This document shows, one piece after another, positions 1 to 64,000 of a DNA stretch of 64,000 nucleotides. Each line of letters opens with the position of its first letter. Within the stretch, counting starts at the first letter, position 1. The position numbers and the translations under genes were made by a program. The notes beneath the pieces were generated by a model. That model saw only the letters and a program-made list of their open reading frames with translations. It searched no databases and was not told the DNA's origin. This stretch comes from Tolypothrix carrinoi HA7290-LM1 (GTDB lineage Bacteria > Cyanobacteriota > Cyanobacteriia > Cyanobacteriales > Nostocaceae), in the NCBI GenBank assembly GCA_019358935.1, contig JAHHIK010000029.1, forward strand, positions 1-64,000, written 5' to 3'.

Positions 1-2
1 AC

Positions 3-113
3 GAGTTAAAAACTAGGGTAGTGAAAATTCTGGAAGCGCTGACTGTTGATGTCATCACTTCTTTGGCAGCTTGGGATTACATTATCCAAGCATTATCTGT
101 AGCAGGTATTTAA
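3..113 (+). mobile_element. 3' end of an IS630-family transposase gene (truncated by the window edge)
   Basis: Frame 3 reads ELKTRVVKILEALTVDVITSLAAWDYIIQALSVAGI*, which resembles the C-terminus of cyanobacterial IS630 transposases. It is followed by AAAATGGTAT (115-124), a plausible terminal repeat. Confidence 0.6.
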
Positions 114-155
114 CAAAATGGTATCAACAGTAGATGGTATGCATAGCCCAGGATC

Positions 156-163
156 GCGATCGC
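156..163. repeat. HIP1 octamer GCGATCGC (one example; recurs throughout the window)
   Basis: Also at 608, 1652, 3021 and many other sites; a cyanobacterial genome signature. Confidence 0.9.
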
Positions 164-290
164 ACGCCCCTTAAATTGACCATCCTCAATGCTGAAGAGC
201 GAACATTGCCAGGATGCCTGCAACAACCACAGACTCACCTTCACTTTTTTATACCTGTACTCAACTTCGGCTTTTTAGTAGTTTTGAACT

Positions 291-327
291 CTTAGAGGAG
301 TGAGCGCCGACTTTTAGTCTAAACTCC
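291..327 (-). mobile_element. Possible transposon terminal inverted repeat (Tn3-like) at the thioesterase breakpoint
   Basis: Minus strand reads GGAGTTTAGACTAAAAGTCGGCGCTCACTCCTCTAAG (37 bp, GG...TAAG, similar in length and ends to Tn3-type 38-bp IRs). It begins exactly where thioesterase homology stops. No partner IR is visible in the window. Confidence 0.35.
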
Positions 328-840
328 AGTAGGAATAAGCAGTTGTATTAATTCGGTGTTTTCCAACACTGAAGCAGGTGTACCATTGAGACGGCGAAGC
401 TCTTGTTTAAACTCAGTTTCTGGTAGTGCGTGGATGGGTGGTTTTGGTGAGGAAATTTGAGGAGCGCGGCTAGCAGAAACAAATAGGTGAACTGGATTTT
501 TACCATGTTCTTTGCGAAGATTCTGAGCAAGTTAAAAACTGAGTAATCCACCCATACTATGACCGAAGAAAGCGAATGGTTTGTCTAAATATGGGAGGAG
601 GATGGGAGCGATCGCGGTAACTAGAGCTTCCATTCGTGTAAATGGAGGTGATTTCATCTGCGTTCCCCGTCCTGGAAGTTCTACAGGACAAATTTCAATA
701 TTTTTAGGTAAGCTCGAAGCCCATGTGCGAAAAGTTAAAGAGCTACCACCTGCATAGGGAAAGCAAAATAATCGCAAGTCAGCTTGAAGATTAGGTTTAG
801 GACAGGTAACGCAGGAGTTAAATTGGTGTGTAGTTTTCAT
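328..840 (-). pseudogene. Type II (editing) thioesterase pseudogene
   Basis: RLFCFPYAGG and GHSMG motifs. In-frame TAA at 532-534 where Glu is expected (SF*LAQNLRK). The same frame continues HLFVSASRAP...LRRLNGTP...LLIPT, then breaks at 327 before the expected LRAD motif. Confidence 0.85.
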
Positions 841-858
841 GATCTATCTTTTAAATTG

Positions 859-896
859 CACTTTTTGCGGTTATGTTGCAAAAACCGCAAAAAGTG
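859..896. terminator. Perfect 14-bp stem-loop (terminator or RNA-stability hairpin)
   Basis: CACTTTTTGCGGTT-(10 nt)-AACCGCAAAAAGTG, between the SDR stop and the TEII start. Confidence 0.5.
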
Positions 897-1002
897 ATCT
901 GATTTGGAGGGGTGCTTACGGTTATTTAACATTCGAGGTTAAGCTCTAGACAATTTATATTCCCGTAAATCAACGCACCTATCTCTAGCTTTGGAGTCTA
1001 AT

Positions 1003-1887
1003 CTAACTGGCAACTTGGATTTTATCCGCTACAACCTCGTCAAATGCAATATTCATAGAGACTTCCTTCCAAGTATCCAATTCTCCTTTCATAACCTCCA
1101 GTGCATATTCAATTGTTTCAACTGCATCTACTCCTAAGGCTAATCTCTGTGGTGGGTTGTCACTATCAACCACTTGAATTATTGCTAAAGCGGCTTTTTT
1201 AGGATCGCCTAGTTGTGTGCCATGAGAATGCAACATCCCTAGACGATTGTTATCAACCAATTGTTTATAATCATCTATTTGACTATCATTGATAACAAAA
1301 GAACGTGTAACAAAATCTGTACGAAGTCCGCCCGGTTTAACTGCTGTGACTTTTATACCAAACGGTGCAACTTCGTTAGCTAATGAAGCGGAAATTCCTT
1401 CTAATGCCAGTTTGCTACTGCCGTAAAATCCACCAGATGGTTCTGCCATGAAGCTAGCCATTGATGAAATATTGAGGATATGTCCACTGCGTTGCTGTCG
1501 CATATAAGGTAGTACTGCTCGGAGCGTCTCTAAGACACCAAAAAAGTTTGTTTCAAATTGGTAGCGAACTGCTTCATCACTAACTTCTTCAATTACCCCT
1601 CCAATCTTACATCCGGCATTATTAACGAGTACATCAATACGCCCAAAGTTAGCGATCGCCTTTTTCACAGCTTCCCTTACCTCTTCAGGTTTCGTTACAT
1701 CAAGTTGTACTGCTAATGTGCGATCCGGAAAGCTTGCCGCTAAATCTTCTACGTGCTGTGGATTTCGTGCTGTTAGTACCACTGTCTCGCCTTGCTCAAG
1801 CACTGTTTCTGCTAATGCTCGACCAAAACCACTTGAGCAACCAGTGATAAACCATATCCGTGTCTTTTGAACTGAGGACGTTATCAT
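1003..1887 (-). CDS. Short-chain dehydrogenase/reductase (classical SDR)
   Basis: TGCSSGFG, NNAG, NISS and YGSSK motifs are intact. Confidence 0.9.
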   Translation of the reverse strand: MITSSVQKTRIWFITGCSSGFGRALAETVLEQGETVVLTARNPQHVEDLAASFPDRTLAVQLDVTKPEEVREAVKKAIANFGRIDVLVNNAGCKIGGVIEEVSDEAVRYQFETNFFGVLETLRAVLPYMRQQRSGHILNISSMASFMAEPSGGFYGSSKLALEGISASLANEVAPFGIKVTAVKPGGLRTDFVTRSFVINDSQIDDYKQLVDNNRLGMLHSHGTQLGDPKKAALAIIQVVDSDNPPQRLALGVDAVETIEYALEVMKGELDTWKEVSMNIAFDEVVADKIQVAS

Positions 1888-1918
1888 AAAAATTCTCCAT
1901 TTTTAACAAGCGTTATTA

Positions 1919-2143
<225 letters not shown>

Positions 2144-2362
2144 AATTGACCTCTTCATATTTATGAGTTATGCCTTGTTTTTGAATTATCCCATTACTGA
2201 AATTGATGTCATTTTTTACGTGAACATGCTTTCCTATTGTTGCCATATTGTAACTTTTTATAAAATATTTTCGCAATCTACTGGAATTTTTACATCATAA
2301 ATAGATGTTTGCTTATAACCAGAATAACATACATTGAAATAATAGCAACCTCTTATTCATAA

Positions 2363-3730
2363 TTAATTATTTTCATTAATCATTTTTAAATTAGTAAATT
2401 CTCTAAATGTTACAAAAAAAACTATTAACATAAATAAAAAATCTGCCAAAATTATTCCATAATATATACCTTTTAATCCAATCGTATTTGAAAATAATAG
2501 CATTATTGGCACATTCAAAACTATAGTTTTAAAAAAAAGTACTAATAATACAATTTTACCTTTGCCTATAGATAAAAAAAGAGTATTACTAAAGTTTGCT
2601 AAAGGCCATATCGGTATTAATATATTGAGAATTCTAAAATTTAGTGCATCATCTTCGGTAAAATTAGCGTTTGGCAGAATTAGATTCAAGAATATCCTTG
2701 GATCTAATTGTAAAGGCAACCAAATTAATATTAACAAAATAGTTCCAATGATTGCAAAAGTTAAGTATGCTTTTTTGACCCTATTATAATTTTTGGCTCC
2801 ATAATTCATACCAATGATAGGTTGTAAGGCGTTGGCGAAACCAATGATAGGAATAAATATCATTGAAGCCACTTTTAATGTTGCTCCATAGAAAGCAATA
2901 TCATTATTTGTTCCGTAATTAGAAATTAAATTAAAAATTACAAAATCTTGAATTAATACCACAACTGGATAAAATAGTGCTGATATTCCCACTGATAAGA
3001 TTGCAGGTAGTAAATCTATTGCGATCGCTAACTTTTTAGGATTAACTGGGATAGAACTTTTACCAGCAAGAAAATAGGCTAAATTAACAATGCTAAAAAC
3101 AACTATTGCCATAACTGTAGCGAGAGCAATACCTTGGGTTCCCCAATGAAATACACTAGTAAATATATAATTTAATAAAATATTAACAATAACAAAAATC
3201 AAGTAAAATATTGTGGTTAACCTAATTTGTCCTTCTGATTTTATGACCTCGATACAAGCTTCCGCTATTATCAAAAAAACTGAACCGAGGATATAAGTCT
3301 TAAAATATTTTGTGCCTTCGGAAGCAACTTCACCACTTCCTCCCATAAATACAATTAATTCTTCACCAAATTTGTAACCAATAATTGTAATAAACAAAGA
3401 GATTGCAACACTCATCACTGTGAGGTTGCCAAATACTTTAGACTGAGTTTTAATATCTCCCGAACCAATAGCTCGACTAAGAACAGAAGCGGAACCTACC
3501 CCAATTAAGAGACCAAATCCATTAACTATACTTATAAGTGGTAATGCAAGTGAGATACCAGCCAAAGCAGTTTCACCAATGAATCTTCCGGCAAATAAAG
3601 CATCAATAAAACCGTTTAAACTAAGCATCAGTATACCCAGAGTGCTGGGAATAGATAACTTGAACATCAGTTTGATCAGATTGCCTTGAAGGATTTCATT
3701 TGTGATTTCAGATTGTTTTTGTAAAGTCAT
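2363..3730 (-). CDS. MATE family efflux transporter
   Basis: 455-aa polytopic membrane protein with KLSIP..G, IDALFAGRFIG, G..GIALAT and IIGMNYGA MATE motifs. Confidence 0.9.
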   Translation of the reverse strand: MTLQKQSEITNEILQGNLIKLMFKLSIPSTLGILMLSLNGFIDALFAGRFIGETALAGISLALPLISIVNGFGLLIGVGSASVLSRAIGSGDIKTQSKVFGNLTVMSVAISLFITIIGYKFGEELIVFMGGSGEVASEGTKYFKTYILGSVFLIIAEACIEVIKSEGQIRLTTIFYLIFVIVNILLNYIFTSVFHWGTQGIALATVMAIVVFSIVNLAYFLAGKSSIPVNPKKLAIAIDLLPAILSVGISALFYPVVVLIQDFVIFNLISNYGTNNDIAFYGATLKVASMIFIPIIGFANALQPIIGMNYGAKNYNRVKKAYLTFAIIGTILLILIWLPLQLDPRIFLNLILPNANFTEDDALNFRILNILIPIWPLANFSNTLFLSIGKGKIVLLVLFFKTIVLNVPIMLLFSNTIGLKGIYYGIILADFLFMLIVFFVTFREFTNLKMINENN

Positions 3731-3755
3731 TTTTTAGTGTTTGGATTGTTACAGT

Positions 3756-4772
3756 TTACTCAACCTTAACTAAACGGTTAATGCGATACTGCTTTACTGC
3801 TTCTAACTCCATCTGTTTTGCTGAGTTGAATGCACTCATAACCTCATTGCAGATTTCAATTCTGGCTTCATAAGCACCTGATACACTGCCATTTGGAGCT
3901 ACAAAATCAATACGGACTTCTGCCCAATCAGCATTCTGTTTTTCAGTAACTTCTTCCATAGCAAGGACTCTGCCAGCTTTCAAATAGTCAAGCCAAGCCC
4001 AGCCAAACTGCATCCAAATTTCGCGCTCGGCAAGTTGCTCAAATTTGCTTAAACCAGTCCATCCTCGGTAGTATTGACGCAAATCAGAGACTGAACCATT
4101 TCGGTTTACCAGTAAATCCAATACATCTAGTTCTAAATGTCCCCATAAGCATCCTTGGGGTAAATCAACTAAGGTAGGAGCAAACTGATGACCACCAAAA
4201 TGAGTTGTTTGCCATACTCTTAACTTTCCTTGGGAAGCAGGAGCATATTCTTTACGTAATTTTCGATATATGGGAGTCCCAAATCTGCCACAGGCAAGGT
4301 CTACTTGAGCATGGGTGCAAACCATGAGTTCGCGAATGTGACTCGTTTGTTGATGATATTGCTGAAATTGCAATAAATCGTTGGGTTGTTGCATTAACTG
4401 CTTGAATATTGCTGTTACCAAAGCAGCGACTTTGCTTTCTGGAACAATAAACTCCTGTTTCTCAAACTGAGAAAACAAATTTGCAGAGCGATAGTAGTAC
4501 AATACGCGGGTAAACCCAGGATGAGAGTACTCACGGTCAGGAGCAATTAACATCGGTTTCAACTTGACCCCATGCTTAAAAACTAACTCCTGGAATAAAC
4601 CCATCAATAACTTGGTAGTTGGATTTTCCTGAAAGATTTCTTGCGACCAAGGTTGGGGAATTTCCATAATCAGCCAATGGTCACAAGTACCTGCTGTACC
4701 AATTGGATCTTCTCCGTTAGCTTTAGAAACTAAAGAACAAAAACGACAATTTTTTGTGAGTAAATGTTCCAC
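3756..4772 (-). CDS. Sucrase/ferredoxin-like (2Fe-2S thioredoxin-fold) protein
   Basis: CS...GEDPIGTA, MVCTH...DLACGRFG and HFGGHQFAPT motifs. Confidence 0.85.
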   Translation of the reverse strand: MEHLLTKNCRFCSLVSKANGEDPIGTAGTCDHWLIMEIPQPWSQEIFQENPTTKLLMGLFQELVFKHGVKLKPMLIAPDREYSHPGFTRVLYYYRSANLFSQFEKQEFIVPESKVAALVTAIFKQLMQQPNDLLQFQQYHQQTSHIRELMVCTHAQVDLACGRFGTPIYRKLRKEYAPASQGKLRVWQTTHFGGHQFAPTLVDLPQGCLWGHLELDVLDLLVNRNGSVSDLRQYYRGWTGLSKFEQLAEREIWMQFGWAWLDYLKAGRVLAMEEVTEKQNADWAEVRIDFVAPNGSVSGAYEARIEICNEVMSAFNSAKQMELEAVKQYRINRLVKVE

Positions 4773-4822
4773 TTTTTTAGAGAAGTTAGTGTTTTCTAAA
4801 AATGATGTAGTAGCAGTAAATT

Positions 4823-5713
4823 TTAATCCAATCCCATTCCTTTTCGTATTCCACCAAAATAAAAAGTGTCATGAAAATATTGATAAGGTACTAATCTTTT
4901 CAACAAAGCATATAACCGAAGTTCCCACGGTGATTGTGTGACAAAATATTGTCTTTTAGGTTTGGGAGCTTCTAAAGCCTCCAAAATTGCATCTGTTACT
5001 TTTTCAAGTGGTAAACCTGTCGTGCGATTGCCCTTAACAGCTGCTTGCATATATATTTTGTAGTTGTTACCATATATAGCTTTCGCTTCAGTTGACATAT
5101 TGGCTAATGTTTTTTGGTATCCTGTTTCTACTTTGTCAGCCTGTTCTGGGGTAACTATTCCTCCTGGTAAGATGGAAAGAACCTCAATTCCACTAGAACG
5201 TAATTCCATTCGCAAAGAATCTGTAATAGCTTCAAGCGCAAATTTTGAAGCAGATAAGAGTCCTCTATACGGTAGAGCTATTCTGCCGCAAATCGCACTG
5301 ATATTGATAATTCGACCTTTGGCTTTGCGGAGCATTGGTAAGAAAGCTTGGGTCACTGCAATTTGACCGACAACATTTACTTCAAAATTCCATCTGATGT
5401 CATCAATTGGTACACACTCCAGTGGTCCATCTACTGCTAAAACTGCATTATTAATTAATGCGAATAATCCTTCATTGCCGCTCGCTAGTGAGATAAATTC
5501 CGCAGCAGATTTAATTTGTTCTGCTTTTGTGATGTCTATGATAATAGGTGTTAAATCACCAGATGCAGCCTGCTTGAGCAACTCAGCATCTTTGTCTGTG
5601 CGGACTCCCGCAAAAACGCGATATTCTTCTTTGTCCAATAAAAGCGCGGTTGCTCTACCTAAACCTGTGGATGTTCCCGTAATGAATACATTACCTTTAT
5701 TACTCTTTGTCAT
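4823..5713 (-). CDS. SDR-family oxidoreductase with atypical catalytic residues
   Basis: TGTSTGLG Rossmann motif present. YxxxK reads LSASK (Tyr replaced by Leu). Likely start is MTKSNK at 5713; the ORF track extends to 5812. Confidence 0.85.
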   Translation of the reverse strand: MTKSNKGNVFITGTSTGLGRATALLLDKEEYRVFAGVRTDKDAELLKQAASGDLTPIIIDITKAEQIKSAAEFISLASGNEGLFALINNAVLAVDGPLECVPIDDIRWNFEVNVVGQIAVTQAFLPMLRKAKGRIINISAICGRIALPYRGLLSASKFALEAITDSLRMELRSSGIEVLSILPGGIVTPEQADKVETGYQKTLANMSTEAKAIYGNNYKIYMQAAVKGNRTTGLPLEKVTDAILEALEAPKPKRQYFVTQSPWELRLYALLKRLVPYQYFHDTFYFGGIRKGMGLD

Positions 5714-5798
5714 ATCTACTTCCTCTGTAATGAAAGATGTTTTTAAACCTAAAAAAGTAAATTCAGAAATTTGAGATATATCCGGAGCGGAACCAAGA

Positions 5799-7175
5799 CT
5801 AAACTGAACCAACAGCTAATGGCTGCAACTGTCCTTGATGCTGATGCCGACCACGCATGACCATCTTCACGCCGCTAGCTGGATAACAAATCAGACCTCC
5901 AAATTTGGGACGTTCTGGGCGCTGACTGACTAGCTCTAATTCATAACGTGAAAGAATGGTTGCTAATACAAGTTTCATTTCAAATAGAGCAAAAGTCCCG
6001 CCAATACACACACGAGAACCGCCACCAAATGGGAGAAATTCGTAGGGAGAAAATTGTTTTTCTGAAAAGCGCTCTGGCTGAAATTCTTTTGGCTTTGGGT
6101 ATAAATCTTCGCGCTGATGTGTGGAATAAATATTACCAATAAGTATTGTACCGGGATTCAACTCGTAGCCCATCACCTCAACGGTCGATTCTACCAATCT
6201 AGGAAATGCAAATAACTGAGTTGGGTAAATTCGCAAAGCTTCGTTACAAACAGCACTTAGGTAGGGAAGTGCGGCAATGTTCATGGGGTCTGGGTTTTCA
6301 CCCAGGCTGTCGAGTTCTTCCAGGAGGCGATCGCGAACATCTCTTATACAATGAATCCAGTACAGCGACCAACTAATGGCAGTTCCTGAAGCATCACTAG
6401 CTGCAAATATAGGCGATAATAACAGATCGCGCACCTCTTCATCGCTTAATGTTTCACCTGTTTCATCACAAGCAAATATCAGATCGGAAAGTATATCAGT
6501 GCGTGAAGAATCTGCTTGCTGGCGACGTTCTTCAACCTCAGCCGATAGCAATTGAAAAAGTTCTCGCCTCAGGTGAAGACGATATCCCTGTGGACTCCAT
6601 CGACCTAAATCCCGTTGTCCAAGAATATTCCCAAGAATCTTATCTATAAAAGATTGTCCTTCTCTAAGCGCAGACACAAATAAATGTTTGATTTTGTCAT
6701 AACGCTCTCCTTCACACAAACCCATGACAACTTCTATACCGACTCGCAAGGTAATATCTTCAATGGTCGGGTATGCAACGAAAGGCTTTCCAACCACCTG
6801 TTTACTCATAATCTTTTCTGTGAGTTCACAGATACGTCGTCCACAGGCTTGCATCCGCGCTCCGTGAAAAGATTGCATTAAGAGCTTACGCCGATTTTTA
6901 TGAATTAAACCATCAAGTTGAAGAACTCCTTGATTTCCTGTCATCAAGGCGAAACCTTGGTTTAACACACCTCTAGCTGCAATTTCCTTAGTATTTGTGA
7001 AAATCTCCTTTATTCCTAAGGAATTGCTGACATAAACTATTGGTGTAGAACCAGACATTAGAGTGACAATATCACCATAACGTTTGGAAATAGCATCCAT
7101 ATAGCCAAAGGGATCAGCCTCGAATTGCAGATTTAGTAGCCAGAAGGGTGTTCTCGGGCCTGGAGGTAGTTTCAT
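5799..7175 (-). CDS. Cytochrome P450 (CYP110-like)
   Basis: EALR (ExxR), PERF and FGGGSRVCIG heme-Cys motifs. Confidence 0.95.
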   Translation of the reverse strand: MKLPPGPRTPFWLLNLQFEADPFGYMDAISKRYGDIVTLMSGSTPIVYVSNSLGIKEIFTNTKEIAARGVLNQGFALMTGNQGVLQLDGLIHKNRRKLLMQSFHGARMQACGRRICELTEKIMSKQVVGKPFVAYPTIEDITLRVGIEVVMGLCEGERYDKIKHLFVSALREGQSFIDKILGNILGQRDLGRWSPQGYRLHLRRELFQLLSAEVEERRQQADSSRTDILSDLIFACDETGETLSDEEVRDLLLSPIFAASDASGTAISWSLYWIHCIRDVRDRLLEELDSLGENPDPMNIAALPYLSAVCNEALRIYPTQLFAFPRLVESTVEVMGYELNPGTILIGNIYSTHQREDLYPKPKEFQPERFSEKQFSPYEFLPFGGGSRVCIGGTFALFEMKLVLATILSRYELELVSQRPERPKFGGLICYPASGVKMVMRGRHQHQGQLQPLAVGSV

Positions 7176-7193
7176 TAGTCTTTTTTACTCCCA

Positions 7194-10100
7194 TTATTTA
7201 TTTAGTTTGCACACAGCATTATCGATACAATTTCTCAGATGTTTAGCTAATTGTTGAATATGAGGTTCGACGAAAATCGAGAAATGATCCCCTGGAACAT
7301 CAATTACTTGAATAGGTTGACTATAATATTTACCCCAGCCTAGTAAGGGGTCATCAGTACTCCATTCTGGATTGTCAAAGTCATGAATAATCTCCTCCTT
7401 AGCTCGAAATAGAGTTATGGACTGAGGATAAACCAGGGGAACATAATCTCGCATGGCTTGGACATGTGCTCTGAAAAGTTTGTAATAATGGAGAAAATCT
7501 TCAACCTCTGTATCGCTAAAGATAAAGTTTGCTTTTTTATTTACTAAATGAAATTGCTCATTTAGTGGTAAAACTCGAAGTTCCTCAAAAGGAATTGAAA
7601 AATCTATATTATTGTTGGTTTTTATCGATTCTGCCATGCGGAGTAAGAATTTTGCATCGTCATCTTTTGTAGATTCAATACGTGTTTCTGATAGTATGGT
7701 ATCGATAACAACTAACAAACCTACTGTTTGACTTTGCCTTTGCAATTGCTGCGCCATTTCAAAAGCAAGTACACCGCCGTAACAATGACCGCCTAAAAGA
7801 TAAGGACCATTTGGTTGTACTTGACGAATTTCTTTGAGGTAGCGAGTTGCCGTCTCCTCGACTGAAATAATTTCAGGTAAGTCTTGCTCTAGGGTATGTT
7901 CCAAGGCATAAAATGGATAGTCTTCCCCAAGTCTTCTGGACAATTTAAAGTAGTTATTAATACCTCCACCAGCGCCATGCATACAGAAAAAAGGTATCTT
8001 GGAACCAGAAGAGTTAATTGCTACCAGAGGAGAATTAGAACTCTCACGGGATGGCTGACTGACGATAGTTGCTAATTTTTCAATTGTTGGGTTTTCAAAA
8101 AGAGTAGACAGGGTAAGATTATGCTCAAATTTGTCCTCAATTTGAGCCATTAAGCGTACAGCTAAAAACGAGTGACCACCCAAGTCAAAGAAGTTATCTG
8201 TTACCCCAATAGGGTTAGTATTTAGGAGATTTTCCCAAAGTTTTACTAATGATAATTCTGTAAAATTACGAGGAGCGACGAAGGATTGGGTAGTATTTGG
8301 TCGAAGAACTTCATCAGTTATCAGAGAACGCTTGTCTACTTTGCCATTAGGTGTAAGTGGGAGCGCATCCAGTACAACGAAAGCAGATGGTAGCATGTAA
8401 TTAGGTAATTTCTGTTGCAAATCTGGCAACAGTTGTACAGCTATATCCTGTTTATCTGTGACGACATAGGCAATCAAACGCTGATTTTCTTGAGCATCAT
8501 CGCTAGCAATTACAACAGATTCTTGCACATCTGGATGTTGTGCGATCGCAGTTGCAATTTCACCCAATTCTACTCGAAAACCTCTAATTTTTACTTGTTC
8601 ATCATGGCGTCCAAAATATTCCAGATTACCATCTTTGAGATATCGTACTAAATCGCCTGTTTTGTAAAGTTTATTTCCGGGAATAAAGGGGTTATCAATA
8701 AACCGTTCCTGAGTTAATTCAGGACGATGCAAATATCCTCTTGCCAATCCATCACCACCAATATAAAGTTCACTGACAACTCCTACAGGTGTTGGTTGTA
8801 AATTGCGATTCAAAACATAAATCTGAGTATTATCGATAGGACGACCGATGGGGATACTGCTTGCTTGCTCTGGCAATAAACTCGTGTCGTAGTAAGTGGC
8901 GTTGGCGGAAACTTCCGATGAGCCGTAAAGGTTGATTAGTTTTGCAAATGGTATCAATTCTCGGAAAGTTTGAACTAACTTAACAGAAAGTGCTTCTCCG
9001 CTAGTTATCCAGAGTTTTAGCTGTGATAATTTCTTGGTCAGATGACTGTAATTATCAAGAAGTAAGCGCAGTAATGAGGGTACAAGTATGATACGAGTAA
9101 CTTTGTGATGCGCTAGAGTTTCTATAAATAATTGCGGGTCTAGTATAGTTGCATTGCTGATAATTACTGTAGGAATTCCTTGAAGTAAAGGAGCAAAAAT
9201 TTCCCAGACAGAATCTACAAAGCTAATAGCTGTTTTCTGACAACAAACTTCTCCTTGGGTAAAAGGATAGGTTTTCCATAACCAGTGTAAGCCGTTGACT
9301 GTACCGCGATGAGTGCCAAGAACACCTTTAGGAGTTCCGGTTGAGCCAGAAGTGTAGATAATATAGGCGAGATTATCAGATGAAGAGGTGCTAATGGGGT
9401 TTTCTGGACTTTCTTGAGCGATTTCGTCTTTGTGGATATCCAAGCAAACAGTTTTAGCAGAGGATAATGACAGTTTTTCTAATATCTCTTGTTGGGTAAT
9501 TAACACTGATGCTTGGGAATCAGAGAGCATAAAATTCAGACGCTCCACTGGATAACTTGGGTCAAGGGGAATGTAGGCTCCGCCAGCTTTGAGGACACCT
9601 AAAATTCCCACCACCATATCTATGGAGCGTTCCAAACATATAGCAACCAGGGTTTCTTTTGTTATACCCTGTTTTTGTAAATAATGTGCAAGCTGATTAA
9701 CTCTATGGTTAAGTTGACGATAAGTCAGTTCCTCAGACTGGCTAATTAATGCTAAAGAGTCAGGGGTTCGCTCGACTTGCTGCTCAAATAATTGATGCAG
9801 AGATACATCTTGAGGATAATCTGCACGAGTTTGATTAAACTTAAATAATAGTTGCTCTCGCTCAGAAGTAGTTAGTAACGACAACTCACTAAGGCGCTGC
9901 TCTGGATTAGTAACGATATTTTCCAACAAAGTCTGGAAATTGTTTATAAATTGGGTAATCGTTGTTGAATCAAAAATATCCGTGTTGTACTCCAAATATC
10001 CTGTTAATCCCTCTTGAGATTCAGACATTGATAGGAAAATATCTAGTTGAGCGGTACCGCTATCAAATTCCAAAGTACGCAAAGTTAATCCAGACACTTC

Positions 10101-11291
10101 TTGCACAGATGTTGGAGTATTTTGCAGCACAAACATGACTTCATAAAGTGGATTTCGACTTAAGTCACGTTCGGGGTGCAATTCTTCTACAAGCATCTCG
10201 AAAGGCAAATCTTGATGTGCATAAGCATCGAGAGTCACCTCACGTACTCGATGTAGAAGTTCGCGGAAACTGGGATTACCATTGAGGTTATTACGTAACA
10301 CCAAAGTATTAACAAATAAACCCAGCATTCCTTCTAATTCTGCGCGGTTGCGGTTGGCAATCGGAGAACCAATCACAACATCTTCTTGGTCTGTGTAGTG
10401 GTATAATAGTATGTTAAATGCTGCCAGCAAACTCATAAATAGAGTGGCATCTTCTTGCTGGCTTAATTGTCCGAGTGCATCAGTCAGATTTTTTGAGAAT
10501 GTAAAGTATTGCTTGGCACCAGCAAAACTTGTGACGGTAGGTCGCGGACGGTCTGTGGGTAATTGTAGTACAGGTAACTCACCCTGAAGTTGTTGCTGCC
10601 AATAATTTAATTGGGTTGCGAGAAATTTACCTTGGATGCGATCGCGTTGCCAAATGGTAAAATCTGCATACTGAATGGGGAGTTCAGGCAAGGGAGAGGG
10701 CTGATTTGTAGAGAAAGCAGCGTACAGCGTTGACAATTCCCGCAGGAACACATTACAAGACCATCCATCCGTGATAATATGGTGCATGGTCACAAGCAAA
10801 ACGTGTTCTCCTTTACTCAAGCGCAGTAAAGTTGCTCTGACTAAAAGACATGAAGCTAAATTAAAAGGTTTTTTTGCTTCCCGTGCTGAAAGTTCTTTGA
10901 CTTCTGCTTCCCAATCTTTACCAGACAAATGCTCAAGATTAATCATGGGTAAATCCCAAGTTAATCCTGATGCAATATTTTGCACTGGCTCTCCATTGAC
11001 AAGCGTAAAAGTTGTGCGCCAAACTTCGTGACGCTTGAGGATTTCATTCAGACTTTGCTGAATAGCTGTGATATTAAGTTGACCTTTGATATGAAAAGCG
11101 ATGGGAATATTGTAGAATGAGCTTCCGTGGTAAAGCTGGTCAATAAACCACAGCCTTTGTTGAGAAAAAGATAAGGGAATATTCTGAGAAGATTGACGTT
11201 TGGGAATAATATCAGTTTGAAATTTACCTCCCTTCCATTTTTCTAAAAGGGCTTTTTTTGCAGGTGATAAATTAGAGTTTTTTCTATCCAT
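7194..11291 (-). CDS. Terminal NRPS C-A(beta-Ala-like)-PCP-TE
   Basis: HHIITDG, YTSGSTGTPKG and GGHS PCP motifs; TE reads GHCYG. Hand-read code is about VDWIISLANK. Likely start is MDRKN at 11291 (ORF track 11318). Confidence 0.92.
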   Translation of the reverse strand: MDRKNSNLSPAKKALLEKWKGGKFQTDIIPKRQSSQNIPLSFSQQRLWFIDQLYHGSSFYNIPIAFHIKGQLNITAIQQSLNEILKRHEVWRTTFTLVNGEPVQNIASGLTWDLPMINLEHLSGKDWEAEVKELSAREAKKPFNLASCLLVRATLLRLSKGEHVLLVTMHHIITDGWSCNVFLRELSTLYAAFSTNQPSPLPELPIQYADFTIWQRDRIQGKFLATQLNYWQQQLQGELPVLQLPTDRPRPTVTSFAGAKQYFTFSKNLTDALGQLSQQEDATLFMSLLAAFNILLYHYTDQEDVVIGSPIANRNRAELEGMLGLFVNTLVLRNNLNGNPSFRELLHRVREVTLDAYAHQDLPFEMLVEELHPERDLSRNPLYEVMFVLQNTPTSVQEVSGLTLRTLEFDSGTAQLDIFLSMSESQEGLTGYLEYNTDIFDSTTITQFINNFQTLLENIVTNPEQRLSELSLLTTSEREQLLFKFNQTRADYPQDVSLHQLFEQQVERTPDSLALISQSEELTYRQLNHRVNQLAHYLQKQGITKETLVAICLERSIDMVVGILGVLKAGGAYIPLDPSYPVERLNFMLSDSQASVLITQQEILEKLSLSSAKTVCLDIHKDEIAQESPENPISTSSSDNLAYIIYTSGSTGTPKGVLGTHRGTVNGLHWLWKTYPFTQGEVCCQKTAISFVDSVWEIFAPLLQGIPTVIISNATILDPQLFIETLAHHKVTRIILVPSLLRLLLDNYSHLTKKLSQLKLWITSGEALSVKLVQTFRELIPFAKLINLYGSSEVSANATYYDTSLLPEQASSIPIGRPIDNTQIYVLNRNLQPTPVGVVSELYIGGDGLARGYLHRPELTQERFIDNPFIPGNKLYKTGDLVRYLKDGNLEYFGRHDEQVKIRGFRVELGEIATAIAQHPDVQESVVIASDDAQENQRLIAYVVTDKQDIAVQLLPDLQQKLPNYMLPSAFVVLDALPLTPNGKVDKRSLITDEVLRPNTTQSFVAPRNFTELSLVKLWENLLNTNPIGVTDNFFDLGGHSFLAVRLMAQIEDKFEHNLTLSTLFENPTIEKLATIVSQPSRESSNSPLVAINSSGSKIPFFCMHGAGGGINNYFKLSRRLGEDYPFYALEHTLEQDLPEIISVEETATRYLKEIRQVQPNGPYLLGGHCYGGVLAFEMAQQLQRQSQTVGLLVVIDTILSETRIESTKDDDAKFLLRMAESIKTNNNIDFSIPFEELRVLPLNEQFHLVNKKANFIFSDTEVEDFLHYYKLFRAHVQAMRDYVPLVYPQSITLFRAKEEIIHDFDNPEWSTDDPLLGWGKYYSQPIQVIDVPGDHFSIFVEPHIQQLAKHLRNCIDNAVCKLNK

Positions 11292-11447
11292 TGCTGATAA
11301 ATTTAATTTACAAGCCAAATCATCAAATGAAATCGATTTTATTCAATCTAAGACAGATTGAAAGTTTATTTCTGGAAAAGGGTTCTGTGAATCCATCTGT
11401 TGCATTTATTTTTCACATGGTATAACTCTGCAATTATATTAATTATA

Positions 11448-12218
11448 TTATTGGGTGAGGGATGGTTTTCGACAAACAAAGCAAGCCATACCTGCACTAT
11501 CGTCAGCTCCAAAATCTTTAAGATTATAGTGACTAATGTCTGTAAAACCCACTTTCTCTAGAGCAGACTGCACTTCTGTTAAAAAGAAATCTTTTCTTAG
11601 CCAAGTAGTGTCTGCACGCTTCCAAATACTTTCTATCAATTCAAATCCGGTGACTTTTATTTCCCACATCCTTTCTTCCGGTTTATAGTGGAATATTTCA
11701 ATCAAGGCACATTCGTCATTAACATTAACATGATCGAAAAGTGGGGGAGCAATTTCATGTAACCAATCTGTTATGGGTATTGTGAACACGAATATTCCAT
11801 TATCTCGCATTGCTGCGTAAACGTTTTGGAAAACGGCTGTCAACTCTTCAATATTTAGGATAAAAAGTAAAACATCTTTTGAAAAAACACCATCAAAGCT
11901 TGGTGGTAACTTAAACTCACGTACATCACCAAGGATAAATTCACTCTCAGGTGCGTTTTTTCGGGCATACTCTAACAGTTCTTTAGAAGCATCAAGTCCA
12001 GTCGCTTGATATCCTCTGATATGAAGTTGTTGTACGAACTGGGCGCTACCACAACCGAGATCGAGAATATCCGCTCCCTTAGGAAGATACTGTAACATTA
12101 ATTGTTCTAAAGCAGGAATGACGAATTCAACTATTTCTTGATGCGAAGTCTTAAGTTCGTTTTGCATTCGAGCAAACGGCTCATAATTTGGAAAAGGAGA
12201 ATAAATTGCTAAAGACAT
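11448..12218 (-). CDS. Class I SAM-dependent methyltransferase
   Basis: ILDLGCGS motif I, TGLDAS and FILGDVR. Confidence 0.88.
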   Translation of the reverse strand: MSLAIYSPFPNYEPFARMQNELKTSHQEIVEFVIPALEQLMLQYLPKGADILDLGCGSAQFVQQLHIRGYQATGLDASKELLEYARKNAPESEFILGDVREFKLPPSFDGVFSKDVLLFILNIEELTAVFQNVYAAMRDNGIFVFTIPITDWLHEIAPPLFDHVNVNDECALIEIFHYKPEERMWEIKVTGFELIESIWKRADTTWLRKDFFLTEVQSALEKVGFTDISHYNLKDFGADDSAGMACFVCRKPSLTQ

Positions 12219-12263
12219 CAGCTTGTTTTCCTGTTCTTAACTAAAGGTTTCAAATCAAAAATA

Positions 12264-15200
12264 TTATTCATTATTGTTCAAAAAAACTTCTACTTCTTCT
12301 TCAGATAATTCTTCAATCTTTTCTAACAGAAGTTTTTCAATCATTTCTGCTTGTAATCGTGGAATCATTCCTTGCGATAAAAGGTCACGTAGTGGTAAGT
12401 CTACGGGAAATCTTCCTCGCAATCGAGAAACTAATTTAGTTGCAATGAGGGAGTCTCCTCCTAACTCATAGAAATTATCGTAAATACCAACTTCCGCAAT
12501 TCCAAGTACTTCTTGCCATATTTCTGTAATTTGCTTTTCTAACTCATTTTTCGGAGCAATATAGGTATTACTAAGGTTAGGTCTGCAATAACGCGGTGAT
12601 GAATCTAATTGATTTAAATATTTTGAATTTGCTAAAGAGTCGAGATTAAATGTATGGTTTTTTCTAGCATTAATATCTACTGTAGAAATAATAATCTGAG
12701 TTCTTTCCCTTAAATAAAATATTCGCTTAAATACTTCTACAGCTTCTGTTGGGGTAATAGCTAATTCTGACCCAGATACTTGCTCAAGTATTGTTTCTTC
12801 TTGGTTTGCATTCAGTTGTAATTTATCCCAATTTATAGTATACCACGACAAAGAATTATTTTGATTATGTCGGTTAGTAAAAATATCAATCAATTGATTA
12901 CCTGCTGAATATAAGCCTAATCCAAATCCTCCTAAAATGGAAGATAAAGAAGAAAAAATTATACAAAAATCTAAGTTGATATTCTGTAAAACTTCTTCTA
13001 ATACTGTAATTTTACAAACTTGTGAATCCAATAATTTTTGTAATTCTATTTTACAAATTTCTGGAATGGAACCAAATATATTTTCGCGCTTTATTCCGGC
13101 TGAATAAATGACCCCGTTAATTTGTCCAATATTTTCGTATGCAAGGCTTTGAGACATTTGCTCATAATTAGTTGTATCTGCACGCATTAGCAAAATTTTT
13201 GCACCTAATTTCTCTAATGCAAGCAATTGTTGAATTTTGTAACTCACTTCATCATCTGGAGTATGAGTTTCAAGCCATTGTGAGAAATCATCTTTTTCTG
13301 GGAAAGCTAAATCCTCAATAAATATGAGTTGTGCTTGGAAAGTTTTTGTTAAATATTCTGCAAGCACAACTTCAATACTTTCTAAACCACCAGGAAACAG
13401 GTAAACACCCTGTTTTCTCAATGGTGTTTTTTCGTTAACAACTGACTGCAAGCAAACTGGCTCAAATGTTTGTATCCAACGGTAGCGATCGCGATAAGCA
13501 ACTACCATGTCTGAGGATACAGAGGTTAACTCATCCAAAAGTTTGTCAATAATATTACTCTCACAATCTTCTTGTCCTCTCTCTGCGTCTCTGTGGTTAG
13601 TTAAAGCAATATCAATACATCGACATGTAATATTAGGATACTCTTGAGGAATGACTTTACATAAACCTAATATTGCTGCTTTTTCTGGGTCTAGTTTTTC
13701 ATTCCCATTGACCTCTTGGATGTTGTTCGATACAACCCAAAGTTGTAAGCGATCGCTAATTTTCAGCTTACTAAGGCTCTGCGTTAAAAATAGTAAACTG
13801 TTGAATTCTAAATAATTTTCTGCTTGACGATTTTCAACTTTAGAACTTACGCTCCATAAATAAGCAATGTGTTCGGGGTTTTGGCCTAATGATATTAATT
13901 TTTTAAGTAAGGTATCATAGTCTTCATTTTTGCATGGATTAATTGTATAAATACCCACACTGAGTTTGCTAAACTGCTCTCCTTTTTGAACAGTAATGAC
14001 ATTTTTACCTTGATTTTTAAACGCATCAATTAGTTTTTTTCCTACTCCCAAATCATCCACAAAAAACAGCCATTTTTCTTCTGTAGATTTTATTTGGTCG
14101 GAGGATGAATGAGGCAGCAAAGAGCGCTTCCATGAAAGAACATAAAACCAGTCAGCAATATCTTGTTTCTTATCTAATGTTGTTGGTCTTCTATTTACAG
14201 AAGGAGATGGAGATTTCGCATCAATCCAGTACCTTTGTCGTTCAAAGGGGTAAGTCGGCAAAGGTAGACGATGACGCTGCTCGTGGGTATAAAATCCCGA
14301 CCAATCTATTTCTACACCATCAAGCCACAGCCGACCTAATATTTGTAATAAAAAGCTAACATCCGATTGTTGCTCTTTAACATGGCGTAACGAAGTCAAT
14401 ACCTGTTGTTTGGTATTTTTATCTAAATGCTGTGTTGTTAATGTGCTTAAAGTTCGCCCTGGTCCTACCTCGAAAAAAATGCCTTTAAACTGCTGTATCA
14501 ATTGGGATATACCATCTGAAAATCTCACAGTTTGTCGTAAATGTTGACTCCAGTAGTTAGGATTTGTAGCTTGTTCATCCGTAATCCAACTACCAGTTAC
14601 ATTAGAAATAAAGCGTATGCGTGGTGGATTCAGTTTGACTGTTTTCACCAATTGCACAAATTCCTCTAATATTGGTGACATCATGTGAGAATGGAAGGCA
14701 TGAGACGTATGCAACAGCCGACATTCAATTTCTTGAGACGATAATTGTTTTTGTAATGTAGCGATCGCTTCGTTTGTTCCGGAAACTACACAAGAAGATG
14801 GGCTGTTAACAACTGCAATTTGTAGAGAATTTTTATACAACGTCTGTGCAGACAGTAGCAACTGCACATCTTTTTCTGGCAGCCTAATTGCCAGCATACC
14901 TCCTGTGGCTACTTGTTGCATCAGTTGTCCCCTTTTTGCCACAATGAATACGGCATCTTCGAGAGAAAATACACCTGCGATCGTCGCTGCGACATATTCC
15001 CCAATACTATGACCAATCATTGCTTCTGGACGTATCCCCCATGACATCAATAACTGAGCCAAGGCGTACTCTGTAACAAATAATGCGCTTTGGGTGAAGG
15101 CTGTTTGTTGTAGTTGCTTTGAAGCAGTTTCGGTATCTTGTTCGCTGGGGTAAAGTAAGGAGCGGATATCAAGACCAAGGTGGGGTTGCAAAATCTGGGC

Positions 15201-16892
15201 GCAAGTATCTACGTGTTTTTTAAACGTCGGTTCTACTTCATATAGTTCCCGACCCATGTTTGCATACTGTGACCCTTGTCCGGAAAACATGAAAATGACT
15301 GGCTGTTCTCTATGCTCCTGGCATACAGTAAAAATCCGTTCCTGCTCCTGTGTTTCCAAAACGCTTACAGCATCTTTAACACTTTGACACACCAACATTC
15401 GGCGATGGTTAAAAGCTCTACGACCCACTTTTAGAGTATGAGCGACATTGGCTAAATTTATATCTGGATGCTGTTTTAAATACGTAACCAAATTTGCAGT
15501 CGCAGTTTCAAGTGCTGAGCTGGTTTTAGCTGATACTAATATCAATTGCCAAGGTCTAGAGTCATCACAATATTTAATCTCAGGGGCTTCTTCCAGAATC
15601 ACATGGGCATTAGTTCCACCAAAACCTAAGGAACTAACTCCTGCTAGACGGGGAGTATTATTAGCTTTCCACTCAGTAAGTTTAGTATTGACGTAGAAGG
15701 GACTATTTACAAAATCAATTTCAGGATTGGGAGCTTCAAAATTTAAGCTAGGAGGTATTTGTTTATATTTCAATGCTAAAACGGTTTTGATAAGACTCGC
15801 TACACCAGATGCTATATCTAGATGTCCGATGTTTGGTTTTACTGAACCTATAGCGCAGAAGCCATTTCTCTGTGTAAAAGCACGAAAAGCTTTAGTGAGC
15901 GCAGCAATTTCCACTGGATCTCCAGTAGCAGTTCCAGTTCCATGAGTTTCTATATAAGAAATATCATCAGCATTAATTCCAGCATTTGCCAGAGCCTCTA
16001 CAACAACTTCAGCCTGACCATTTACACTAGGTGCTGTATAGCTAACTTTTAAGGAACCGTCATTATTGATTGCTGAACCTTTAATAACTGCATGAATATA
16101 ATCTCTATCTGCAATAGCATCTTTTAATCTTTTTAAGACGACTATTCCAAGTCCACTGCCGAAAATAGTACCCTGTGCTTTAGCATCAAAGGCTCGACAA
16201 TGACCATCAGGAGACAAAATTCCGTCTTCTTGATAGAAGTAACCTGACTTTTGTGGAACTACAATCGTAACCCCACCTGCTAAAGCAATATCACACTCTT
16301 CATCTAGTAGACTTTTGCAGGCTAAATGTACAGCAACTAATGAAGTAGAACAGTAAGTTTGAATACCTACACTTGGCCCTTTTAAATTTAATTTATACGA
16401 AATATTTGTGGTCAAAAAATCTTTATTCAGAGTATAGTTAGTATAAATATTTATTAAATTAACGTTTTCATATATATTGTGAAAAAAGTAACTATTTGTA
16501 CTTATACCAGCGTAAACCCCAATCAAACCTTTATAAGTTTCTGGATCATATCCAGCGTTTTCAAGAGATGACCAGGCACATTCCATGAAGAGGCGATTTT
16601 GGGGGTCCATTACTTCAGCTTCTCTAGGGCTGCAACCAAAGAACCTAGCATCAAAATACTCAATATCTTCTAGTACAGGTGCTGCTTTAACATAATTGGG
16701 ATCCTTTAAAACTTCCTCTTCCAGATTTAAATCTACTAAGTCATGATTGGAGAAAAATGAAATAGACTCAACACCATTTTGAAGATTATGCCAAAAATCA
16801 TCAAGATTTTTGGCACCAGGTAAATGACCGGACATTCCTACTATTGCTATATCTATATTTCCTGTTTGTTCTTGTTTTATTTGGGTAGTCAT
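12264..16892 (-). CDS. Type I PKS KS-AT(malonyl)-KR(likely inactive)-ACP
   Basis: KS TYCSTS/HGTGT/NIGHL; AT GHSIG and HAFH; KR NADPH motif degenerate (PGGLESIE); ACP GGDSL. Confidence 0.93.
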   Translation of the reverse strand: MTTQIKQEQTGNIDIAIVGMSGHLPGAKNLDDFWHNLQNGVESISFFSNHDLVDLNLEEEVLKDPNYVKAAPVLEDIEYFDARFFGCSPREAEVMDPQNRLFMECAWSSLENAGYDPETYKGLIGVYAGISTNSYFFHNIYENVNLINIYTNYTLNKDFLTTNISYKLNLKGPSVGIQTYCSTSLVAVHLACKSLLDEECDIALAGGVTIVVPQKSGYFYQEDGILSPDGHCRAFDAKAQGTIFGSGLGIVVLKRLKDAIADRDYIHAVIKGSAINNDGSLKVSYTAPSVNGQAEVVVEALANAGINADDISYIETHGTGTATGDPVEIAALTKAFRAFTQRNGFCAIGSVKPNIGHLDIASGVASLIKTVLALKYKQIPPSLNFEAPNPEIDFVNSPFYVNTKLTEWKANNTPRLAGVSSLGFGGTNAHVILEEAPEIKYCDDSRPWQLILVSAKTSSALETATANLVTYLKQHPDINLANVAHTLKVGRRAFNHRRMLVCQSVKDAVSVLETQEQERIFTVCQEHREQPVIFMFSGQGSQYANMGRELYEVEPTFKKHVDTCAQILQPHLGLDIRSLLYPSEQDTETASKQLQQTAFTQSALFVTEYALAQLLMSWGIRPEAMIGHSIGEYVAATIAGVFSLEDAVFIVAKRGQLMQQVATGGMLAIRLPEKDVQLLLSAQTLYKNSLQIAVVNSPSSCVVSGTNEAIATLQKQLSSQEIECRLLHTSHAFHSHMMSPILEEFVQLVKTVKLNPPRIRFISNVTGSWITDEQATNPNYWSQHLRQTVRFSDGISQLIQQFKGIFFEVGPGRTLSTLTTQHLDKNTKQQVLTSLRHVKEQQSDVSFLLQILGRLWLDGVEIDWSGFYTHEQRHRLPLPTYPFERQRYWIDAKSPSPSVNRRPTTLDKKQDIADWFYVLSWKRSLLPHSSSDQIKSTEEKWLFFVDDLGVGKKLIDAFKNQGKNVITVQKGEQFSKLSVGIYTINPCKNEDYDTLLKKLISLGQNPEHIAYLWSVSSKVENRQAENYLEFNSLLFLTQSLSKLKISDRLQLWVVSNNIQEVNGNEKLDPEKAAILGLCKVIPQEYPNITCRCIDIALTNHRDAERGQEDCESNIIDKLLDELTSVSSDMVVAYRDRYRWIQTFEPVCLQSVVNEKTPLRKQGVYLFPGGLESIEVVLAEYLTKTFQAQLIFIEDLAFPEKDDFSQWLETHTPDDEVSYKIQQLLALEKLGAKILLMRADTTNYEQMSQSLAYENIGQINGVIYSAGIKRENIFGSIPEICKIELQKLLDSQVCKITVLEEVLQNINLDFCIIFSSLSSILGGFGLGLYSAGNQLIDIFTNRHNQNNSLSWYTINWDKLQLNANQEETILEQVSGSELAITPTEAVEVFKRIFYLRERTQIIISTVDINARKNHTFNLDSLANSKYLNQLDSSPRYCRPNLSNTYIAPKNELEKQITEIWQEVLGIAEVGIYDNFYELGGDSLIATKLVSRLRGRFPVDLPLRDLLSQGMIPRLQAEMIEKLLLEKIEELSEEEVEVFLNNNE
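14221..15300. repeat. Duplicated AT-domain region, copy 1 (copy 2 at ~18922-20002)
   Basis: Long identical stretches at an offset of about 4.7 kb, confined to the AT and post-AT linker. Confidence 0.85.
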
Positions 16893-16937
16893 AATTTCCC
16901 GAATCAGATAAATTAAATTAACTTAGGTTAAGATGTT

Positions 16938-19900
16938 TTAGTTACTTTGCATTTTTATTTGCCTTCTTCTCTGCCCTCGGCTTAGTCTTTGTTCAAAAGC
17001 ATTTTCCTGAGATTCTTCAGGAGTAAAAATCTTTGCCATAGAGCTGATATTCGGACATTCATAAAGTTTAGCAACAGAAATCTTTGAATTAAATCCCTTA
17101 TTTAAGATTGCAATAACTTGAATCCCTATAAGAGAATCACCACCAACTTCAAAAAAATTATCATAGATTCCTATCAGTTCAATTCCAAGAACATCTTGCC
17201 AGATATTGGCAATCTTTTGCTCAATTTCATTTCGAGGAGCAACATAATCATTACTTAGTTCAGGTCGGGGATATTTGGAGTAGGATGGATTGACAGTCTC
17301 TAAAAATTCTAGGACTTGTGTCTCTTTGTAAGAATTGTCCTTTTTGAGTGTATTTAAGAAGTCAGAGGTAGATACTACAACTTGAGGTATTGTATTTCCT
17401 AAAATGCGTAGAAAAGCATCTACACCTTCATTCGGCAATATACCTTGTTGAAGATTTTCTATTCGCAATTGTTGGAGTCGTTGGGGCAATTCTGTGTTCG
17501 CCGCCATTCCAATTTCTTGCCAAGTATCCCAGTTAATACTTGTAGTAAATCTGCCCTGTTTTGAAGCATTACAATGAGCAAAGGCATCAAGAAAAGCATT
17601 TGCTCCACAATAGTCTACCTGTCCAAATTCCCCTAAAATTGAGCTTTTTGATGATGCTAGAATCAAGAAATCTAACTGAATATCTTTGACAATTGCATTA
17701 ATAACTATTGTCCCCTTGACTTTCGCAGCCAGAATACTTTCTGCTTCTGCTTGAGTTTTTCCCTGAATTATACCGCCTCCAGAAACTCCAGCAGCATGGA
17801 TGACACCATTAAGTTGACCAAATTGTTGTTGAGCTTGAGCAACAGCACTTTGCATTTGTTCTATGTTGCTCACATCAGCACTCATCATCAAAACTTCTGC
17901 ACCTAAGTTTTCGAGTTCTTGAACTTTGCGAATTTTGCAGCTAGTGCTATCAGTCTCATCATGAGTAGTGAGCCATTGTTCCCACTCATTTTTTTTTGGC
18001 AAAGCAGAACGTCCTATCAACACTAGTTTTGCTTGTACAGTTCGAGCTAAGTATTCTGCCAAAACAAGTCCGATACCTCCGAGTCCACCTGTAATTAAAT
18101 AGACTCCTTTTTCTTTTAGTCGAGGCTTTTCTATTTTAGCTTTATCGAAGCGCACAGGCTCAAAACTCTGTACCCAACGATTCAAACCTCGATAAGCAAT
18201 TAGCTTTTCAGAATCAGAAACTGTCAGTTCTGCCAGTATTTTTTCTACAAGTGTTTCTTCTTGCCAACTGCCGTGTTCTGGAAGTATAACATCAATACTA
18301 CGACAGTTTATATTTGAATATTCTTGAGATATAACTTTAATTGGTCCAAGTAAAGTGGCTTTCTCCGGACAAAGCATTTCAGTTCCACTTACTGACTGTA
18401 GGTCATTAGAAATAACTGTGATTTCTACTTCATCAGTAGTTTCTTGTCTTCCCAAAGCTTGGGCAATAAATAGGAGACTGTAAAATCCTGTTGTTTGAGC
18501 TTTGTCAACTTGTTCAATTTCTAATTCTTGGTCACTACTAGGTGTGACACTCCATAAATGAACAATCGTTTTTGGCAACTTTTTTTGTTTTAAAAGCTCC
18601 TGCATAAGAAGATCATAATCATGATTTTTTTCTGGATTGATAGTATATTGAGACTCATTTAGTAGGGTAAAGTTTTCACCAACTTTTACAGTAATTATAT
18701 CCTGGTTTTGTGTTTCTAATTGTTTAACCAACTTGCTACCCAAGCCACACTCATCGATAAACACCAAAGTGCAAGATTTTTGAGATGCTAATTCTTGATG
18801 TTCGAGTTGTACAGGAGGTAAAGAAGGTTTCCAAAAAGGGATATAAAACCAGTCGGCTATATCAGGTTTTTTACCCAGTGATATTGAAGTGTGACGATCG
18901 CCTTGTCCTTGCTTGTTAGGTTCAATCCAGTACCTTTGTCGTTCAAAGGGATAAGTCGGCAAAGGTAGACGATGACGCTGCTCGTGGGTATAAAATCCCG
19001 ACCAATCTATTTCTACACCATTAAGCCACAGCCGACCTAATATTTGTAATAAAAAGCTAACATCCGATTGTTGCTCTTTAACATGGCGTAACGAAGTCAA
19101 TACCTGTTGTTTGGTATTTTTATCTAAATGCTGTGTCGTTAATGTGCTTAAAGTTCGCCCTGGTCCTACCTCCAAAAAAATGCCTTCAAACTGCCTTAAC
19201 AGTTGCGATATTCCATTTGAAAATCTTACAGTTTCTCGTAAATGTTGACTCCAGTAATTAGGATTTGTGGCTTGTTCATCCGTAATCCAACTACCAGTTA
19301 CATTAGAAATAAAGCGTATGCGTGGTGGATTCAGTTTGACTGTTTTGATAGCCTCAATAAATGCTGACAATATTGGTTCCATCATTTGGGAATGGAAGGC
19401 ATGAGATGTATGCAACAGTTGACATTCAACTTGTTGAGAGGATAATTGATTTTTTAGTATAGCGATCGCTTCGTCTGTTCCAGAAACAACACAGGACGAT
19501 GGGCTGTTAATAACTGCGATTTGTAGATATTTTTTATACAACGTTTGTGCAGACAGCAGCAACTGCACATCTTTTTCTGGAAGCCTAATTGCCAGCATAC
19601 TTCCTGTGGGTACTTGTTGCATCAGTTGTCCCCTTTTTGCCACAATGAATACGGCATCTTCGAGAGAAAATACACCTGCGATCGTCGCTGCGACATATTC
19701 CCCAATACTATGACCAATCATTGCTTCTGGACGTATCCCCCATGACATCAATAACTGAGCCAAGGCGTACTCTGTAACAAATAATGCGCTTTGGGTGAGG
19801 GCTGTTTGTTGTAGTTGCTTTGAAACAGTTTCAGTATCTTGTTCGTTGGGATAAAGTAGGGAGCGGATATCAAGACCGAGGTGGGGTTGCAAAATCAGAG

Positions 19901-21617
19901 CGCAAGTATCTACGTGTTTTTTAAACGTCGGTTCTACTTCATATAGTTCCCGACCCATGTTTGCATATTGTGACCCTTGTCCTGAAAACATGAAGATGAC
20001 TGGACAATGACTTGGCTCATAGTGGTGACTAAAAATGCGTTGTGGGTCTTTGCCGTTAAGCGATTTCACCGTATCATCTAGGTCGTGGCAAATCATGATG
20101 CGGCGATAGTCAAAAGCTCGACGACCTACTTGTAGGGTGTAAGAGACATCTGGTAGGGGAATATCGGGGTTTTGCTCTAAATAATCACACAGTTGTGCTG
20201 TCGCAGTGTCTAAAGCCGTGCTGGTTTTGGCTGAGAGCAGTAACAATTGCCAAGGACGGGAGGGACTGGAAGCTTCAATCACTGGAGCTTCTTCCAAAAT
20301 AACATGAGCATTAGTCCCGCCAATCGCTAAAGAACTTACACCTGCTCTGCGTGGTGTTCCGTTGGTTTCCCACTCTGATAATTTGGTATTGACGTAAAAG
20401 GGGCTATTGGCAAAGTCTATCTGTGGATTTGGCTCCTGAAAGTGCAAACTAGGAGGTATTTGTTTATGTTTTAGTGCAAGGACTGTTTTTATGAATCCTG
20501 TCACACCTGCTGCTATATTCAGATGCCCGACATTGGTCTTTACTGAACCAATAGCACAAAAGCCTTTTTTATTTGTGCTACCACCAAAAGCTTGTGTGAG
20601 AGCCTTGATTTCAATCGGGTCTCCCAAGATGGTTCCTGTACCGTGTGCTTCTACATAAGTAACAGTCTCAGGTTCGACTTCAGCTAAGGCTAAAGCTTCT
20701 AAAATTACATCCCTTTGACCCTCAATACTAGGGGCTGTATATCCAATCTTTAAAGAACCATCGTTATTAACAGCTGAACCCTTGATTACTGCATGGATAA
20801 AGTCACCATCAGCAATGGCATCCTCTAATCTTTTCAAGACAACTATACCTAAACCATTACCGCCATTAGTTCCTTTAGCTTTTGCATCAAAAGCTCGACA
20901 ATGACCGTCAGGAGAATGAATTCCTCCTTGTTGATAGTGATAACCTATTTTTTGCACCGTTGTAGTGGAAACACCGCCTGCTAAAGCAATATCACTTTCA
21001 CCATTTAGTAAACTTTGGCAGGCTAGGTGGATAGCAACTAATGATGTGGAACAAGCAGTTTGAATATTGATACTTGGTCCTCTCAAGTTCAATTTGTAAG
21101 AAATTTGCGTGGGCAAGAAATCCTTTTCGTTTCTATGCAAAATTTGGTAGCTGTCTACTGATTCCATCAAATCTCGATTGGAATATAAGTTTAAAAGTAG
21201 GTACATATTTGGAGATGCACCAGCGAAAAGACTTATTTGACCGCTATAAGTTTCAGAGTTGTAGCCAGCATTTTCTAAAGCTTCCCAAACACATTCCATG
21301 AAAAGGCGGTGTTGTGGATCTGTAATTTCAGCTTCTCTAGGTGAAAAGCCAAAAAATGAAGCGTCGAATAACTCTATATCTTCTAATACACCGCTTGCCT
21401 TCACGTAATTGGGATCGTTGAGCAATGATGGATCTACCCCACTAGATATTAGTTCCTCATCCGTGAAAAAAGAAATTGACTCTACACCATCCCGCAAGTT
21501 TTGCCAAAAACTATCAATGTTTTTTGAACCAGGAAAACGCCCTGCCATACCAATAATAGCTATTTCATCTTCGCCAATTAAGTTCTCAGATTGATTTAAT
21601 GTATTCATTTCTCTCAT
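16938..21617 (-). CDS. Type I PKS KS-AT(malonyl)-KR-ACP
   Basis: KS TACSTS; AT GHSIG and HAFH; KR TGGLGGIG, AKVKG and YCGAN; ACP GGDSL. Confidence 0.95.
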   Translation of the reverse strand: MREMNTLNQSENLIGEDEIAIIGMAGRFPGSKNIDSFWQNLRDGVESISFFTDEELISSGVDPSLLNDPNYVKASGVLEDIELFDASFFGFSPREAEITDPQHRLFMECVWEALENAGYNSETYSGQISLFAGASPNMYLLLNLYSNRDLMESVDSYQILHRNEKDFLPTQISYKLNLRGPSINIQTACSTSLVAIHLACQSLLNGESDIALAGGVSTTTVQKIGYHYQQGGIHSPDGHCRAFDAKAKGTNGGNGLGIVVLKRLEDAIADGDFIHAVIKGSAVNNDGSLKIGYTAPSIEGQRDVILEALALAEVEPETVTYVEAHGTGTILGDPIEIKALTQAFGGSTNKKGFCAIGSVKTNVGHLNIAAGVTGFIKTVLALKHKQIPPSLHFQEPNPQIDFANSPFYVNTKLSEWETNGTPRRAGVSSLAIGGTNAHVILEEAPVIEASSPSRPWQLLLLSAKTSTALDTATAQLCDYLEQNPDIPLPDVSYTLQVGRRAFDYRRIMICHDLDDTVKSLNGKDPQRIFSHHYEPSHCPVIFMFSGQGSQYANMGRELYEVEPTFKKHVDTCALILQPHLGLDIRSLLYPNEQDTETVSKQLQQTALTQSALFVTEYALAQLLMSWGIRPEAMIGHSIGEYVAATIAGVFSLEDAVFIVAKRGQLMQQVPTGSMLAIRLPEKDVQLLLSAQTLYKKYLQIAVINSPSSCVVSGTDEAIAILKNQLSSQQVECQLLHTSHAFHSQMMEPILSAFIEAIKTVKLNPPRIRFISNVTGSWITDEQATNPNYWSQHLRETVRFSNGISQLLRQFEGIFLEVGPGRTLSTLTTQHLDKNTKQQVLTSLRHVKEQQSDVSFLLQILGRLWLNGVEIDWSGFYTHEQRHRLPLPTYPFERQRYWIEPNKQGQGDRHTSISLGKKPDIADWFYIPFWKPSLPPVQLEHQELASQKSCTLVFIDECGLGSKLVKQLETQNQDIITVKVGENFTLLNESQYTINPEKNHDYDLLMQELLKQKKLPKTIVHLWSVTPSSDQELEIEQVDKAQTTGFYSLLFIAQALGRQETTDEVEITVISNDLQSVSGTEMLCPEKATLLGPIKVISQEYSNINCRSIDVILPEHGSWQEETLVEKILAELTVSDSEKLIAYRGLNRWVQSFEPVRFDKAKIEKPRLKEKGVYLITGGLGGIGLVLAEYLARTVQAKLVLIGRSALPKKNEWEQWLTTHDETDSTSCKIRKVQELENLGAEVLMMSADVSNIEQMQSAVAQAQQQFGQLNGVIHAAGVSGGGIIQGKTQAEAESILAAKVKGTIVINAIVKDIQLDFLILASSKSSILGEFGQVDYCGANAFLDAFAHCNASKQGRFTTSINWDTWQEIGMAANTELPQRLQQLRIENLQQGILPNEGVDAFLRILGNTIPQVVVSTSDFLNTLKKDNSYKETQVLEFLETVNPSYSKYPRPELSNDYVAPRNEIEQKIANIWQDVLGIELIGIYDNFFEVGGDSLIGIQVIAILNKGFNSKISVAKLYECPNISSMAKIFTPEESQENAFEQRLSRGQRRRQIKMQSN
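18922..20002. repeat. Duplicated AT-domain region, copy 2
   Basis: Highly similar to 14221-15300, while the flanking KS and KR regions diverge. Confidence 0.85.
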
Positions 21618-21661
21618 CTTACTTTATTAAACAGCAACGTCATAAAATATTTTATTTTAAA

Positions 21662-23404
21662 TTATATCAAAGATGAAATTAATATTTTGGCAGCTATCTG
21701 GATTTGCTCATTTAAAACTGTTTTAATATCTTCTTCTGTTGTTAACGGATTGGCAATGACTGCACGCATAGCAACTATAGGACTTTCGCTGCCAAACTTG
21801 ATATCTTTTTTTGTCGTTCGCGAAATAAAAGTATGACCAATTTGACGCTGATTTTTTTGTAAACATTCATTAAATATATTGATGATTTGATTATCTATCT
21901 CTGTCAATTTATTTTGAGCAAACTCCCCTCTAAATTGTTTTGGAATATAGCGATAAGTTAACAGATTAGTATCAGGTTCTGCCAGCAATTCAAATTCAGG
22001 CATAGCCGAAATACAAGCAGCCATGTATTGAGTTTTTCGGATTCCTTCATTAATCAAAAACTCATATCCCTTAACTCCAATCAGCTTTAAACCGGCGTGT
22101 AAAAATAAAGCCATGCCTGGTCGAGAACCTTCTAAAGCACGTTTACCTAAATCAAACGACCCCTTACGCATGGTATAGCTAGCCTGTTTTTCGATCGCCC
22201 CAGCCAGATGTGGATCGCGGAAAAAAACCATACCAATACCCATTGGTAGATATAGTTGTTTATGTCCATCAATAGTGACTGAATCAGCTCTTTCTATACC
22301 AGCAAGCTTATGCCGATATTGCTCAGAAAAAATCAGTGGACCACCCCAAGCAGCATCTACATGAAAATGAGCATTAGCTTCCTGTGCAATTTCTGCGATA
22401 TCTGTAAGGGAATCAACTCCACCTGAGTCTGTTGTACCAGCAACTCCCACAATTGCAATAATCAGCAAGTTTTTGGCACGACAATTTATAACAGTTTGGC
22501 GCAGTGCTTGTATATCAACTCGATTATTACAGTCAGTAGGGATTTTGATCAAACTATGGGTACCAATGCCCATTAAATCCGCAGCTTTATCAAAAGAGAA
22601 ATGCATCAAGTCAGAACCAATAATTACTGCTCCTTTATAGCCATAGAAATTTAGAGCAGCTGTTAAACCTTCTTTTTCTACACCAAGAAATCCATCTTTC
22701 GGTTTTAGTAAAGCATTTCGCGCGCACCAAACTGCTGTGATATTTGCCACTGTTCCACCAGAAACCAAGATTCCAAGTGTACTCAAATTGTTTTGAATAT
22801 GTTGAGTGTAAAAACCATCAGAGAAATTATAAATTTGTCGATGCAACATAGCCAAAGCTTCACGTTCACAAAAGCTTAGGGCTTTAGCTGTCTCTATTTT
22901 GACGGCGTTTTGGTTCATTGCCGTCATTAGTTTAGCCAAAGGGCGTACAAAACTAGGAAGTGCCGAGGTCATGTGACCTATAAATCGTGGCGAAGATGTA
23001 TGTATTGAATGAGCAACAACATTGTTGCCTATGTATTTGAGATAGTTCTCAAAATTAGTCGGCTGAACAGGAATTTTACTATCAGAAAATTTTTCTAATA
23101 GTGACTCTAAATCAATGTTGGTATTAGAATCGATTGTGGTTAAAAAATCTTGCGATAAGCTATCAGTTATTTCATCAATTCGTTTCTCAATGGAGGTTGC
23201 TTGATTGCATGAAGTAAACAATTGCATTACTTGTTCTTCTATCTCATTATCTAATGTTTGCTCAGATTCCAAAAAAGAATTTTTGTTTAGCATTTCTTGT
23301 TTGCTTGATGTCATATTGTGTTGGTGACCATATTTTTTTACTTCATTTTTGCAGGAAGAATGTTTTGCCTGCTTTTTTCTAAAATCTTCGATTCTATAGG
23401 TCAT
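21662..23404 (-). CDS. panP: PLP-dependent aspartate 1-decarboxylase (PanP-type, group II decarboxylase); beta-alanine supply
   Basis: HTSSPRFIGHMTSALP, HVDAAWGG and DSVTIDGHKQLY (PLP lysine). Co-located with a beta-Ala-type A domain. Confidence 0.8.
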   Translation of the reverse strand: MTYRIEDFRKKQAKHSSCKNEVKKYGHQHNMTSSKQEMLNKNSFLESEQTLDNEIEEQVMQLFTSCNQATSIEKRIDEITDSLSQDFLTTIDSNTNIDLESLLEKFSDSKIPVQPTNFENYLKYIGNNVVAHSIHTSSPRFIGHMTSALPSFVRPLAKLMTAMNQNAVKIETAKALSFCEREALAMLHRQIYNFSDGFYTQHIQNNLSTLGILVSGGTVANITAVWCARNALLKPKDGFLGVEKEGLTAALNFYGYKGAVIIGSDLMHFSFDKAADLMGIGTHSLIKIPTDCNNRVDIQALRQTVINCRAKNLLIIAIVGVAGTTDSGGVDSLTDIAEIAQEANAHFHVDAAWGGPLIFSEQYRHKLAGIERADSVTIDGHKQLYLPMGIGMVFFRDPHLAGAIEKQASYTMRKGSFDLGKRALEGSRPGMALFLHAGLKLIGVKGYEFLINEGIRKTQYMAACISAMPEFELLAEPDTNLLTYRYIPKQFRGEFAQNKLTEIDNQIINIFNECLQKNQRQIGHTFISRTTKKDIKFGSESPIVAMRAVIANPLTTEEDIKTVLNEQIQIAAKILISSLI

Positions 23405-23449
23405 TAATGTTCCAGCGATCGCCCTTCTTCTTCAATCGCCTTGTTTAGA

Positions 23450-26400
23450 CTAAAAATCTTGTTGCTTTGTTGCTGTTCGGCGCTCTTTCCTAACTTGTTT
23501 TCGCCTCTGTACTGAAGCTGTTCTGCTCTCCGAGTGATGAGCCGGTCGTAAAACAGATGTTTCTTCACTAGATTCCTGACTAAAATATTTAACCAAGTGA
23601 CTTATAGTCGGATATTGAAACATCTCAACCAAGGTGAAATCTCGCTGAAATACTTTTTGCAACTTGCTAGGAACTTGAATTAAGAGCAATGAATTACCAC
23701 CAAGTTCAAAGAAATTGTCATGGATTCCCACTCTTTCTACCTGAAGTAATTCTTGCCAAATAGATGCAATCACTTTTTCAACTTCGGTCTTCGGCGCCAC
23801 ATAGGATACCTCTAATTCTGGTCTTGAAGCCTCTGGTGCAGGTAATGCGTTGCGGTCTATTTTGCCGTTGGGTGTTAGAGGTAGGGCGTTCAGCATTACA
23901 AAGGTTGAGGGTACCATGTATTCAGGTAATCTTTCTTTGATAAACGCTCGTAAGTCGCCGATCGAAAGGGTGGGTTTGTTTGCTATTATTTCGTCAGCCA
24001 GTAGGCGCGTTTTTTCTGCGGGTGTGACTTGGGAATGCAGTGTTCCTTCTTTTTGTTGTGTCGGAACAACATAGGCTACTAGGCGTTTGTCTCCTGGTTG
24101 TTCCTCTCGTGCGACAACGACAGCCTCCACTATTCCCGGATGTTGACTCAAGATAGTTTCTATCTCACTTAACTCGATCCGATATCCCTGGAATTTCACT
24201 TGATGATCTACACGACCCAGAAACTCAATGTTACCGTTGGGTAGATAGTGTGCTAAGTCTCCAGTTTTATACAATTTGTTGTTTGGGTTTGTCCCAAAGG
24301 GATTGGAGATGAAACGCTCTATGGTTAACTCTGGTTGGTTTAAGTAGCCACGCACCACGCCTTCGCCGCCAATGTAGAGTTCACCAGGAATACCAACAGG
24401 TACTGGTTGTAGATGGCGATCAAGAATGTAAATTTCTGTGTTGGCAATGGGGCGTCCGATTGGTATTGTATTGCCGACTTCTTGCAGGGGATAGCTTGTA
24501 GACCAAATAGTCGTCTCGGTGGGACCATACATATTATAAATTTCTGCTGACAGTTGAGTCCGCAACTGTTCTGCTAGAGAAATGGGTAATGCCTCACCAC
24601 CAAGCATCAATTTGCGGAGTGAACCCATCGCACTCAGCGCCTTATTATCCTGAATTAATATTCTTGCTAGAGACGGAGTGCATTGCAGATGTGTCACATT
24701 GTGCCTTGCAATTTGAGCAGGTAGGGAATAGTCAGTGTCATCTTTGTCTGTTTTTTTGTTGCTCAATTCTCTGACTGTATTCAGGTGATGCAAACTAGAC
24801 AACACCGATTCCACATCCACACCAAAATCGATCAGACATGCAACCTCATCCACCCCGATCGCCTTGAGTCGGTTAATCATCCGCAAGCAAGTGCTGGGTG
24901 TGCCTAACAAACTGCTCGTTTCAAAGTAGCGATTAAAGGCGTAATTCAGCAGTTGCTCTTCTTCTTGTGCGGTAAAGTTCTCTGCATTAATATCGTGACC
25001 TAAGCTTTTTCCTAAGTTATTCAACAGACTCAGAGAACTCTTCAAGTACTGGTAGAAAGGTTGCCGCACCTTTTCTCGCACAACATCAATGTTCTCACCC
25101 ACAAAGGTGTGAATCATCAGCGTGACGTGACCTGCTCCCAGTCCATGTCCGTGTTCATGCCAGGATTGGCGATAAATCGCAATTTTTTCCTCTAGTTCCT
25201 CTAGATTTTGATCGAGTAAATGGGTAAGCAAGTTGGCACCAATTTCACCCGCCCGACGAAAAGTTTCCGGACTACCAGCTGCTGTAACCCAAATCGGCAC
25301 TTCCGGCTGAATCGGTTGGGGATGAATCTTCACTTCTACTTCATTGCCGCTACCTGCTGGCAGGGTTATCGATTCTCCGCGCCAAAGTTGGCGGACAGTT
25401 TCGATGTCACGAAACATGATTTGGAAGCGATCGCTATACTTCTCTGGTGCTAAGACAAAATCATTGGCGTGCCAACCGGAAGCAAAGGAGATACCAACCC
25501 TGCCTCGGGAAAGGTTATCAACTACAGACCATTCTTCAACAACTCGGATCGGGTTTTGTAAGGGTAAAACAATACTACCAGCACGAATTTGAATTCGCTC
25601 TGTAATTGTGGCGATCGCTGCACTGACAACGGAGGGATTTGGGTATAGACCGCCAAATGCATGGAAGTGTCGCTCTGGAGTCCAGATTGCCGCAAAGGCG
25701 TGTTTGTCGGCAAACTTAGCACCCTCAAGTAGTAACTGATACTTATCTGTGCCTGCCTCTACCTCGTCACTAGCAAAATAGAAAAGGCTAAATGCCATTT
25801 CTTTATCTGTGATTTTTTGGTCTACTTCAGTAGCAAAAGTAGTAGGTCTTGAATCACCATTAATCACAACTTGAAAACCGCGTGTCAGCGTCCACAGCAA
25901 CTCTAACACTGAGATATCAAAGGAAATGCTGGTAACTGCTAGCCAAGTCCCTGGATGATCGTTGCCAATACTACCGTCCATTCCTGTAAAGAAATTGACA
26001 ACGTTGCGATGACTGACCATCACTCCCTTTGGCTTACCTGTGGAGCCAGAAGTGTAGATTGTATATGCTAAGTTATCCGGCGAGAAGGCTGTTGGGGGAT
26101 TCTGGTCACTTGCGCTTTGAATTATCTGCCAATCTCTATTTAGGCAAACCAGCGAGGCGCTGGAATTTGGAAGTTTTTCCAGCAATTGTTGTTGAGTCAG
26201 CAGTATTGGCACTTGAGCATCTGCCAACATAAAAGTTAGGCGTTCCTGCGGGTATGCTGGGTCTAGCGGTACATAAGCACCACCAGCTTTGAGGATGGCT
26301 AATAGTCCGATGATCATATCGAGCGATCGCTCTACACAAATCCCGACTAATACTTCTGATTTTACTCCCAATGAACGCAAGTAATGCGCCAATTGGTTAG

Positions 26401-27901
26401 CTTTCGTGTTTAGTTCGCAGTAAGTTAACTGCTCATCTTTAAACACCACTGCTACTGCATTAGGTGTGCGTTCTACTTGCGCTTCAAATAATTGATGAAT
26501 GCACTGTTCTTGAGGATACTCAACTTCTGTATCATTCCATTCCAGCAGCAATTGATATTTTTCTTGTGCAGTCAGTAACGACAAATCTCGAAGTTGTTGT
26601 TCGGGATTAGCAACTATACTTTCTAGCAAAGTCTTTAAATGCCTTAATATCCGATTAATCGTCGCACTATCAAAACGACGGGTATCATACGCAATCGACA
26701 GTAATAAATCTGAACTAGGATATACCTGTAGGGTAAGAGGATAATTCGTCTTTTCAAATATCCGAGCTTCACCTATTACCATGCTTTGAGCTAGCTTTTC
26801 TTTAGTATCATCTACTAAATAGTTATTAAAAACTAGAAGACTCTCAAATAGTGGCAAGCCACGAGGAATTTGACTCCATTGTTGAATCTGTATGAGTGGA
26901 CTATACTCGTACTGACGCATTTCCACTTCTTGAATTTGAAGCTTTTTCAACCAAGGTATAAGCAAATCATCAGAAGGGACTTGTACCCGTAGCGGCAATG
27001 TGTTGGCGAAAAGTCCCATCATGGACTCTGCTTCTGCTAATTCAGTCGGTCGGCCTGAAGATGTAGCTCCAAAAACTATATCTAACTCACCACTATAGTG
27101 ACTTAAAAGTATAGCCCAGGCTCCCTTGAGTAGAATATTTAGGGTAAGGTGATACTTTCGCGTCAGGGAATTTAAGGCATCTGTCGTTGTTACCGAGAGT
27201 AAGGTTTGTTGACAATCATGGTCTTCGTCTTCGCTAGAGAAACTACCAGCAGCTTTGTCGATCATTAGTGGTGTCGGTACTGTAAATCCTCTAAGCATCT
27301 CACGCCAGTAAATTTCAGCCTTTGATATATCTTGCTGCTGTAGCCAAGAAATATATTCTTTAAAGGGACGAGGGTATTCCAGATGTAAATCCTGACCTTT
27401 ACAAAAGGCATTATAGAATTCATAAAATTCTTTCCATAGCCATGTTAAAGACCACCCTTCCATCAATATATGGTGATAGCTGAAGACAAATTGATAAGTG
27501 CTATCAGCCACCTGAATTAATGCCAGACGGATGAGTGGAACCTGGGAAAGTGTAAAGCCTTGTTTGCGATCTGCTGCTAAAAAGACTTCTAACTGCTTTT
27601 CTGTTTCCTCCAAAGACATCTGACGCCAGTCTTGAAAATCCCAAGGCAAATCTACTTGTCGATACACCACTTGATATGGCTTATCAAGATTTTCCCAGTA
27701 GAAGGAAGTACGCAAAATCGGATGCCGATCTAAAACTCGCTGCCATGCTTTCTGGAAAGCTGGAACATCAACTTGAGTTTGCAAGGCGTAGCAAAACTGC
27801 TCAAAGTACATCCCCGAATTAGGTGTAACCAGCGTGTGAAAAAGCATACCCTGCTGTAAGGGTGAAAGTTCGTATATATCTTCAATATTATTTTGGTTCA
27901 T
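23450..27901 (-). CDS. NRPS C(DCL-like)-A(Gly, interrupted by a luciferase-like monooxygenase)-PCP
   Basis: IEDIYELSPLQQG N-terminus and HHILMEG. Code is about DILQMGMIWK. LLM insert FSLFYF...WTPERHFHAFGGLYPNPSV...GVDEVACLIDFG lies between A4 and A5. PCP reads GGNSL. Confidence 0.93.
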   Translation of the reverse strand: MNQNNIEDIYELSPLQQGMLFHTLVTPNSGMYFEQFCYALQTQVDVPAFQKAWQRVLDRHPILRTSFYWENLDKPYQVVYRQVDLPWDFQDWRQMSLEETEKQLEVFLAADRKQGFTLSQVPLIRLALIQVADSTYQFVFSYHHILMEGWSLTWLWKEFYEFYNAFCKGQDLHLEYPRPFKEYISWLQQQDISKAEIYWREMLRGFTVPTPLMIDKAAGSFSSEDEDHDCQQTLLSVTTTDALNSLTRKYHLTLNILLKGAWAILLSHYSGELDIVFGATSSGRPTELAEAESMMGLFANTLPLRVQVPSDDLLIPWLKKLQIQEVEMRQYEYSPLIQIQQWSQIPRGLPLFESLLVFNNYLVDDTKEKLAQSMVIGEARIFEKTNYPLTLQVYPSSDLLLSIAYDTRRFDSATINRILRHLKTLLESIVANPEQQLRDLSLLTAQEKYQLLLEWNDTEVEYPQEQCIHQLFEAQVERTPNAVAVVFKDEQLTYCELNTKANQLAHYLRSLGVKSEVLVGICVERSLDMIIGLLAILKAGGAYVPLDPAYPQERLTFMLADAQVPILLTQQQLLEKLPNSSASLVCLNRDWQIIQSASDQNPPTAFSPDNLAYTIYTSGSTGKPKGVMVSHRNVVNFFTGMDGSIGNDHPGTWLAVTSISFDISVLELLWTLTRGFQVVINGDSRPTTFATEVDQKITDKEMAFSLFYFASDEVEAGTDKYQLLLEGAKFADKHAFAAIWTPERHFHAFGGLYPNPSVVSAAIATITERIQIRAGSIVLPLQNPIRVVEEWSVVDNLSRGRVGISFASGWHANDFVLAPEKYSDRFQIMFRDIETVRQLWRGESITLPAGSGNEVEVKIHPQPIQPEVPIWVTAAGSPETFRRAGEIGANLLTHLLDQNLEELEEKIAIYRQSWHEHGHGLGAGHVTLMIHTFVGENIDVVREKVRQPFYQYLKSSLSLLNNLGKSLGHDINAENFTAQEEEQLLNYAFNRYFETSSLLGTPSTCLRMINRLKAIGVDEVACLIDFGVDVESVLSSLHHLNTVRELSNKKTDKDDTDYSLPAQIARHNVTHLQCTPSLARILIQDNKALSAMGSLRKLMLGGEALPISLAEQLRTQLSAEIYNMYGPTETTIWSTSYPLQEVGNTIPIGRPIANTEIYILDRHLQPVPVGIPGELYIGGEGVVRGYLNQPELTIERFISNPFGTNPNNKLYKTGDLAHYLPNGNIEFLGRVDHQVKFQGYRIELSEIETILSQHPGIVEAVVVAREEQPGDKRLVAYVVPTQQKEGTLHSQVTPAEKTRLLADEIIANKPTLSIGDLRAFIKERLPEYMVPSTFVMLNALPLTPNGKIDRNALPAPEASRPELEVSYVAPKTEVEKVIASIWQELLQVERVGIHDNFFELGGNSLLLIQVPSKLQKVFQRDFTLVEMFQYPTISHLVKYFSQESSEETSVLRPAHHSESRTASVQRRKQVRKERRTATKQQDF

Positions 27902-27918
27902 AGAAAATTTCTCCTATA

Positions 27919-30900
27919 TCACTGACCAATCTGAGCCAGCAAGTTACTCAAATTTTCTTGATTTATGTTTGCTGCCGAAAAGTCTGAAGGGGTATACTCT
28001 GCTACTTCTAGAGAGCGACAGTGGGTGATAAGAGACTGGAGTGCTTCGACAAAACTATGAGATAGTTTCTCTATAGTTTCGCGTCGATGCACATTTGTGC
28101 TATAGCCAAATTCCAGTCTTAACTGACCTTCTTCATTAACCCATGCAGTCACGCCTAGCAAATGAGGACTAGTTCCTTTTGTACTGTACATTGCTCCAGT
28201 AGATTCTTCAGTTGGTCTGAGCATAGATTGATCAAATCTTCTACCAAACTGACCAAGGTAGAGAAAAAATACCTCTGCTTGAGGAAATGACCGAATTTTC
28301 TCTGTAAGTGTTGTATCCTCGCTCAGGTAGCGTAGTACTCCATGATCAATGGTTCTACTAGAAATGTCACGAAACTGCTCTTTAACGGCTTTCAATGCAT
28401 CCCCTGGATTCTCAGCCCCCTCTAAATCCAACAGCACAGGATAAAGAGTAGTCAGCCAACCTACTGTCCGTGATACATTCACATTATCTATAGTGGTATT
28501 TGCGTCTCGTGCATCTTCTTCGGTATTAAACAGTAGCCATTTTATGCCTGTCCATTGTTTAAAAGCTTGTACAAGAGCAGTCAGCAGAACTTCTTGTGTA
28601 TTAGTTCGATAAACTGCTAGAACCTCCTGAAGTAATGCCTGAGTTTCTGTTTCGGTTAACGCTACTGAGACACTTTGATCTGATGTTACGGTGTTAATGC
28701 CTCCAGAATAATCGATTGGTAAGTGATAAACCTGTTTGTAACGTTCGTTTAGGCAGGAATTTAGCCTTTTCTGCATCTTTTCAGAGTGAGCGTATTCCTT
28801 TAGTCGTTCAGACCACTGCTTGAAAGAGGTTGTTTTCTCCGGCAGTTGAATGGCTTTACCTTGGTTAAGCTGTTGATAAGCAGTCTCAAGATCCTCTAGT
28901 AAGATTCGCCAAGAGCCGAAATCTACTGCCAAGTGGTGGATGATAATGAGCAAGCGGCTTGACTTGTTGACACCCAGATTAAAAAGCACACCCCGTACAA
29001 TTGGCCCCTCTGACAGGTTCAAGCTAGCTTGTAGTTCCGTGGCGGTTGCTTCCATAGAACATTTTTGAACTTCAGGTGAAAACGCTGATAAATCTGTATA
29101 TATCAAATTCACCTGATTTTCCAAGCCAGTATTTACCTGCTGCCAGCCAGATTCAGAGGGGATAAACCGAAGGCGAAGTGCATCGTGATGTATGAATAAA
29201 TGCAGCCATGCCTGTTCAAACAAAGCTGGATCGAGAACTTGCATTACCTCTACAAAGAATGCCATGTTCCAGTGGTGTGGTTCTGATAAATTCTGTTCAA
29301 AGAACCAGTGCTGGATAGGTGTAAGAGCAAGCGAACCAGTTACTAAACCTTGCTCAGCCTGGACAACTTGCTTTGTACTTGTCACCTCTGCCAGTTCGGC
29401 AATTGTCTGATGTTCAAACAATTGCTGAGGGGCAAGTCGATAACCTGCTTTAGCAGCTCTGGCACTAACTTGAATGCCAAGGACGGAATCTCCCCCTAAC
29501 TCAAAAAAGTTATCGTGAATCCCTACTTGCTCAATACCAAGGAGCTCTTGCCAAATATTGGCAATGGTTTGCTCTACCTCACTTGTAGGAGCAATATAGG
29601 CATTATCTAAATTAGGTCTTAAATAAAGTGAAGCGGAACTGGCTTTTTGTGCAAGTTGAGAACCTTGACTAAATTCAAGTTTAATCCATCTTTTGATACT
29701 AGTTTGTAAATCTACCGTTGATGTTACTACTTGGGTAAATTTATTTAGAGATAAAGCACGTTTAAAAACCTCCAGTCCTTCTTGCCTTGTCATCATCGAA
29801 TCCGCACCTTTGGGTAAGGTTACTGATTCGGAGGATTTTTGAGTAATCCAATCACCATAATTGATACTCTGCCAGGGAACAAGGCTTGTTTGGTTATGTT
29901 TATGTACAAAAGCATCAGTGAATAGGTGCGCTGCTGGATAAGCAGCCATCCCCATTACCCCCAAAATAGATGCTAATGAGGATATTACTACACAAAAATC
30001 AAGCTCTTTTCCTTGTAGGATATTTTCTAAGACAAATAATCCATAGCCTGTTGAGCTTAATTGACTTTCACACTCAGTTTTACTTATCTGTTGAACAGTG
30101 CTAAACAACTTTATCCCTGCTGCATGGATTACACCATGAACGTGACCAAAGCGGTTTGATGCTTGAGTCATTACTGCTTGCATTTGTTCGAGATTAGCAA
30201 CATCGGCGCGGCAAATTAGAACTTCAGCACCCAAGGCTTCTAATGCTTGCACTTTCTGGATTTTGCGACTGATATCATCGTTCTCATCATGAGTTGCCAA
30301 CCATTGAGACCAATCTTGTTTTAAGGGAAAACTGGAACGCCGTGTAAGAATTAGCTTGGCACGCGCTGTTTGGGCTAGATATTCTGCCAGTACCAAGCCA
30401 ACATCTCCTAGACCACCAGCAATTAAGTATACTCCCCCTTCCTTGATGGGAATTGCTTCCTCATCTGGCTCCTGAAGTTGTATTGGTTCAAAAGTTTGCA
30501 CCCATCGGTGCTTTCCACGGTAGGCAACCATGTTCTCTGATGCCTTGTGGGTGAGTTCTGCTAAGAGTTGATCTATCAGTTGATTTTCTTGGGGTGTCCC
30601 TGATTCAGGAATGACTACATCAATATTACGACAGGTGATATTGGGATACTCTTGGGGAATCACCTTACAGATTCCCATGACAGTCGCCTTTTCCGGGCAT
30701 AACTTTTCGTCGCCGTTTACTTCTTGTACATTGTTGGTAACAACTAGAATTTGAATAGTATCGGTAACTTCTTGTCTTCCCAACGCTTGTGCTAGGAAAA
30801 GTAGACTATAAAAACCATTATTTTGACATTCCTCAAAGAACTGATGAGGTAATTCTCCCTCTACGTTGGGGATGAGACTCCAAAAATGGCTGATGGCATT

Positions 30901-33900
30901 AGGGTTTAAATCCAATGAATCAAGTTCTTTCAGCAAAGCATCATAGTCACTACTTGTTTGTGGATTTATTGCGTAAGAGCGATCGCCCAGTTGGCTAAAC
31001 TGCTTTCCAACAGTCACAGTAATGACATCATGCCCCTGTAATTCCAACTGTTTGCCAATTTCTGAACCAATTTTAAGAGTATCAATAAACACTAAATAAC
31101 ATAACTTTTGTGCTGGTTTTGCTGCTATATGCCCAGAGCGTTTCCAGGAGGGGATATAAAACCAGTCAGCAATATCCGGTTTTTTCTGTAATGCTTGCGG
31201 CGATCGCGTTGCCAAATTAGCTTCAGGGTTGGCATCAATCCAGTAACGCTGACGTTCAAAAGGATACGTCGGTAAGGGGATGCGACCGCGTTGTTCATTG
31301 GCATAAAAACCAGACCAATGTACTTCTACCCCTTCCAGCCAAAGGCGACCCAATGTAGTCATTAAAAATGCAACATCTGACTGTTGCTCGTAGGAATGCC
31401 TCAGGGAGGGGAGCATCACCGATTTAGCTCTATCGTCACTTTCTAGACATTGTGATGCGAAACTAATTAATGCTTGACCTGGACCAACCTCTAATAAAAT
31501 CGGATTGTCTTTTTGCCACAACTGTTGCACTCCCGAAGCAAAGCGTACTGCTTGACAGAGGTGCTTAACCCAATAACTGGGATCTGTTGCTTGCTCTACT
31601 GTAATCCAGGTTCCGGTGACGTTAGAAACATAGGGAATTTTCGGGGGTTTAAGGCTAAATGTTTTGACTAAATCGCCAAAGGCTGGTGCGATCGCCTCCA
31701 TCATCACAGAATGAAAAGCATGAGAAGTCTGCAAACGCTTACCGACTAAATTTTGCTCGCTTAATTGTTGTTCCCATTCTTCCACAGCATCTGTGGCACC
31801 TGCAATCACACACAACGATGAACCGTTGATTGCAGACATGGAGATTTTCTCATTCAAGAGGGGCTGTATCTCTTCCTCTGAAAGCGGAACTGCCAGCATT
31901 GCCCCTTCAGGCAACTCTTGAATCATTTGCGCTCTTTTAGCTACCAGGGTTAAAGCATCTTCCAGAGACAAAACCTCGGCTAGAGTTGCTGCTACATATT
32001 CACCGATGCTGTAGCCAATCATCGCCGCAGGACGAATTCCCCACGATATCCACAACTGAGCTAAAGCATATTCAATGACAAATATAGCAGGTTGCGAGAG
32101 AAAGGTTTGATTCAGTAGAGACGTTGCACGCAAAGTTTCTACATCCGCTTGTTCCTCCCCACGACCTAACATTTTTCGCAAATCTAGCCCAGGTGAGAGA
32201 GTATTTTGTTTTTGCTTGCTGCCATTCTCACTGTTTCTATTCGGATACAAAACATCTCGCAAATCCAGACCAAGTTCGGGTTTGAGGAGTTCGCAGCATT
32301 GGTCAACTGAGGCGCGAAATGTTGGCTCAGTTTGGTAAAGCTCAAGAGCCATATCAATGTAGTGAGTTCCCAGTCCAGAGAACATGAAGGCAACAGGGCG
32401 TTGCTTAGTTTTCTGAGTACTGGTGATAACTCGCTTTGGTTCTTGAAGTGCCTTGACAGCATCTTGGATATCTCGGCAGACAACCGTGCGCCGATAGTCG
32501 AAAGCTCTTCGCCCAACCTGCAATGTGTAAGCCGCATCGGCAAGGTTTAAATCGGGATGTTCTCGGAAATAATTAGCTAAATTTGTTGTAGCCGTTTCCA
32601 GCGCTGAACTGGTTTTAGCGGATAGCATCAACAACTGCCAAGGGCGAGAATGTAGAGACGCAGTTGCGGTCTCTACAACCGGGGCTTCTTCGAGAACTAC
32701 ATGGGCATTGGTTCCCCCTAATCCAAAGGAACTAACTCCCGCACGTCGGGGAGTGCCATTACTTTGCCACTCGGCAAGTTTGGTATTGACGTAGAAAGGA
32801 CTGTTGGCAAAGTCAATTTCGGGATTAGGCGAAGAATAGTGTAAGCTCGGAGGTATTTGTTTGTGCTTGAGGGCTAAGACGGTTTTGATTAATCCCGCCA
32901 CACCAGCTGCTGTGTCCAAATGTCCAATGTTGGTTTTGACGGAACCAATGGCGCAGAAGCCTTTCTTTTGGGTACTTGCCCCAAAAGCTTGTGTCAGGGC
33001 GGCAATTTCAATGGGATCTCCTAAAGCTGTTCCTGTTCCGTGAGTCTCAATGTAAGTAATACTCTCAGGCTCTACCTCAGCTACTAATTGGGCTGTTCTA
33101 ATTGCCTTTGCTTGAGTGTCGATGCGGGGTGCGGTATAGCTGACCTTGAATGAACCATCATTATTGATAGCTGAACCTTTGATTACAGCATGAATGCGAT
33201 CGCGATGCAAGAGAGCATCTTCTAATCGCTTTAACACTACAATGCCTACACCCTCGCCCCCCACAGAACCCTGTGCATTAGCATCAAATGCACGGCAGTG
33301 TCCGTCAGGAGACACTATTCCTCCTTCTGTATACAAATATCCAGATTTTCTTTCCGCACTTATGGCAACGCCACCAGCTAAAGCGATATCACATTCACCA
33401 TTCAGCAAGCTTTGGCAAGCTAAGTGAACAGCAACTAATGAAGTTGAGCAGGCAGTTTGCACAGCATAACTTGGACCTTCTAGGTTCAGTTTATAAGAGA
33501 CACGGGTGGTTAAAAAGTCTTTATTAGCGGCTATTGTCAGTTGCTGAGGATCAATAGAATTTACAACATTTTGATTTAGGTAAACATTTAGTAAGTAGCT
33601 GCTTAAACTAGATCCACCATAAACACCAATAGCACCTTTATAATTGTGTGAATCATATCCAGTACTTTCCAGAGCTGACCAAGCACACTCTAGAAAAATC
33701 CGATGTTGCGGATCAGTGATTTCTGCTTCTCTGGGATTAAAGCCAAAGAATGAAGCATCAAATAATTCTGCGTCTTCTAATATACCATGTGCTTTTACAT
33801 AGTTAGGGTCATTTAATATGGATAAACTTATACCTGATGATAATAATTCTTCATCACTGAAAAAAGATATTGATTCTACTCCATTTTGAAGATTTTTCCA

Positions 33901-33999
33901 GAATTCATCAATATTTTTTGCTCCAGCAAATCGCCCTGTTAAGCCTATAATTGCTATTTCTGAACCATTTAGAGAATTTGATGCTGTGGTAATACTCAT
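27919..33999 (-). CDS. PKS KS-AT-KR*-ACP with a C-terminal epimerization-type domain
   Basis: KS TACSTS; AT GYSIG and HAFH; carrier GGDSV; then TPIQHWFF, HHLAVDFGSW, SRTVGWLT, FLYLGQF and YTPSDF. Confidence 0.92.
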   Translation of the reverse strand: MSITTASNSLNGSEIAIIGLTGRFAGAKNIDEFWKNLQNGVESISFFSDEELLSSGISLSILNDPNYVKAHGILEDAELFDASFFGFNPREAEITDPQHRIFLECAWSALESTGYDSHNYKGAIGVYGGSSLSSYLLNVYLNQNVVNSIDPQQLTIAANKDFLTTRVSYKLNLEGPSYAVQTACSTSLVAVHLACQSLLNGECDIALAGGVAISAERKSGYLYTEGGIVSPDGHCRAFDANAQGSVGGEGVGIVVLKRLEDALLHRDRIHAVIKGSAINNDGSFKVSYTAPRIDTQAKAIRTAQLVAEVEPESITYIETHGTGTALGDPIEIAALTQAFGASTQKKGFCAIGSVKTNIGHLDTAAGVAGLIKTVLALKHKQIPPSLHYSSPNPEIDFANSPFYVNTKLAEWQSNGTPRRAGVSSFGLGGTNAHVVLEEAPVVETATASLHSRPWQLLMLSAKTSSALETATTNLANYFREHPDLNLADAAYTLQVGRRAFDYRRTVVCRDIQDAVKALQEPKRVITSTQKTKQRPVAFMFSGLGTHYIDMALELYQTEPTFRASVDQCCELLKPELGLDLRDVLYPNRNSENGSKQKQNTLSPGLDLRKMLGRGEEQADVETLRATSLLNQTFLSQPAIFVIEYALAQLWISWGIRPAAMIGYSIGEYVAATLAEVLSLEDALTLVAKRAQMIQELPEGAMLAVPLSEEEIQPLLNEKISMSAINGSSLCVIAGATDAVEEWEQQLSEQNLVGKRLQTSHAFHSVMMEAIAPAFGDLVKTFSLKPPKIPYVSNVTGTWITVEQATDPSYWVKHLCQAVRFASGVQQLWQKDNPILLEVGPGQALISFASQCLESDDRAKSVMLPSLRHSYEQQSDVAFLMTTLGRLWLEGVEVHWSGFYANEQRGRIPLPTYPFERQRYWIDANPEANLATRSPQALQKKPDIADWFYIPSWKRSGHIAAKPAQKLCYLVFIDTLKIGSEIGKQLELQGHDVITVTVGKQFSQLGDRSYAINPQTSSDYDALLKELDSLDLNPNAISHFWSLIPNVEGELPHQFFEECQNNGFYSLLFLAQALGRQEVTDTIQILVVTNNVQEVNGDEKLCPEKATVMGICKVIPQEYPNITCRNIDVVIPESGTPQENQLIDQLLAELTHKASENMVAYRGKHRWVQTFEPIQLQEPDEEAIPIKEGGVYLIAGGLGDVGLVLAEYLAQTARAKLILTRRSSFPLKQDWSQWLATHDENDDISRKIQKVQALEALGAEVLICRADVANLEQMQAVMTQASNRFGHVHGVIHAAGIKLFSTVQQISKTECESQLSSTGYGLFVLENILQGKELDFCVVISSLASILGVMGMAAYPAAHLFTDAFVHKHNQTSLVPWQSINYGDWITQKSSESVTLPKGADSMMTRQEGLEVFKRALSLNKFTQVVTSTVDLQTSIKRWIKLEFSQGSQLAQKASSASLYLRPNLDNAYIAPTSEVEQTIANIWQELLGIEQVGIHDNFFELGGDSVLGIQVSARAAKAGYRLAPQQLFEHQTIAELAEVTSTKQVVQAEQGLVTGSLALTPIQHWFFEQNLSEPHHWNMAFFVEVMQVLDPALFEQAWLHLFIHHDALRLRFIPSESGWQQVNTGLENQVNLIYTDLSAFSPEVQKCSMEATATELQASLNLSEGPIVRGVLFNLGVNKSSRLLIIIHHLAVDFGSWRILLEDLETAYQQLNQGKAIQLPEKTTSFKQWSERLKEYAHSEKMQKRLNSCLNERYKQVYHLPIDYSGGINTVTSDQSVSVALTETETQALLQEVLAVYRTNTQEVLLTALVQAFKQWTGIKWLLFNTEEDARDANTTIDNVNVSRTVGWLTTLYPVLLDLEGAENPGDALKAVKEQFRDISSRTIDHGVLRYLSEDTTLTEKIRSFPQAEVFFLYLGQFGRRFDQSMLRPTEESTGAMYSTKGTSPHLLGVTAWVNEEGQLRLEFGYSTNVHRRETIEKLSHSFVEALQSLITHCRSLEVAEYTPSDFSAANINQENLSNLLAQIGQ
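32115..32142. repeat. Palindromic small dispersed repeat, in frame in the AT domain
   Basis: GTAGAGACGTTGCACGCAAAGTTTCTAC encodes VETLRATSL; it is absent at the equivalent site of the paralogous AT (~52860-52890). Confidence 0.6.
32651..32677. repeat. Palindromic small dispersed repeat, in frame in the KS-AT linker
   Basis: TGTAGAGAC-gcagttgcg-GTCTCTACA, a perfect 9-bp IR. Confidence 0.65.
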
Positions 34000-34118
34000 A
34001 ACTTTGCTTCACCCTTAATTATTGTCAATAAATCTAACTTACACAGACGCTTCATTTCGTGAGCTTTACGAGCTATAAGTTTACATAATTTAATTTTGTC
34101 ATATTACTAATTATTCAA

Positions 34119-37100
34119 TTAATTATAAGTATTTTCAATAGATTTAATTTTTTGCAGACGTTTTCTTTGTTGAGCTTTTCCATCTGCAATTTTCTCCCTC
34201 ACATTAACCATAATATCAGAAGATGGCTGTTTATTTTTTAAGTGATTAAGATAATTTGCTAAGGAGTTTATAGTCGGATATCTAAATAGATCGAGGACAG
34301 ATAAATCCTTCTTCAATATTTCACGTAATTTACCATGAACTTGAACCAAGAATAATGAATGACCACCAAGTTCAAAAAAGTTATCATGAATTCCTACCTC
34401 TTCAACTTGAAGTAATTTCTGCCAAATATCAGCAATAGTTTTTTCTACCTCAGTTTGGGGTGGCTGATAAACTACTTCCAATTCTGGACGTACTGTATCA
34501 GGTGCAGGTAGTGCCTTACGGTCAACCTTACCATTGGGTGTTAGTGGTAGTGCCTCTAATGTGACAAAAGCTGCTGGCATCATGTAGTTCGGCAACTTTG
34601 ACTCTAAAAAACTACGTAGTTCAGAAATTGTTAGTGTTTGCTCTTTTTGAGGAACTACATAAGCAACTATTCGTTGAGAGTCTGCTGAACCTTCGCTGAC
34701 TATAACTACAGTTTCTCGCACTACTGGGTATTGGCTGATTACTGCCTCTATTTCTCCCAGTTCAATCCGGAAACCACGTATCTTGACTTGGTGGTCAATC
34801 CGACCTAAATATTCAATGTCTCCATTCGGCAGATAGCGGGCTAAATCACCAGATTTATAAAGGCGTGCGCTTGGTTTGTCACTAAAGGGATTAGAAATAA
34901 ATCTTTGGGCTGTTAGTTCTGGTCGGTTTAAATAACCCCGTACCACACCAGCACCACCAATATACATTTCACCTGGTACTGCAATAGGTACTGGCTGCCC
35001 ATAGCTATCTAGTAAGTAAACTTGCAAGTCAGGAATTGGACGACCAATAACACTTGCTGGTGCTACTTCTAAGTCTGCTATTTTTAGCGGACGATATGTG
35101 ACATGCACGGTCGTTTCCGTAATACCGTACATATTGACTAACTGTGGTGACTCGTCGCCATGACGCTCAAACCAAGGTCTTAAACTCTCAAGTTGCAACG
35201 CTTCTCCACCAAAAATTACTTTTCGCAGGCTTAAGTTGTTACTATTTCCCAGCGATTTCTCTACCTGCATCAGTTGACGGAAAGCGGAAGGTGTCTGGTT
35301 AAGTATCGTTACTTGCTGTGTTAATAGTAATTTATAAAAGTCTTCAGGTGAACGACTCAGCCAGTACGGTACTACTATCAATCGTCCACCATAAAGTAAG
35401 GCACCCCAGATTTCCCAAACGGAAAAATCAAAGGCTATAGAATGGAATAGTGTCCATACATCCTGTTGGTTAAAGTTATACCAGAATTCAGTTGTTGCCA
35501 ACAGACGAACTACATTGCTGTGATTGACTAAGACACCCTTGGGTTGACCTGTTGAGCCAGAGGTGTAGATAATATAAGCTAGGTTATCAGTTGTACATTC
35601 ACTAATTGGATTTTGTAAGCTTTGTTGAGCTATACTTTCCCAATTCGTGTCTAGACAAACAACGCTAATCTGATTTTTCGGTAAATTCTCTATCAGGTGC
35701 TGCTGTGTTAGTAATACTGACACCTGAGCATCTTGCAATATGAAAGCTAAACGTTCTGGTGGATACGCCGGGTCTAAGGGTACATATGCACCACCTGCTT
35801 TGAGGATGGCTAATAGTCCGATGACCATTAAGAGCGATCGCTCTACACAAATCCCTACCAATACCTCTGGTTTTACACCCAGCGAGCGCAAATAATGCGC
35901 CAATTGGTTAGCTTTTGCGTTCAGTTCCCCATAGGTTAGCTGTTTATCTTCAAATACTACTGCTACTGCATCAGGCGTTTTTTCTACCTGCGCTTCAAAC
36001 AACTGATGGATACATAGCTGTTGAGAATATTCAACTTCTGTATTATTCCACTCCCGCAGCAATTGATGCTGCTCAGATTTCGTCAACAGTGGTAACTCCG
36101 ACAAACGCTGCTGTGGATTAGCAACAATTCCTTCAAGCAACGTTTGCAAATGACCCGCCATTCTTTGTATAGAACTTTCCTCAAATAAATCAGTATTGTA
36201 TTCTAAACTTCCAACTAGCCCCTCCTCTATTTCTGTCATAGATAGGGTTAAATCAAACTGGGCAGTACCACTATCGCTTTCCAAGGGAGTTAAAGTCAAA
36301 CCAGGCAACTCTAAAACAGATATTGGTGCATTCTGAAGCACAAACATCACTTGAAATAGTGGTGTATGACTTAAGTCCCGCTGTGGTTGCAGTTGCTCAA
36401 CTAACAACTCAAAGGGCAAATCTTGATATGCATAAGCCCCTAGTGCTACTTCACGCACTCGTTTTAGTAGCTCTTCAAAGCTGGGATTTCCTGCCAAGTT
36501 AGTTCTCAATACCAGGGTATTGACAAAAAGTCCAATTAATCCTTCTATTTCCGCCCGGTTGCGGTTAGCGATCGGCGAACCGACCACAATATCTTCGCTA
36601 CCCGTATAACGCCCTAGCAGTGTTTGGAAACCTGCTAACAGGGTCATAAATAAAGTACTTCCCTGCTGCTGGCTTAATTTATTTAGGGCTGCGGATAATT
36701 CCGGAGATAACTTAAATGAGTAGGTCGCACCTCGGAAAGTCTGAATCGTCGGTCTTGGGTGGTCTGTGGGTAACTCTAATACTTTTGGTGCGTTCTCTAA
36801 ATGCTTAAGCCAATAAGATTTCTGAGTTTTGAGTACTTCTCCTTGTAACCATTGTCGTTGCCAAGCAGCGAAGTCTACATATTGTATTGGCAGTGCAGGC
36901 AACGATGAAGGTTGCTCATTACAGAAGGCTTGATAAAGTTTTGCCAACTCTTGCACTAGTACCCCGATTGACCAACCGTCAGAGACGATATGGTGCATTG
37001 TCAGTAGTATTATGTGTTCTTGTTCACCAAGACGTAATAGTTTTACTCTCAGTAGATGGTCGCTGCTGATGTCAAAGGGTTGTTGTGCATCTTGTGCAGC

Positions 37101-40100
37101 CTGTTGTTTAATTTCGGCTTCTTGTTGATTTGTAGGTAGTTCGCTAATATCGAATATTGACAACGTTAGGGGCTTTTCTTTCGAGATGACAGCTACTGCT
37201 TGCCCTTCTCTTGTTTGAAAATTGGTTCTCAACGCTTCATGGCGGCTGATAATTTCGTTAAAACTTTGTTGTAATGCTTCTACATTCAATTGTCCTTGTA
37301 GGCGAACAGCAGCAGGAATATTGTAGAATGGGCTGTCTGGTTCTAATTGAGCTAGGAACCATAATCGTTGTTGAGCAAATGATAGGGGTAATTCTGGCGA
37401 TCGCGCAATCCGCTCAATATTCGTCGCTTCAACTCCTGAATCTACCTTAATCGCTTTTTCAATTTCTTTTGCTAGCCCTGCTATTGTTGGTTTTTCAAAT
37501 AAATAACGTAAAGGAAGCTCTACTTGAAATACTTGCCGTATTTGGGACATTACGCGAGTGGCGATTAAGGAATGTCCTCCCAATTCAAAGAAATTATTAT
37601 CAATACCTACTTTATCTATACCGAGTACTTCTGCCCAAACACCCGCTAATAAATTCTCAATTGGTGTGGAAGGAGGGGTAATATTTGATGATGATACTTG
37701 TGTTAATTCGGGTGCAGGCAGCGCTTTGCGATCAAGCTTACCATTAGGCGTGAGCGGTAGTGCCTCCAATGTGACAAAAGCTGCTGGCACCATGTAGTTT
37801 GGCAACTTTGATTCTAAAAAGCTACGTAGTTCAGTGATTACCAGTGTTTGCTCTTTTTGAGCAACTACATAAGCGATTATTCGTTGAGAATTTGCTGAAT
37901 CTTCGCTGATTATAACTACAGTTTCTCGCACTGCTGGGTATTGGCTGATGAGTGTTTCGATTTCTCCCAGTTCAATCCGGAAACCACGGAGTTTCACTTG
38001 GTTATCAATCCGACCAATGTATTCTATCTCTCCATTCGGCAAATAACCGGCTAAATCTCCTGTTTTGTACAGACGTGCTGATTTATTACTAAAGGGATTG
38101 GGTATAAATTTTTCTGCTGTCAAATCAGGACGATGGAAATAGCCTCTTGCAAGTCCTTCCCCGCCGATACACAATTCGCCTGCTACACCCACAGGAACTA
38201 ACTGGTTATATTGGTCGAGGATATAAAGCTGCGTGTTTGCAATTGGGGAACTAATTGGTACGGTGTTGTTAACAGTTTGTACCAGCCTAGCGGCTGACCA
38301 AATGGTGGTTTCGGTGGGACCGTACATATTCCATAAAGAATCGCATCGGTCGAGTAACTGATTTGCTAGGTGTCTGGGTAAAGCTTCGCCACCACAGAGA
38401 ATTTTTAATTGATGATCTCCATCCCAACCTGCTGCCAAAAGTAGCTGCCATGTCGCTGGTGTGGCTTGCATGACCGTAGCTTTGGAGTCAGTTAGTTTTG
38501 CTGACAACTGTGTTCCGTCTGAGACAATTTCCCGGCTGGCGACTACCAAGCGAGCACCTACTATGATTGGCAGGAACAGTTCTAATGCCGCAATATCAAA
38601 GGAATAAGTAGTGACTGCTAGCAAGGTGTCTTCCTCAGTTAACCTTGGGGCTTGTCTCATGGAGTACAAAAAGTTGCTCAGAGCAATGTGGGGAATTTGC
38701 ACGCCTTTTGGTTTGCCTGTGGAACCAGAGGTATAGATGACATAAGCTAGGTTGTCAGCGGTTAGCTCAGAGAATAAATTTTCCTGGCTTTGTTGAGCTA
38801 TCAGATGCCAATCAGTATTTAAACAAACTACTTTAGCTTTGTGTTGCGGCATTGCCTCCAAAAGCGACGCTTGAGTTAGCAACACTGGCGCTTGTGAATC
38901 TTCTAGTATATAAGCTATGCGTTCTTGAGGATAGCTAGGGTCTAACGGTACATATGCACCACCTGCTTTGAGGATGGCTAATAACCCGATGACCATTAAG
39001 AGCGATCGCTCTACACAAATCCCTACCAATACCTCTGATTTTACACCCAGCGAGCGCAAGTAGTGTGCCAATTGGTTGGCTCTGGCATTTAGTTCCCAAT
39101 AGGTTAGCTGTTCATCTTCAAATACTACGGCTACTGCATCAGGCGTTCTTTCTACCTGCGTTTCAAATAATTCATGGATACATTTATCTTGCGGATACTC
39201 AACCTGAGTCTGATTCCACTCCACAAGTAACTGATGTCGCTCATGTTCTGTCAAGAGCGACAACTCACCAAGACGTTGCTGCTGATTGGTAGCCATGCCC
39301 TCTAGCAAAGTCTGCAAATGTCCTAGCATCCGTTTGATAGTGTCAGTATCGAAGCGATCGCTATCATCGCAACTAATCTTGAGCAACAACTCGTCACCTG
39401 GAATCACGATTAGGGTTATAGGATAGTTAGTCTTTTCAAAGCCATGAAAATCCTCTATCTCCAAATTTATATCCCTCTGCCGTACAGAAGCATCTATAGT
39501 ATAGTTCTCAAAAACTACTATACTCTCAAACAGAGATAAATCTTTAGGAACTTCGCTCCATCCTTGGACTTTCACTAACGGACAATACTCGTATTGACGT
39601 GCCTCAACTAGTTGATCTTTGATTTTCTCAAGCCAAGGCAAAAGAAATTCTTCGGGTGATACTTGTACTCTAATCGGCAGTGTGTTGATAAACAGCCCTA
39701 CCATAGACTCGGCTTTAGCTAAAGTAGAAGGACGACCAGAAGTTACTGCCCCAAAAACTACGTCCTCCTGACCACTGTAGCAACTTAATAGCAAAGCCCA
39801 AGCTCCCTGTACTAGGGTATTTAGCGTTAACTGGTGTTGCTTTGCTACAGATTGCAATGCTGCTGTTGTTACTACAGAAAGCTTTACTTCTCCCTCGTCA
39901 TAGTCATCCGTTTGAGTCAGTAATTTTCTAGCTCCTTGATTCACCGATAGCTGTGTCGGAGTGGTAAAACCTTTAAGCATCTGTCGCCAGAAAGTCTCAG
40001 CTTCAGATAGGTTTTGTTGCTGTAGCCAGACAATGTAATCTCGATACGGGCGAATTGATTCTAAGTATAAGTCTTGACCATTGCTGAAAGCTTTGTAACA

Positions 40101-40589
40101 AGCAAGGACTTCCTTAAAAACTAAGGCAACAGACCACCCATCTAGCAACAGATGATGATGACTCCAGGTAAAGTTATAGGAAATGTCAGAAAGTTGAACC
40201 AGTGTTAAGCGCATCAATGGTGCTTGCTTAAGTTCAAAGCCACTAGAGCGATCGCTTTGCAAAAAAAGTTCTAACTTTTGTTGTTGTTCTTCTGGGGAGA
40301 GATGCTGCCAATTATACTCCTGCCACGGTAAGGTTACCTGTCGATGCACAATTTGTACTGGTTCTTTTAAGCCTTCCCAAACAAAGCAGGTTCGTAGAAT
40401 TGAATGTCGTTCTACAATATGCTGCCATGCGCGATGAAACGCTGTAACGTTGAGCTTTCCTTGAAGAGTCCAACTAAATTGTTCAAAATAGACACCAGAT
40501 TTAGGAGCTGCAAGACTGTGGAACAGAATGCCCTGCTGCATGGGCGAGAGGGGATAAAAATCTTCTATGTTTTTGTTTTTCACACCCAT
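34119..40589 (-). CDS. Bimodular NRPS C(DCL)-A(Gly)-PCP-C(LCL)-A(Thr)-PCP
   Basis: Codes are about DILQLGMIWK (Gly) and DFWNIGMVHK (Thr). HHLLLDG and HHIVSDG; two GGHS PCPs. Confidence 0.95.
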   Translation of the reverse strand: MGVKNKNIEDFYPLSPMQQGILFHSLAAPKSGVYFEQFSWTLQGKLNVTAFHRAWQHIVERHSILRTCFVWEGLKEPVQIVHRQVTLPWQEYNWQHLSPEEQQQKLELFLQSDRSSGFELKQAPLMRLTLVQLSDISYNFTWSHHHLLLDGWSVALVFKEVLACYKAFSNGQDLYLESIRPYRDYIVWLQQQNLSEAETFWRQMLKGFTTPTQLSVNQGARKLLTQTDDYDEGEVKLSVVTTAALQSVAKQHQLTLNTLVQGAWALLLSCYSGQEDVVFGAVTSGRPSTLAKAESMVGLFINTLPIRVQVSPEEFLLPWLEKIKDQLVEARQYEYCPLVKVQGWSEVPKDLSLFESIVVFENYTIDASVRQRDINLEIEDFHGFEKTNYPITLIVIPGDELLLKISCDDSDRFDTDTIKRMLGHLQTLLEGMATNQQQRLGELSLLTEHERHQLLVEWNQTQVEYPQDKCIHELFETQVERTPDAVAVVFEDEQLTYWELNARANQLAHYLRSLGVKSEVLVGICVERSLLMVIGLLAILKAGGAYVPLDPSYPQERIAYILEDSQAPVLLTQASLLEAMPQHKAKVVCLNTDWHLIAQQSQENLFSELTADNLAYVIYTSGSTGKPKGVQIPHIALSNFLYSMRQAPRLTEEDTLLAVTTYSFDIAALELFLPIIVGARLVVASREIVSDGTQLSAKLTDSKATVMQATPATWQLLLAAGWDGDHQLKILCGGEALPRHLANQLLDRCDSLWNMYGPTETTIWSAARLVQTVNNTVPISSPIANTQLYILDQYNQLVPVGVAGELCIGGEGLARGYFHRPDLTAEKFIPNPFSNKSARLYKTGDLAGYLPNGEIEYIGRIDNQVKLRGFRIELGEIETLISQYPAVRETVVIISEDSANSQRIIAYVVAQKEQTLVITELRSFLESKLPNYMVPAAFVTLEALPLTPNGKLDRKALPAPELTQVSSSNITPPSTPIENLLAGVWAEVLGIDKVGIDNNFFELGGHSLIATRVMSQIRQVFQVELPLRYLFEKPTIAGLAKEIEKAIKVDSGVEATNIERIARSPELPLSFAQQRLWFLAQLEPDSPFYNIPAAVRLQGQLNVEALQQSFNEIISRHEALRTNFQTREGQAVAVISKEKPLTLSIFDISELPTNQQEAEIKQQAAQDAQQPFDISSDHLLRVKLLRLGEQEHIILLTMHHIVSDGWSIGVLVQELAKLYQAFCNEQPSSLPALPIQYVDFAAWQRQWLQGEVLKTQKSYWLKHLENAPKVLELPTDHPRPTIQTFRGATYSFKLSPELSAALNKLSQQQGSTLFMTLLAGFQTLLGRYTGSEDIVVGSPIANRNRAEIEGLIGLFVNTLVLRTNLAGNPSFEELLKRVREVALGAYAYQDLPFELLVEQLQPQRDLSHTPLFQVMFVLQNAPISVLELPGLTLTPLESDSGTAQFDLTLSMTEIEEGLVGSLEYNTDLFEESSIQRMAGHLQTLLEGIVANPQQRLSELPLLTKSEQHQLLREWNNTEVEYSQQLCIHQLFEAQVEKTPDAVAVVFEDKQLTYGELNAKANQLAHYLRSLGVKPEVLVGICVERSLLMVIGLLAILKAGGAYVPLDPAYPPERLAFILQDAQVSVLLTQQHLIENLPKNQISVVCLDTNWESIAQQSLQNPISECTTDNLAYIIYTSGSTGQPKGVLVNHSNVVRLLATTEFWYNFNQQDVWTLFHSIAFDFSVWEIWGALLYGGRLIVVPYWLSRSPEDFYKLLLTQQVTILNQTPSAFRQLMQVEKSLGNSNNLSLRKVIFGGEALQLESLRPWFERHGDESPQLVNMYGITETTVHVTYRPLKIADLEVAPASVIGRPIPDLQVYLLDSYGQPVPIAVPGEMYIGGAGVVRGYLNRPELTAQRFISNPFSDKPSARLYKSGDLARYLPNGDIEYLGRIDHQVKIRGFRIELGEIEAVISQYPVVRETVVIVSEGSADSQRIVAYVVPQKEQTLTISELRSFLESKLPNYMMPAAFVTLEALPLTPNGKVDRKALPAPDTVRPELEVVYQPPQTEVEKTIADIWQKLLQVEEVGIHDNFFELGGHSLFLVQVHGKLREILKKDLSVLDLFRYPTINSLANYLNHLKNKQPSSDIMVNVREKIADGKAQQRKRLQKIKSIENTYN
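34540..36000. repeat. Near-identical duplicated Thr A domain, copy 1 (copy 2 at ~42344-43804)
   Basis: The two copies match at an offset of 7804 bp; about 34558-35855 appears identical by eye. Confidence 0.9.
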
Positions 40590-40590
40590 G

Positions 40591-43500
40591 TCAGATATCT
40601 CCTATAGCTGCTGTAATGGCATCGAGATCGGTTTGATCCCATTGGCTTTGCTGAAAATTTGCAAAGTCGGAAGGGGTAAAGCCTCCCGCATCGGGAGATT
40701 GGCAATGAGCAATAAGCGATCGCAGTGTCTCAATAAACTTTTGAGCAAGTACTTCAATCGTGGTGTGCCGATGCAACTTATTGCTGTAAGTCCAGCTCAT
40801 TTCCAGATGTCCCTGATAAATACCACCGTTAATTTCCAGTAAGTGAGTTCGTTTACTTCGCAAACTACGAGTGGAACCACTCGACCCTTGCACTAAGCTA
40901 AACAAAGATGATTCTGGTAAAACTTGATCGAACTGTCCTAAATAGTTGAAAGCAACTTCAGCCTTTGACGAGGAAAATTGTTCGGCTATTTGCTTGTCCT
41001 GACTAAGATAGCGCAGTAATCCATAGCCAATACCTCGATTTGGAATTGCTCGTAGCTGCTCTTTAATCGACTTCAAGGCTTTTCCTGGATCGTTGGCATT
41101 TTCAAGATTTAGGTGTACTGGGAAAATAGTTGTGAACCAACCCACAGTCCTCGATAAGTCCACATCCTCGAAGATTTCTTCTCGCCCATGCCCTTCCAAG
41201 TCAATTAGTAGAGAATTTTCTCCCGTCCACTGGTTAAACGTTAATATAAGTGCTGTTAACAATACATCATTAATTTGTGTCCGGTAAGCTGCTGGTACTT
41301 GTTGCAGCAAACTTTGGGTTTCTTCTGCGGACAGCGATATTGATACAATAGAAGCGGTTTCTTCTATATTATTTCTACCAGGAAAATCTCTTGGTATAGG
41401 CGAAACCGATTGATATTGTGTTGTATGCCAGAAGTCTAGCTCTGAAAGTAGTGCTGAAGATTGTGCATATTTTTGTAGACGGCTAGACCATTGTTTGTAA
41501 GAAGTTGTTTTGGGTGGCAACTTTATTGCTTTGCTCTGAATAATTTGCTGGTAAGCTGTTTGAAAATCTTCAATTAAAATTCGCCAAGAGACACCATCAA
41601 CAGCTAAGTGGTGAATAATCCAAAGCAAGCGGTTGGCTTGATTGTCGCCCAAGTTGAAAAGCGCAACCCGCAATAACGGTCCTTGTGATAGATTTAAGCT
41701 GGCTTGCAGTTTAGTTGCTGCTGCTTCTATTGCTGCCGATTGTCGATCTTTTGGCAGTACTGAAAAATCGAAGCATGTCAGTGGTATTACATCATCAGGA
41801 CTAACGATAAGTGCTTGAGTACTAAATTCCTCCTGTATAAATCGTAAACGTAGGACATCATGATGTTTTTGTAGAGACTCTATGATTTTCTCTAAGACTA
41901 CAGGGTCAATGTTCTGCTTGCTTTCTAAGAATACAGCCTGATTCCAGTGGTGTGCTTCTGGTTGCTTTTGTTCAAAAAACCATTGCTGAATGGGTATTAG
42001 CTCTAGCGCTCCAGTTAACACTCCTTGTTCAGCTTGAACTTTCTGAGTTGTACCAATTACTGTCGCTAATTGGGCAATAGTTTGGTACTGAAACATTTGC
42101 TTAGGAGTTAGGTGCAGCCCTGCTTGGTTGACTTTGGATATTACTTGAAGGCTAAGAATAGAATCTCCACCTAATCTAAAAAAGTTATCGTTTATACCTA
42201 TATTTTCCAGACCTAATACTTCTGCCCATATAACAGCCAACTGCTTTTCAACGGTCGTCTGTGGTGCAATAAAGGTTTCTTCCAATTCAGGTCTTACTGT
42301 ATCAGATGCAGGCAGCGCTTTGCGATCAAGCTTACCATTGGATGTTAGTGGTAGTGCCTCCAATGTGACAAAAGCTGCTGGCATCATGTAGTTCGGCAAC
42401 TTTGACTCTAAAAAACTACGTAGTTCAGAAATTGTTAGTGTTTGCTCTTTTTGAGGAACTACATAAGCAACTATTCGTTGAGAGTCTGCTGAACCTTCGC
42501 TGACTATAACTACAGTTTCTCGCACTACTGGGTATTGGCTGATTACTGCCTCTATTTCTCCCAGTTCAATCCGGAAACCACGTATCTTGACTTGGTGGTC
42601 AATCCGACCTAAATATTCAATGTCTCCATTCGGCAGATAGCGGGCTAAATCACCAGATTTATAAAGGCGTGCGCTTGGTTTGTCACTAAAGGGATTAGAA
42701 ATAAATCTTTGGGCTGTTAGTTCTGGTCGGTTTAAATAACCCCGTACCACACCAGCACCACCAATATACATTTCACCTGGTACTGCAATAGGTACTGGCT
42801 GCCCATAGCTATCTAGTAAGTAAACTTGCAAGTCAGGAATTGGACGACCAATAACACTTGCTGGTGCTACTTCTAAGTCTGCTATTTTTAGCGGACGATA
42901 TGTGACATGCACGGTCGTTTCCGTAATACCGTACATATTGACTAACTGTGGTGACTCGTCGCCATGACGCTCAAACCAAGGTCTTAAACTCTCAAGTTGC
43001 AACGCTTCTCCACCAAAAATTACTTTTCGCAGGCTTAAGTTGTTACTATTTCCCAGCGATTTCTCTACCTGCATCAGTTGACGGAAAGCGGAAGGTGTCT
43101 GGTTAAGTATCGTTACTTGCTGTGTTAATAGTAATTTATAAAAGTCTTCAGGTGAACGACTCAGCCAGTACGGTACTACTATCAATCGTCCACCATAAAG
43201 TAAGGCACCCCAGATTTCCCAAACGGAAAAATCAAAGGCTATAGAATGGAATAGTGTCCATACATCCTGTTGGTTAAAGTTATACCAGAATTCAGTTGTT
43301 GCCAACAGACGAACTACATTGCTGTGATTGACTAAGACACCCTTGGGTTGACCTGTTGAGCCAGAGGTGTAGATAATATAAGCTAGGTTATCAGTTGTAC
43401 ATTCACTAATTGGATTTTGTAAGCTTTGTTGAGCTATACTTTCCCAATTCGTGTCTAGACAAACAACGCTAATCTGATTTTTCGGTAAATTCTCTATCAG

Positions 43501-45339
43501 GTGCTGCTGTGTTAGTAATACTGACACCTGAGCATCTTGCAATATGAAAGCTAAACGTTCTGGTGGATACGCCGGGTCTAAGGGTACATATGCACCACCT
43601 GCTTTGAGGATGGCTAATAGTCCGATGACCATTAAGAGCGATCGCTCTACACAAATCCCCACCAATACCTCTGGTTTTACTCCCAGCGAGCGCAAATAAT
43701 GCGCCAATTGGTTAGCTTTTGCGTTCAGTTCCCCATAGGTCAACTGTTGGTCTTCAAATACTACAGCTACTGCATCAGGCGTTTTTTCTACTTGCGCTTC
43801 AAATAATTCATGGATACATTTATCCTGGGGGTAATCAGTAGTTGTATCATTCCAGTTAACTAAAAGAGTCTGACGCTCAGGTTCTGTTAATAGCGGCAAA
43901 TCTGATAAACGCTTCCCTGGTTGGTTAACAATACCCTCTAACAAATTGGTAAAATGCCCCACCATTCTCTCAATAGTCGCAGCATCAAACAAATCTGTGT
44001 TGTACTCCCACCACCCCCACAGTTCTGGTTTTGAATCCACCACATGAAGCGCTAAATCGAATTTAGCTGTTTCACTATGGTTTTGAAGCCATTTTAGAGT
44101 TAGTCCTGGTAGCACCAAATCTTTTTTAGTATCTTCCTGCAAAGCAAAGGTTACTTGAAACAGTGGGGTATGACTGAGATTTCGCTCAGGGTGTAGTTCT
44201 CCCACTAATCGATCAAAAGGTAGGTCTGCATGGGCATAAGCTCCTACGCATACTTGGCGCACTCGATTGAGCAATTCTAAAAAACTTGGGTTTCCAGAAA
44301 GGTCTGTACGAAACACAAGGGTATTGACAAAAAAACCGATTAGTCGTTCAATATCAGCATGGTTGCGATTAGCAATTGGAGAGCCAATGCAAATGTCTTC
44401 TTGACTTGTGTAGCGGTACAATTGTGCTTGAAATGCCGCTAACAAGGTCATAAACAGGGTAACTCCCTGCTTCTTGCTCAAAGACCTCAGCATACCAGTC
44501 AAGTGTGATGATAGCTTAAAAAAGCTAGCTGCTCCTTTGAAACTTTGTGCTGGAGGTCGCTGACGGTCTATTGGCAGAGACAAAGTGGTTGGAGCATCTG
44601 CCAGTTGCTGCTTCCAATATGAAAGTTGGGTTTTTTCTCGCTCACCTTGCAACCACTGATGTTGCCAGATAGAATAGTCTGCGTATTGAATGGGTAGTTC
44701 TGAAAGCGGGGAAGATTTATCAGCAGAGAAAGCTTCGTATAATACAGCTAATTCTTGGTTAAGCACTTGTATTGACCAGCCATCACAGACAATGTGGTGG
44801 ATGACTAACAAGAGTAAATGTTCCTGTTCACCAGTCTGTAATAACATCACTCGCAGCAACGGACTGGATGCTAAGTCGAAAGGCTTTTGAGCAACTTCAG
44901 CAGTTAGCCGCTCAACTTCAGCATCTTGCAATGCTTGGGGTAAGTCGCTCAAGTTGATCATTGGCAACTCTACAGTCAAAGTGGGATGAATTACTTGAAC
45001 TGGTTGCTCATCTAAAGTTTCAAAAGAGGTTCGCAGAGATTCATGACGTTTTACAATTTCATTAAGACTCTTCTCTAATGCTGCAAAATTCAGAATACCT
45101 TTTAACTGTATACACGCAAATTCGTTGTAAACAGAACTTTGGGGTTCTAACTGTTGGAGAAACCATAGTCGCTGCTGGGGTGCGGACAGAGGAACTGGAC
45201 TTTGCTGGGTGCGGCAAGGAATAACTATTTGATGAGTATCAGGCTCATGCTCACCTCCTAAGCGCTTTTCTAAAATTGCTTGTTTAGCAGGTGAAAGCTT
45301 AGAACGTCGTTTAATAATTTCATCTACTTTGCTATCCAT
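40591..45339 (-). CDS. NRPS C-A(Thr)-PCP-E
   Basis: Code DFWNIGMVHK; PCP GGDSI; E domain HHLAVDGVSW, EGHGRE and RTVGWFT. Likely start is MDSKV at 45339 (ORF track 45381). Confidence 0.95.
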   Translation of the reverse strand: MDSKVDEIIKRRSKLSPAKQAILEKRLGGEHEPDTHQIVIPCRTQQSPVPLSAPQQRLWFLQQLEPQSSVYNEFACIQLKGILNFAALEKSLNEIVKRHESLRTSFETLDEQPVQVIHPTLTVELPMINLSDLPQALQDAEVERLTAEVAQKPFDLASSPLLRVMLLQTGEQEHLLLLVIHHIVCDGWSIQVLNQELAVLYEAFSADKSSPLSELPIQYADYSIWQHQWLQGEREKTQLSYWKQQLADAPTTLSLPIDRQRPPAQSFKGAASFFKLSSHLTGMLRSLSKKQGVTLFMTLLAAFQAQLYRYTSQEDICIGSPIANRNHADIERLIGFFVNTLVFRTDLSGNPSFLELLNRVRQVCVGAYAHADLPFDRLVGELHPERNLSHTPLFQVTFALQEDTKKDLVLPGLTLKWLQNHSETAKFDLALHVVDSKPELWGWWEYNTDLFDAATIERMVGHFTNLLEGIVNQPGKRLSDLPLLTEPERQTLLVNWNDTTTDYPQDKCIHELFEAQVEKTPDAVAVVFEDQQLTYGELNAKANQLAHYLRSLGVKPEVLVGICVERSLLMVIGLLAILKAGGAYVPLDPAYPPERLAFILQDAQVSVLLTQQHLIENLPKNQISVVCLDTNWESIAQQSLQNPISECTTDNLAYIIYTSGSTGQPKGVLVNHSNVVRLLATTEFWYNFNQQDVWTLFHSIAFDFSVWEIWGALLYGGRLIVVPYWLSRSPEDFYKLLLTQQVTILNQTPSAFRQLMQVEKSLGNSNNLSLRKVIFGGEALQLESLRPWFERHGDESPQLVNMYGITETTVHVTYRPLKIADLEVAPASVIGRPIPDLQVYLLDSYGQPVPIAVPGEMYIGGAGVVRGYLNRPELTAQRFISNPFSDKPSARLYKSGDLARYLPNGDIEYLGRIDHQVKIRGFRIELGEIEAVISQYPVVRETVVIVSEGSADSQRIVAYVVPQKEQTLTISELRSFLESKLPNYMMPAAFVTLEALPLTSNGKLDRKALPASDTVRPELEETFIAPQTTVEKQLAVIWAEVLGLENIGINDNFFRLGGDSILSLQVISKVNQAGLHLTPKQMFQYQTIAQLATVIGTTQKVQAEQGVLTGALELIPIQQWFFEQKQPEAHHWNQAVFLESKQNIDPVVLEKIIESLQKHHDVLRLRFIQEEFSTQALIVSPDDVIPLTCFDFSVLPKDRQSAAIEAAATKLQASLNLSQGPLLRVALFNLGDNQANRLLWIIHHLAVDGVSWRILIEDFQTAYQQIIQSKAIKLPPKTTSYKQWSSRLQKYAQSSALLSELDFWHTTQYQSVSPIPRDFPGRNNIEETASIVSISLSAEETQSLLQQVPAAYRTQINDVLLTALILTFNQWTGENSLLIDLEGHGREEIFEDVDLSRTVGWFTTIFPVHLNLENANDPGKALKSIKEQLRAIPNRGIGYGLLRYLSQDKQIAEQFSSSKAEVAFNYLGQFDQVLPESSLFSLVQGSSGSTRSLRSKRTHLLEINGGIYQGHLEMSWTYSNKLHRHTTIEVLAQKFIETLRSLIAHCQSPDAGGFTPSDFANFQQSQWDQTDLDAITAAIGDI
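42344..43804. repeat. Near-identical duplicated Thr A domain, copy 2
   Basis: Matches 34540-36000; the proteins are identical across the core A domain. Confidence 0.9.
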
Positions 45340-45381
45340 AATATTAGTCTTATAATTTATCAATATTTTATTAATAAACAA

Positions 45382-46452
45382 TTAATCAATTACTTGAAAA
45401 TTTACATACGAAGGTATAGGTTGAATTCGAGTTAAATCATTTTCAAAAACAACTGAATTTCCATTATTTTCAATTTCTTTAAAGCCAGCAAATTTATAAG
45501 ATATATACATCATTCTATTGCGATTGTTTGGTACAAACTCTGCCAAAAGGCGAACATTATTGCTTTGAGACAAATTCATAACATGATTCATCATAATTGT
45601 CCCGACTCCCCTCGACATAACGCGACAAGACATTAGTAAAAGCTTGATTGTCCATGATTTAGACTGGCATTCAATCAGAACTAAACCTATTTTTCCATAG
45701 CTTCCATACTTATCTTCCAGATTTGCAATCAGCAGTTTATGATTTTCTGATTGACGAAAATGATTGAGTTCGTCATAGGAGTACGTATAACCAGTTGTGT
45801 TCAATTGGTTGGTTCGTAACGTTAATTCTTCTGCACGCTGCAAATCTTCTTCTTTTGCAGAGGATATTGTGAAATTCATGTTGAGAGTAGCTAAGAATTC
45901 ATCTGTTGTGCCTACAAATTCTTTCTCTACATTTTGACGCTCTATATCATTAATATACATCAATCTTCTAATTCGTGAATCTTCCGTAACAAAACGGGGA
46001 TTCATGACTGCCATATCTAAAATATCTCCTATATCATCTGCGTTGATACAGAGAATTTCTGGCAGGGTAAATTTTACTTCTTCTAGTTCAAATAATTGAT
46101 CATCAACAAAAGCGATCGCATCCAGACCAATATTCAGTAACTTAGCAATTTCTTTCAGAGAAGTAGCTTTAGAGTTCCAATTTATTTGTGGATATAAAAA
46201 ATATTCTGTTAAACCAAATTCATCTAGTTTGGCTATTGCTGTAGCACGTTCGTTCTTACTAGCTATAGATTGTAGGATACCACGATTATCTAAAGTATGA
46301 ATAAGATTTACTATATTTTCTCGCCGATAAACTTTCTCATCTTCCAGCAAAACTCCGTGCCATAGGGTATTATCTAGATCCCAAACGACACATTTAATAA
46401 CTTTTTTGTCTTTTTGTTTGCTATTTATGTCTTGCTCTTTAGTACTAATCAT
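45382..46452 (-). CDS. fkbH: FkbH-like glyceryl-ACP synthase (HAD-IIIC)
   Basis: KCVVWDLDNTLW, SIASKN, RTNQLN and LLMSCRVMSRG motifs. Confidence 0.92.
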   Translation of the reverse strand: MISTKEQDINSKQKDKKVIKCVVWDLDNTLWHGVLLEDEKVYRRENIVNLIHTLDNRGILQSIASKNERATAIAKLDEFGLTEYFLYPQINWNSKATSLKEIAKLLNIGLDAIAFVDDQLFELEEVKFTLPEILCINADDIGDILDMAVMNPRFVTEDSRIRRLMYINDIERQNVEKEFVGTTDEFLATLNMNFTISSAKEEDLQRAEELTLRTNQLNTTGYTYSYDELNHFRQSENHKLLIANLEDKYGSYGKIGLVLIECQSKSWTIKLLLMSCRVMSRGVGTIMMNHVMNLSQSNNVRLLAEFVPNNRNRMMYISYKFAGFKEIENNGNSVVFENDLTRIQPIPSYVNFQVID

Positions 46453-46455
46453 ATC

Positions 46456-47640
46456 TTAAATTCTCTCTGCTAATTTATTTTCCAGAATAGTAGGAACAGT
46501 TGAAAAAAGATAATCTTGATAACCTGAGTCTGCGATAGTAATTTCTTGAATTTGAGTACTCCCTTCAATGATTTCCATGATTTTAGAGTCTCGTAAATAC
46601 CTTTCTACAGGGTATTCACTACTACAACCATTGCCACCATGAATTTGCACGGCATCATTTGCTATTTTGGTAGCTACTATGGATGCAAAATACTTCGCAA
46701 TGGAAGTCTCCATAATCGAGTTGGGGTCGTTAATGTCTTTGAGATAACCAGCTTGATAACATAATAGCCTTGCTGCTTTCACGTTAGCGATCATCTGACT
46801 AATCATTTGGCGGATTAATTGATGTTCTTTAAGATAAACGCCAAACTGTTTTCGCTCATTTGTATACTTGATACAAGCTTCCAAACAAGCTTGAGCAATA
46901 CCTACACAACCCGATGCCACACTATATCTACCATAATCAAGTGCAGTAGCAGCAATGTAGGAAAATCCAAAACCCAGTTTACCTACTAAATTTTCTAAAG
47001 AAACGTGACAGTTATTAAATTGCAATTCTGCTGACATTGAAGCCCTAACACCTAAAATACCAGACATCGGTTTGACTGAAAGTCCTGGACTATTTTTTTC
47101 AACTAAAAAAGCAGTGGGTTTACCCTCACATTTAGCAAAGACCAAAAATACATCTGCTATTTGTCCATAGGTAATCCATTTCTTTTGCCCATTTAAAATA
47201 TAAGCATCATCAGCAAGTGTTGCTGTTGTTTCTACACTTTTGGCATCGCTACCTACATTAGGTTCGCTTAATGCAAAAGCAGCTATCATTTCTCCAGATG
47301 CAAATTTGGGAAGCCAATACTGTTTTTGAAATTTATTACCCCATTTACACAAAGCATGAGCAACCATGTTGTGAACTGTCAGCAAACTCCGCACAGAAGA
47401 ACATCCCCGTCCAATTTCCTCATTGAGAATGGCATAGGTAATCATGTCCATACCTTGACCGCCATATTCGTGAGGTAATATGGCACCGAGAAAACCACGT
47501 TCAGCTATTTTTATAATTAGTTTTGGCGGAGTAAATTCTTTCCTATCCCATTCCCCAGCATCAGGACATATTTCCTGATTGACAAAAGCTCTAAATTCAG
47601 CTTTAGCATTTTTTTGTTGAGCAGATAGTTCTAGTTTCAT
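46456..47640 (-). CDS. Acyl-CoA/ACP dehydrogenase (FkbI/ZmaE-like)
   Basis: FALSEPNVGSD, QIHGGNG and MEIIEGSTQIQ motifs; lies within the Fkb cassette. Confidence 0.9.
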   Translation of the reverse strand: MKLELSAQQKNAKAEFRAFVNQEICPDAGEWDRKEFTPPKLIIKIAERGFLGAILPHEYGGQGMDMITYAILNEEIGRGCSSVRSLLTVHNMVAHALCKWGNKFQKQYWLPKFASGEMIAAFALSEPNVGSDAKSVETTATLADDAYILNGQKKWITYGQIADVFLVFAKCEGKPTAFLVEKNSPGLSVKPMSGILGVRASMSAELQFNNCHVSLENLVGKLGFGFSYIAATALDYGRYSVASGCVGIAQACLEACIKYTNERKQFGVYLKEHQLIRQMISQMIANVKAARLLCYQAGYLKDINDPNSIMETSIAKYFASIVATKIANDAVQIHGGNGCSSEYPVERYLRDSKIMEIIEGSTQIQEITIADSGYQDYLFSTVPTILENKLAERI

Positions 47641-47677
47641 AATACCATTTATGCCACGTAAAATGGCAATTTATATT

Positions 47678-47929
47678 TTATTGCTGCACGAGAATAGCAG
47701 TTTTACTTTCAATTAAATTAGCGATAGAGTTTATTGTGCGGAAATTTTCAAATTCTAAGTCTTCGTTTTCAATGACAATCTGAAACTCTTGCTCTACAAA
47801 CAAAACAAGTTGCATGGCAAACATAGAATTGACAAACCCTAGAGCAAAAATGTCTTCATCTGGTTGCAAATCATGATTGCCGAAAAATTTTGAAAGGAAA
47901 GTTTTTATTCTAACTTGAATTTGGTTCAT
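47678..47929 (-). CDS. Stand-alone acyl carrier protein (FkbJ/ZmaD-like)
   Basis: 83 aa with DIFALGFVNSMFAMQLV, an NS-type phosphopantetheine motif typical of extender-unit ACPs. Confidence 0.9.
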   Translation of the reverse strand: MNQIQVRIKTFLSKFFGNHDLQPDEDIFALGFVNSMFAMQLVLFVEQEFQIVIENEDLEFENFRTINSIANLIESKTAILVQQ

Positions 47930-47944
47930 TAGTCTTGATTATTC

Positions 47945-48799
47945 CTATTGATATACGTAAAATCCTTTTCCACTTTTTCTTCCATGCAACCCTGCATCTA
48001 CCATTTTTTTTAGTAAAGGGCATGGTCTGTACTTACTATCGTTAAAGTTTTCGTACAAGACTTGGATAGAAAATAAAATGGTGTCTAGCCCAATCAAATC
48101 AGCTGTTTCTAAAGGTCCCATTTTGTGCTCAAAACAGCTTTTAAAAATTTTGTCTACATCTTCCACTGAGGCAACTTGGTCTTGTAGTAAGAAAATGGCT
48201 TCATTAATCGTCAACATTAAAACTCGGTTGGAAACAAAACCCGGTGAATCATTAACAATTATGCATTCTTTACCCATCTGAGCTAGCATTTTTTTTGCTG
48301 TCTCAATTGTTGTGTCAGAGGTATGATATCCACGAATCATTTCCACCATCGGCTTCATGGGTACAGGATTCATAAAGTGAATACCAACAATTTTATCGGC
48401 ACGCTTGGTGACTGAAGCAATGCGGGTAATGGGAATAGCTGATGTGTTAGCGGCGAATACGCAATCTGCCGGACAAATAGAATCTAGTAGTGGATATATC
48501 TTTCTTTTAATATCCCATTTTTCGGTGACATTTTCAACTACAAAATCTACATTTTCCAGATTTTTATAGTTTGTCGAAAACTCTATTTTTTCGATGATAC
48601 CATCTGGAGTTTCTTTGCGCTCGCTTTTTTTGAATAAACCCTGAAAGCGGATATTATTCCTGATTTCCTGTTTAGCTTTATCCAGGATATTTTCCGAAAT
48701 ATCTACTAGAATGACTTGATGACCTGTTTGGGCGAGGTTTTGTGCAACCCCTATTCCCATTACCCCTGCACCAACAACACCTACTGTTTGAATATTCAT
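47945..48799 (-). CDS. 3-hydroxyacyl-CoA/ACP dehydrogenase (FkbK/ZmaG-like)
   Basis: VVGAGVMG, ANTS, HFMNPV, GFVSNR and MGPLETADLIGLD motifs. Confidence 0.92.
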   Translation of the reverse strand: MNIQTVGVVGAGVMGIGVAQNLAQTGHQVILVDISENILDKAKQEIRNNIRFQGLFKKSERKETPDGIIEKIEFSTNYKNLENVDFVVENVTEKWDIKRKIYPLLDSICPADCVFAANTSAIPITRIASVTKRADKIVGIHFMNPVPMKPMVEMIRGYHTSDTTIETAKKMLAQMGKECIIVNDSPGFVSNRVLMLTINEAIFLLQDQVASVEDVDKIFKSCFEHKMGPLETADLIGLDTILFSIQVLYENFNDSKYRPCPLLKKMVDAGLHGRKSGKGFYVYQ

Positions 48800-48869
48800 A
48801 ATTAATCCGGTAAGCGAATATTTTTCCTGATTTTCAGTTAAGCTTTTCCAAATTAAAATTAGCTTAAAC

Positions 48870-51800
48870 TTAAGATAATTTTTCTAACTCCTCTATGATA
48901 ATTTCTTCAATAACCAGAGCCAATTCAGATACGGAGGGTGCCTCAAAGAGGGAACGAATAGATAGTTCTACCTGGAACTTTTTACGAAGCTGAGAAATTA
49001 GTACGGTTCCTATTAAAGAGTCTCCTCCTAACTCAAAAAAGTTGTCATGAATACCTACCTGCTCAATCCCTAGTAATTCTTGATAGATATCAGCAATCCT
49101 AGACTCACTCTCACTGGTAGGAGCAACATAAGCAGTTCTCAGTTGAGGTCTTTGGTATACCGATTTAGATATGTTGGACTTCTCTAGGACTTTCAAGGAA
49201 AATTTCTGCTCAACCTCAGTCAGTAAATCCTGCGTTGATACAACTATCTGAGGCACCGTGCTACTGAACAGAATCCGTCTAAATGCCTCAATGCCTTCTT
49301 CTGGGGTCATCCCTGGCGCAATCTCTTTCTCTGTTATAGCCTTATACCGTGTTTCAACAGCTACCGCCGTTCCTAAATTGCTCCATCTATCCCAGTCAAT
49401 GGCTCTGGTAAACTTGCCATATTTAGAAACACTGTAGTGAGCGAATGCGTCAAGAAAGGCATTTTCAGCAATGTAGTCTACCATACCCGCTACAGGTTGA
49501 AATGTACTACTTGATGAACAGAGTACAAAGAAATCCAGTTTGGCATTCTTAAAGAGAATATCGAGGATTTGTGTTCCCCTGACTTTCGGTGCAAGAGCAC
49601 TTGCTGCTGCCGCTTTTGTTTTTAGTTGAATAAGACCTCCTCCTGGAACTACTGCGGCATGAATCACCCCATGAATCTGACCAAATTGATGATTGGCCTG
49701 AGCGATCGCTGCTGACATTTGTTCAAGGTTGGCAACATCAGCGCTGACTACCAATACCTCTGCACCCAACGCCTCGATCGCTTGTAATTTTCGGATTTTA
49801 CAGCTGATACTGTCGGATTCATCATGAGTGGATAGCCATTGTAACCACTCGTTGCGATCGGGAAAAGCTGAATGCCCAGTCAGTATCAGTTTTGCTTTTA
49901 CGGTCTGTGCCAGATACTCAGCCAGCACTAGACCAACGCCTCCTAATCCACCCGTAATCAGATAGACTCCCCCTTCCCTTAAGCGTGGTTTTCCTTCAAC
50001 AGTTTCATACAGTTGGATTGGCTCAAAGGTCTGCACCCACCGATGATTGCCACGGTAGGCAATAATCTGATCGGATGGTTGAGTAGTCAGTTCTGTCAGT
50101 AGCTGGTTTACGAGTTTATCCCCTTGCCAACTTTCTAGTTCAGGAATAACAACATCAATACTACGACAGTTTATGTTTGGGTACTCTATCGGAATAATTT
50201 TACAGGGTCCAAGAACTAGTGCTTTCTCTGGAGACAGCACCTCTTCACCTGTTAATTCCTGCATATTATTTGACACGATTCCAATTTCAAGGGAATCTGT
50301 AAGATTTTGTTCTCCAATTGCCTGCGTTAGAAACAGCAAACTGTAAAAGTCTAAATCTTGAGAGTCTACCGATTCAAGTCCTAATTCTATATGATCAGGT
50401 GGTGTAACACTCCACAAATAAACAATTGTTTTTGGGGTCAAGTCCAGGGTGCAAAGTTCTTTGAGCAGGGTGTCGTAGTCATCCCGTTGCTGAGGATTGA
50501 TCGTATATACGTGTTGATCAAGTCCATCTGTAGAAGATTTGCTCTCGCTACGAAATTGCTCTCCCATCTTGACAGTAATAACATTCTGGTTCTCAAGTTT
50601 GAGTCGCTTCACTATTTGGACACCCAAGCCGCACTCATCGATAAATATTAACCAGCATCTTGACTGAGTCAATTTCAAAGGCTGGGGTGGCATTGAGCGT
50701 TTCCAGGATGGGATATAGAACCAGTCAGCAATGTCCGGCTTTTTATCTGACAAGACTTGAGGCATCTTGTCAACATCTTTTTGATCGACTAAAGCTGTAA
50801 ATGCTGCTGGTGCTGATAATGCTGTTGACGAAGAAGCCTGAGCAACAAAAACATGTTCCCCAAAGGCTTCAAATTCAGAGAAAGCTGCCACCTCAATAAA
50901 ACCACAGGAGTTTAGTGCTTCTTGCCACTGCTCTTTTGATAAAAATGGATTAGCCATGTTGCGGCTGCCTTTTTCATCTTCTATGGGATTCATGATTAGA
51001 GCATCAATCATGTCCGACTCTGGTCTAGGTTGAGTGATTTCCCACAGCAGTAAGAAGCCTCCAGGAGCTAATAAAGAGCGAACATGCTCTAGGGTTTGTT
51101 CGATGTTGCGGGCTATGTGCAATACATTGACGGCTACTACTACATCATAGCTGTGGCTATTGTACCCCTGGTCTTGAGGCGATCGCTCGATGTCTAGTAA
51201 GCCATATTGGACAAAAGGATACGCACTAAACTTATTTTTGGCATCTTTGACAAAAAAACCGCCCACATCGGTAAAAGTATAGTTTGTTTGCTGGGATGCT
51301 AACACAGGTAGTAATTCCACCGTGGCGATCCCAGTTCCACCGCCGATTTCTAAAATTCTGAGGTTCACGTCTGGTGGTAAAGTCATTGCCAGCTTTTCCA
51401 CCATTGCCCGCATAATGCCTCTTAAGTAAACCTCAGAGGGCAAGTATTGTCGAGAAATTTCTCCTTGGTTGACTAATGTAGCAACATGCAACTCTAATGG
51501 TTCTTTTTGACCAGTAAGCACAGCTACCAGATTTTCACCAAATATCTGGATCAGGTTTATATTTTGAGGTGTATCTGCCCATCTGACTCTGACTTCTTCT
51601 AGAAGAGTGTCGATATGGTCTTTTGACGATAGTAAAAAGTTTGTAAATAAACCCTCCTCTTGCTGTAACTGACCTTGCTCTACCAGTACTTCCAGCCACC
51701 TACACAACAGTTCACGGTATTTAGGAATTATAGAACATTGCTCAAATAATTCCTCAATAGAATATTTTTTGACTGGATCGCTAAATGTACCTAAATGTTT

Positions 51801-54728
51801 CAGGGCAAGGCTCATGTAAGCAGTACATAAATGATCTAACCATTGTTCGTTTGCTCGATAAGTTTGGTCGTCAAATTCCAAGCTCCCTTGAATCGCTTGC
51901 ATCTGAGCAACTTCTACCAGAGATTTCCAAAGCTCTGATGCTGTTGGTCTTGGGTGAAACTGTCTGGGTGAAAGTGATGGTTGTGGTTCAATCCAGTAAC
52001 GTTGGCGCTCAAAGGGATAAGTCGGTAAGGGAACGCGATGACGGCGCTCATTGGCATAAAAGCCCGACCAATCAATCTGGACTCCTGAGAGCCACAATTG
52101 ACCTAATGTCTTAAGCAAGAAAGCCAAATCTGGCTGTCGCTCGTAGGAATGCCGGAGCGAGGGCAGTACAATTTGATCTGTAAAGGAGCCGTTATCCAAA
52201 CACTGTAAAGCTAAACTGCTCAGTGTCTGTCCCGATCCCACCTCCAACAGAATCGGATTTTGTTTTTTCCACAATTGTTGAACTCCATCTGCAAAACGCA
52301 CGGTTTCGCATAGATGCTTTGCCCAGTATGTGGGATCTGTAGCTTCGGCTGCTGTAATCCAAGTTCCCGTGACATTAGATAAATAGGGAATTTTGGGTGG
52401 CTGGAGGCTGACAGTTTTTACCAAGTCGGTGAATGGTTGTGCGATCGCATCCATCATTGTTGAATGAAAGGCATGGGAAGTTTGCAAACGCCGACAGGCT
52501 AATCCCCTTTCAGTCAACTTGCTTTCTAATTCATCGACAGCATCTATGACTCCAGCAATCACACACTGTTGCGAACCGTTGATTGCTGACAAAGAAAGAT
52601 TCTCACTCAACAGAGGATGCACCTGTTCTTCTGAAAGGGGGACAGCCAACATTGCGCCACTTGGTAATTCCTGAATCATTTGCGCTCTTTTGGCGACGAG
52701 AGTCAAAGCATCTTCAATAGACAACACCCCTGCTAGCGTAGCCGCGACATATTCACCGATGCTGTAGCCAATCATTGCCGCCGGACGAATTCCCCATGAC
52801 ATCCACAACTGGGCCAAGGCGTACTCAATGACAAAAATAGCTGGCTGAGTGAGATAAGTTTGATTGAGTTTTTGAGTGCCTACATCTGCTTGTTCTGTCC
52901 CACGACCTAACATTTTTCGCAAATCTAGCCCAGCAGCAAGAGTGTTTTGTTTTTGCTGAGTGTCATTCTCACTGTTTTTAGTGGGATACAGGACATCTCG
53001 CAAATCTTGACCAAGAAGCGGTTTGAGAAATTCACAACAGTAGTCAATTTGTTGCCGAAATGTTGGTTCATCTTGGTAAAGTTCACCAGCCATGTTGACA
53101 TATTGAGTACCCAGCCCTGGAAACATGAAGGCTAGAGGACGTTCTTCAGTTTCTTGAATACTGGCAAGTAAGCGCTTTGGATCTTCAAGTGCAGCGATCA
53201 CATCTGCAATATCCCGACAAACAAAAGTCTGCCTATGTTCAAAAGCTTGTCGTCCACACTGCAATGTGTAAGCAACATCCGCGAGGTTTAAATCGGGATG
53301 CTGTTTGAAGTAATCTGCCAAATTGACAGTAGCGCTTTTTAATGCTGAGTCTGTTTTAGCTGAAAGTAATAATAACTGCCAAGGACGAGAAGGGCTAGAT
53401 TTTGGAAGGGTTGGGGCTTCTTCCAAAATTACGTGAGCATTAGTCCCACCTATACCCAGAGAACTCACACCTGCACGGCGAGGAATATGAGTAGTTTTCC
53501 ATTCCGTCAGCTTGGTGTTGACGTAAAAAGGACTGTTGGCAAAATCAATCTCCGGATTGGGTTGTTCAAAGTTTAAGCTGGGGGGTATTTGCTGATGTTT
53601 GAGAGCCAGAGTCGCCTTAATTAAGCTTGTAACCCCTGCGGCTGCGTCTAAATGACCAATATTTGTTTTGACTGAACCGATCGCACAGAAGCCTTTTTTA
53701 TCGGTACTTTCACGAAACACGTTTGTTAAAGCAGAAATTTCAATGGGATCGCCTAAGACAGTTCCTGAACCGTGAGCTTCTATATAGCTAATGGTTTCAG
53801 GTTCCACTCCAGCCAAAGCCAGTGCTTCCGCGACTACATCTGCTTGTCCGTTAACGCTGGGTGCTGTGTAACCGATTTTACCAGAACCATCGTTATTGAT
53901 GGCGCTACCTTTAATTACAGCATAGATATGATCACCATCAGCGATCGCCTCAGCTAACCGTTTTAAAACTACAATGCCTACCCCATTACCAATAATCGTT
54001 CCCCTGGCTTGAGCATCAAAGGCGCGACAGTGCCCGTCAGGTGATAAAACACCGCCTTCTTGATACAAATACCCGGTTTTTTGGAGAATATTAATCGATA
54101 CTCCCCCCGCTAAAGCCATATCGCATTGGTAATTTAATAGACTTTGGCAAGCGAGAGAGGTGGCAACTAAGGAAGTAGAACAAGCAGTTTGTACTGTCAG
54201 ACTTGGGCCAGTAAGATTTAATTTATAGGAAACGCGAGTCGCTAGGAAATCTTTATCGTTACCAATTGCCTTTTGAAAAATGCTAGCTAATCCATTGCGA
54301 TCGCTCTTTAAATCCAATGATAAATAATTATTTGAACTAGCACCAGCATAAACTCCAACCCGACTTTCACAACGTTGGGAGTCATAGCCAGCATTTTCTA
54401 ATGCTTCCCATGCATATTCTAAAAATAAACGATGCTGCGGGTCTGTAATTTCTGCTTCTTTAGGGTTAAAGCCGAAGAATGAAGCATCAAATAAATCTAT
54501 ATTTTCTAATACAGCAAGGCTTTTCACATATTTAGGATCACTAAGTAATTCTGGATCAATTTTATAGGCAATTAATTCTGCATCTGTGAAAGTAGATATT
54601 GATTCTACTCCAGAGCGTAAATTTTCCCAAAAATCTTCAATACCATTAGCACCGGGAAAACGTCCTGACATGCCAATAATTGCAATAGCTTGTATTGAAT
54701 CGTATGCTTCTGTACTATTGATTAACAT
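48870..54728 (-). CDS. Type I PKS KS-AT-MT-KR-ACP
   Basis: KS TACSTS; AT GYSIG and HAFH; MT ILEIGGGTG; KR TGGLGGVG, APKVRG and YIAEN; ACP GGDSL. Confidence 0.95.
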   Translation of the reverse strand: MLINSTEAYDSIQAIAIIGMSGRFPGANGIEDFWENLRSGVESISTFTDAELIAYKIDPELLSDPKYVKSLAVLENIDLFDASFFGFNPKEAEITDPQHRLFLEYAWEALENAGYDSQRCESRVGVYAGASSNNYLSLDLKSDRNGLASIFQKAIGNDKDFLATRVSYKLNLTGPSLTVQTACSTSLVATSLACQSLLNYQCDMALAGGVSINILQKTGYLYQEGGVLSPDGHCRAFDAQARGTIIGNGVGIVVLKRLAEAIADGDHIYAVIKGSAINNDGSGKIGYTAPSVNGQADVVAEALALAGVEPETISYIEAHGSGTVLGDPIEISALTNVFRESTDKKGFCAIGSVKTNIGHLDAAAGVTSLIKATLALKHQQIPPSLNFEQPNPEIDFANSPFYVNTKLTEWKTTHIPRRAGVSSLGIGGTNAHVILEEAPTLPKSSPSRPWQLLLLSAKTDSALKSATVNLADYFKQHPDLNLADVAYTLQCGRQAFEHRQTFVCRDIADVIAALEDPKRLLASIQETEERPLAFMFPGLGTQYVNMAGELYQDEPTFRQQIDYCCEFLKPLLGQDLRDVLYPTKNSENDTQQKQNTLAAGLDLRKMLGRGTEQADVGTQKLNQTYLTQPAIFVIEYALAQLWMSWGIRPAAMIGYSIGEYVAATLAGVLSIEDALTLVAKRAQMIQELPSGAMLAVPLSEEQVHPLLSENLSLSAINGSQQCVIAGVIDAVDELESKLTERGLACRRLQTSHAFHSTMMDAIAQPFTDLVKTVSLQPPKIPYLSNVTGTWITAAEATDPTYWAKHLCETVRFADGVQQLWKKQNPILLEVGSGQTLSSLALQCLDNGSFTDQIVLPSLRHSYERQPDLAFLLKTLGQLWLSGVQIDWSGFYANERRHRVPLPTYPFERQRYWIEPQPSLSPRQFHPRPTASELWKSLVEVAQMQAIQGSLEFDDQTYRANEQWLDHLCTAYMSLALKHLGTFSDPVKKYSIEELFEQCSIIPKYRELLCRWLEVLVEQGQLQQEEGLFTNFLLSSKDHIDTLLEEVRVRWADTPQNINLIQIFGENLVAVLTGQKEPLELHVATLVNQGEISRQYLPSEVYLRGIMRAMVEKLAMTLPPDVNLRILEIGGGTGIATVELLPVLASQQTNYTFTDVGGFFVKDAKNKFSAYPFVQYGLLDIERSPQDQGYNSHSYDVVVAVNVLHIARNIEQTLEHVRSLLAPGGFLLLWEITQPRPESDMIDALIMNPIEDEKGSRNMANPFLSKEQWQEALNSCGFIEVAAFSEFEAFGEHVFVAQASSSTALSAPAAFTALVDQKDVDKMPQVLSDKKPDIADWFYIPSWKRSMPPQPLKLTQSRCWLIFIDECGLGVQIVKRLKLENQNVITVKMGEQFRSESKSSTDGLDQHVYTINPQQRDDYDTLLKELCTLDLTPKTIVYLWSVTPPDHIELGLESVDSQDLDFYSLLFLTQAIGEQNLTDSLEIGIVSNNMQELTGEEVLSPEKALVLGPCKIIPIEYPNINCRSIDVVIPELESWQGDKLVNQLLTELTTQPSDQIIAYRGNHRWVQTFEPIQLYETVEGKPRLREGGVYLITGGLGGVGLVLAEYLAQTVKAKLILTGHSAFPDRNEWLQWLSTHDESDSISCKIRKLQAIEALGAEVLVVSADVANLEQMSAAIAQANHQFGQIHGVIHAAVVPGGGLIQLKTKAAAASALAPKVRGTQILDILFKNAKLDFFVLCSSSSTFQPVAGMVDYIAENAFLDAFAHYSVSKYGKFTRAIDWDRWSNLGTAVAVETRYKAITEKEIAPGMTPEEGIEAFRRILFSSTVPQIVVSTQDLLTEVEQKFSLKVLEKSNISKSVYQRPQLRTAYVAPTSESESRIADIYQELLGIEQVGIHDNFFELGGDSLIGTVLISQLRKKFQVELSIRSLFEAPSVSELALVIEEIIIEELEKLS

Positions 54729-54792
54729 TATCTTACCTCACTAATTACACATAAACCTATGATTAATAGATTGTCCAAACGACTAATATCAT

Positions 54793-55641
54793 TTAATAAC
54801 CAACAAACGCTTTCCCAAAAATCCACAATAAAAACTTTTCAAGTTTTGTCAATTCTGAGTGGTAAAAATCAAATACCAAAACTACTCGTTCTTTATTACT
54901 TTTATTCCATACTTCATGCTCAAAACTATGATCGAAAAATAAAGTTTTCCCTTCAGTCCAATTCCGCGTTTCACTTCCGACCCTAATGGCACAATTTTCT
55001 GGAATTCTTAATCCCAATTGACACATTATATCAATATTTGAAGGATCGTAGTGTGGAGGTAAGGCAACTCCTGATTTTAAAACAAGAAATACAACCTGTC
55101 CAAAAGGAATCATAAAAGATTTTAACTTAGACACAATCTTTACTGTTTTTGGAAATAGAGAGTGGGCTGCTTTAGTAAATTTACCTGCGTCCCATAACAT
55201 AAATTCTCCCCAGTCATCTTCCTTGAGATGCGGATAGTAGTTACTTCCTACAAATCTTGAAACTAAATTATGTTTATTTGATCGATTTCTTAACCACTCA
55301 TTTTTTATATCTTTCGCACCTTTTTCGAGCGTATCAGATATAAATTTTAACCCGTCGTAATCACAAGGTTCATACCAAGGTTTAGAAGTGAGATCAAGAT
55401 ATAAAAACATTCTTGGTTTTTGTTGCGGGTTACAATCATCATTATCTATGTCTATCAATCCCAAATAGAATTTGGCAGACTTTTCAAATCTCTGAACATT
55501 ACCTTTAGGAAATAAATACTTTAACAATGGCAATAGCGAAAAAAGTATTTTGACTTTTATCTTATCCGACTTAGACAAAATCTGCTGACGTGGCAGCGAT
55601 TCCTTGTATTCCTGCAATATGGAATTTTCAAGTGTAGTCAT
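54793..55641 (-). CDS. Aspartyl/asparaginyl beta-hydroxylase-family Fe(II)/2OG dioxygenase
   Basis: PPHYD (HxD), LGLRIP, W.EGK...FDHSFEHEVWN...RVVL motifs. Confidence 0.88.
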   Translation of the reverse strand: MTTLENSILQEYKESLPRQQILSKSDKIKVKILFSLLPLLKYLFPKGNVQRFEKSAKFYLGLIDIDNDDCNPQQKPRMFLYLDLTSKPWYEPCDYDGLKFISDTLEKGAKDIKNEWLRNRSNKHNLVSRFVGSNYYPHLKEDDWGEFMLWDAGKFTKAAHSLFPKTVKIVSKLKSFMIPFGQVVFLVLKSGVALPPHYDPSNIDIMCQLGLRIPENCAIRVGSETRNWTEGKTLFFDHSFEHEVWNKSNKERVVLVFDFYHSELTKLEKFLLWIFGKAFVGY

Positions 55642-55732
55642 TCTTATTTGCCTCTATTAAGAAATTGCTTTTTTCGAGTGATAGCAGCATTTTGTTTCTC
55701 TGCAAAGTTAAGGGTTATCCTCAACTCATGTT

Positions 55733-57082
55733 TCACGACTGCGAACGCTTAACTTGGGATAAATGCGGGATAAACTCCATATTAAATTCAGGTAATAAGT
55801 TAGATGGCAGATGTTTATGAAAAGCTTCAATTGCTCGTTGCACACCATCTTCTACTTGAATTTTCTTGCTAATTTCAACTACGCGAGCCTGCATCGCCTT
55901 ATCATTGATAGCAGTTTTAATTGCTGCTGCTAACTTTTGAGCAGACAATTGTTCTTTTTGCGGTACTGTAAAATTAATACCTAAACCAGACTGTTCTAAA
56001 TGGGCTGCCCAAAACTCATGATCATTCAAAAAAATATTACCGTCATCTACAATAACAATCATACGAACACCAACTCGTAGAGAAGTCATAATTGTTCCCA
56101 AGCCAGCTTGGTGTACAACTACGGACATTTTTGGGAATAACCAGTTATGATATACCGACCCTTTTATAGATAGTATTTTATCTGTAAATTCAGTATCGTC
56201 TAGGTCGTCGTTATTGGAACTCTGCACAATTATTCTTTGTCCAGTTAGTGCTGAAAGTTCTAGTAGAACTTCTTTTGTAAAATGCTCAGGATGCCAAAGT
56301 CTACTAATATAGATCGGCGGAGATCCTTCAGATAAAAAATTTATTAGGTTTGTTGGTGGTTGCCAATTATCTGGATTATCTAGGAAGCAATAACCAGTTA
56401 CATGCACATGTTCTTGCCATTCAGATGGTTTAGGCAGAAAAGAAGGACTATAACCATATAGTGCTGGGATTTTTCGCTGCTGTATATAGCGCAATACACT
56501 CACAAAAAAAAGAAGAGGAGGCAAATTCAAGATTTCCTGTCGCCACTGATTAATTGTTGGTCGAATGTATAACCAAAGAATTTGGTCAAAAAGCGGATAA
56601 CTAAACCAATTGTAAATACTTCCTAAATGTTTGAAATAAGGCATATGTGAGTAATAAAAAGCTCTCGTTTGGTGGTGGGGTTGTACAGGAACTAAATAGC
56701 AAGGTATACCTAGTTTCTCTGCAATATAAATACATGGGAACACAGTTGTGTTAAACATTATGGCATCTGTTCCTTGGCATACTTGCCATAACTGAGTTAG
56801 CATCCCATTTTTATTTTTTAGTTCTTCAGAAATCCAAGCTATTTCATTTAGAGTACGGATGTTAAAAATTCTTTTTTTTAAGAAATACTCTCCAATATCT
56901 ACAAGTTCCCAATCCATAGGAACAAATTCAATACCAAAACTTCTAACGAATTCTTCTGCCGCATCGTCATATGCGAATGCAGCAATCCGCACTTTATGCC
57001 CAAATTTTTCTAATCCCAGTGCTAAGGGCACATAAGGTCTAATGTCACCAGCAGTTCCTAATGTAGCAATTGTTATGTGCAT
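55733..57082 (-). CDS. GT1-family (sterol-glucosyltransferase-like) glycosyltransferase
   Basis: N-terminal IATLGTAGDIRPY, plus PKPSEW..HVHVTGY and WLFPKMSVVVHQAGLGT. Confidence 0.85.
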   Translation of the reverse strand: MHITIATLGTAGDIRPYVPLALGLEKFGHKVRIAAFAYDDAAEEFVRSFGIEFVPMDWELVDIGEYFLKKRIFNIRTLNEIAWISEELKNKNGMLTQLWQVCQGTDAIMFNTTVFPCIYIAEKLGIPCYLVPVQPHHQTRAFYYSHMPYFKHLGSIYNWFSYPLFDQILWLYIRPTINQWRQEILNLPPLLFFVSVLRYIQQRKIPALYGYSPSFLPKPSEWQEHVHVTGYCFLDNPDNWQPPTNLINFLSEGSPPIYISRLWHPEHFTKEVLLELSALTGQRIIVQSSNNDDLDDTEFTDKILSIKGSVYHNWLFPKMSVVVHQAGLGTIMTSLRVGVRMIVIVDDGNIFLNDHEFWAAHLEQSGLGINFTVPQKEQLSAQKLAAAIKTAINDKAMQARVVEISKKIQVEDGVQRAIEAFHKHLPSNLLPEFNMEFIPHLSQVKRSQS

Positions 57083-57095
57083 AAGTTTTTACCTA

Positions 57096-60000
57096 TTACG
57101 AAGTACGAAGCCGCTTTTTTCTGTTAACAGCTGCTTTTTGTTTTTCTGCTCTACCACGAATTTCTTTAAAAGAATCTTTTTGGCTTTGATCCTGAATTAA
57201 ATAGTTAGCTAAAGAACTGATATTTGGGTATTTGAACAAATCAGTAATTAATACATTTTTAGGAAACAGTTGTTGCAGTTTGCTTTGAACTTGAAGCGCA
57301 AGTAGTGAATGACCACCTAAATCAAAGAAATTGTCATTTATTCCTACTGTTTCTAGATGAAGAACTTCCTGCCAAATCGTTGCAATTGTTTTCTCAACCT
57401 CATTGCAAGGTGCAACATGAGCAAAGGCTAAATTTGAACTTAAATCCTTGGGTGTTGGCAAAGCCCGACGGTCTAATTTACCATTTGGACTTAACGGTAA
57501 AGCGTTAAGCATTATGAAGCTAGAAGGAACCATATATTCGGGTAAGTGTTCCTTTAAATAGTCTCTTAGGCGTTGGGCTAAGTTTCCTGGGTTAATACGT
57601 TTATTGCTCCCAAACTGAGAAAAAAGTCGCTCATAAAAAGGTGTTTGCTTGAATACTCTTTGATGGTGATAAGATTTGTATTCAAATTCAATTTTTTCTC
57701 CATTTATCTTAATTAAGCGTCCTTTAATCTCGTAGTCAGGGTTTAGATTGTTATCAGACAGTGTTCCTTTACAAAAAGCTTGAATTGTATCTCCTACGGA
57801 TACTTGAATACCAGGATAAAATACCGGAAAGTAAACTGGTAACCAACTATATTCATGATCGAGGATATCTATTACTTCTCCTGGAACAGTCTCCAAACTT
57901 AACCATAGTAAAAAACCATCTAATCTGGAATCTTTATTAATAGTGAAACTTACTTCATGACAGTATTCTGGTGCAACAAATCTTGTAAAATCTAAATTTT
58001 CAAAATTTTCCACATTGGATATGATATTTGATTTAGGAAATTTATTAATACATAATCTCAAATCAAATGGATACCCAACTTCTTCAAAAACTTGCTCAGT
58101 ATAGTATGCTGTTAGCTCAGTAAACCTTGGATTATCTAATAATTCATCAGGAAGACAAGCAGGAGCAATTTTAGTTATAGCTTTAAAGGGTATCATGACA
58201 CCATCTTGTTTTAAAAATCTTCTAGCGTCATTAAGAATTACTGTCACACCTTCAGAACCAGCTATTGTCCCCATTATTTCTGAGACACATATATCAGCGA
58301 GTTCTGGTAAATTCACTTGGGTTGCATCCCCATGAATTAAAGTTATTTTGTCTGACAAGCCTAAGTTATTGATATTAGCTTCTGCTTGACGATACGCTTC
58401 CTCGCCAATCTCAATTGCATAGACTTTCTTTGCACCTGCTTCTACACAAAATCTCGACAATATCGCATCTTTACCTGTACCAATTTCAACAACTACTTTA
58501 TCTTTTACTAGCTGATTTATAGCAACTTTATAGCTATGATTCCTCAAATAATCATTGGTCATAGCGTAGTATAAGAATTCGTCGTAGACTGGGTATTCTC
58601 CTACAGATGGCCATAGTTCGATTTGGTCTTTTTGTTGGTTGTCCTGTTCACTTAATAAGTTGCCCTGTCTCTTTTCAGGAACAATATAAGCTACTAAGCG
58701 CTTATTTCCAGACACATCTTCCCTGTCCATAACCACACTCTCTTGAACATCTGAGTGTTGATTCAACAATGCCTCAATTTCCCCTAGTTCGATGCGGAAG
58801 CCACGAATTTTTACTTGATAGTCAATACGCCCTAAAAACTCAATGTTTCCATCTAATCGGTAGCGAACTAAGTCGCCTGTCTGATAAAGACGCGCTCCTG
58901 CTTCTGTAGTATAGGGATTGGGTATAAACTTTTCTGCTGTTAATTCCGGTCGGTTGCGGTAGCCTCTTGCTACACCCATACCTCCAATATAAAGTTCTCC
59001 TGGAACACCTATCGGAACCAATTCCAGAGATGAATCTAGTATATAGGTCTGAATGTTATTAATTGGTTTTCCAATTGGCAACTCACATCCCACAGTTTTA
59101 AGAGATGTTACTGTTGATAAATCGCACATTGTTGCAGAAATTGTCGTTTCTGTAGGGCCGTAGCAATTAACGAGTCGTACTTGTTCCCCTACCTGCTGCT
59201 GCCATATTTTTAAACGCGAAGGATCAGCTTTTTCGCCACCAATGAGAACTAATCGCACTGTTACAGGTAGTACTAAATTTCCCGTAGACAATTCATCTGT
59301 TAGCTGATGCCAAAAGCTAGTAGGTAAGTCAAGTATTGTAAGTTCCAAATTATTACACTGATACAGGAACTCCGATATGGAACTCAACATTTGATCAGTT
59401 CGTAGTATTAAGGTTGCACCTTGCAATAAACACGAAAATATTTCTTCGGCAGCTACATCAAAACTAATTGAAGTAAATTGTAGAATGCGATCGCTCGACT
59501 TCAGCGCAAACTCTATACATGTAGTATTAATATAAGTACTCAAGGAGCGATGCTGAATCATTACCCCTTTGGGTGTTCCCGTTGAACCAGATGTATAAAT
59601 TAGATAGGCTAGGTTTTCAGGTTGTGTCTGATTAATCGGATTGTCCTGGCTGTTCTCAGCAATGGTCTGCCAGTCTGTATCTAAGCAAATGACTTGAGAT
59701 TGATGTTCGGGGAGTGCATCGCATTGTACTGACGTAGTTAGTAAAACTGACACTTGGGCATCCTTTAACATCAAAGCCAGACGTTCTTTTGGGTAAGCAG
59801 TATCTAAAGGTAGATATGCACCTCCGGCTTTGAGGATTGCCAGCAGTCCAACCACCATCTCTAAAGAGCGCTGTATGCAGATTCCCACTAAAACTTCTGG
59901 TCTAACTCCCAAAGTTTTGAGATAGTGCGCTAGTTGATTCGCTCGCTGATTTAATTCTTTATAAGTTAAATGTTGGTTGTCAAAAACCACCGCAACTGCA

Positions 60001-63000
60001 TTTGGTGTTCGTTCTACCTGTACTTCAAACAGTTGATGAATGCATTGTTCAATCTTAGATTGAAAATTTGGTATTTGGAATTTATTTGTACTAAATTCTA
60101 GTAACTCTTTACAATCTGCCTCGCTCAAAAGTGGTAAATTGGATAGCCGAGCTTGAGGATTAGTAGCAATACCTGAGAGCAAATTCTGAAAGTGTCTCAG
60201 CATTTTAGCGATGGTGGCAGCATCAAACAAGTCAGTATTGTATTCAAATGAAGCCATCACAGCTTTCTGTGTAATGTTAATAGAGACACTCAAATCAAAC
60301 TGCGCTGTTTCGGTTTCTATTTTTACCGAACTCAACGTCAGACTAGGTATCTCTGGTAACTGTGAGTAATCCTGGATACTGAACATAACTTGAAACAGCG
60401 GTGTGCGACTTGTGTCCCGTTCTGGTTGCACTGCTTCTACCAGTTGGTCAAACGGCAAATCCTGGTGTGTATAGGCTCCTAAAGCCACCTTTCTTACCCG
60501 CGTCAGCAACTCATCAAAAGTCGGGTTGCCGCTCATATCTGTACGTAGTACCAAGGTATTGACAAAAAAGCCAATTAATCCTTTTACTTCATCACGATTG
60601 CGATTAGCGACAGGTGTTCCTACAGCAATATCATCTTGTCCTGTGTAACGGTAGAGAAAAGTCCCAAATGCTGCCAATAGCAACATAAATAAAGTTACAC
60701 CTTCTTGACGAGCGATCGCCTTCAATTGCTTAATTACTACTTCAGACAACTCAATAGATTGTTGAGCACCGTGTGAGGTTTGTACCGCAGGTCGTGGTCG
60801 GTCAGTGGGTAGTTGTAATGCTGCTGGTATACCCTCAAGTTGTTGCTTCCAGTAAGAGAGTTGAGTTTGCAAAATTTCTCCTTGCAACCATTGTCTCTGC
60901 CAGTGTGCAAAGTCTTTGTACTGGATAGAGATTTTTGGTAGAGGTGAAGAAGTTCCGGCTAAGAATGCTTTGTACAGTGATGCCATCTCCTGTAAAAATA
61001 CCTCAGTAGACCAGCCATCAGAGATTATGTGGTGCATCTCCAGTAAAAGAATATGCTCTTGCGGTGCTAAACGCAAAAGTTTAGCACGTAACAACAGTCC
61101 CTGAGTAAGGTCGAAAGGTTGTTGACTTTGTTCAGTCAAGAATTGCTCGACTGCGGCATCTCCCTGTGATTCTATACTTTTTTGATAATCTATTACTGAT
61201 AAAGATAATTTTAGGGAAGCAGCAATAATTTGCATCGGCTGCCCGTTGACTGTAGTAAAAGTGGTTCTGAGAGTTTCATGTCGCCGGATAATTTCATTAA
61301 GACTTTGTTCTAGTAAAGTAACCTCAAGCTCACCTTTGAGATTAACAGCTAAGGAAATGTTGTAAGCTGGGTTACCTGGTTCCAAACGGTCGAGGAACCA
61401 TAGTCGTTGCTGGGCAAAAGACAAAGGATAAACTTCGGCTTTCTGGACTTGGCTAAGAGATTCTCTTGGTATGAAAGCCTCTGCTGTTATTTGAGCGAGT
61501 ATCTTAGTGACGAGCGATCGCGTACTCATCCCTTCAAAGAAGTCTGCTACAGATACTTCTACTTCTAAATCAACCTCAATCCGGTTTTTCAACTCAAATA
61601 CTTTTAAAGAATCAAGTCCCAGAGTGCTTAATGGTTCTTCAGGACTGATATCATCTGGTGCGATCGCCAAAACTCTCGCTTCCTGTTCCATCAGATATGA
61701 TTCTAAAAGTGCTTGACATTCCCTTGGGGAGAGTGCCAAAAGTTGAGAACGCTGTAATCGAGTTTCCTCTCTGACAATATTGCTACTTTTCAGAATATTG
61801 CTGACAACTACATTCAGTTCGCCATTCTGATATTGAGCGTGAGTTGCACGTCGTTGAATCTTACCACTGGAAGTTTTGGGGATACTACCTGGTTTAATTA
61901 AAACAACTGCATAAACTTGTACCTCATGCTCTTCAGTAACCGCTTGGCGAATTGCACTTGCTACTTTTTCTAAATTAGGTTTAGCGCGAAACTCCAATTC
62001 TTGTACAACTACGAGCTTTTCTTCATTGCTAACTTCAACTGTAAATGCTGCATTAGCACCGGGACGCAAGGATGGATGGCTGCTTTCTGCGGTTAATTCT
62101 ATATCCTGCGGGTAAAGATTGCGACCTCGAATAATAATTAAATCTTTGGCTCTACCTGTGATGAAAAGCTCCCCATTCTGCAAAAAACCTAAATCCCCCG
62201 TCCGCAGAAATGGTCCTTCTCCTGTATCTGATAGATAAGCGTGGAATGTCTCCTCTGTCTCCTCTTCACGATTCCAATAACCTTGACCAACACTCAATCC
62301 AGATACCCAGATTTCCCCGATTTCACCTGGTTGACAACTCTTGAGTGTTTCCGGATTGGCAATTACTACCTTCTGTTCTGGTATGACTCGACCGCAGCTG
62401 ACAAAATGGTAAACGTTATCATCTTCAACAGATGATTCAACAACTCGATTCGATTCTAATGCAGATTTCTGGATTGCTTTAACAATCGGTGATGTAGCCT
62501 TTTGCACACCGGAAACCATCAGAGTTGTTTCAGCCATTCCGTAACAGGGGTAGAATGCCTCTTTACGGAAGCCACACTCTGCAAAAGCCACTGCAAACCG
62601 CTCTAAAGTATCGTGGCGAATCGGTTCAGCTCCATTAAATGCTACACTCCAACTACTCAAGTCAAGAGTTGCTTTTTGTTCCGGAGTAATTTTTTGCACA
62701 CATAGATCGTAGGCAAAATTCGGACCTCCGCTTGTTGTCCCTTGATACTTGGAGATAGCCTGCAACCAACGATAAGGACGTTGGAGAAAGGAAGCTGGAG
62801 GCATGATAATGCAAGGAAAACCTCCATACAAAGGTTGCAATATGCCACCAATCAGACCCATATCATGGTACATCGGCAGCCACGTCACGAACTTACTTTC
62901 TGCTGAATGCTCCATGAATTGGTAAGTGGTGTCAGCATTGTGCAATAGGTTCCCATGACTAATCATTACACCCTTGGGTGTCCCCGTAGAACCAGAGGTA

Positions 63001-63599
63001 TATTGCAGAAAAGCTAAAGTATCTTTATTAATAGAGGGTTCTTGCCAACTATCTTCTATTCCCTGTGCAAGATTGTCGGTAGTTAGCCATTGTAACGATC
63101 CTAGGTCAGTCTTTTCTGTCATTAAAGACTCTACTGTAGGCAATATTTCCGTTGTCGTCAGAGCGATCGCTGCTTGTGCCGAAGTAGAAATCGCCTTTAT
63201 TCTCGGTGTATTGCGCTGATTTCTGGGAGGATATGCAGTTACAGCCACAACTCCCGCATATAAGCAACCGAAAAAAGCAACTAAAAAATCTAGTCCTGCT
63301 GGATAAAGCAGTAAAGCGCGTTCCCCAGTCAAACCCAATGCTTGTAATTGAGCAGCTACTCTGCGCGATCGCCTGTCTAATTCCTGATAGGTTAGCGTTA
63401 CTTCTTCTGTTTCCCCATCTAACAAGAAGATAAAAGCATCTCGATTCGGCTGGGTAGAGCTTGCTTTACGCAAGAGTTCAACAACTGTAGAACAGTTGCG
63501 TAAAGCAAGCGCGTCGTTGGCGTAGCCTCTCGTAGAGAAGACATCGCTTTCTTGAAAGCTATGAGAATATTGATTCATTTTTTCGACAGCTAGATGCAC
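57096..63599 (-). CDS. Starter NRPS FAAL-ACP-C-A(interrupted by a methyltransferase)-PCP
   Basis: FAAL motifs LQYTSGSTG.PKG, WLPMYHDMGLIG and IPKTSSGKIQR; ACP GLDSL; HHIISDG. Code is about DVEDLGCISK. A ~350-aa MT lies between A8 and A9. PCP GGHSL. The start may be ATG at 63578. Confidence 0.95.
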   Translation of the reverse strand: MHLAVEKMNQYSHSFQESDVFSTRGYANDALALRNCSTVVELLRKASSTQPNRDAFIFLLDGETEEVTLTYQELDRRSRRVAAQLQALGLTGERALLLYPAGLDFLVAFFGCLYAGVVAVTAYPPRNQRNTPRIKAISTSAQAAIALTTTEILPTVESLMTEKTDLGSLQWLTTDNLAQGIEDSWQEPSINKDTLAFLQYTSGSTGTPKGVMISHGNLLHNADTTYQFMEHSAESKFVTWLPMYHDMGLIGGILQPLYGGFPCIIMPPASFLQRPYRWLQAISKYQGTTSGGPNFAYDLCVQKITPEQKATLDLSSWSVAFNGAEPIRHDTLERFAVAFAECGFRKEAFYPCYGMAETTLMVSGVQKATSPIVKAIQKSALESNRVVESSVEDDNVYHFVSCGRVIPEQKVVIANPETLKSCQPGEIGEIWVSGLSVGQGYWNREEETEETFHAYLSDTGEGPFLRTGDLGFLQNGELFITGRAKDLIIIRGRNLYPQDIELTAESSHPSLRPGANAAFTVEVSNEEKLVVVQELEFRAKPNLEKVASAIRQAVTEEHEVQVYAVVLIKPGSIPKTSSGKIQRRATHAQYQNGELNVVVSNILKSSNIVREETRLQRSQLLALSPRECQALLESYLMEQEARVLAIAPDDISPEEPLSTLGLDSLKVFELKNRIEVDLEVEVSVADFFEGMSTRSLVTKILAQITAEAFIPRESLSQVQKAEVYPLSFAQQRLWFLDRLEPGNPAYNISLAVNLKGELEVTLLEQSLNEIIRRHETLRTTFTTVNGQPMQIIAASLKLSLSVIDYQKSIESQGDAAVEQFLTEQSQQPFDLTQGLLLRAKLLRLAPQEHILLLEMHHIISDGWSTEVFLQEMASLYKAFLAGTSSPLPKISIQYKDFAHWQRQWLQGEILQTQLSYWKQQLEGIPAALQLPTDRPRPAVQTSHGAQQSIELSEVVIKQLKAIARQEGVTLFMLLLAAFGTFLYRYTGQDDIAVGTPVANRNRDEVKGLIGFFVNTLVLRTDMSGNPTFDELLTRVRKVALGAYTHQDLPFDQLVEAVQPERDTSRTPLFQVMFSIQDYSQLPEIPSLTLSSVKIETETAQFDLSVSINITQKAVMASFEYNTDLFDAATIAKMLRHFQNLLSGIATNPQARLSNLPLLSEADCKELLEFSTNKFQIPNFQSKIEQCIHQLFEVQVERTPNAVAVVFDNQHLTYKELNQRANQLAHYLKTLGVRPEVLVGICIQRSLEMVVGLLAILKAGGAYLPLDTAYPKERLALMLKDAQVSVLLTTSVQCDALPEHQSQVICLDTDWQTIAENSQDNPINQTQPENLAYLIYTSGSTGTPKGVMIQHRSLSTYINTTCIEFALKSSDRILQFTSISFDVAAEEIFSCLLQGATLILRTDQMLSSISEFLYQCNNLELTILDLPTSFWHQLTDELSTGNLVLPVTVRLVLIGGEKADPSRLKIWQQQVGEQVRLVNCYGPTETTISATMCDLSTVTSLKTVGCELPIGKPINNIQTYILDSSLELVPIGVPGELYIGGMGVARGYRNRPELTAEKFIPNPYTTEAGARLYQTGDLVRYRLDGNIEFLGRIDYQVKIRGFRIELGEIEALLNQHSDVQESVVMDREDVSGNKRLVAYIVPEKRQGNLLSEQDNQQKDQIELWPSVGEYPVYDEFLYYAMTNDYLRNHSYKVAINQLVKDKVVVEIGTGKDAILSRFCVEAGAKKVYAIEIGEEAYRQAEANINNLGLSDKITLIHGDATQVNLPELADICVSEIMGTIAGSEGVTVILNDARRFLKQDGVMIPFKAITKIAPACLPDELLDNPRFTELTAYYTEQVFEEVGYPFDLRLCINKFPKSNIISNVENFENLDFTRFVAPEYCHEVSFTINKDSRLDGFLLWLSLETVPGEVIDILDHEYSWLPVYFPVFYPGIQVSVGDTIQAFCKGTLSDNNLNPDYEIKGRLIKINGEKIEFEYKSYHHQRVFKQTPFYERLFSQFGSNKRINPGNLAQRLRDYLKEHLPEYMVPSSFIMLNALPLSPNGKLDRRALPTPKDLSSNLAFAHVAPCNEVEKTIATIWQEVLHLETVGINDNFFDLGGHSLLALQVQSKLQQLFPKNVLITDLFKYPNISSLANYLIQDQSQKDSFKEIRGRAEKQKAAVNRKKRLRTS
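63498..63548. repeat. Nostoc-type small dispersed repeat(s), in frame in the FAAL N-terminus
   Basis: Minus strand AGCGATGTCTTCTCTACGAGAGGCTACGCCAACGACGCGCTTGCTTTACGC encodes SDVFSTRGYANDALALR. Confidence 0.6.
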
Positions 63600-64000
63600 C
63601 CTAACACACTACTCATCTGACTCTCACTCTCACAAGAGAAAAATAAGCAGCAAATCCTTAATAATAACACAAAGTCTCAGCTTTGTTTGTCTACGCACGA
63701 TTATAAATTACTAGGTTCTGTATTTTTGCCAGATGCCTAAAATCCGAGAATTTCGGAGATAACACTAAATATTGATGCGATCAACAAACTTAATGTTAGT
63801 TTAACTATTGTTCAATCTGACTGTAGAGGCAGTTAATACTGTCCCTGTAATCGTGAAAATATGCCTAAAAGCATATGTTTTTATGAGATTTATCACGTTA
63901 TGGAGTATTTTCATCACATACCTCCTCTGATTACTACTTCTCATCTACGAGACTTATTAATCTCAAAATCTCAAGTTTAGTAGTCAACTAAACTAAGGTT

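Follow-up and report, generated by a model that had tools for sequence, protein, structure and literature searches.

Closest Described Systems

Nitrogen-fixing cyanobacteria have a high iron demand. The structures of 24 cyanobacterial siderophores are known, and many NRPS–PKS clusters with uptake genes are still without a product. The locus described here, a hybrid NRPS–PKS line of Tolypothrix carrinoi HA7290-LM1, lies in a window (the whole stretch of DNA analysed) of 64,000 nucleotides on contig JAHHIK010000029.1, and its end recalls kirromycin biosynthesis. According to the available portions of the source papers, the kirromycin route involves an N-beta-ketoacyl-beta-alanyl thioester and the Asp decarboxylase KirD, release by a Cys-Asp-His Dieckmann cyclase, and formation of the C5–C6 double bond by the P450 KirOI (PMC4979870, PMC5818483, PMC10956176). 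An Asp decarboxylase, a terminal beta-Ala module that receives a keto-bearing chain, a Cys nucleophile, P450 tailoring and an optional methyltransferase are common to the present locus and to kirromycin, aurodox and factumycin, as far as the accessible text goes (PMC4979870, PMC5818483, PMC9361827). In contrast, the kirromycin type uses a free-standing cyclase of the TrdC/KirHI family and no thioesterase (TE), whereas the Cys lies here on a fused type I TE; the decarboxylase PanP is PLP-dependent, unlike that of the kirromycin-type pathway; and the kirromycin-type products are antibiotics with long polyketide chains, whereas a lipopeptide chelator is predicted here. By analogy, this TE would work like the TrdC/KirHI/NcmC family without being a member of it, its Dieckmann activity being predicted. 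Fungal N-hydroxy-2-pyridones chelate Fe(III), and the tenellin type likewise has a 3-acyl-4-hydroxy-pyridone head, P450 N-hydroxylation and Fe(III) chelation, here only predicted; it differs, in the accessible part of the source, in its fungal iterative PKS–NRPS and in a ring made via tetramate expansion, not from beta-Ala (PMC8669486).

Among cyanobacterial products, cyanochelins A–C have in common with this family FAAL priming, a TonB receptor and an Ntn acylase, and cyanochelin C has a beta-Ala module, as here. Their ligands are beta-OH-Asp, whereas the window contains neither an Asp module nor TauD, and an end made of a KR-less PKS, beta-Ala and a Cys-TE was not found for them in the available text (10.64898/2026.07.24.740629, PMC12628792). 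Anachelin, the leptochelins and the lusichelins are also hybrid NRPS–PKS metallophores with uptake genes (PMC4247773, PMC11240249, PMC12210259, as available), and their kind of salicylate starter occurs in some relatives of the cluster; their ends, however, are either a quinolinium catechol or a thiazoline acid, not the pyridone predicted here. Neither “pyridone” nor “pyrid” appears in the papers on leptochelins and lusichelins (PMC11240249, PMC12210259), no paper linking a cyanobacterial metallophore cluster with a pyridone was found by literature search, and a pyridone head is unreported among known cyanobacterial siderophores.

For the front half, zwittermicin A provides a GYS-type AT with a hydroxymalonyl cassette, the second AT motif being HAFH here and GAAH in ZmaA-AT (PMC4207774, available part). 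Myxoglucamide has, as here, a PKS-fused E domain followed by a D-donor C domain, as well as alpha-oxidation by an FMN monooxygenase in a glycolipopeptide line; its MxgC is a published precedent for the PKS-fused E domain, which the initial annotation had considered rare (PMC13638107, available part). Zwittermicin A and myxoglucamide have other backbones and ends. As identities for the product, cyanochelins, anachelin, leptochelins, lusichelins and myxoglucamides were rejected on module content, as far as their sources describe it. Puwainaphycin, hassallidin, anabaenolysin, desmamides, zwittermicin and paenilamicin were rejected by comparing module content with their known structures.

Organization of the Locus

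The cluster is intact and 63 kb long; its biosynthetic genes are all encoded on the minus strand, between 63599 and about 330. The colinear FAAL-to-TE order proposed initially is borne out, each of the ten modules (six NRPS and four PKS) lying in an unbroken ORF, and so is the backbone read from module order and A codes; the motif-derived codes are, in order, DVEDLGCISK, Thr, Gly, Thr, Gly and VDWIISLANK. Module 1 is a FAAL-ACP-C-A-T protein of 2167 aa (57096..63599) with a Lys/Arg/Orn-type code and a PRMT-fold methyltransferase insert (57645-58637). It is followed by a glycosyltransferase (55733..57082), whose nearest solved structure is a sterol 3-beta-glucosyltransferase, by a dioxygenase of the Asp/Asn beta-hydroxylase family (54793..55641; weak OlsC-like match, optional in the family) and by PKS1 (KS-AT(GYSIG)-cMT-KR-ACP, 48870..54728), with an AT of the ACP-bound-extender type and a methyltransferase nearest to the CurJ C-methyltransferase. 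The hydroxymalonyl-ACP cassette (45382..48799) comprises a 3-hydroxyacyl-CoA dehydrogenase (47945-48799), an ACP (47678-47929), an acyl-CoA dehydrogenase (46456-47640) and FkbH (45382-46452). Next come the NRPSs C-A(Thr)-T-E (40591..45381) and C-A(Gly)-T-C-A(Thr)-T (34119..40589), the latter opening with a D-donor-type C domain; PKS2 (KS-AT(GYSIG)-KR-ACP-E, 27919..33999), whose KR has altered motifs and uncertain activity; and a C-A(Gly)-T module (23450..27901) with a D-donor-type HHxxxEG C domain and a luciferase-like monooxygenase (LLM) insert (24770-25792).

The remaining part begins with the aspartate 1-decarboxylase PanP (21662..23404), a conserved core gene for beta-alanine supply, and PKS3 (KS-AT(malonyl)-KR-ACP with a canonical KR, 16938..21617). 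The conserved core also includes PKS4 (KS-AT(malonyl)-KR-ACP, 12264..16892), whose KR has a degenerate NADPH motif, the terminal C-A-T-TE protein (7194..11318), with a beta-Ala-type A domain and a GHCYG TE predicted to be a Dieckmann cyclase, and a cytochrome P450 lacking the conserved I-helix Thr (5799..7175), a predicted ring desaturase or N-hydroxylase. An optional stand-alone class I methyltransferase (11448..12218) precedes the terminal module. A short-chain dehydrogenase (SDR, 4823..5812) and a sucrase/ferredoxin-like protein (3756..4772), both common yet optional, a MATE exporter (2363..3730), an MbtH-like protein (1919..2158) and an optional second SDR (1003..1887) complete the set. 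The last gene, a type II thioesterase (330..840), is a pseudogene with an in-frame stop at 532-534, cut at about 330 by a multicopy repeat (1-330); an assembly error was rejected as the origin of the stop, which is also present in a possible source sequencing run. The initial annotation had missed this pseudogene, the iron-uptake neighbours and the AT types of PKS1 to PKS4, as well as the likely pyridone meaning of the end formed by a dead KR, beta-Ala, Cys-TE and P450.

The Conserved Terminal Cassette

Comparison with 23 related clusters, hand-picked for long contigs and kin to one another, so that their counts are not independent, revealed a variable front half and a fixed end. This end consists of a PKS without a working ketoreductase, beta-Ala, Cys-TE and the Thr-less P450, mostly with PanP. 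Its four parts match those building the 3-acyl-4-hydroxy-2-pyridone of kirromycin, hence the reading of a pyridone-type head.

PanP, present in 20 of the 23 relatives, scores 623.8 against a TIGR03799 cut-off of 606.1, in keeping with the beta-Ala/PanP link made initially. In all 21 genome clusters read, the last PKS either lacks a KR (7) or has one with a changed NADPH motif (14), and PKS4 is predicted from its motifs to hand the last module a chain that still bears its beta-keto group. The code VDW(I/V)ISLANK, which we take to be a beta-Ala code, is found in 110 of 120 homologues of the terminal module; this meaning and the PanP linkage support the predicted beta-Ala assignment. No beta-Ala-specific structure was found in the PDB for the last A domain, and the available part of the aurodox paper quotes another motif for its beta-Ala module.

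The Cys nucleophile noted initially is confirmed by the GHCYG motif: the triad is Cys1179-Asp1206-His1345 (codons 7782-7784, 7701-7703 and 7284-7286), invariant in 137/137 aligned rows from two overlapping sets. By sequence this is an ordinary type I TE, with AB3403 as best PDB match, Asp1206 at the EntF/AB3403-type position and no NcmC-type cyclase among the listed PDB matches down to E=1. A search of the ESM Atlas returned generic thioesterase clusters only, and the structure predicted from a 5-sequence alignment has a mean pLDDT of 48. In another cluster of the same genome, on contig C63, a Cys-TE follows Gly and there is no keto donor, and the Cys-TE of ObiF1 forms the beta-lactone of obafluorin, according to the available text; the Cys alone is thus not diagnostic. 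The cassette P450 occurs in 22 of the 23 relatives. Its I-helix Thr is absent from all cassette P450s parsed (32 of 35 parsed), and it has no PDB match at E<=1e-40.

The Variable Front Half

The A domains nearest to that of module 1 carry Lys/Arg-type codes, and DVEDLGCISK is presumably a basic-residue code. The PRMT-like insert had been regarded as a rare, Arg-related feature. It recurs, however, in N-methyl modules of cyanopeptolin-type lines (identified as such, by assumption, from module order) in 40 of 389 family genomes, where copies 56–69% identical are inserted in A domains of Phe/Tyr/Val/Leu type, which occupy the N-methyl aromatic position. Arg-specific chemistry as a rare feature was therefore rejected, and N-alpha methylation appears more likely than methylation of the Arg side chain. 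When the final 3 kb of the first gene were compared with the DNA of 41 genomes, only matches of 64–72% were found outside genome G000.

The GYS motif marks ATs that take ACP-bound extenders (PMC4207774, available part). The ATs of PKS1 and PKS2 are of the hydroxymalonyl type and those of PKS3 and PKS4 of the malonyl type, and the hydroxymalonyl-ACP system is complete in the window, with FkbH, ACP, two dehydrogenases and GYS-type AT. The GYS-type AT and the FkbH cassette are both present in 15 of 24 clusters and both absent in 8, the single discordant case lying at a contig end. The two Thr modules share a stretch of 1541 bp at 98.5% identity in their A domains. The two C domains downstream of E domains show 52% mutual identity, against about 29% with other C domains, which fits the D-donor C domains expected after E. 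The LLM embedded in A(Gly) passes the TIGR04020 cut-off; it is optional in the family, most relatives having a plain module at this place. With the LLM, the dioxygenase and the glycosyltransferase are strain-level decorations of the line: the “glyco” label of the initial annotation stands insofar as the glycosyltransferase gene is present, but this gene is strain-specific, occurring in only 1 of 24 clusters.

A Common Family of Gene Clusters

The combination of features had been held to be unique. In fact, the terminal module, with beta-Ala and Cys-TE, has a homologue at E<=1e-75 in 125 of 389 genomes of the family, as well as in 4 genomes of 3 other families (401 genomes sampled across the phylum). 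The cluster is thus one member of a very common orphan family of gene clusters, present in about one-third of related cyanobacterial genomes, including Scytonema hofmannii PCC 7110, Calothrix sp. PCC 7716, Desmonostoc muscorum LEGE 12446 and Fischerella sp. PCC 9605. In line with the initial annotation, no characterised product was found in searches of the open-access literature. Galica 2021 reportedly listed 31 cyanochelin-like clusters, which may include members of this family.

The terminal-module homologue of Allocoleopsis franciscana, taken to be the current name of PCC 7113, a member of the orphan family CF-26, is 79% identical. The present family is probably CF-26 of Calteau 2014, for which the available text gives six hybrid clusters of product “Unknown”, 3/6 flagged as siderophore and 3/6 not (PMC4247773). 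The shared legend of its Fig. S5 names a PLP Asp decarboxylase, FkbH, acyl-CoA DH, hydroxyacyl-CoA DH, MatE, P450 and SDR, together with a benzoate-CoA ligase and a chorismate-binding protein (PMC4247773). The window matches this content in a hybrid cluster (PLD, FkbH, cDH, hbDH, MatE, cyp, SDR), the legend spanning four panels and its terms being tied to panel B (CF-26) by inference. Membership of CF-26 was defined by >62% identity with synteny, and the sequence support here is one homologue of one protein. The six genomes of 2014 compare with at least 125 now, and the available part of PMC4247773 proposes no product, mechanism or pyridone for CF-26.

Iron-Uptake Context

Two uptake genes lie just beyond the window end (contig 64649-68424), one for a TonB-dependent siderophore receptor and the other for a FecB-type binding protein. 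The receptor, which scores 423.6 against the TIGR01783 cut-off of 223.5, starts at contig 64649 and shares with the line a divergent intergenic region of 1.05 kb, the window part being 63600..64000. Of the 23 relatives, 21 have a TonB receptor in the sequence analysed around the cluster (at most 80 kb), and in several genomes it lies inside the cluster, versus 0/5 control NRPS loci taken from five of these genomes, a set of 5 loci only, and 0/5 other NRPS contigs of the present genome. The two exceptions are G568 and contig C5 of G027, the latter being the only whole relative without an extra ligand module.

No genes for recognised chelating groups (catechol, hydroxamate, beta-OH-Asp, salicylate-azoline) were found in the window, which has no Asp code and no TauD, and IucA/IucC has no match in this genome. 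Some relatives carry Asp modules with TauD, or salicylate synthase starters, in their variable part. Ntn acylases mark siderophore clusters, according to the available text of 10.64898/2026.07.24.740629; they are found in some relatives, as are AraC and neighbouring IsiA-like or flavodoxin genes. Contig C155 of this genome holds an acylase-TEII-ExbBD-TonB-like locus. A Fur-box scan gave 13/19 matches, a level reached by 14/16 upstream regions versus 45/150 background regions. A de novo promoter motif scored 13.2 versus 11.2–12.0 for shuffles with fewer seeds, which is not clearly above them.

Proposed Pathway and Alternatives

Gene order, domains, motifs, conservation and uptake-gene linkage are observed, and the chemical steps are deduced from them. 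It is somewhat probable that the FAAL-primed line makes an amphiphilic siderophore, released by Dieckmann cyclization, with a metal-binding head of the 3-acyl-4-hydroxy-2-pyridone type. A fatty acid would be coupled to an N-alpha-methylated basic residue. PKS1 and PKS2 would load hydroxymalonyl-ACP to give two alpha-hydroxy-amide units, the first probably C-methylated and the second epimerised, with D-Thr-Gly-Thr between them, and these could serve as two bidentate Fe ligands. Downstream of Gly, the chain would gain a beta-hydroxy ketide from PKS3 and then a beta-keto ketide from PKS4, and the last module would acylate the beta-Ala provided by PanP. Attack of the acidic alpha-carbon on the thioester of the Cys-TE would then yield a six-membered 3-acyl-piperidine-2,4-dione, which the Thr-less P450 may desaturate to a pyridone (KirOI-like) or N-hydroxylate (TenB-like), creating the third ligand. 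Export by MATE and re-import of the iron complex via the adjacent TonB receptor and FecB-type protein would close the cycle.

The product might instead be a siderophore without any ring, the Cys-TE hydrolysing or macrocyclising a chain whose beta-keto-amide is left open or reduced in trans by an SDR. The normal type I fold of the TE by sequence, the Cys-TE without keto donor in C63, the SDRs of most clusters and the beta-Ala module of cyanochelin C are compatible with this outcome, which is nevertheless unlikely: it leaves unexplained the keto group kept in 21/21 clusters, the invariant Cys and the Thr-less P450 that follows, and 6/23 relatives have no SDR match. Formation by the Cys-TE of a strained beta-Ala ring, either an N-acyl beta-lactam or an oxazinone, by analogy with the GXCXG motif that supports beta-lactone closure in ObiF1, seems extremely improbable, since an unactivated amide would be needed as nucleophile, the conserved beta-keto group would be superfluous, and the ObiF1 TE scores only E=0.52, with an Asp placed elsewhere than Asp1206.

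In this strain the chain could be split by the in-line LLM: A-embedded monooxygenases follow a terminal-amide logic in myxothiazol, and hydroxylation of Gly would here yield two products, a lipopeptide with an amide terminus and a small pyridone. The Gly-type code with the LLM inside the A domain and the same LLM module in G202 and G280 (about 90% identity) fit such a split, which is quite unlikely given that the plain module of most relatives indicates that head and tail are normally joined. The FMN monooxygenase MxgE of a hybrid line can moreover alpha-oxidise a ketide without cutting (PMC13638107, available part); a 68% identical LLM sits mid-line in contig C55 of this genome, a recurrence that does not reveal the outcome. 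It is very unlikely that the product is a glyco-lipopeptide for defence or signalling, or that it chelates a metal other than iron, the uptake genes being mere neighbours. Nostocales are indeed rich in TonB receptors (22 in PCC 7120), the Fur-box signal is weak, and the end cassette of G027 C5 adjoins a halogenase-family gene and no uptake genes. Against this stand the receptor linkage (21/23 versus 0/5 in controls), the receptors within the cluster in several genomes, the known iron ligands in the variable part of relatives, and the low number of receptor-like ORFs in this genome, about six in 7.96 Mb.

Significance

The window holds one decorated member, and the value lies in the family. If the siderophore reading with a pyridone-type head is true, a common chelating group escapes genome-mining rules, and the family would contain a type I TE that forms a pyridone, for which no published example was found; as a fused enzyme, it would be a useful engineering part. 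The family also gives a sharp prediction: iron-starved cells should make a 3-acyl-pyridone or dione derived from beta-Ala. It may be, tentatively and somewhat short of probable, that a siderophore class so far unrecognised is encoded in about one-third of Nostocaceae genomes, a class in which a fixed hydroxypyridone-head cassette is combined with interchangeable alpha-hydroxy-amide, beta-OH-Asp or salicylate front ends. If true, no other siderophore type would be as common among heterocyst-forming cyanobacteria.

The Cluster and Its Family

The window covers the first 64 kb of a 72.7 kb contig, and its 21 open reading frames of at least 150 aa follow one another from 63599 to 1003, every one on the minus strand. 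Pfam and NCBIfam profiles bear out each domain named in the initial annotation for the FAAL-to-TE line of six NRPS and four PKS modules, and the cluster is real and intact. The six A-domain codes, read from motifs, we take to specify a basic residue, Thr, Gly, Thr, Gly and a beta-Ala-type pocket. Over 1541 bp, the A domains for Thr (34475-36015 and 42279-43819) are 98.5% identical, which from sequence would fit either recent duplication or gene conversion. The two C domains following E domains form a class apart (52% identity within the pair, about 29% with other C domains). Only the type II TE gene is broken: its stop is also found in a possible source sequencing run, and a multicopy repeat (1-330; covered by reads at about 7-18 times the single-copy depth) truncates its end. 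A locus on contig C155 (6003-12132) holds an intact paralogue, grouped with an acylase, 78% identical to a penicillin-amidase-family gene of the G150 relative, and ExbB/ExbD/TonB-like genes, possibly a satellite locus for deacylation and uptake.

Rather than standing alone, the cluster is a family member. TE-region homologues at E<=1e-75 and at least 53% identity occur in 125 of 389 Nostocaceae genomes (host included), most of them in ORFs close to 1370 aa long, and in 171 at E<=1e-50. A database search returned 851 matches, the 120 listed having 76-100% identity and coming from Nostoc, Scytonema, Calothrix, Fischerella and others; in a phylum sample, 10/401 genomes match, four of them from three other families. 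The 23 relatives mapped here (21 genome clusters picked for long contigs and two annotated plasmid copies) have highly diverse front ends and a constant end; being kin and hand-picked, they give counts that overstate independence. A fragmented Scytonema MAG orthologue, with a first gene 87% identical, was excluded from these counts.

The Fixed End and Its Predicted Ring

The PKS preceding the last module lacks a KR (7) or has an altered NADPH-binding motif (14) in all 21 genome clusters. PanP scores above its NCBIfam cut-off in the window and is present in 20/23 relatives. The announced Cys-TE has the motif GHCYG, and its Cys1179, Asp1206 and His1345 are invariant in 137/137 aligned rows; the control lines, five other NRPS loci from five of the relatives' genomes, terminate in Ser-TEs. 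The predicted TE substrate is therefore an N-(beta-ketoacyl)-beta-alanyl thioester. In the available text on kirromycin, such a thioester is the substrate of a Cys-dependent Dieckmann cyclase, the beta-Ala comes from KirD, and the C5-C6 double bond is introduced by the P450 KirOI (PMC4979870, PMC5818483). A related P450 accompanies 22/23 relatives; the I-helix Thr is absent from all 32 P450s parsed out of 35, and two unrelated P450s in the vicinity of the G022 cluster retain it.

Unlike the kirromycin enzyme, that of the window is a fused type I TE and no homologue of TrdC/KirHI. Tetramates offer a precedent for fused TEs that act as Dieckmann cyclases, there described with Ser (PMC10956176, in part). 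Cys alone is no proof of Dieckmann closure, because the TE Cys of ObiF1 serves beta-lactone formation and a second host line (C63:9082-19512) ends in another Cys-TE, GWCMG, after Gly. Release by Dieckmann ring closure is nevertheless the probable function of the fixed end. In one relative (G027:C5:47869-77009, stretches L170-L171), a short FAAL-Leu-PKS-PKS line has the same Cys-TE end with a variant A code; halogenase-family, acylase and Rieske oxygenase genes are present, PanP and receptor absent, and the ring-forming cassette has possibly been put to non-siderophore use.

Iron Context

Directly beyond the window lies the gene of a TonB-dependent receptor that passes the TonB-siderophore model, together with genes for a FecB-type protein, DUF1636, an ABC exporter and a Fur-family protein. 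The latter gene (contig 71474-72013; L077:11474-12013) overlaps a 200-bp element with dozens of genome copies, which may have replaced its C-terminus. A TonB receptor occurs within the fetched stretch of 21/23 relatives, inside the cluster in several; in G202, G280 and G281 its gene is flanked on both sides by assembly-line genes of equal orientation. None was found at the five control loci or on the five other NRPS contigs of the host. The two relatives without a nearby receptor are G568 and G027 C5, the latter also without any extra ligand module. Relatives' clusters include Asp modules with TauD, salicylate starters, acylases and AraC genes. IucA/IucC had no match in the host genome, and the Fur-box scan gave a weak signal. 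A metallophore is very likely the product; a metallophore that also carries the Dieckmann ring on an intact chain is favoured only slightly.

The window's ligands likely derive from hydroxymalonyl units. The ATs of PKS1 and PKS2 carry GYSIG, a GYS-type motif marking ATs for ACP-bound extenders (PMC4207774, in part), and GYS-type AT and FkbH cassette agree in 23/24 clusters, a contig end cutting the one exception. Together with the ring, two alpha-hydroxy amides would provide six donor atoms; fungal N-hydroxy-pyridones do bind Fe(III) (PMC8669486, in part). The PKS1 MT is nearest to the CurJ C-methyltransferase and, acting on a hydroxymalonyl unit, would yield a tertiary alcohol. The PKS2 KR shows altered motifs, and G304 and G314 lack it, so the PKS2 unit may keep its ketone. 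G130 has no FkbH cassette and two free LLM genes behind its PKS genes, which suggests an alternative route to the alpha-hydroxy group. In G006 (L086:7076-12613), a hydroxymalonyl-type PKS module has an FkbM-family methyltransferase at an unusual position behind the ACP (Pfam-checked in G006 only); G150 and G022 have a module of equal length and layout.

The Chemistries Thought Rare

The insert of the first A domain has the announced PRMT fold and resembles CARM1, but is not rare, with homologues in 40/389 genomes. These are located in Phe/Tyr/Val/Leu-type modules, including the N-methyl aromatic position of lines that we take, from module order, to be of the cyanopeptolin type; backbone N-methylation is thus the simpler reading. 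The E domain fused to PKS2 is present as claimed, but its rarity does not hold, an E domain fused to a PKS and followed by a D-donor C domain being described for myxoglucamide (PMC13638107, in part). The C domain after GYS-type PKS-E carries HHxxxEG in 9/9 cases, including the window's (23450-27901), and HHxxxDG in the single malonyl-type case; HHxxxEG perhaps marks, as far as motifs tell, a subclass for alpha-hydroxy donors.

The predicted LLM is a TIGR04020 monooxygenase within the fifth A domain; 2/21 genome relatives (G202, G280) also have an A-embedded one, which may serve Gly hydroxylation, upstream-unit oxidation or chain cutting. At another host locus (C55:13135-23985), an LLM sharing 68% identity with that of the window is embedded in a Gly-type A domain in mid-line. 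The glycosyltransferase gene (sterol glucosyltransferase-like) is present in 1/24 clusters and the Asp/Asn hydroxylase-family gene in 3/24.

Relation to Known Families

The assembly line was considered uncharacterised and unmatched. Neither a characterised product nor a pyridone proposal for the family was found in the literature (MIBiG and subscription journals being outside its scope), but the cluster probably belongs to an orphan already catalogued. Calteau et al. (2014) list the hybrid family CF-26 in six genomes, product unknown and three flagged siderophore, and the accessory genes in their Fig. S5 legend include those of the window (PMC4247773, available parts). The available parts of a 2026 preprint and a 2025 paper sort 24 cyanobacterial siderophore structures into six groups, and the KR-less PKS/beta-Ala/Cys-TE end was not found among these. 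The cluster is predicted to make an NRPS-PKS siderophore whose putative head group would have no counterpart among those known from cyanobacteria, and its importance rests on the breadth of the family, not on strain-specific decorations.

Follow-up and report, generated by a model that had tools for sequence, protein, structure and literature searches.

What does a luciferase-like monooxygenase (LLM) do when it is lodged inside a glycine module in the middle of an assembly line: does it cut the chain at that residue, or modify the residue and let the chain pass on? The question is raised by a hybrid NRPS-PKS cluster of Tolypothrix carrinoi HA7290-LM1, which we read in a window of 64,000 nucleotides (the whole stretch analysed; contig JAHHIK010000029.1, positions 1 to 64,000). 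On the comparisons given below, we consider it reasonably probable that alpha-hydroxy-Gly is retained, without a cap, within one full-length and probably iron-binding lipopeptide-polyketide.

An intact LLM interrupts a glycine A domain between A4 and A5

The interrupted module comprises the following features.

23450..27901, minus strand: NRPS module C-A(N)-LLM-A(C)-PCP with a basic C-terminal tail, 1483 aa, a chimera
26546..27883, minus strand: C domain, HHxxxEG variant (residues 7-452)
25835..26488, minus strand: N-terminal half of the A domain, A1-A4 (residues 472-689)
24770..25798, minus strand: LLM, TIGR04020 (residues 702-1044)
23852..24727, minus strand: C-terminal half of the A domain, A5-A10, which with the N-terminal half gives the specificity code
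23585..23773, minus strand: PCP of the Gly-LLM module (residues 1377-1439)

A domain profile search placed a Bac_luciferase match at residues 707-1018 of the 1483-aa ORF, and TIGR04020 matched residues 704-1044 (model positions 1-341) with 541.5 bits against a curated cut-off of 244.45. Motif A3 lies at residue 616, A4 at 661 and A5 at 1123. Because the LLM falls between the latter two, the insert site is A4-A5; the insert is 343 aa long, or ~370 aa with its linkers. The specificity code of the split A domain is DILQMGMIW(K) and that of the uninterrupted Gly module in the same cluster is DILQLGMIW(K), both of which we take to be Gly-type codes. Thus, the family score, the motif positions and the code DILQMGMIWK all bear out the preliminary description of this DNA, in which an LLM interrupts, at A4-A5, an A domain coded for Gly. 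The protein has no TE after the PCP and ends in its basic tail.

The best PDB sequence match of the LLM is the PuwE monooxygenase 6KET (E 5.6e-132), and the LLM is 55% identical to this PKS-acting domain. In an AlphaFold model of the module (mean pLDDT 83.8, built on 38 sequences), the LLM part superimposes on 6KET with TM 0.93 and rmsd 2.3, as do the two halves of the A domain on the intact A domain 4D56 with TM 0.83; the model therefore keeps both folds. Against six orthologs the LLM has a dN/dS of 0.12-0.22, similar to the A halves, which rules out a dead remnant and indicates an intact enzyme under purifying selection. Among the ORFs of the window that were scanned, none was recognised as a flavin reductase, and FMNH2 would presumably be supplied by a host reductase.

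The module sits in the middle of a hybrid assembly line

The line starts with FAAL-ACP-C-A(MT)-PCP, a glycosyltransferase (GT), an Asp/Asn hydroxylase-like gene and KS-AT-MT-KR-ACP. It continues with four ACP-bound-extender genes, Thr(E), Gly and Thr modules, KS-AT-KR-ACP-E and the Gly-LLM module. The end consists of PanP, KS-AT-KR-ACP, KS-AT-KR(degenerate)-ACP, a methyltransferase (MT), C-A(beta-Ala type)-PCP-TE, P450, SDR, a sucrase/ferredoxin-like gene and MATE.

34119..63599, minus strand: variable upstream part with FAAL-ACP-C-A(MT)-PCP, GT, Asp/Asn hydroxylase-like gene, PKS with MT, and Thr(E), Gly and Thr modules
45382..48799, minus strand: FkbH, acyl-CoA dehydrogenase, ACP and 3-hydroxyacyl-CoA dehydrogenase; predicted hydroxymalonyl-ACP supply
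27919..33999, minus strand: upstream PKS KS-AT(GYS, ZmaA-like, predicted hydroxymalonyl-ACP)-KR(atypical)-ACP-E
21662..23404, minus strand: PanP-type PLP aspartate decarboxylase, TIGR03799 above cut-off; predicted beta-Ala supply
16938..21617, minus strand: first PKS after the module, KS-AT-KR-ACP; predicted to accept the Gly-derived unit
12264..16892, minus strand: second downstream PKS, KR nucleotide-binding motif degenerate; predicted beta-keto product
11448..12218, minus strand: stand-alone class I methyltransferase
7194..11318, minus strand: terminal C-A(beta-Ala type)-PCP-TE, whose nucleophile motif GHCYG contains Cys
2363..7175, minus strand: P450, SDR, sucrase/ferredoxin-like and MATE genes past the TE

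The domain reading of the downstream ORFs agrees with the earlier claim that two PKS modules and a beta-Ala/TE module follow the LLM. The Cys nucleophile of the terminal TE is shared with its best PDB match, AB3403. Both upstream ATs carry a GYS motif and the one AT searched matches ZmaA-AT best in the PDB, for which reason hydroxymalonyl units are predicted (PMC4207774, available text).

The PKS at 27919-33999 ends in an E domain, and in its KR the usual Lys is missing and His replaces Asn near the catalytic Tyr; the same atypical residues occur in its counterpart in a congeneric cluster (G407), and the C domain after the PKS is of the HHxxxEG variant. The first A domain (window 57096-63599) combines an unusual code, DVEDLGCI.., with an A8-A9 methyltransferase, and the relatives read have Lys-, Asp-, Gly-type or other codes at this slot. 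Near the contig end, window 532-840 holds a 102-aa ORF that by eye resembles a type II thioesterase and is possibly broken.

Homologs point to alpha-hydroxylation of tethered glycine

Of 7998 scored candidates, 7641 pass E 1e-100, and the best 120 of these 7641 were inspected. In all 120 the LLM lies within an A domain of Gly-type code. After the PCP, these best 120 of 7641 have a TE (8), a C domain in cis (3), an E domain in cis (1), a basic tail (46), an acidic tail (47), an unclear end (2) or a truncation (13), where tails were classed by a charge heuristic and the TE may in some cases be encoded as a separate gene. The mid-line Gly-LLM architecture is thus common: the mid-line site noted earlier is real, but with a TE directly after the module in only 8 of the best 120 it is not exceptional.

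In 24 of the best 120 of 7641, an FkbM-type O-methyltransferase is inserted at A8-A9 of the same Gly A domain, and none of these 24 is directly followed by a TE. Since an O-methyltransferase would find a hydroxyl on Gly only if the LLM had installed it, this pairing supports hydroxylation by the LLM. Most of the 24 inserts contain a DVGxN motif, which is described for Ser/Thr O-methylating inserts (PMC8341866, available text). Alpha-hydroxylation of the tethered Gly is the most likely LLM reaction.

MupA and the PuwE-type alpha-hydroxylases belong to the same TIGR04020 family and have the same fold as the LLM. However, MupA acts on a beta-ketoacyl-ACP, as opposed to the peptidyl-Gly-PCP predicted here, and a beta-hydroxy thioester is not converted; its reductase comes from outside its cluster (PMC10952193, available text). 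Given this need of MupA for a beta-keto thioester, it remains a prediction that a plain glycyl thioester is hydroxylated. This requirement, the 55% identity to the PuwE domain and the pairing of a free LLM with a KR-degenerate PKS in three sister clusters (below) would suit an LLM that oxidises a different position, for example the alpha-carbon of a neighbouring PKS beta-ketoacyl unit, and leaves Gly unmodified. We regard this as improbable, given that A-embedded LLMs form their own group, separate from PKS-type and free LLMs (100/98 support), that the Gly-type code is invariant in the best 120 of 7641, and that TE-terminated members have no downstream PKS.

In the LLM tree, which is a quick tree with many open forks, the LLM of this module falls in a group of support 100 with two MT-bearing modules, one TE-terminated module and one module continued in cis. 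LLM phylogeny is uninformative as a predictor of cutting or keeping, as these three kinds of module are interleaved.

Other arrangements were observed among the homologs. The same genome holds a second Gly-LLM module (G000:C55:3-41911; L009, L011) in which a C domain continues in cis, with two more Gly modules; this cluster also encodes a PKS-type LLM-KR protein and a FAAL. P0115 reads C-A(Gly, LLM)-PCP-E, with an epimerase-like domain after the Gly-LLM. The Gly-LLM is the first NRPS module of a FAAL-started line in 25 of the best 120 of 7641 (e.g. P0015, P0016), and 10 of these 25 contain an FkbM methyltransferase. A Cyanosarcina radialis record (L007 / L037-L038) encodes a small line of FAAL-C-A, C-A(Ala) and C-A(Gly, LLM, FkbM MT), which continues with hydroxymalonyl genes, KS-AT-ACP-reductase and a lantibiotic-dehydratase-like gene.

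Precedents include proposed cutting as well as keeping

In MtaG (myxothiazol) and MelG (melithiazol), a monooxygenase is inserted in a Gly A domain at A4-A5, and the cleavage to a terminal amide stands in print as a proposal (PMC11411415, PMC10204066). FshJ (fischerazole) is likewise a terminal amide module, whose mechanism is called speculative (PMC13548996). ZmaL of zwittermicin is a separate protein with a proposed cut at Ala, after which the remainder is extended by NRPS modules (PMC4207774). Within the available text of these papers, the MtaG/MelG and zwittermicin precedents had been stated correctly in the preliminary description, and both are proposals.

These precedents would suit a split on the line, similar to zwittermicin: hydroxy-Gly would break on the PCP and free a lipopeptide amide, and a glyoxylyl thioester would prime the PKS-PKS-beta-Ala/TE part to give a second product. 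It counts against retention that the characterised A4-A5 cases found (MtaG, MelG and FshJ) are all proposed to cleave. In favour of a split, the clade of the LLM studied here, which is strongly supported, also contains P0005, a TE-terminated LLM. These systems share a Gly-specific A domain with an inserted flavin monooxygenase with our module, and MtaG and MelG also the A4-A5 position. In the parts of the papers available, however, MtaG, MelG and FshJ are read as C-A(MOx)-T-TE, with the TE directly after and at the end of the line, whereas the Gly-LLM module lies mid-line before a KS and is not a last module with a TE. The zwittermicin line is likewise a hybrid with hydroxymalonyl-ACP machinery, and the GYS motif occurs in ZmaA-AT too. 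Unlike the stand-alone ZmaL at Ala, the LLM here is embedded and Gly-coded, and the tail behind it would also work in LLM-less clusters.

The closest working analogy is SolF of solanimycin from Dickeya solani, where a flavin monooxygenase is embedded in a mid-line Gly module and alpha-hydroxy-Gly is kept and extended (PMC10204066, available text). Solanimycin B holds the alpha-hydroxy-Gly, while in solanimycin A the hydroxylation is skipped and plain Gly remains. The mid-line Gly module and the embedded flavin monooxygenase are found here as well; in SolF, as far as its description is available, the insert is at A8-A9 and an NRPS module is next, as compared with A4-A5 and a PKS here. In the literature searched, neither a characterised A4-A5 monooxygenase module in mid-line position nor a paper on NRPS methoxyglycine came to light, nor did a described product of this cluster family; subscription papers and supplements, outside that coverage, may bear on this. 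Nothing pertinent was found in PMC13347036 or bioRxiv 2026.09.06.749771.

Sister clusters extend intact chains with the same tail

The tail TE is present in 124 of 389 family genomes (about one third), and an orthologous A-LLM (at least 89% identity) in 7 of 389, including this one, with three candidates scored per genome. As the natural comparison, we read 24 tail clusters without an A-LLM ortholog, picked by closeness and length of contig. In 8 of the 24, plain modules occupy the same slot, between an ortholog of the upstream KS-AT-KR-ACP-E protein (78-88% identical) and PanP plus the same PKSs. The slot contains Gly (G407, G522), Ala (G653, G578, G621, G589), Thr (G523) or Ser(E)+Thr (G615). 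In G407, which is of the same genus, a plain C-A(Gly)-PCP fills the slot of an otherwise matching line; the upstream PKS is 88% identical, the downstream PKSs 83% and 84%, and the terminal NRPS 87%. Because plain-slot sisters have the same tail, this tail would extend intact amide chains, and because the modules ahead of it vary, it appears to serve as an end piece that is attached to intact chains of varying make-up. The split described above is at odds with this handling of intact chains.

An embedded LLM was found in none of the 24 LLM-less tail clusters, in the stretch read, and a free LLM in three (G760, G501 and G736). The free LLMs (L091-L092, L097 and L099-L100, respectively) are preceded by a malonyl PKS with degenerate KR and followed by a plain Gly module, and they perhaps substitute for hydroxymalonyl loading. 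A role as Gly hydroxylases in trans is disfavoured by their separate grouping, by their position after KR-degenerate PKSs and by the NDKD that is retained in the next KS.

A different insertion was observed in L090:5708-10924 (plus strand; G730:C12:34708-39924), a 1739-aa ORF reading C-A-decarboxylase-A-PCP. Here a PanP-type PLP decarboxylase interrupts a beta-Ala-type A domain between A5 and A6, which places a putative substrate-making enzyme within the A domain. We know of no other A domain interrupted by a PanP-type decarboxylase.

The acceptor ketosynthase is remodelled at its gate and keeps the amide-accepting motif

The changes in the acceptor KS are concentrated in one stretch.

21126..21233, minus strand: KS residues 129-164, with gate loop ASPN and NEKD motif; 7 of 15 lineage-specific changes

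The KSs after a Gly-LLM module compared here are those of this cluster, G402, G403 and G404; those of L002 and L008 were left out. The four nest among 13 KSs that follow plain modules (95/92 support), and because they form one clade, a single evolutionary event is indicated. Among 38 KSs parsed, 30 have NDKD, the four post-Gly-LLM KSs have NEKD, and four post-PKS KSs have lost the motif and carry NSQD or NVQD instead. We take N(D/E)KD to be the mark of hybrid KSs that accept an amide. The gate loop is ASPN in the KS of this cluster versus VAAS in most plain-slot KSs. Residues 129-164 hold 7 of the 15 lineage-specific changes (7 of 14 clean ones), compared with 0/7, 1/5 and 3/15 in control clades, and random placement of the 14 sites gives P 0.003-0.006. 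This stretch presumably takes in the published gatekeeping loop positions 1-4. The KS positions are described in PMC11321453 (available text).

This pattern fits a chain in which the amide is kept and the alpha-carbon is changed. The remodelled gate could equally reflect a change to glyoxylyl as substrate, and to that extent it lends something to the split; the retained N(D/E)KD argues against it, and a glyoxylyl-primed KS was not met in the literature searched for other questions. We judge the split unlikely. The altered KS and the A-domain-like dN/dS of the LLM also speak against hydroxylation being partial or dispensable, with most product carrying plain Gly, like solanimycin A beside B. 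Such an outcome would find support in the plain-Gly versions of the cluster and in the partly skipped solanimycin step (PMC10204066, available text), and we give it the slimmest chance of the alternatives.

The module is a chimera with the probable scar of a methyltransferase

The C domain is 88-93% identical to that of four plain Gly/Ala/Thr slot modules (67% and 28% to two others), and the PCP is 76-80% and the tail 51-63% identical to plain-slot modules, with 76-79% for the PCP against those four. The A halves and the LLM are closest to P0004-P0008 (LLM 73-86% identical), whose C domains are only 17-29% identical to the C domain here. As C and PCP match the plain slot and A-LLM matches other pathways, the sequences indicate a swap of an A-domain cassette.

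A second trace lies in the C-terminal half of the A domain.

23987..24064, minus strand: ~26 additional residues in the loop between A8 and A9, probably left behind by the loss of an FkbM-type O-methyltransferase

The A8-A9 loop has 45 residues, compared with 17-22 in 43 of 61 MT-less homologs; no intact O-methyltransferase is present between A8 and A9, where ~26 leader-like residues remain. The loop aligns with the MT-insert leader of the nearest MT-bearing relatives (p 0.0005-0.003 versus shuffles) for four of five references, which were picked after inspection. Against 12 MT leaders it scores 22.2, where 11 of 12 real leaders score 8-28, and it ranks top of 16 long MT-less loops (p 0.002). 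The signal is weaker in G402 and G405 and is not significant in G403 and G404. Thus, the loop is a probable leftover of a deleted O-methyltransferase. The apparent deletion of this cap favours the split, and a hemiaminal without its methyl cap lacks the obvious stabiliser, which weighs against retention.

Could the hemiaminal instead persist and receive a cap in trans, from the stand-alone methyltransferase or from the glycosyltransferase, as had been suggested earlier? Both genes lie within the cluster, the ancestral cassette was apparently O-methyl-capped, and the MT is present in all four LLM-bearing tails read (own, G402, G403, G404). However, 14 of 20 LLM-less clusters likewise have an MT in this position, and the MT here is 87% identical to that of the LLM-less G523 versus 57-60% to those of LLM-bearing relatives. 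The MT thus does not track the LLM and belongs to the tail. The GT is absent from the LLM-bearing G403 and G405, read from the FAAL gene onward, which rejects it as a general cap. Neither gene looks like a dedicated cap, the proposal of capping loses its footing, and we hold this outcome to be very unlikely.

Retention is the favoured reading

Of the two outcomes originally offered, the retained hydroxy-Gly is favoured and the two-metabolite split is not, since sister tails run on an intact aminoacyl chain without an LLM and the next KS keeps its amide-accepting motif. In the favoured pathway, the LLM would alpha-hydroxylate PCP-bound peptidyl-glycine, the whole chain with its uncapped N-acyl hemiaminal would pass intact to the next KS, and it would continue through the PKS-PKS-beta-Ala/TE tail to a single product. 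The A-LLM cassette may have entered the slot by recombination from an alpha-methoxy-Gly pathway and then lost its O-methyltransferase, with the KS adapting to the new alpha-substituent. The free hemiaminal might undergo ring closure by a neighbouring hydroxyl, or form a labile joint that may break after release.

Close homologs mostly lack a TE directly after the module (best 120 of 7641), yet the A4-A5 cases found in print are terminal and their mechanism is still a proposal. In related cyanobacteria, almost identical clusters occur in versions that have the LLM and versions that lack it, which amounts to a natural controlled experiment, in which keeping or cutting is directly testable. The module combines three linked evolutionary steps, namely an A-domain cassette swap, loss of a methyltransferase and a change of the KS gate, which are useful for hybrid NRPS-PKS engineering. 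More speculatively, and with a rather low probability, the hydroxylating Gly cassette and the cap deletion may have put a break point into the stable linker of a widespread, siderophore-like Nostocaceae family, either by shedding a lipopeptide amide and passing glyoxylyl to a re-tooled KS, or by making a self-cleaving amphiphile that frees its chelating head.

The cluster is linked to probable iron uptake genes

Just outside the window, at C29 64649-67414, lies a TonB receptor gene with a binding-protein gene beside it. This receptor shares 76% identity with the one encoded inside the G403 cluster, while the next two in the genome reach at most 49%, and nine clusters with enough upstream sequence read have a receptor within or next to them. 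A linked TonB-dependent receptor and binding protein, used to recognise siderophore clusters, are therefore present, and the product is probably an iron-binding lipopeptide-polyketide. The A-domain codes of this cluster predict no beta-OH-Asp, catechol or hydroxamate residue. A Fur-box pattern search gave two matches, both inside genes and not above chance, as 8 of 100 shuffles reach as many; a scan of upstream intergenic sequence gave short, loose matches only.

Cyanochelin-type clusters similarly have a FAAL start, an AMIN-domain TonB receptor with a binding protein, and a sucrase/ferredoxin-like gene. C-TauD/Asp modules, a beta-hydroxy-Asp signature of siderophores, occur in 9 of the 24 LLM-less tail clusters; several sisters thus resemble cyanochelin-type clusters in this respect, while the cluster here has no Asp module. 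In the available text on cyanochelin C, a decarboxylase, P450 and monooxygenase are not described, unlike in this cluster. For the widespread Cys-TE tail, which comes after a KR-degenerate PKS and is followed by P450 and SDR genes, one putative idea is a Dieckmann-type closure to a pyridone-like chelator.

Follow-up and report, generated by a model that had tools for sequence, protein, structure and literature searches.

What does an epimerization (E) domain of the NRPS kind do at the end of a PKS module? The question is raised by one gene in the window analysed here (the whole stretch of 64,000 nucleotides from Tolypothrix carrinoi HA7290-LM1), which is occupied by one minus-strand NRPS/PKS cluster. 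To our knowledge, E domains act on amino-acid thioesters only. In the 2026-aa product of this gene, Pfam places KS (residues 14-388), AT (538-884), KR (1189-1384), PP-binding (1477-1538) and Condensation (1555-2011) domains in succession. This order, together with the GGDS motif at Ser1505, bears out the preliminary description of the locus, which had KS-AT-KR-ACP(GGDS) followed by an E-like domain, and the motifs that it gave for the latter, HHLAVDFGSW (residues 1688-1697) and EEDARD, are present as stated. It overlooked the replacement of the Asn at GrsA position 975 by Leu in the E-type domain and the absence of the catalytic Lys and Asn from the KR of the same module. We refer to the PKS-fused E-type domain as the fused E domain and to the KR of its module as the atypical KR.

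The PKS gene and its cluster

27919..33999, minus strand: cis-AT PKS gene, KS-AT-atypical KR-ACP-fused E, 2026 aa (ORF and Pfam)
32680..33960, minus strand: KS with active site TACSTS (Pfam, motif)
31348..32388, minus strand: AT with GYSIG (32002-32016), hydroxymalonyl-ACP type (motif)
29848..30435, minus strand: atypical KR, Lys to Thr and Asn to His, with GGxGxxG, Ser and Tyr intact
29380..29571, minus strand: carrier domain with GGDS (29485-29496; Ser1505) (motif)
27922..29361, minus strand: fused E domain, residues 1547-2026 (TIGR01720, PDB matches, Foldseek, GrsA alignment)
28915..28938, minus strand: HHLAVDFG of the fused E domain, F-G in place of the canonical G-V/I (GrsA alignment)
28504..28527, minus strand: NTEEDARD (residues 1825-1832) of the fused E domain (GrsA alignment)
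28249..28269, minus strand: FFLYLGQ of the fused E domain (GrsA alignment)
27922-27993, minus strand: TPSDF/COM-like C-terminal tail of the fused E domain (sequence)
26537..27901, minus strand: DCL-type C domain of the next subunit (C-A(Gly, embedded monooxygenase)-T), HHILMEG at 27455-27475
34119..40589, minus strand: upstream NRPS, C(DCL)-A(Gly code)-T-C-A(Thr code)-T, without a terminal E domain
40594..42036, minus strand: canonical E paralogue (HHLAVDGVSW, EGHGRE, FNYLGQ), the in-cluster control
45382..48799, minus strand: hydroxymalonyl-ACP cassette
45382-46452, in the cassette: FkbH
46456-47640, in the cassette: acyl-CoA dehydrogenase
47678-47929, in the cassette: ACP
47945-48799, in the cassette: 3-hydroxyacyl dehydrogenase
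48870..54728, minus strand: second GYSIG module, KS-AT-MT-KR(canonical)-ACP without E, then an LCL-type C domain; a contrast to the first

Pfam annotated no DH domain in the module that carries the fused E domain. The carrier of this module, with a dN/dS of 0.04, finds its best BLOSUM score within the cluster in the PCP before the canonical E domain (221; runner-up 206). Between the stop codon of the fused E domain and the start of the next C domain there are only 18 nt. The earlier assignment of this C domain as DCL-like, on the basis of HHILMEG, is supported by its 52% identity to the C domain that follows the canonical E domain of the cluster and by the mapping of both to the post-E region of the PRK05691 model. 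HHILMEG was also considered as the motif of the fuscachelin structure and rejected, as the fuscachelin motif is HHxxxDE in the accessible text of that paper (PMC8097023).

The likely extender is hydroxymalonyl-ACP, because the GYSIG AT resembles ZmaA-AT, a GYS-type hydroxymalonyl AT (PMC4207774, accessible part), and because the cluster holds a cassette of FkbH, ACP and two dehydrogenases. There is no Ser-activating stand-alone A domain, and the pairing of GYS AT and cassette recurs in five related clusters; the RxR/MxW AT motifs were not diagnostic. The extender may instead be methoxymalonyl, an MT being present at 11448-12218. The A-domain codes, set against specificity tables, probably read Thr-Gly-Thr upstream of the PKS gene and Gly downstream. 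As it lacks a terminal E domain, the upstream NRPS would be expected to hand over a chain ending in L-Thr. The two Thr A domains (34119-45381, minus strand) are nearly identical, which suggests a recent duplication or gene conversion.

The product of the cluster is probably a lipopeptide siderophore, since a receptor and a binding protein lie divergently just beyond the window, the receptor matching an ORF that Pfam calls an AMIN-TonB receptor, since such a receptor lies at most 10 kb away in 7 of the 12 closest relatives, and since an annotated relative sits within a full siderophore-transport locus. As no known chelator pathway is evident in the cluster, the hydroxymalonyl diols may be iron ligands.

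Several other features of the cluster are of note in themselves. In the FAAL-ACP-C-A-T protein (57096-63599, minus strand), the A domain, with an Arg/Lys-like code, is interrupted by a PRMT5-like methyltransferase, and comparable interrupted A domains precede the PKS with the fused E domain at four other loci (L014, L049, L053, L064). The KR of the last PKS module (12264-16892, minus strand) is degenerate (PGGLESIE, with Gln where Lys is expected), so that a ketone is probably left. The Gly A domain behind the fused E domain (23450-27901, minus strand) has a luciferase-like monooxygenase embedded mid-line; in relatives, plain Gly, Ser, Thr or Ala modules stand behind the same DCL domain instead. 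Tailoring genes at 1003-7175, 21662-23404 and 54793-57082 encode two SDRs, a MATE protein, a sucrase/ferredoxin-like protein, a P450, a PanP aspartate decarboxylase before a beta-Ala module, an Asp/Arg-hydroxylase-family enzyme and a glycosyltransferase.

E-type identity and relatives of the fused domain

The fused E domain is E-type by sequence and fold. It scores 116 bits against TIGR01720 (cut-off 74), and the 10 best of the 18 matches in a PDB sequence search are E-domain-containing chains (E <= 8e-72), the next match following at 2e-10. An alignment-based AlphaFold model (pLDDT 81), compared by Foldseek, gives a TMq of 0.80-0.85 with solved E domains (PvdL, TycA, TycB3, GrsA) versus 0.64-0.71 with C domains. 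The domain shares 47% identity with the canonical E domain of the cluster and nests among cyanobacterial NRPS E domains in the tree. The possibility that it would classify as an ordinary C domain, raised in the preliminary description, is thus countered by the PDB E-values and by its motif, HHLAVDF and not HHxxxDG.

In the alignment to GrsA, H1689 corresponds to H753, D1693 to D757, E1827 to E892, R1831 to R896 and Y1914 to Y976, while L1913 stands at N975 (FLYLGQ). Of these GrsA positions, N975, R896 and Y976 are presumably ones with assigned roles in E domains. His753 and Glu892 form the acid/base pair of E domains (PMC8905534, accessible part), and the first Glu of EEDARD (E1827) is the one aligned to Glu892, as anticipated by the earlier claim that the catalytic Glu is retained. 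The GGDS carrier ahead and the DCL-type C domain behind are those of an NRPS E domain. The FNYLG core motif of NRPS E domains is FLYLG here, and KS-AT-KR-ACP takes the place of A-PCP; because of these two departures, in the N975 motif and in the substrate expected of an A-PCP setting, we file the domain as an E-domain variant and not as a plain member. Dead C/E-like scaffolds (X and interface domains) are defined by loss of the catalytic His motif. That His is present in all 64 members of the clade of PKS-fused E domains described below. Such scaffolds also recruit trans-acting oxygenases; a TauD gene accompanies many relatives of the fused E domain, and none adjoins the PKS gene in the window.

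The order KR-carrier-E was found in 30 of the 120 homologues listed and in 47 rows from 104 loci, carriers including Nostoc sp. NIES-3756 and Chlorogloeopsis fritschii PCC 6912. Removal of identical sequences left 66 fused and 251 NRPS E domains. All but two of the 66 fall into a single clade, of 64 members, that includes no NRPS E domain (FastTree support 0.994, 178 rows; 100/99 on a 14-member subset). The 64 are distinct cyanobacterial PKS-fused E domains, but they are kin and not independent samples, so that counts over them overstate the evidence. The two outside the clade are visibly decayed (P0035, with LLGHGRS/QGHGRQ, and L057, with His to Tyr). P0035, from Herpetosiphonaceae, belongs with P0175, P0212 and P0259 to a separate group of PKS modules, at the end of which two to four degenerate E-like domains follow one another.

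Over a clade tree length of 7.6, all 64 members keep His, Asp and Arg and 63 keep Tyr, and position 892 is Glu in 59 and Asp in 5. The signatures of the clade are Leu for N975 (62 of 64), Gly for V759 (55 of 64) and the loss of His894; Pro stands at position 758 in 14 of 64, and Asn remains at 975 in 1 of the 66 fused domains versus 241 of the 251 NRPS E domains. The dN/dS of the fused E domain (0.26, 12 pairs with the window gene) is close to that of canonical E domains (0.24, 33 pairs). These residues, (near-)invariant across 64 relatives, and a constraint equal to that of canonical E domains speak against the 'degenerate relic' of the preliminary description, which in the sense of decay is not supported. 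The fused E domain is a real, conserved and apparently unstudied variant of a known domain, likely with a new substrate class.

Similar modules occur elsewhere. Among 228 further long proteins a KR precedes an E-like domain in 14, of which 2 are not PKS modules, 3 are decayed multi-E proteins, 1 is a duplicate of L016 and 8 are metagenomic PKS-E proteins of the order C-A-T-KS-AT(GHS)-KR-T-E, in which His and Glu are kept and N975 is replaced where readable. One of 59 metagenome loci yielded a further PKS-E protein (L155). In the best tree these other PKS-E domains stand apart from the cyanobacterial ones, and their base composition differs, but a single origin of the two is not rejected (p-AU 0.44); the module in other bacteria is perhaps convergent.

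The partners of the fused E domain are also altered. In the window KR, Thr replaces Lys (STGYGL, 30037-30054) and His replaces Asn (YPAAH, 29926-29943), whereas reductase-active KRs all have Tyr, Ser, Lys and Asn (PMC5331325, accessible part). Across the 64 fused modules, Thr or Asn stands in for Lys in 57 and His or Tyr for Asn in 59, a canonical K/S/Y/N set being left in 5; other KRs are canonical in 14 of 15 cases, with Lys replaced in 1 of 15. The YxxxH form recurs in 7 metagenomic proteins and in L155. Redox-inactive C2-type KRs are marked by an incomplete Tyr/Ser/Lys/Asn tetrad together with a damaged NADPH site, whereas the KR here has Lys and Asn replaced with GGxGxxG, Ser and Tyr intact, and is under purifying selection; because the NADPH motif, Ser and Tyr stay, we infer that it is altered but active. 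The succession K/N, K/H, N-or-T/H resembles a compensatory exchange of residues that brings the site closer to the classical SDR arrangement. In the downstream DCL domain, Glu stands for Asp (HHxxxE) in 17 of 43 cases after a fused E domain and in none of 148 readable cases after an NRPS E domain (11 unreadable).

The ATs of the clade comprise 31 of GYS type and 27 of GHS/HAFH (malonyl) type, the remaining 6 lying outside the available fragment. Malonyl-type ATs thus occur in 27 of 58 typed members and on all deep branches, and the GYS (hydroxymalonyl) members nest within the GHS members; median dN/dS is 0.20 within the hydroxymalonyl lineage and 0.16 within the malonyl one. A dedicated TauD-family dioxygenase gene lies directly upstream in 18 of the 23 GHS loci with upstream context, for example at 4417-5295 of the malonyl-type locus L032, and in 0 of 12 GYS loci (four GHS loci and eight short loci were dropped from this count; the query locus L032 is included). 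Its presence does not depend on the upstream residue, which is Ser, Asn, Arg-like or, in two cases that both have the gene, Gly. Four TauD orthologues (at least 65% identity) were found among 401 genomes, all adjoining a gene for PKS with a fused E domain (two confirmed, two by coordinates). No TauD lies beside the PKS gene in the window, and none is adjacent at the basal members G032 and G090 or at L155; it is missing from 5 of the 23 malonyl loci, and in two of the genomes concerned the thresholds used gave no match to either TauD or FkbH. Nostoc sp. NIES-3756 exemplifies the malonyl type with TauD, and Calothrix sp. NIES-4105 the carriers without TauD.

Readings of its function

Our leading reading, to which we give a probability of roughly 0.35, is that the fused E domain is still catalytic and inverts C4 at the beta-keto stage, C4 being what was the alpha-carbon of the preceding L-amino acid (Thr, by prediction). 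A PKS module would have acquired an NRPS epimerase together with the carrier and docking tail that belong to it. The KS would join hydroxymalonyl to the L-Thr-terminated peptide, and the ACP would bring the 4-acylamino-3-oxo thioester to the fused E domain, where the ketone would sit in the oxyanion hole while the His/Glu pair takes a proton from C4 and gives it back. Reduction by the altered KR, in which Thr replaces Lys and His replaces Asn, might then be slower or confined to the D-epimer, and the 4-acylamino-2,3-dihydroxy unit would move via the E/COM-DCL junction to the Gly module. At the same level of tentativeness, KS-AT-KR(YxxxH)-ACP-E(N to L) would be a type of module not described so far, whose epimerase inverts the gamma-carbon before a co-adapted KR fixes the configuration, and which may serve as a dedicated route to D-configured statine-type units in many cyanobacterial siderophore clusters.

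This choice was made because C4 inversion is the catalytic reading with the fewest exceptions, which are also the shallowest. A chiral residue stands upstream in 28 of the 30 loci with a readable code, in 8 of 8 non-cyanobacterial proteins (Ile/Leu/Val/Asn-type codes) and in L155, and the upstream NRPS ends in an E domain in 0 of 31 loci. The coupling of the fused E domain to the atypical KR would be expected if the former acts before reduction. Against C4 inversion, two members (L035 and L067), which nest among Ser members and both have TauD beside them, have Gly upstream and thus no C4 stereocentre, yet their motifs are intact, and 5 of 64 members have a canonical KR. On chemical reasoning, moreover, the catalytic pair would act two carbons off its normal position, and in a beta-keto thioester the proton at C2 is much more acidic than the one at C4.

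The preliminary description proposed instead epimerisation of the C2 carbinol of a hydroxymalonyl-derived unit. The hydroxymalonyl extender makes this possible for the window gene, and C2 stereochemistry of hydroxymalonyl units is described as an open question (PMC4207774, accessible part), but as a general explanation the proposal fails. The hydroxymalonyl-derived carbinol cannot be the ancestral substrate, because GYS members nest inside GHS ones, nor can its epimerisation be a family-wide role, because nearly half the typed members and the deep branches are malonyl-type and without such a stereocentre. In a broader form, the fused E domain would invert the 2-OH centre after reduction, treating an alpha-hydroxy thioester like an amino acid, the source of the 2-OH being hydroxymalonyl in the window cluster and, in the malonyl-type relatives, possibly TauD as a hydroxylase acting in trans. 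This would use the normal catalytic register, and it draws on the TauD genes directly upstream at most malonyl-type but no GYS loci and on the location of all four close orthologues. It also draws on the C domains, the GYS module without E in the cluster feeding an LCL-type domain, as does ZmaA (GYS, no E), and the one with the fused E domain a DCL-type domain; DCL pairing goes with any E domain, however, and is not independent evidence. The malonyl loci and basal members without TauD count against it, and the substrate of TauD may differ (a fatty acid, for example), because homologues at 52-54% adjoin hydroxymalonyl modules that need no hydroxylase. We consider C2 inversion unlikely whichever source supplies the 2-OH. 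Still less probable, in our view, is that the fused E domain stands in for the missing DH by deprotonating C2 and expelling the 3-OH, so that a malonyl unit would end as a vinylogous amino acid and a hydroxymalonyl unit as a 2-oxo acid, or that it acts as an isomerase on a 2-hydroxy-3-oxo unit if the KR is redox-inactive. Dehydration would fit all members, including those with Gly and malonyl, it would account for the lack of an annotated DH, Leu for Asn975 would suit an apolar C2, and C-superfamily domains have been repurposed for dehydration. Canonical E domains, however, process beta-hydroxy Ser and Thr without elimination, the siderophore context favours retention of the hydroxyl, and a dead KR is at odds with the selective maintenance of GGxGxxG, Ser and Tyr.

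Second to C4 inversion and slightly ahead of C2 inversion in our estimate, though still unlikely, is a role of the fused E domain as a non-catalytic adaptor, the whole carrier-E-COM // DCL junction having been borrowed from an NRPS with the E domain kept for folding, docking or gating only. Such a role covers every member without exception, be it one with Gly upstream, a malonyl AT or a canonical KR, and it agrees with the PCP(E)-like carrier, the loss of N975 (65 of 66 fused versus 10 of 251 NRPS E domains), the Pro at position 758, the stronger motif drift of the hydroxymalonyl lineage and the co-variation of the partner C domain towards HHxxxE. It leaves unexplained the invariant His753, Arg896 and acidic residue 892 (64 of 64), the His and Glu kept in 8 of 8 distant metagenomic proteins and the overall constraint equal to that of canonical E domains; PKS-fused E-like domains that have decayed do exist (P0035, L057), and they look different.

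If the fused E domain works on the ketide-extended chain, at C4 or at C2, this would be a new reaction for the condensation-domain superfamily, and stereochemical predictions would have to be revised for many probable siderophores of cyanobacteria, which make up a large family not yet described. The ACP-E // DCL junction could serve as a portable part for PKS-to-NRPS engineering, and the ACP-E di-domain is small enough for direct exchange assays.

Comparison with known systems

The closest likeness is to GrsA-E, TycA-E, TycB3-E and PvdL-E2 (PDB 5isw, 2xhg, 6ta8 and 9lcp), with which the fused E domain shares its fold (TMq 0.80-0.85) and 34-36% identity. The His/Glu pair, the GGDS carrier ahead, the C-terminal TPSDF tail and the DCL-type partner are those of NRPS E domains. 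Unlike them, it follows KS-AT-KR-ACP and not A-PCP, for which reason its substrate should not be an aminoacyl or peptidyl alpha-amino thioester, and its clade has Leu for N975, xG for GV, Asn or Asp for His894 and a coupled atypical KR.

Zwittermicin ZmaA (KS-AT(GYSFG)-KR-ACP-C) likewise has a GYS-type AT and passes a hydroxymalonyl-derived 2,3-diol unit to a C domain (PMC4207774, accessible part), whereas its terminal domain is an LCL-type C domain (HHIVTDG) and its KR has the canonical Lys, Tyr and Asn. ZmaA and a Brevibacillus look-alike were rejected as precedents because of their terminal LCL domain. Epimerising KRs (A2/B2 types, redox-inactive C2 type, DEBS/PIKS KR3) also invert a centre at the beta-keto stage in a PKS module, using Tyr and Ser (PMC5331325, accessible part), but C2 is the centre on which they act, and they do so unaided by a further domain, whereas the module here has a separate E-family domain and a KR that keeps its NADPH motif. 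Paenilamicin was set aside as a precedent because the accessible text of its paper names E only on NRPS modules (PMC4234257).

At the didemnin Ile-to-isostatine junction (Tistrella pTM3), C-A(Ile code)-T is followed by KS-KR-T, giving a statine-type unit as proposed here, with no E domain on either module and a canonical KR; it was therefore rejected as an architectural precedent. The didemnin product is reportedly 4R at the Ile-PKS unit. With no E domain at that junction, C4 inversion there appears chemically feasible, which by analogy also implies, against a C4 role for the fused E domain, that such inversion could occur without any E domain.

Galica 2021 is said to have surveyed cyanochelin-like clusters. 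PKS-fused E domains go unmentioned in the accessible parts of PMC12628792, 10.64898/2026.07.24.740629, 10.64898/2026.07.30.741596, PMC11877528, PMC13122642, PMC12971057, PMC13324335 and PMC13235161, and full-text searches, which covered running text, returned no paper on them, so that the architecture may well have been depicted earlier in a figure. Cyanochelin B holds a 2,3-dihydroxy ketide unit (PMC12628792, accessible part), and many of the relatives with a fused E domain encode SyrP-like beta-hydroxylases. Although an Asp module is absent from the window cluster, and hydroxymalonyl takes the place of an oxidase domain there, it shares with the cyanochelin-type lipopeptide siderophore clusters the FAAL start, the PKS/NRPS hybrid line and the adjoining AMIN-TonB receptor.
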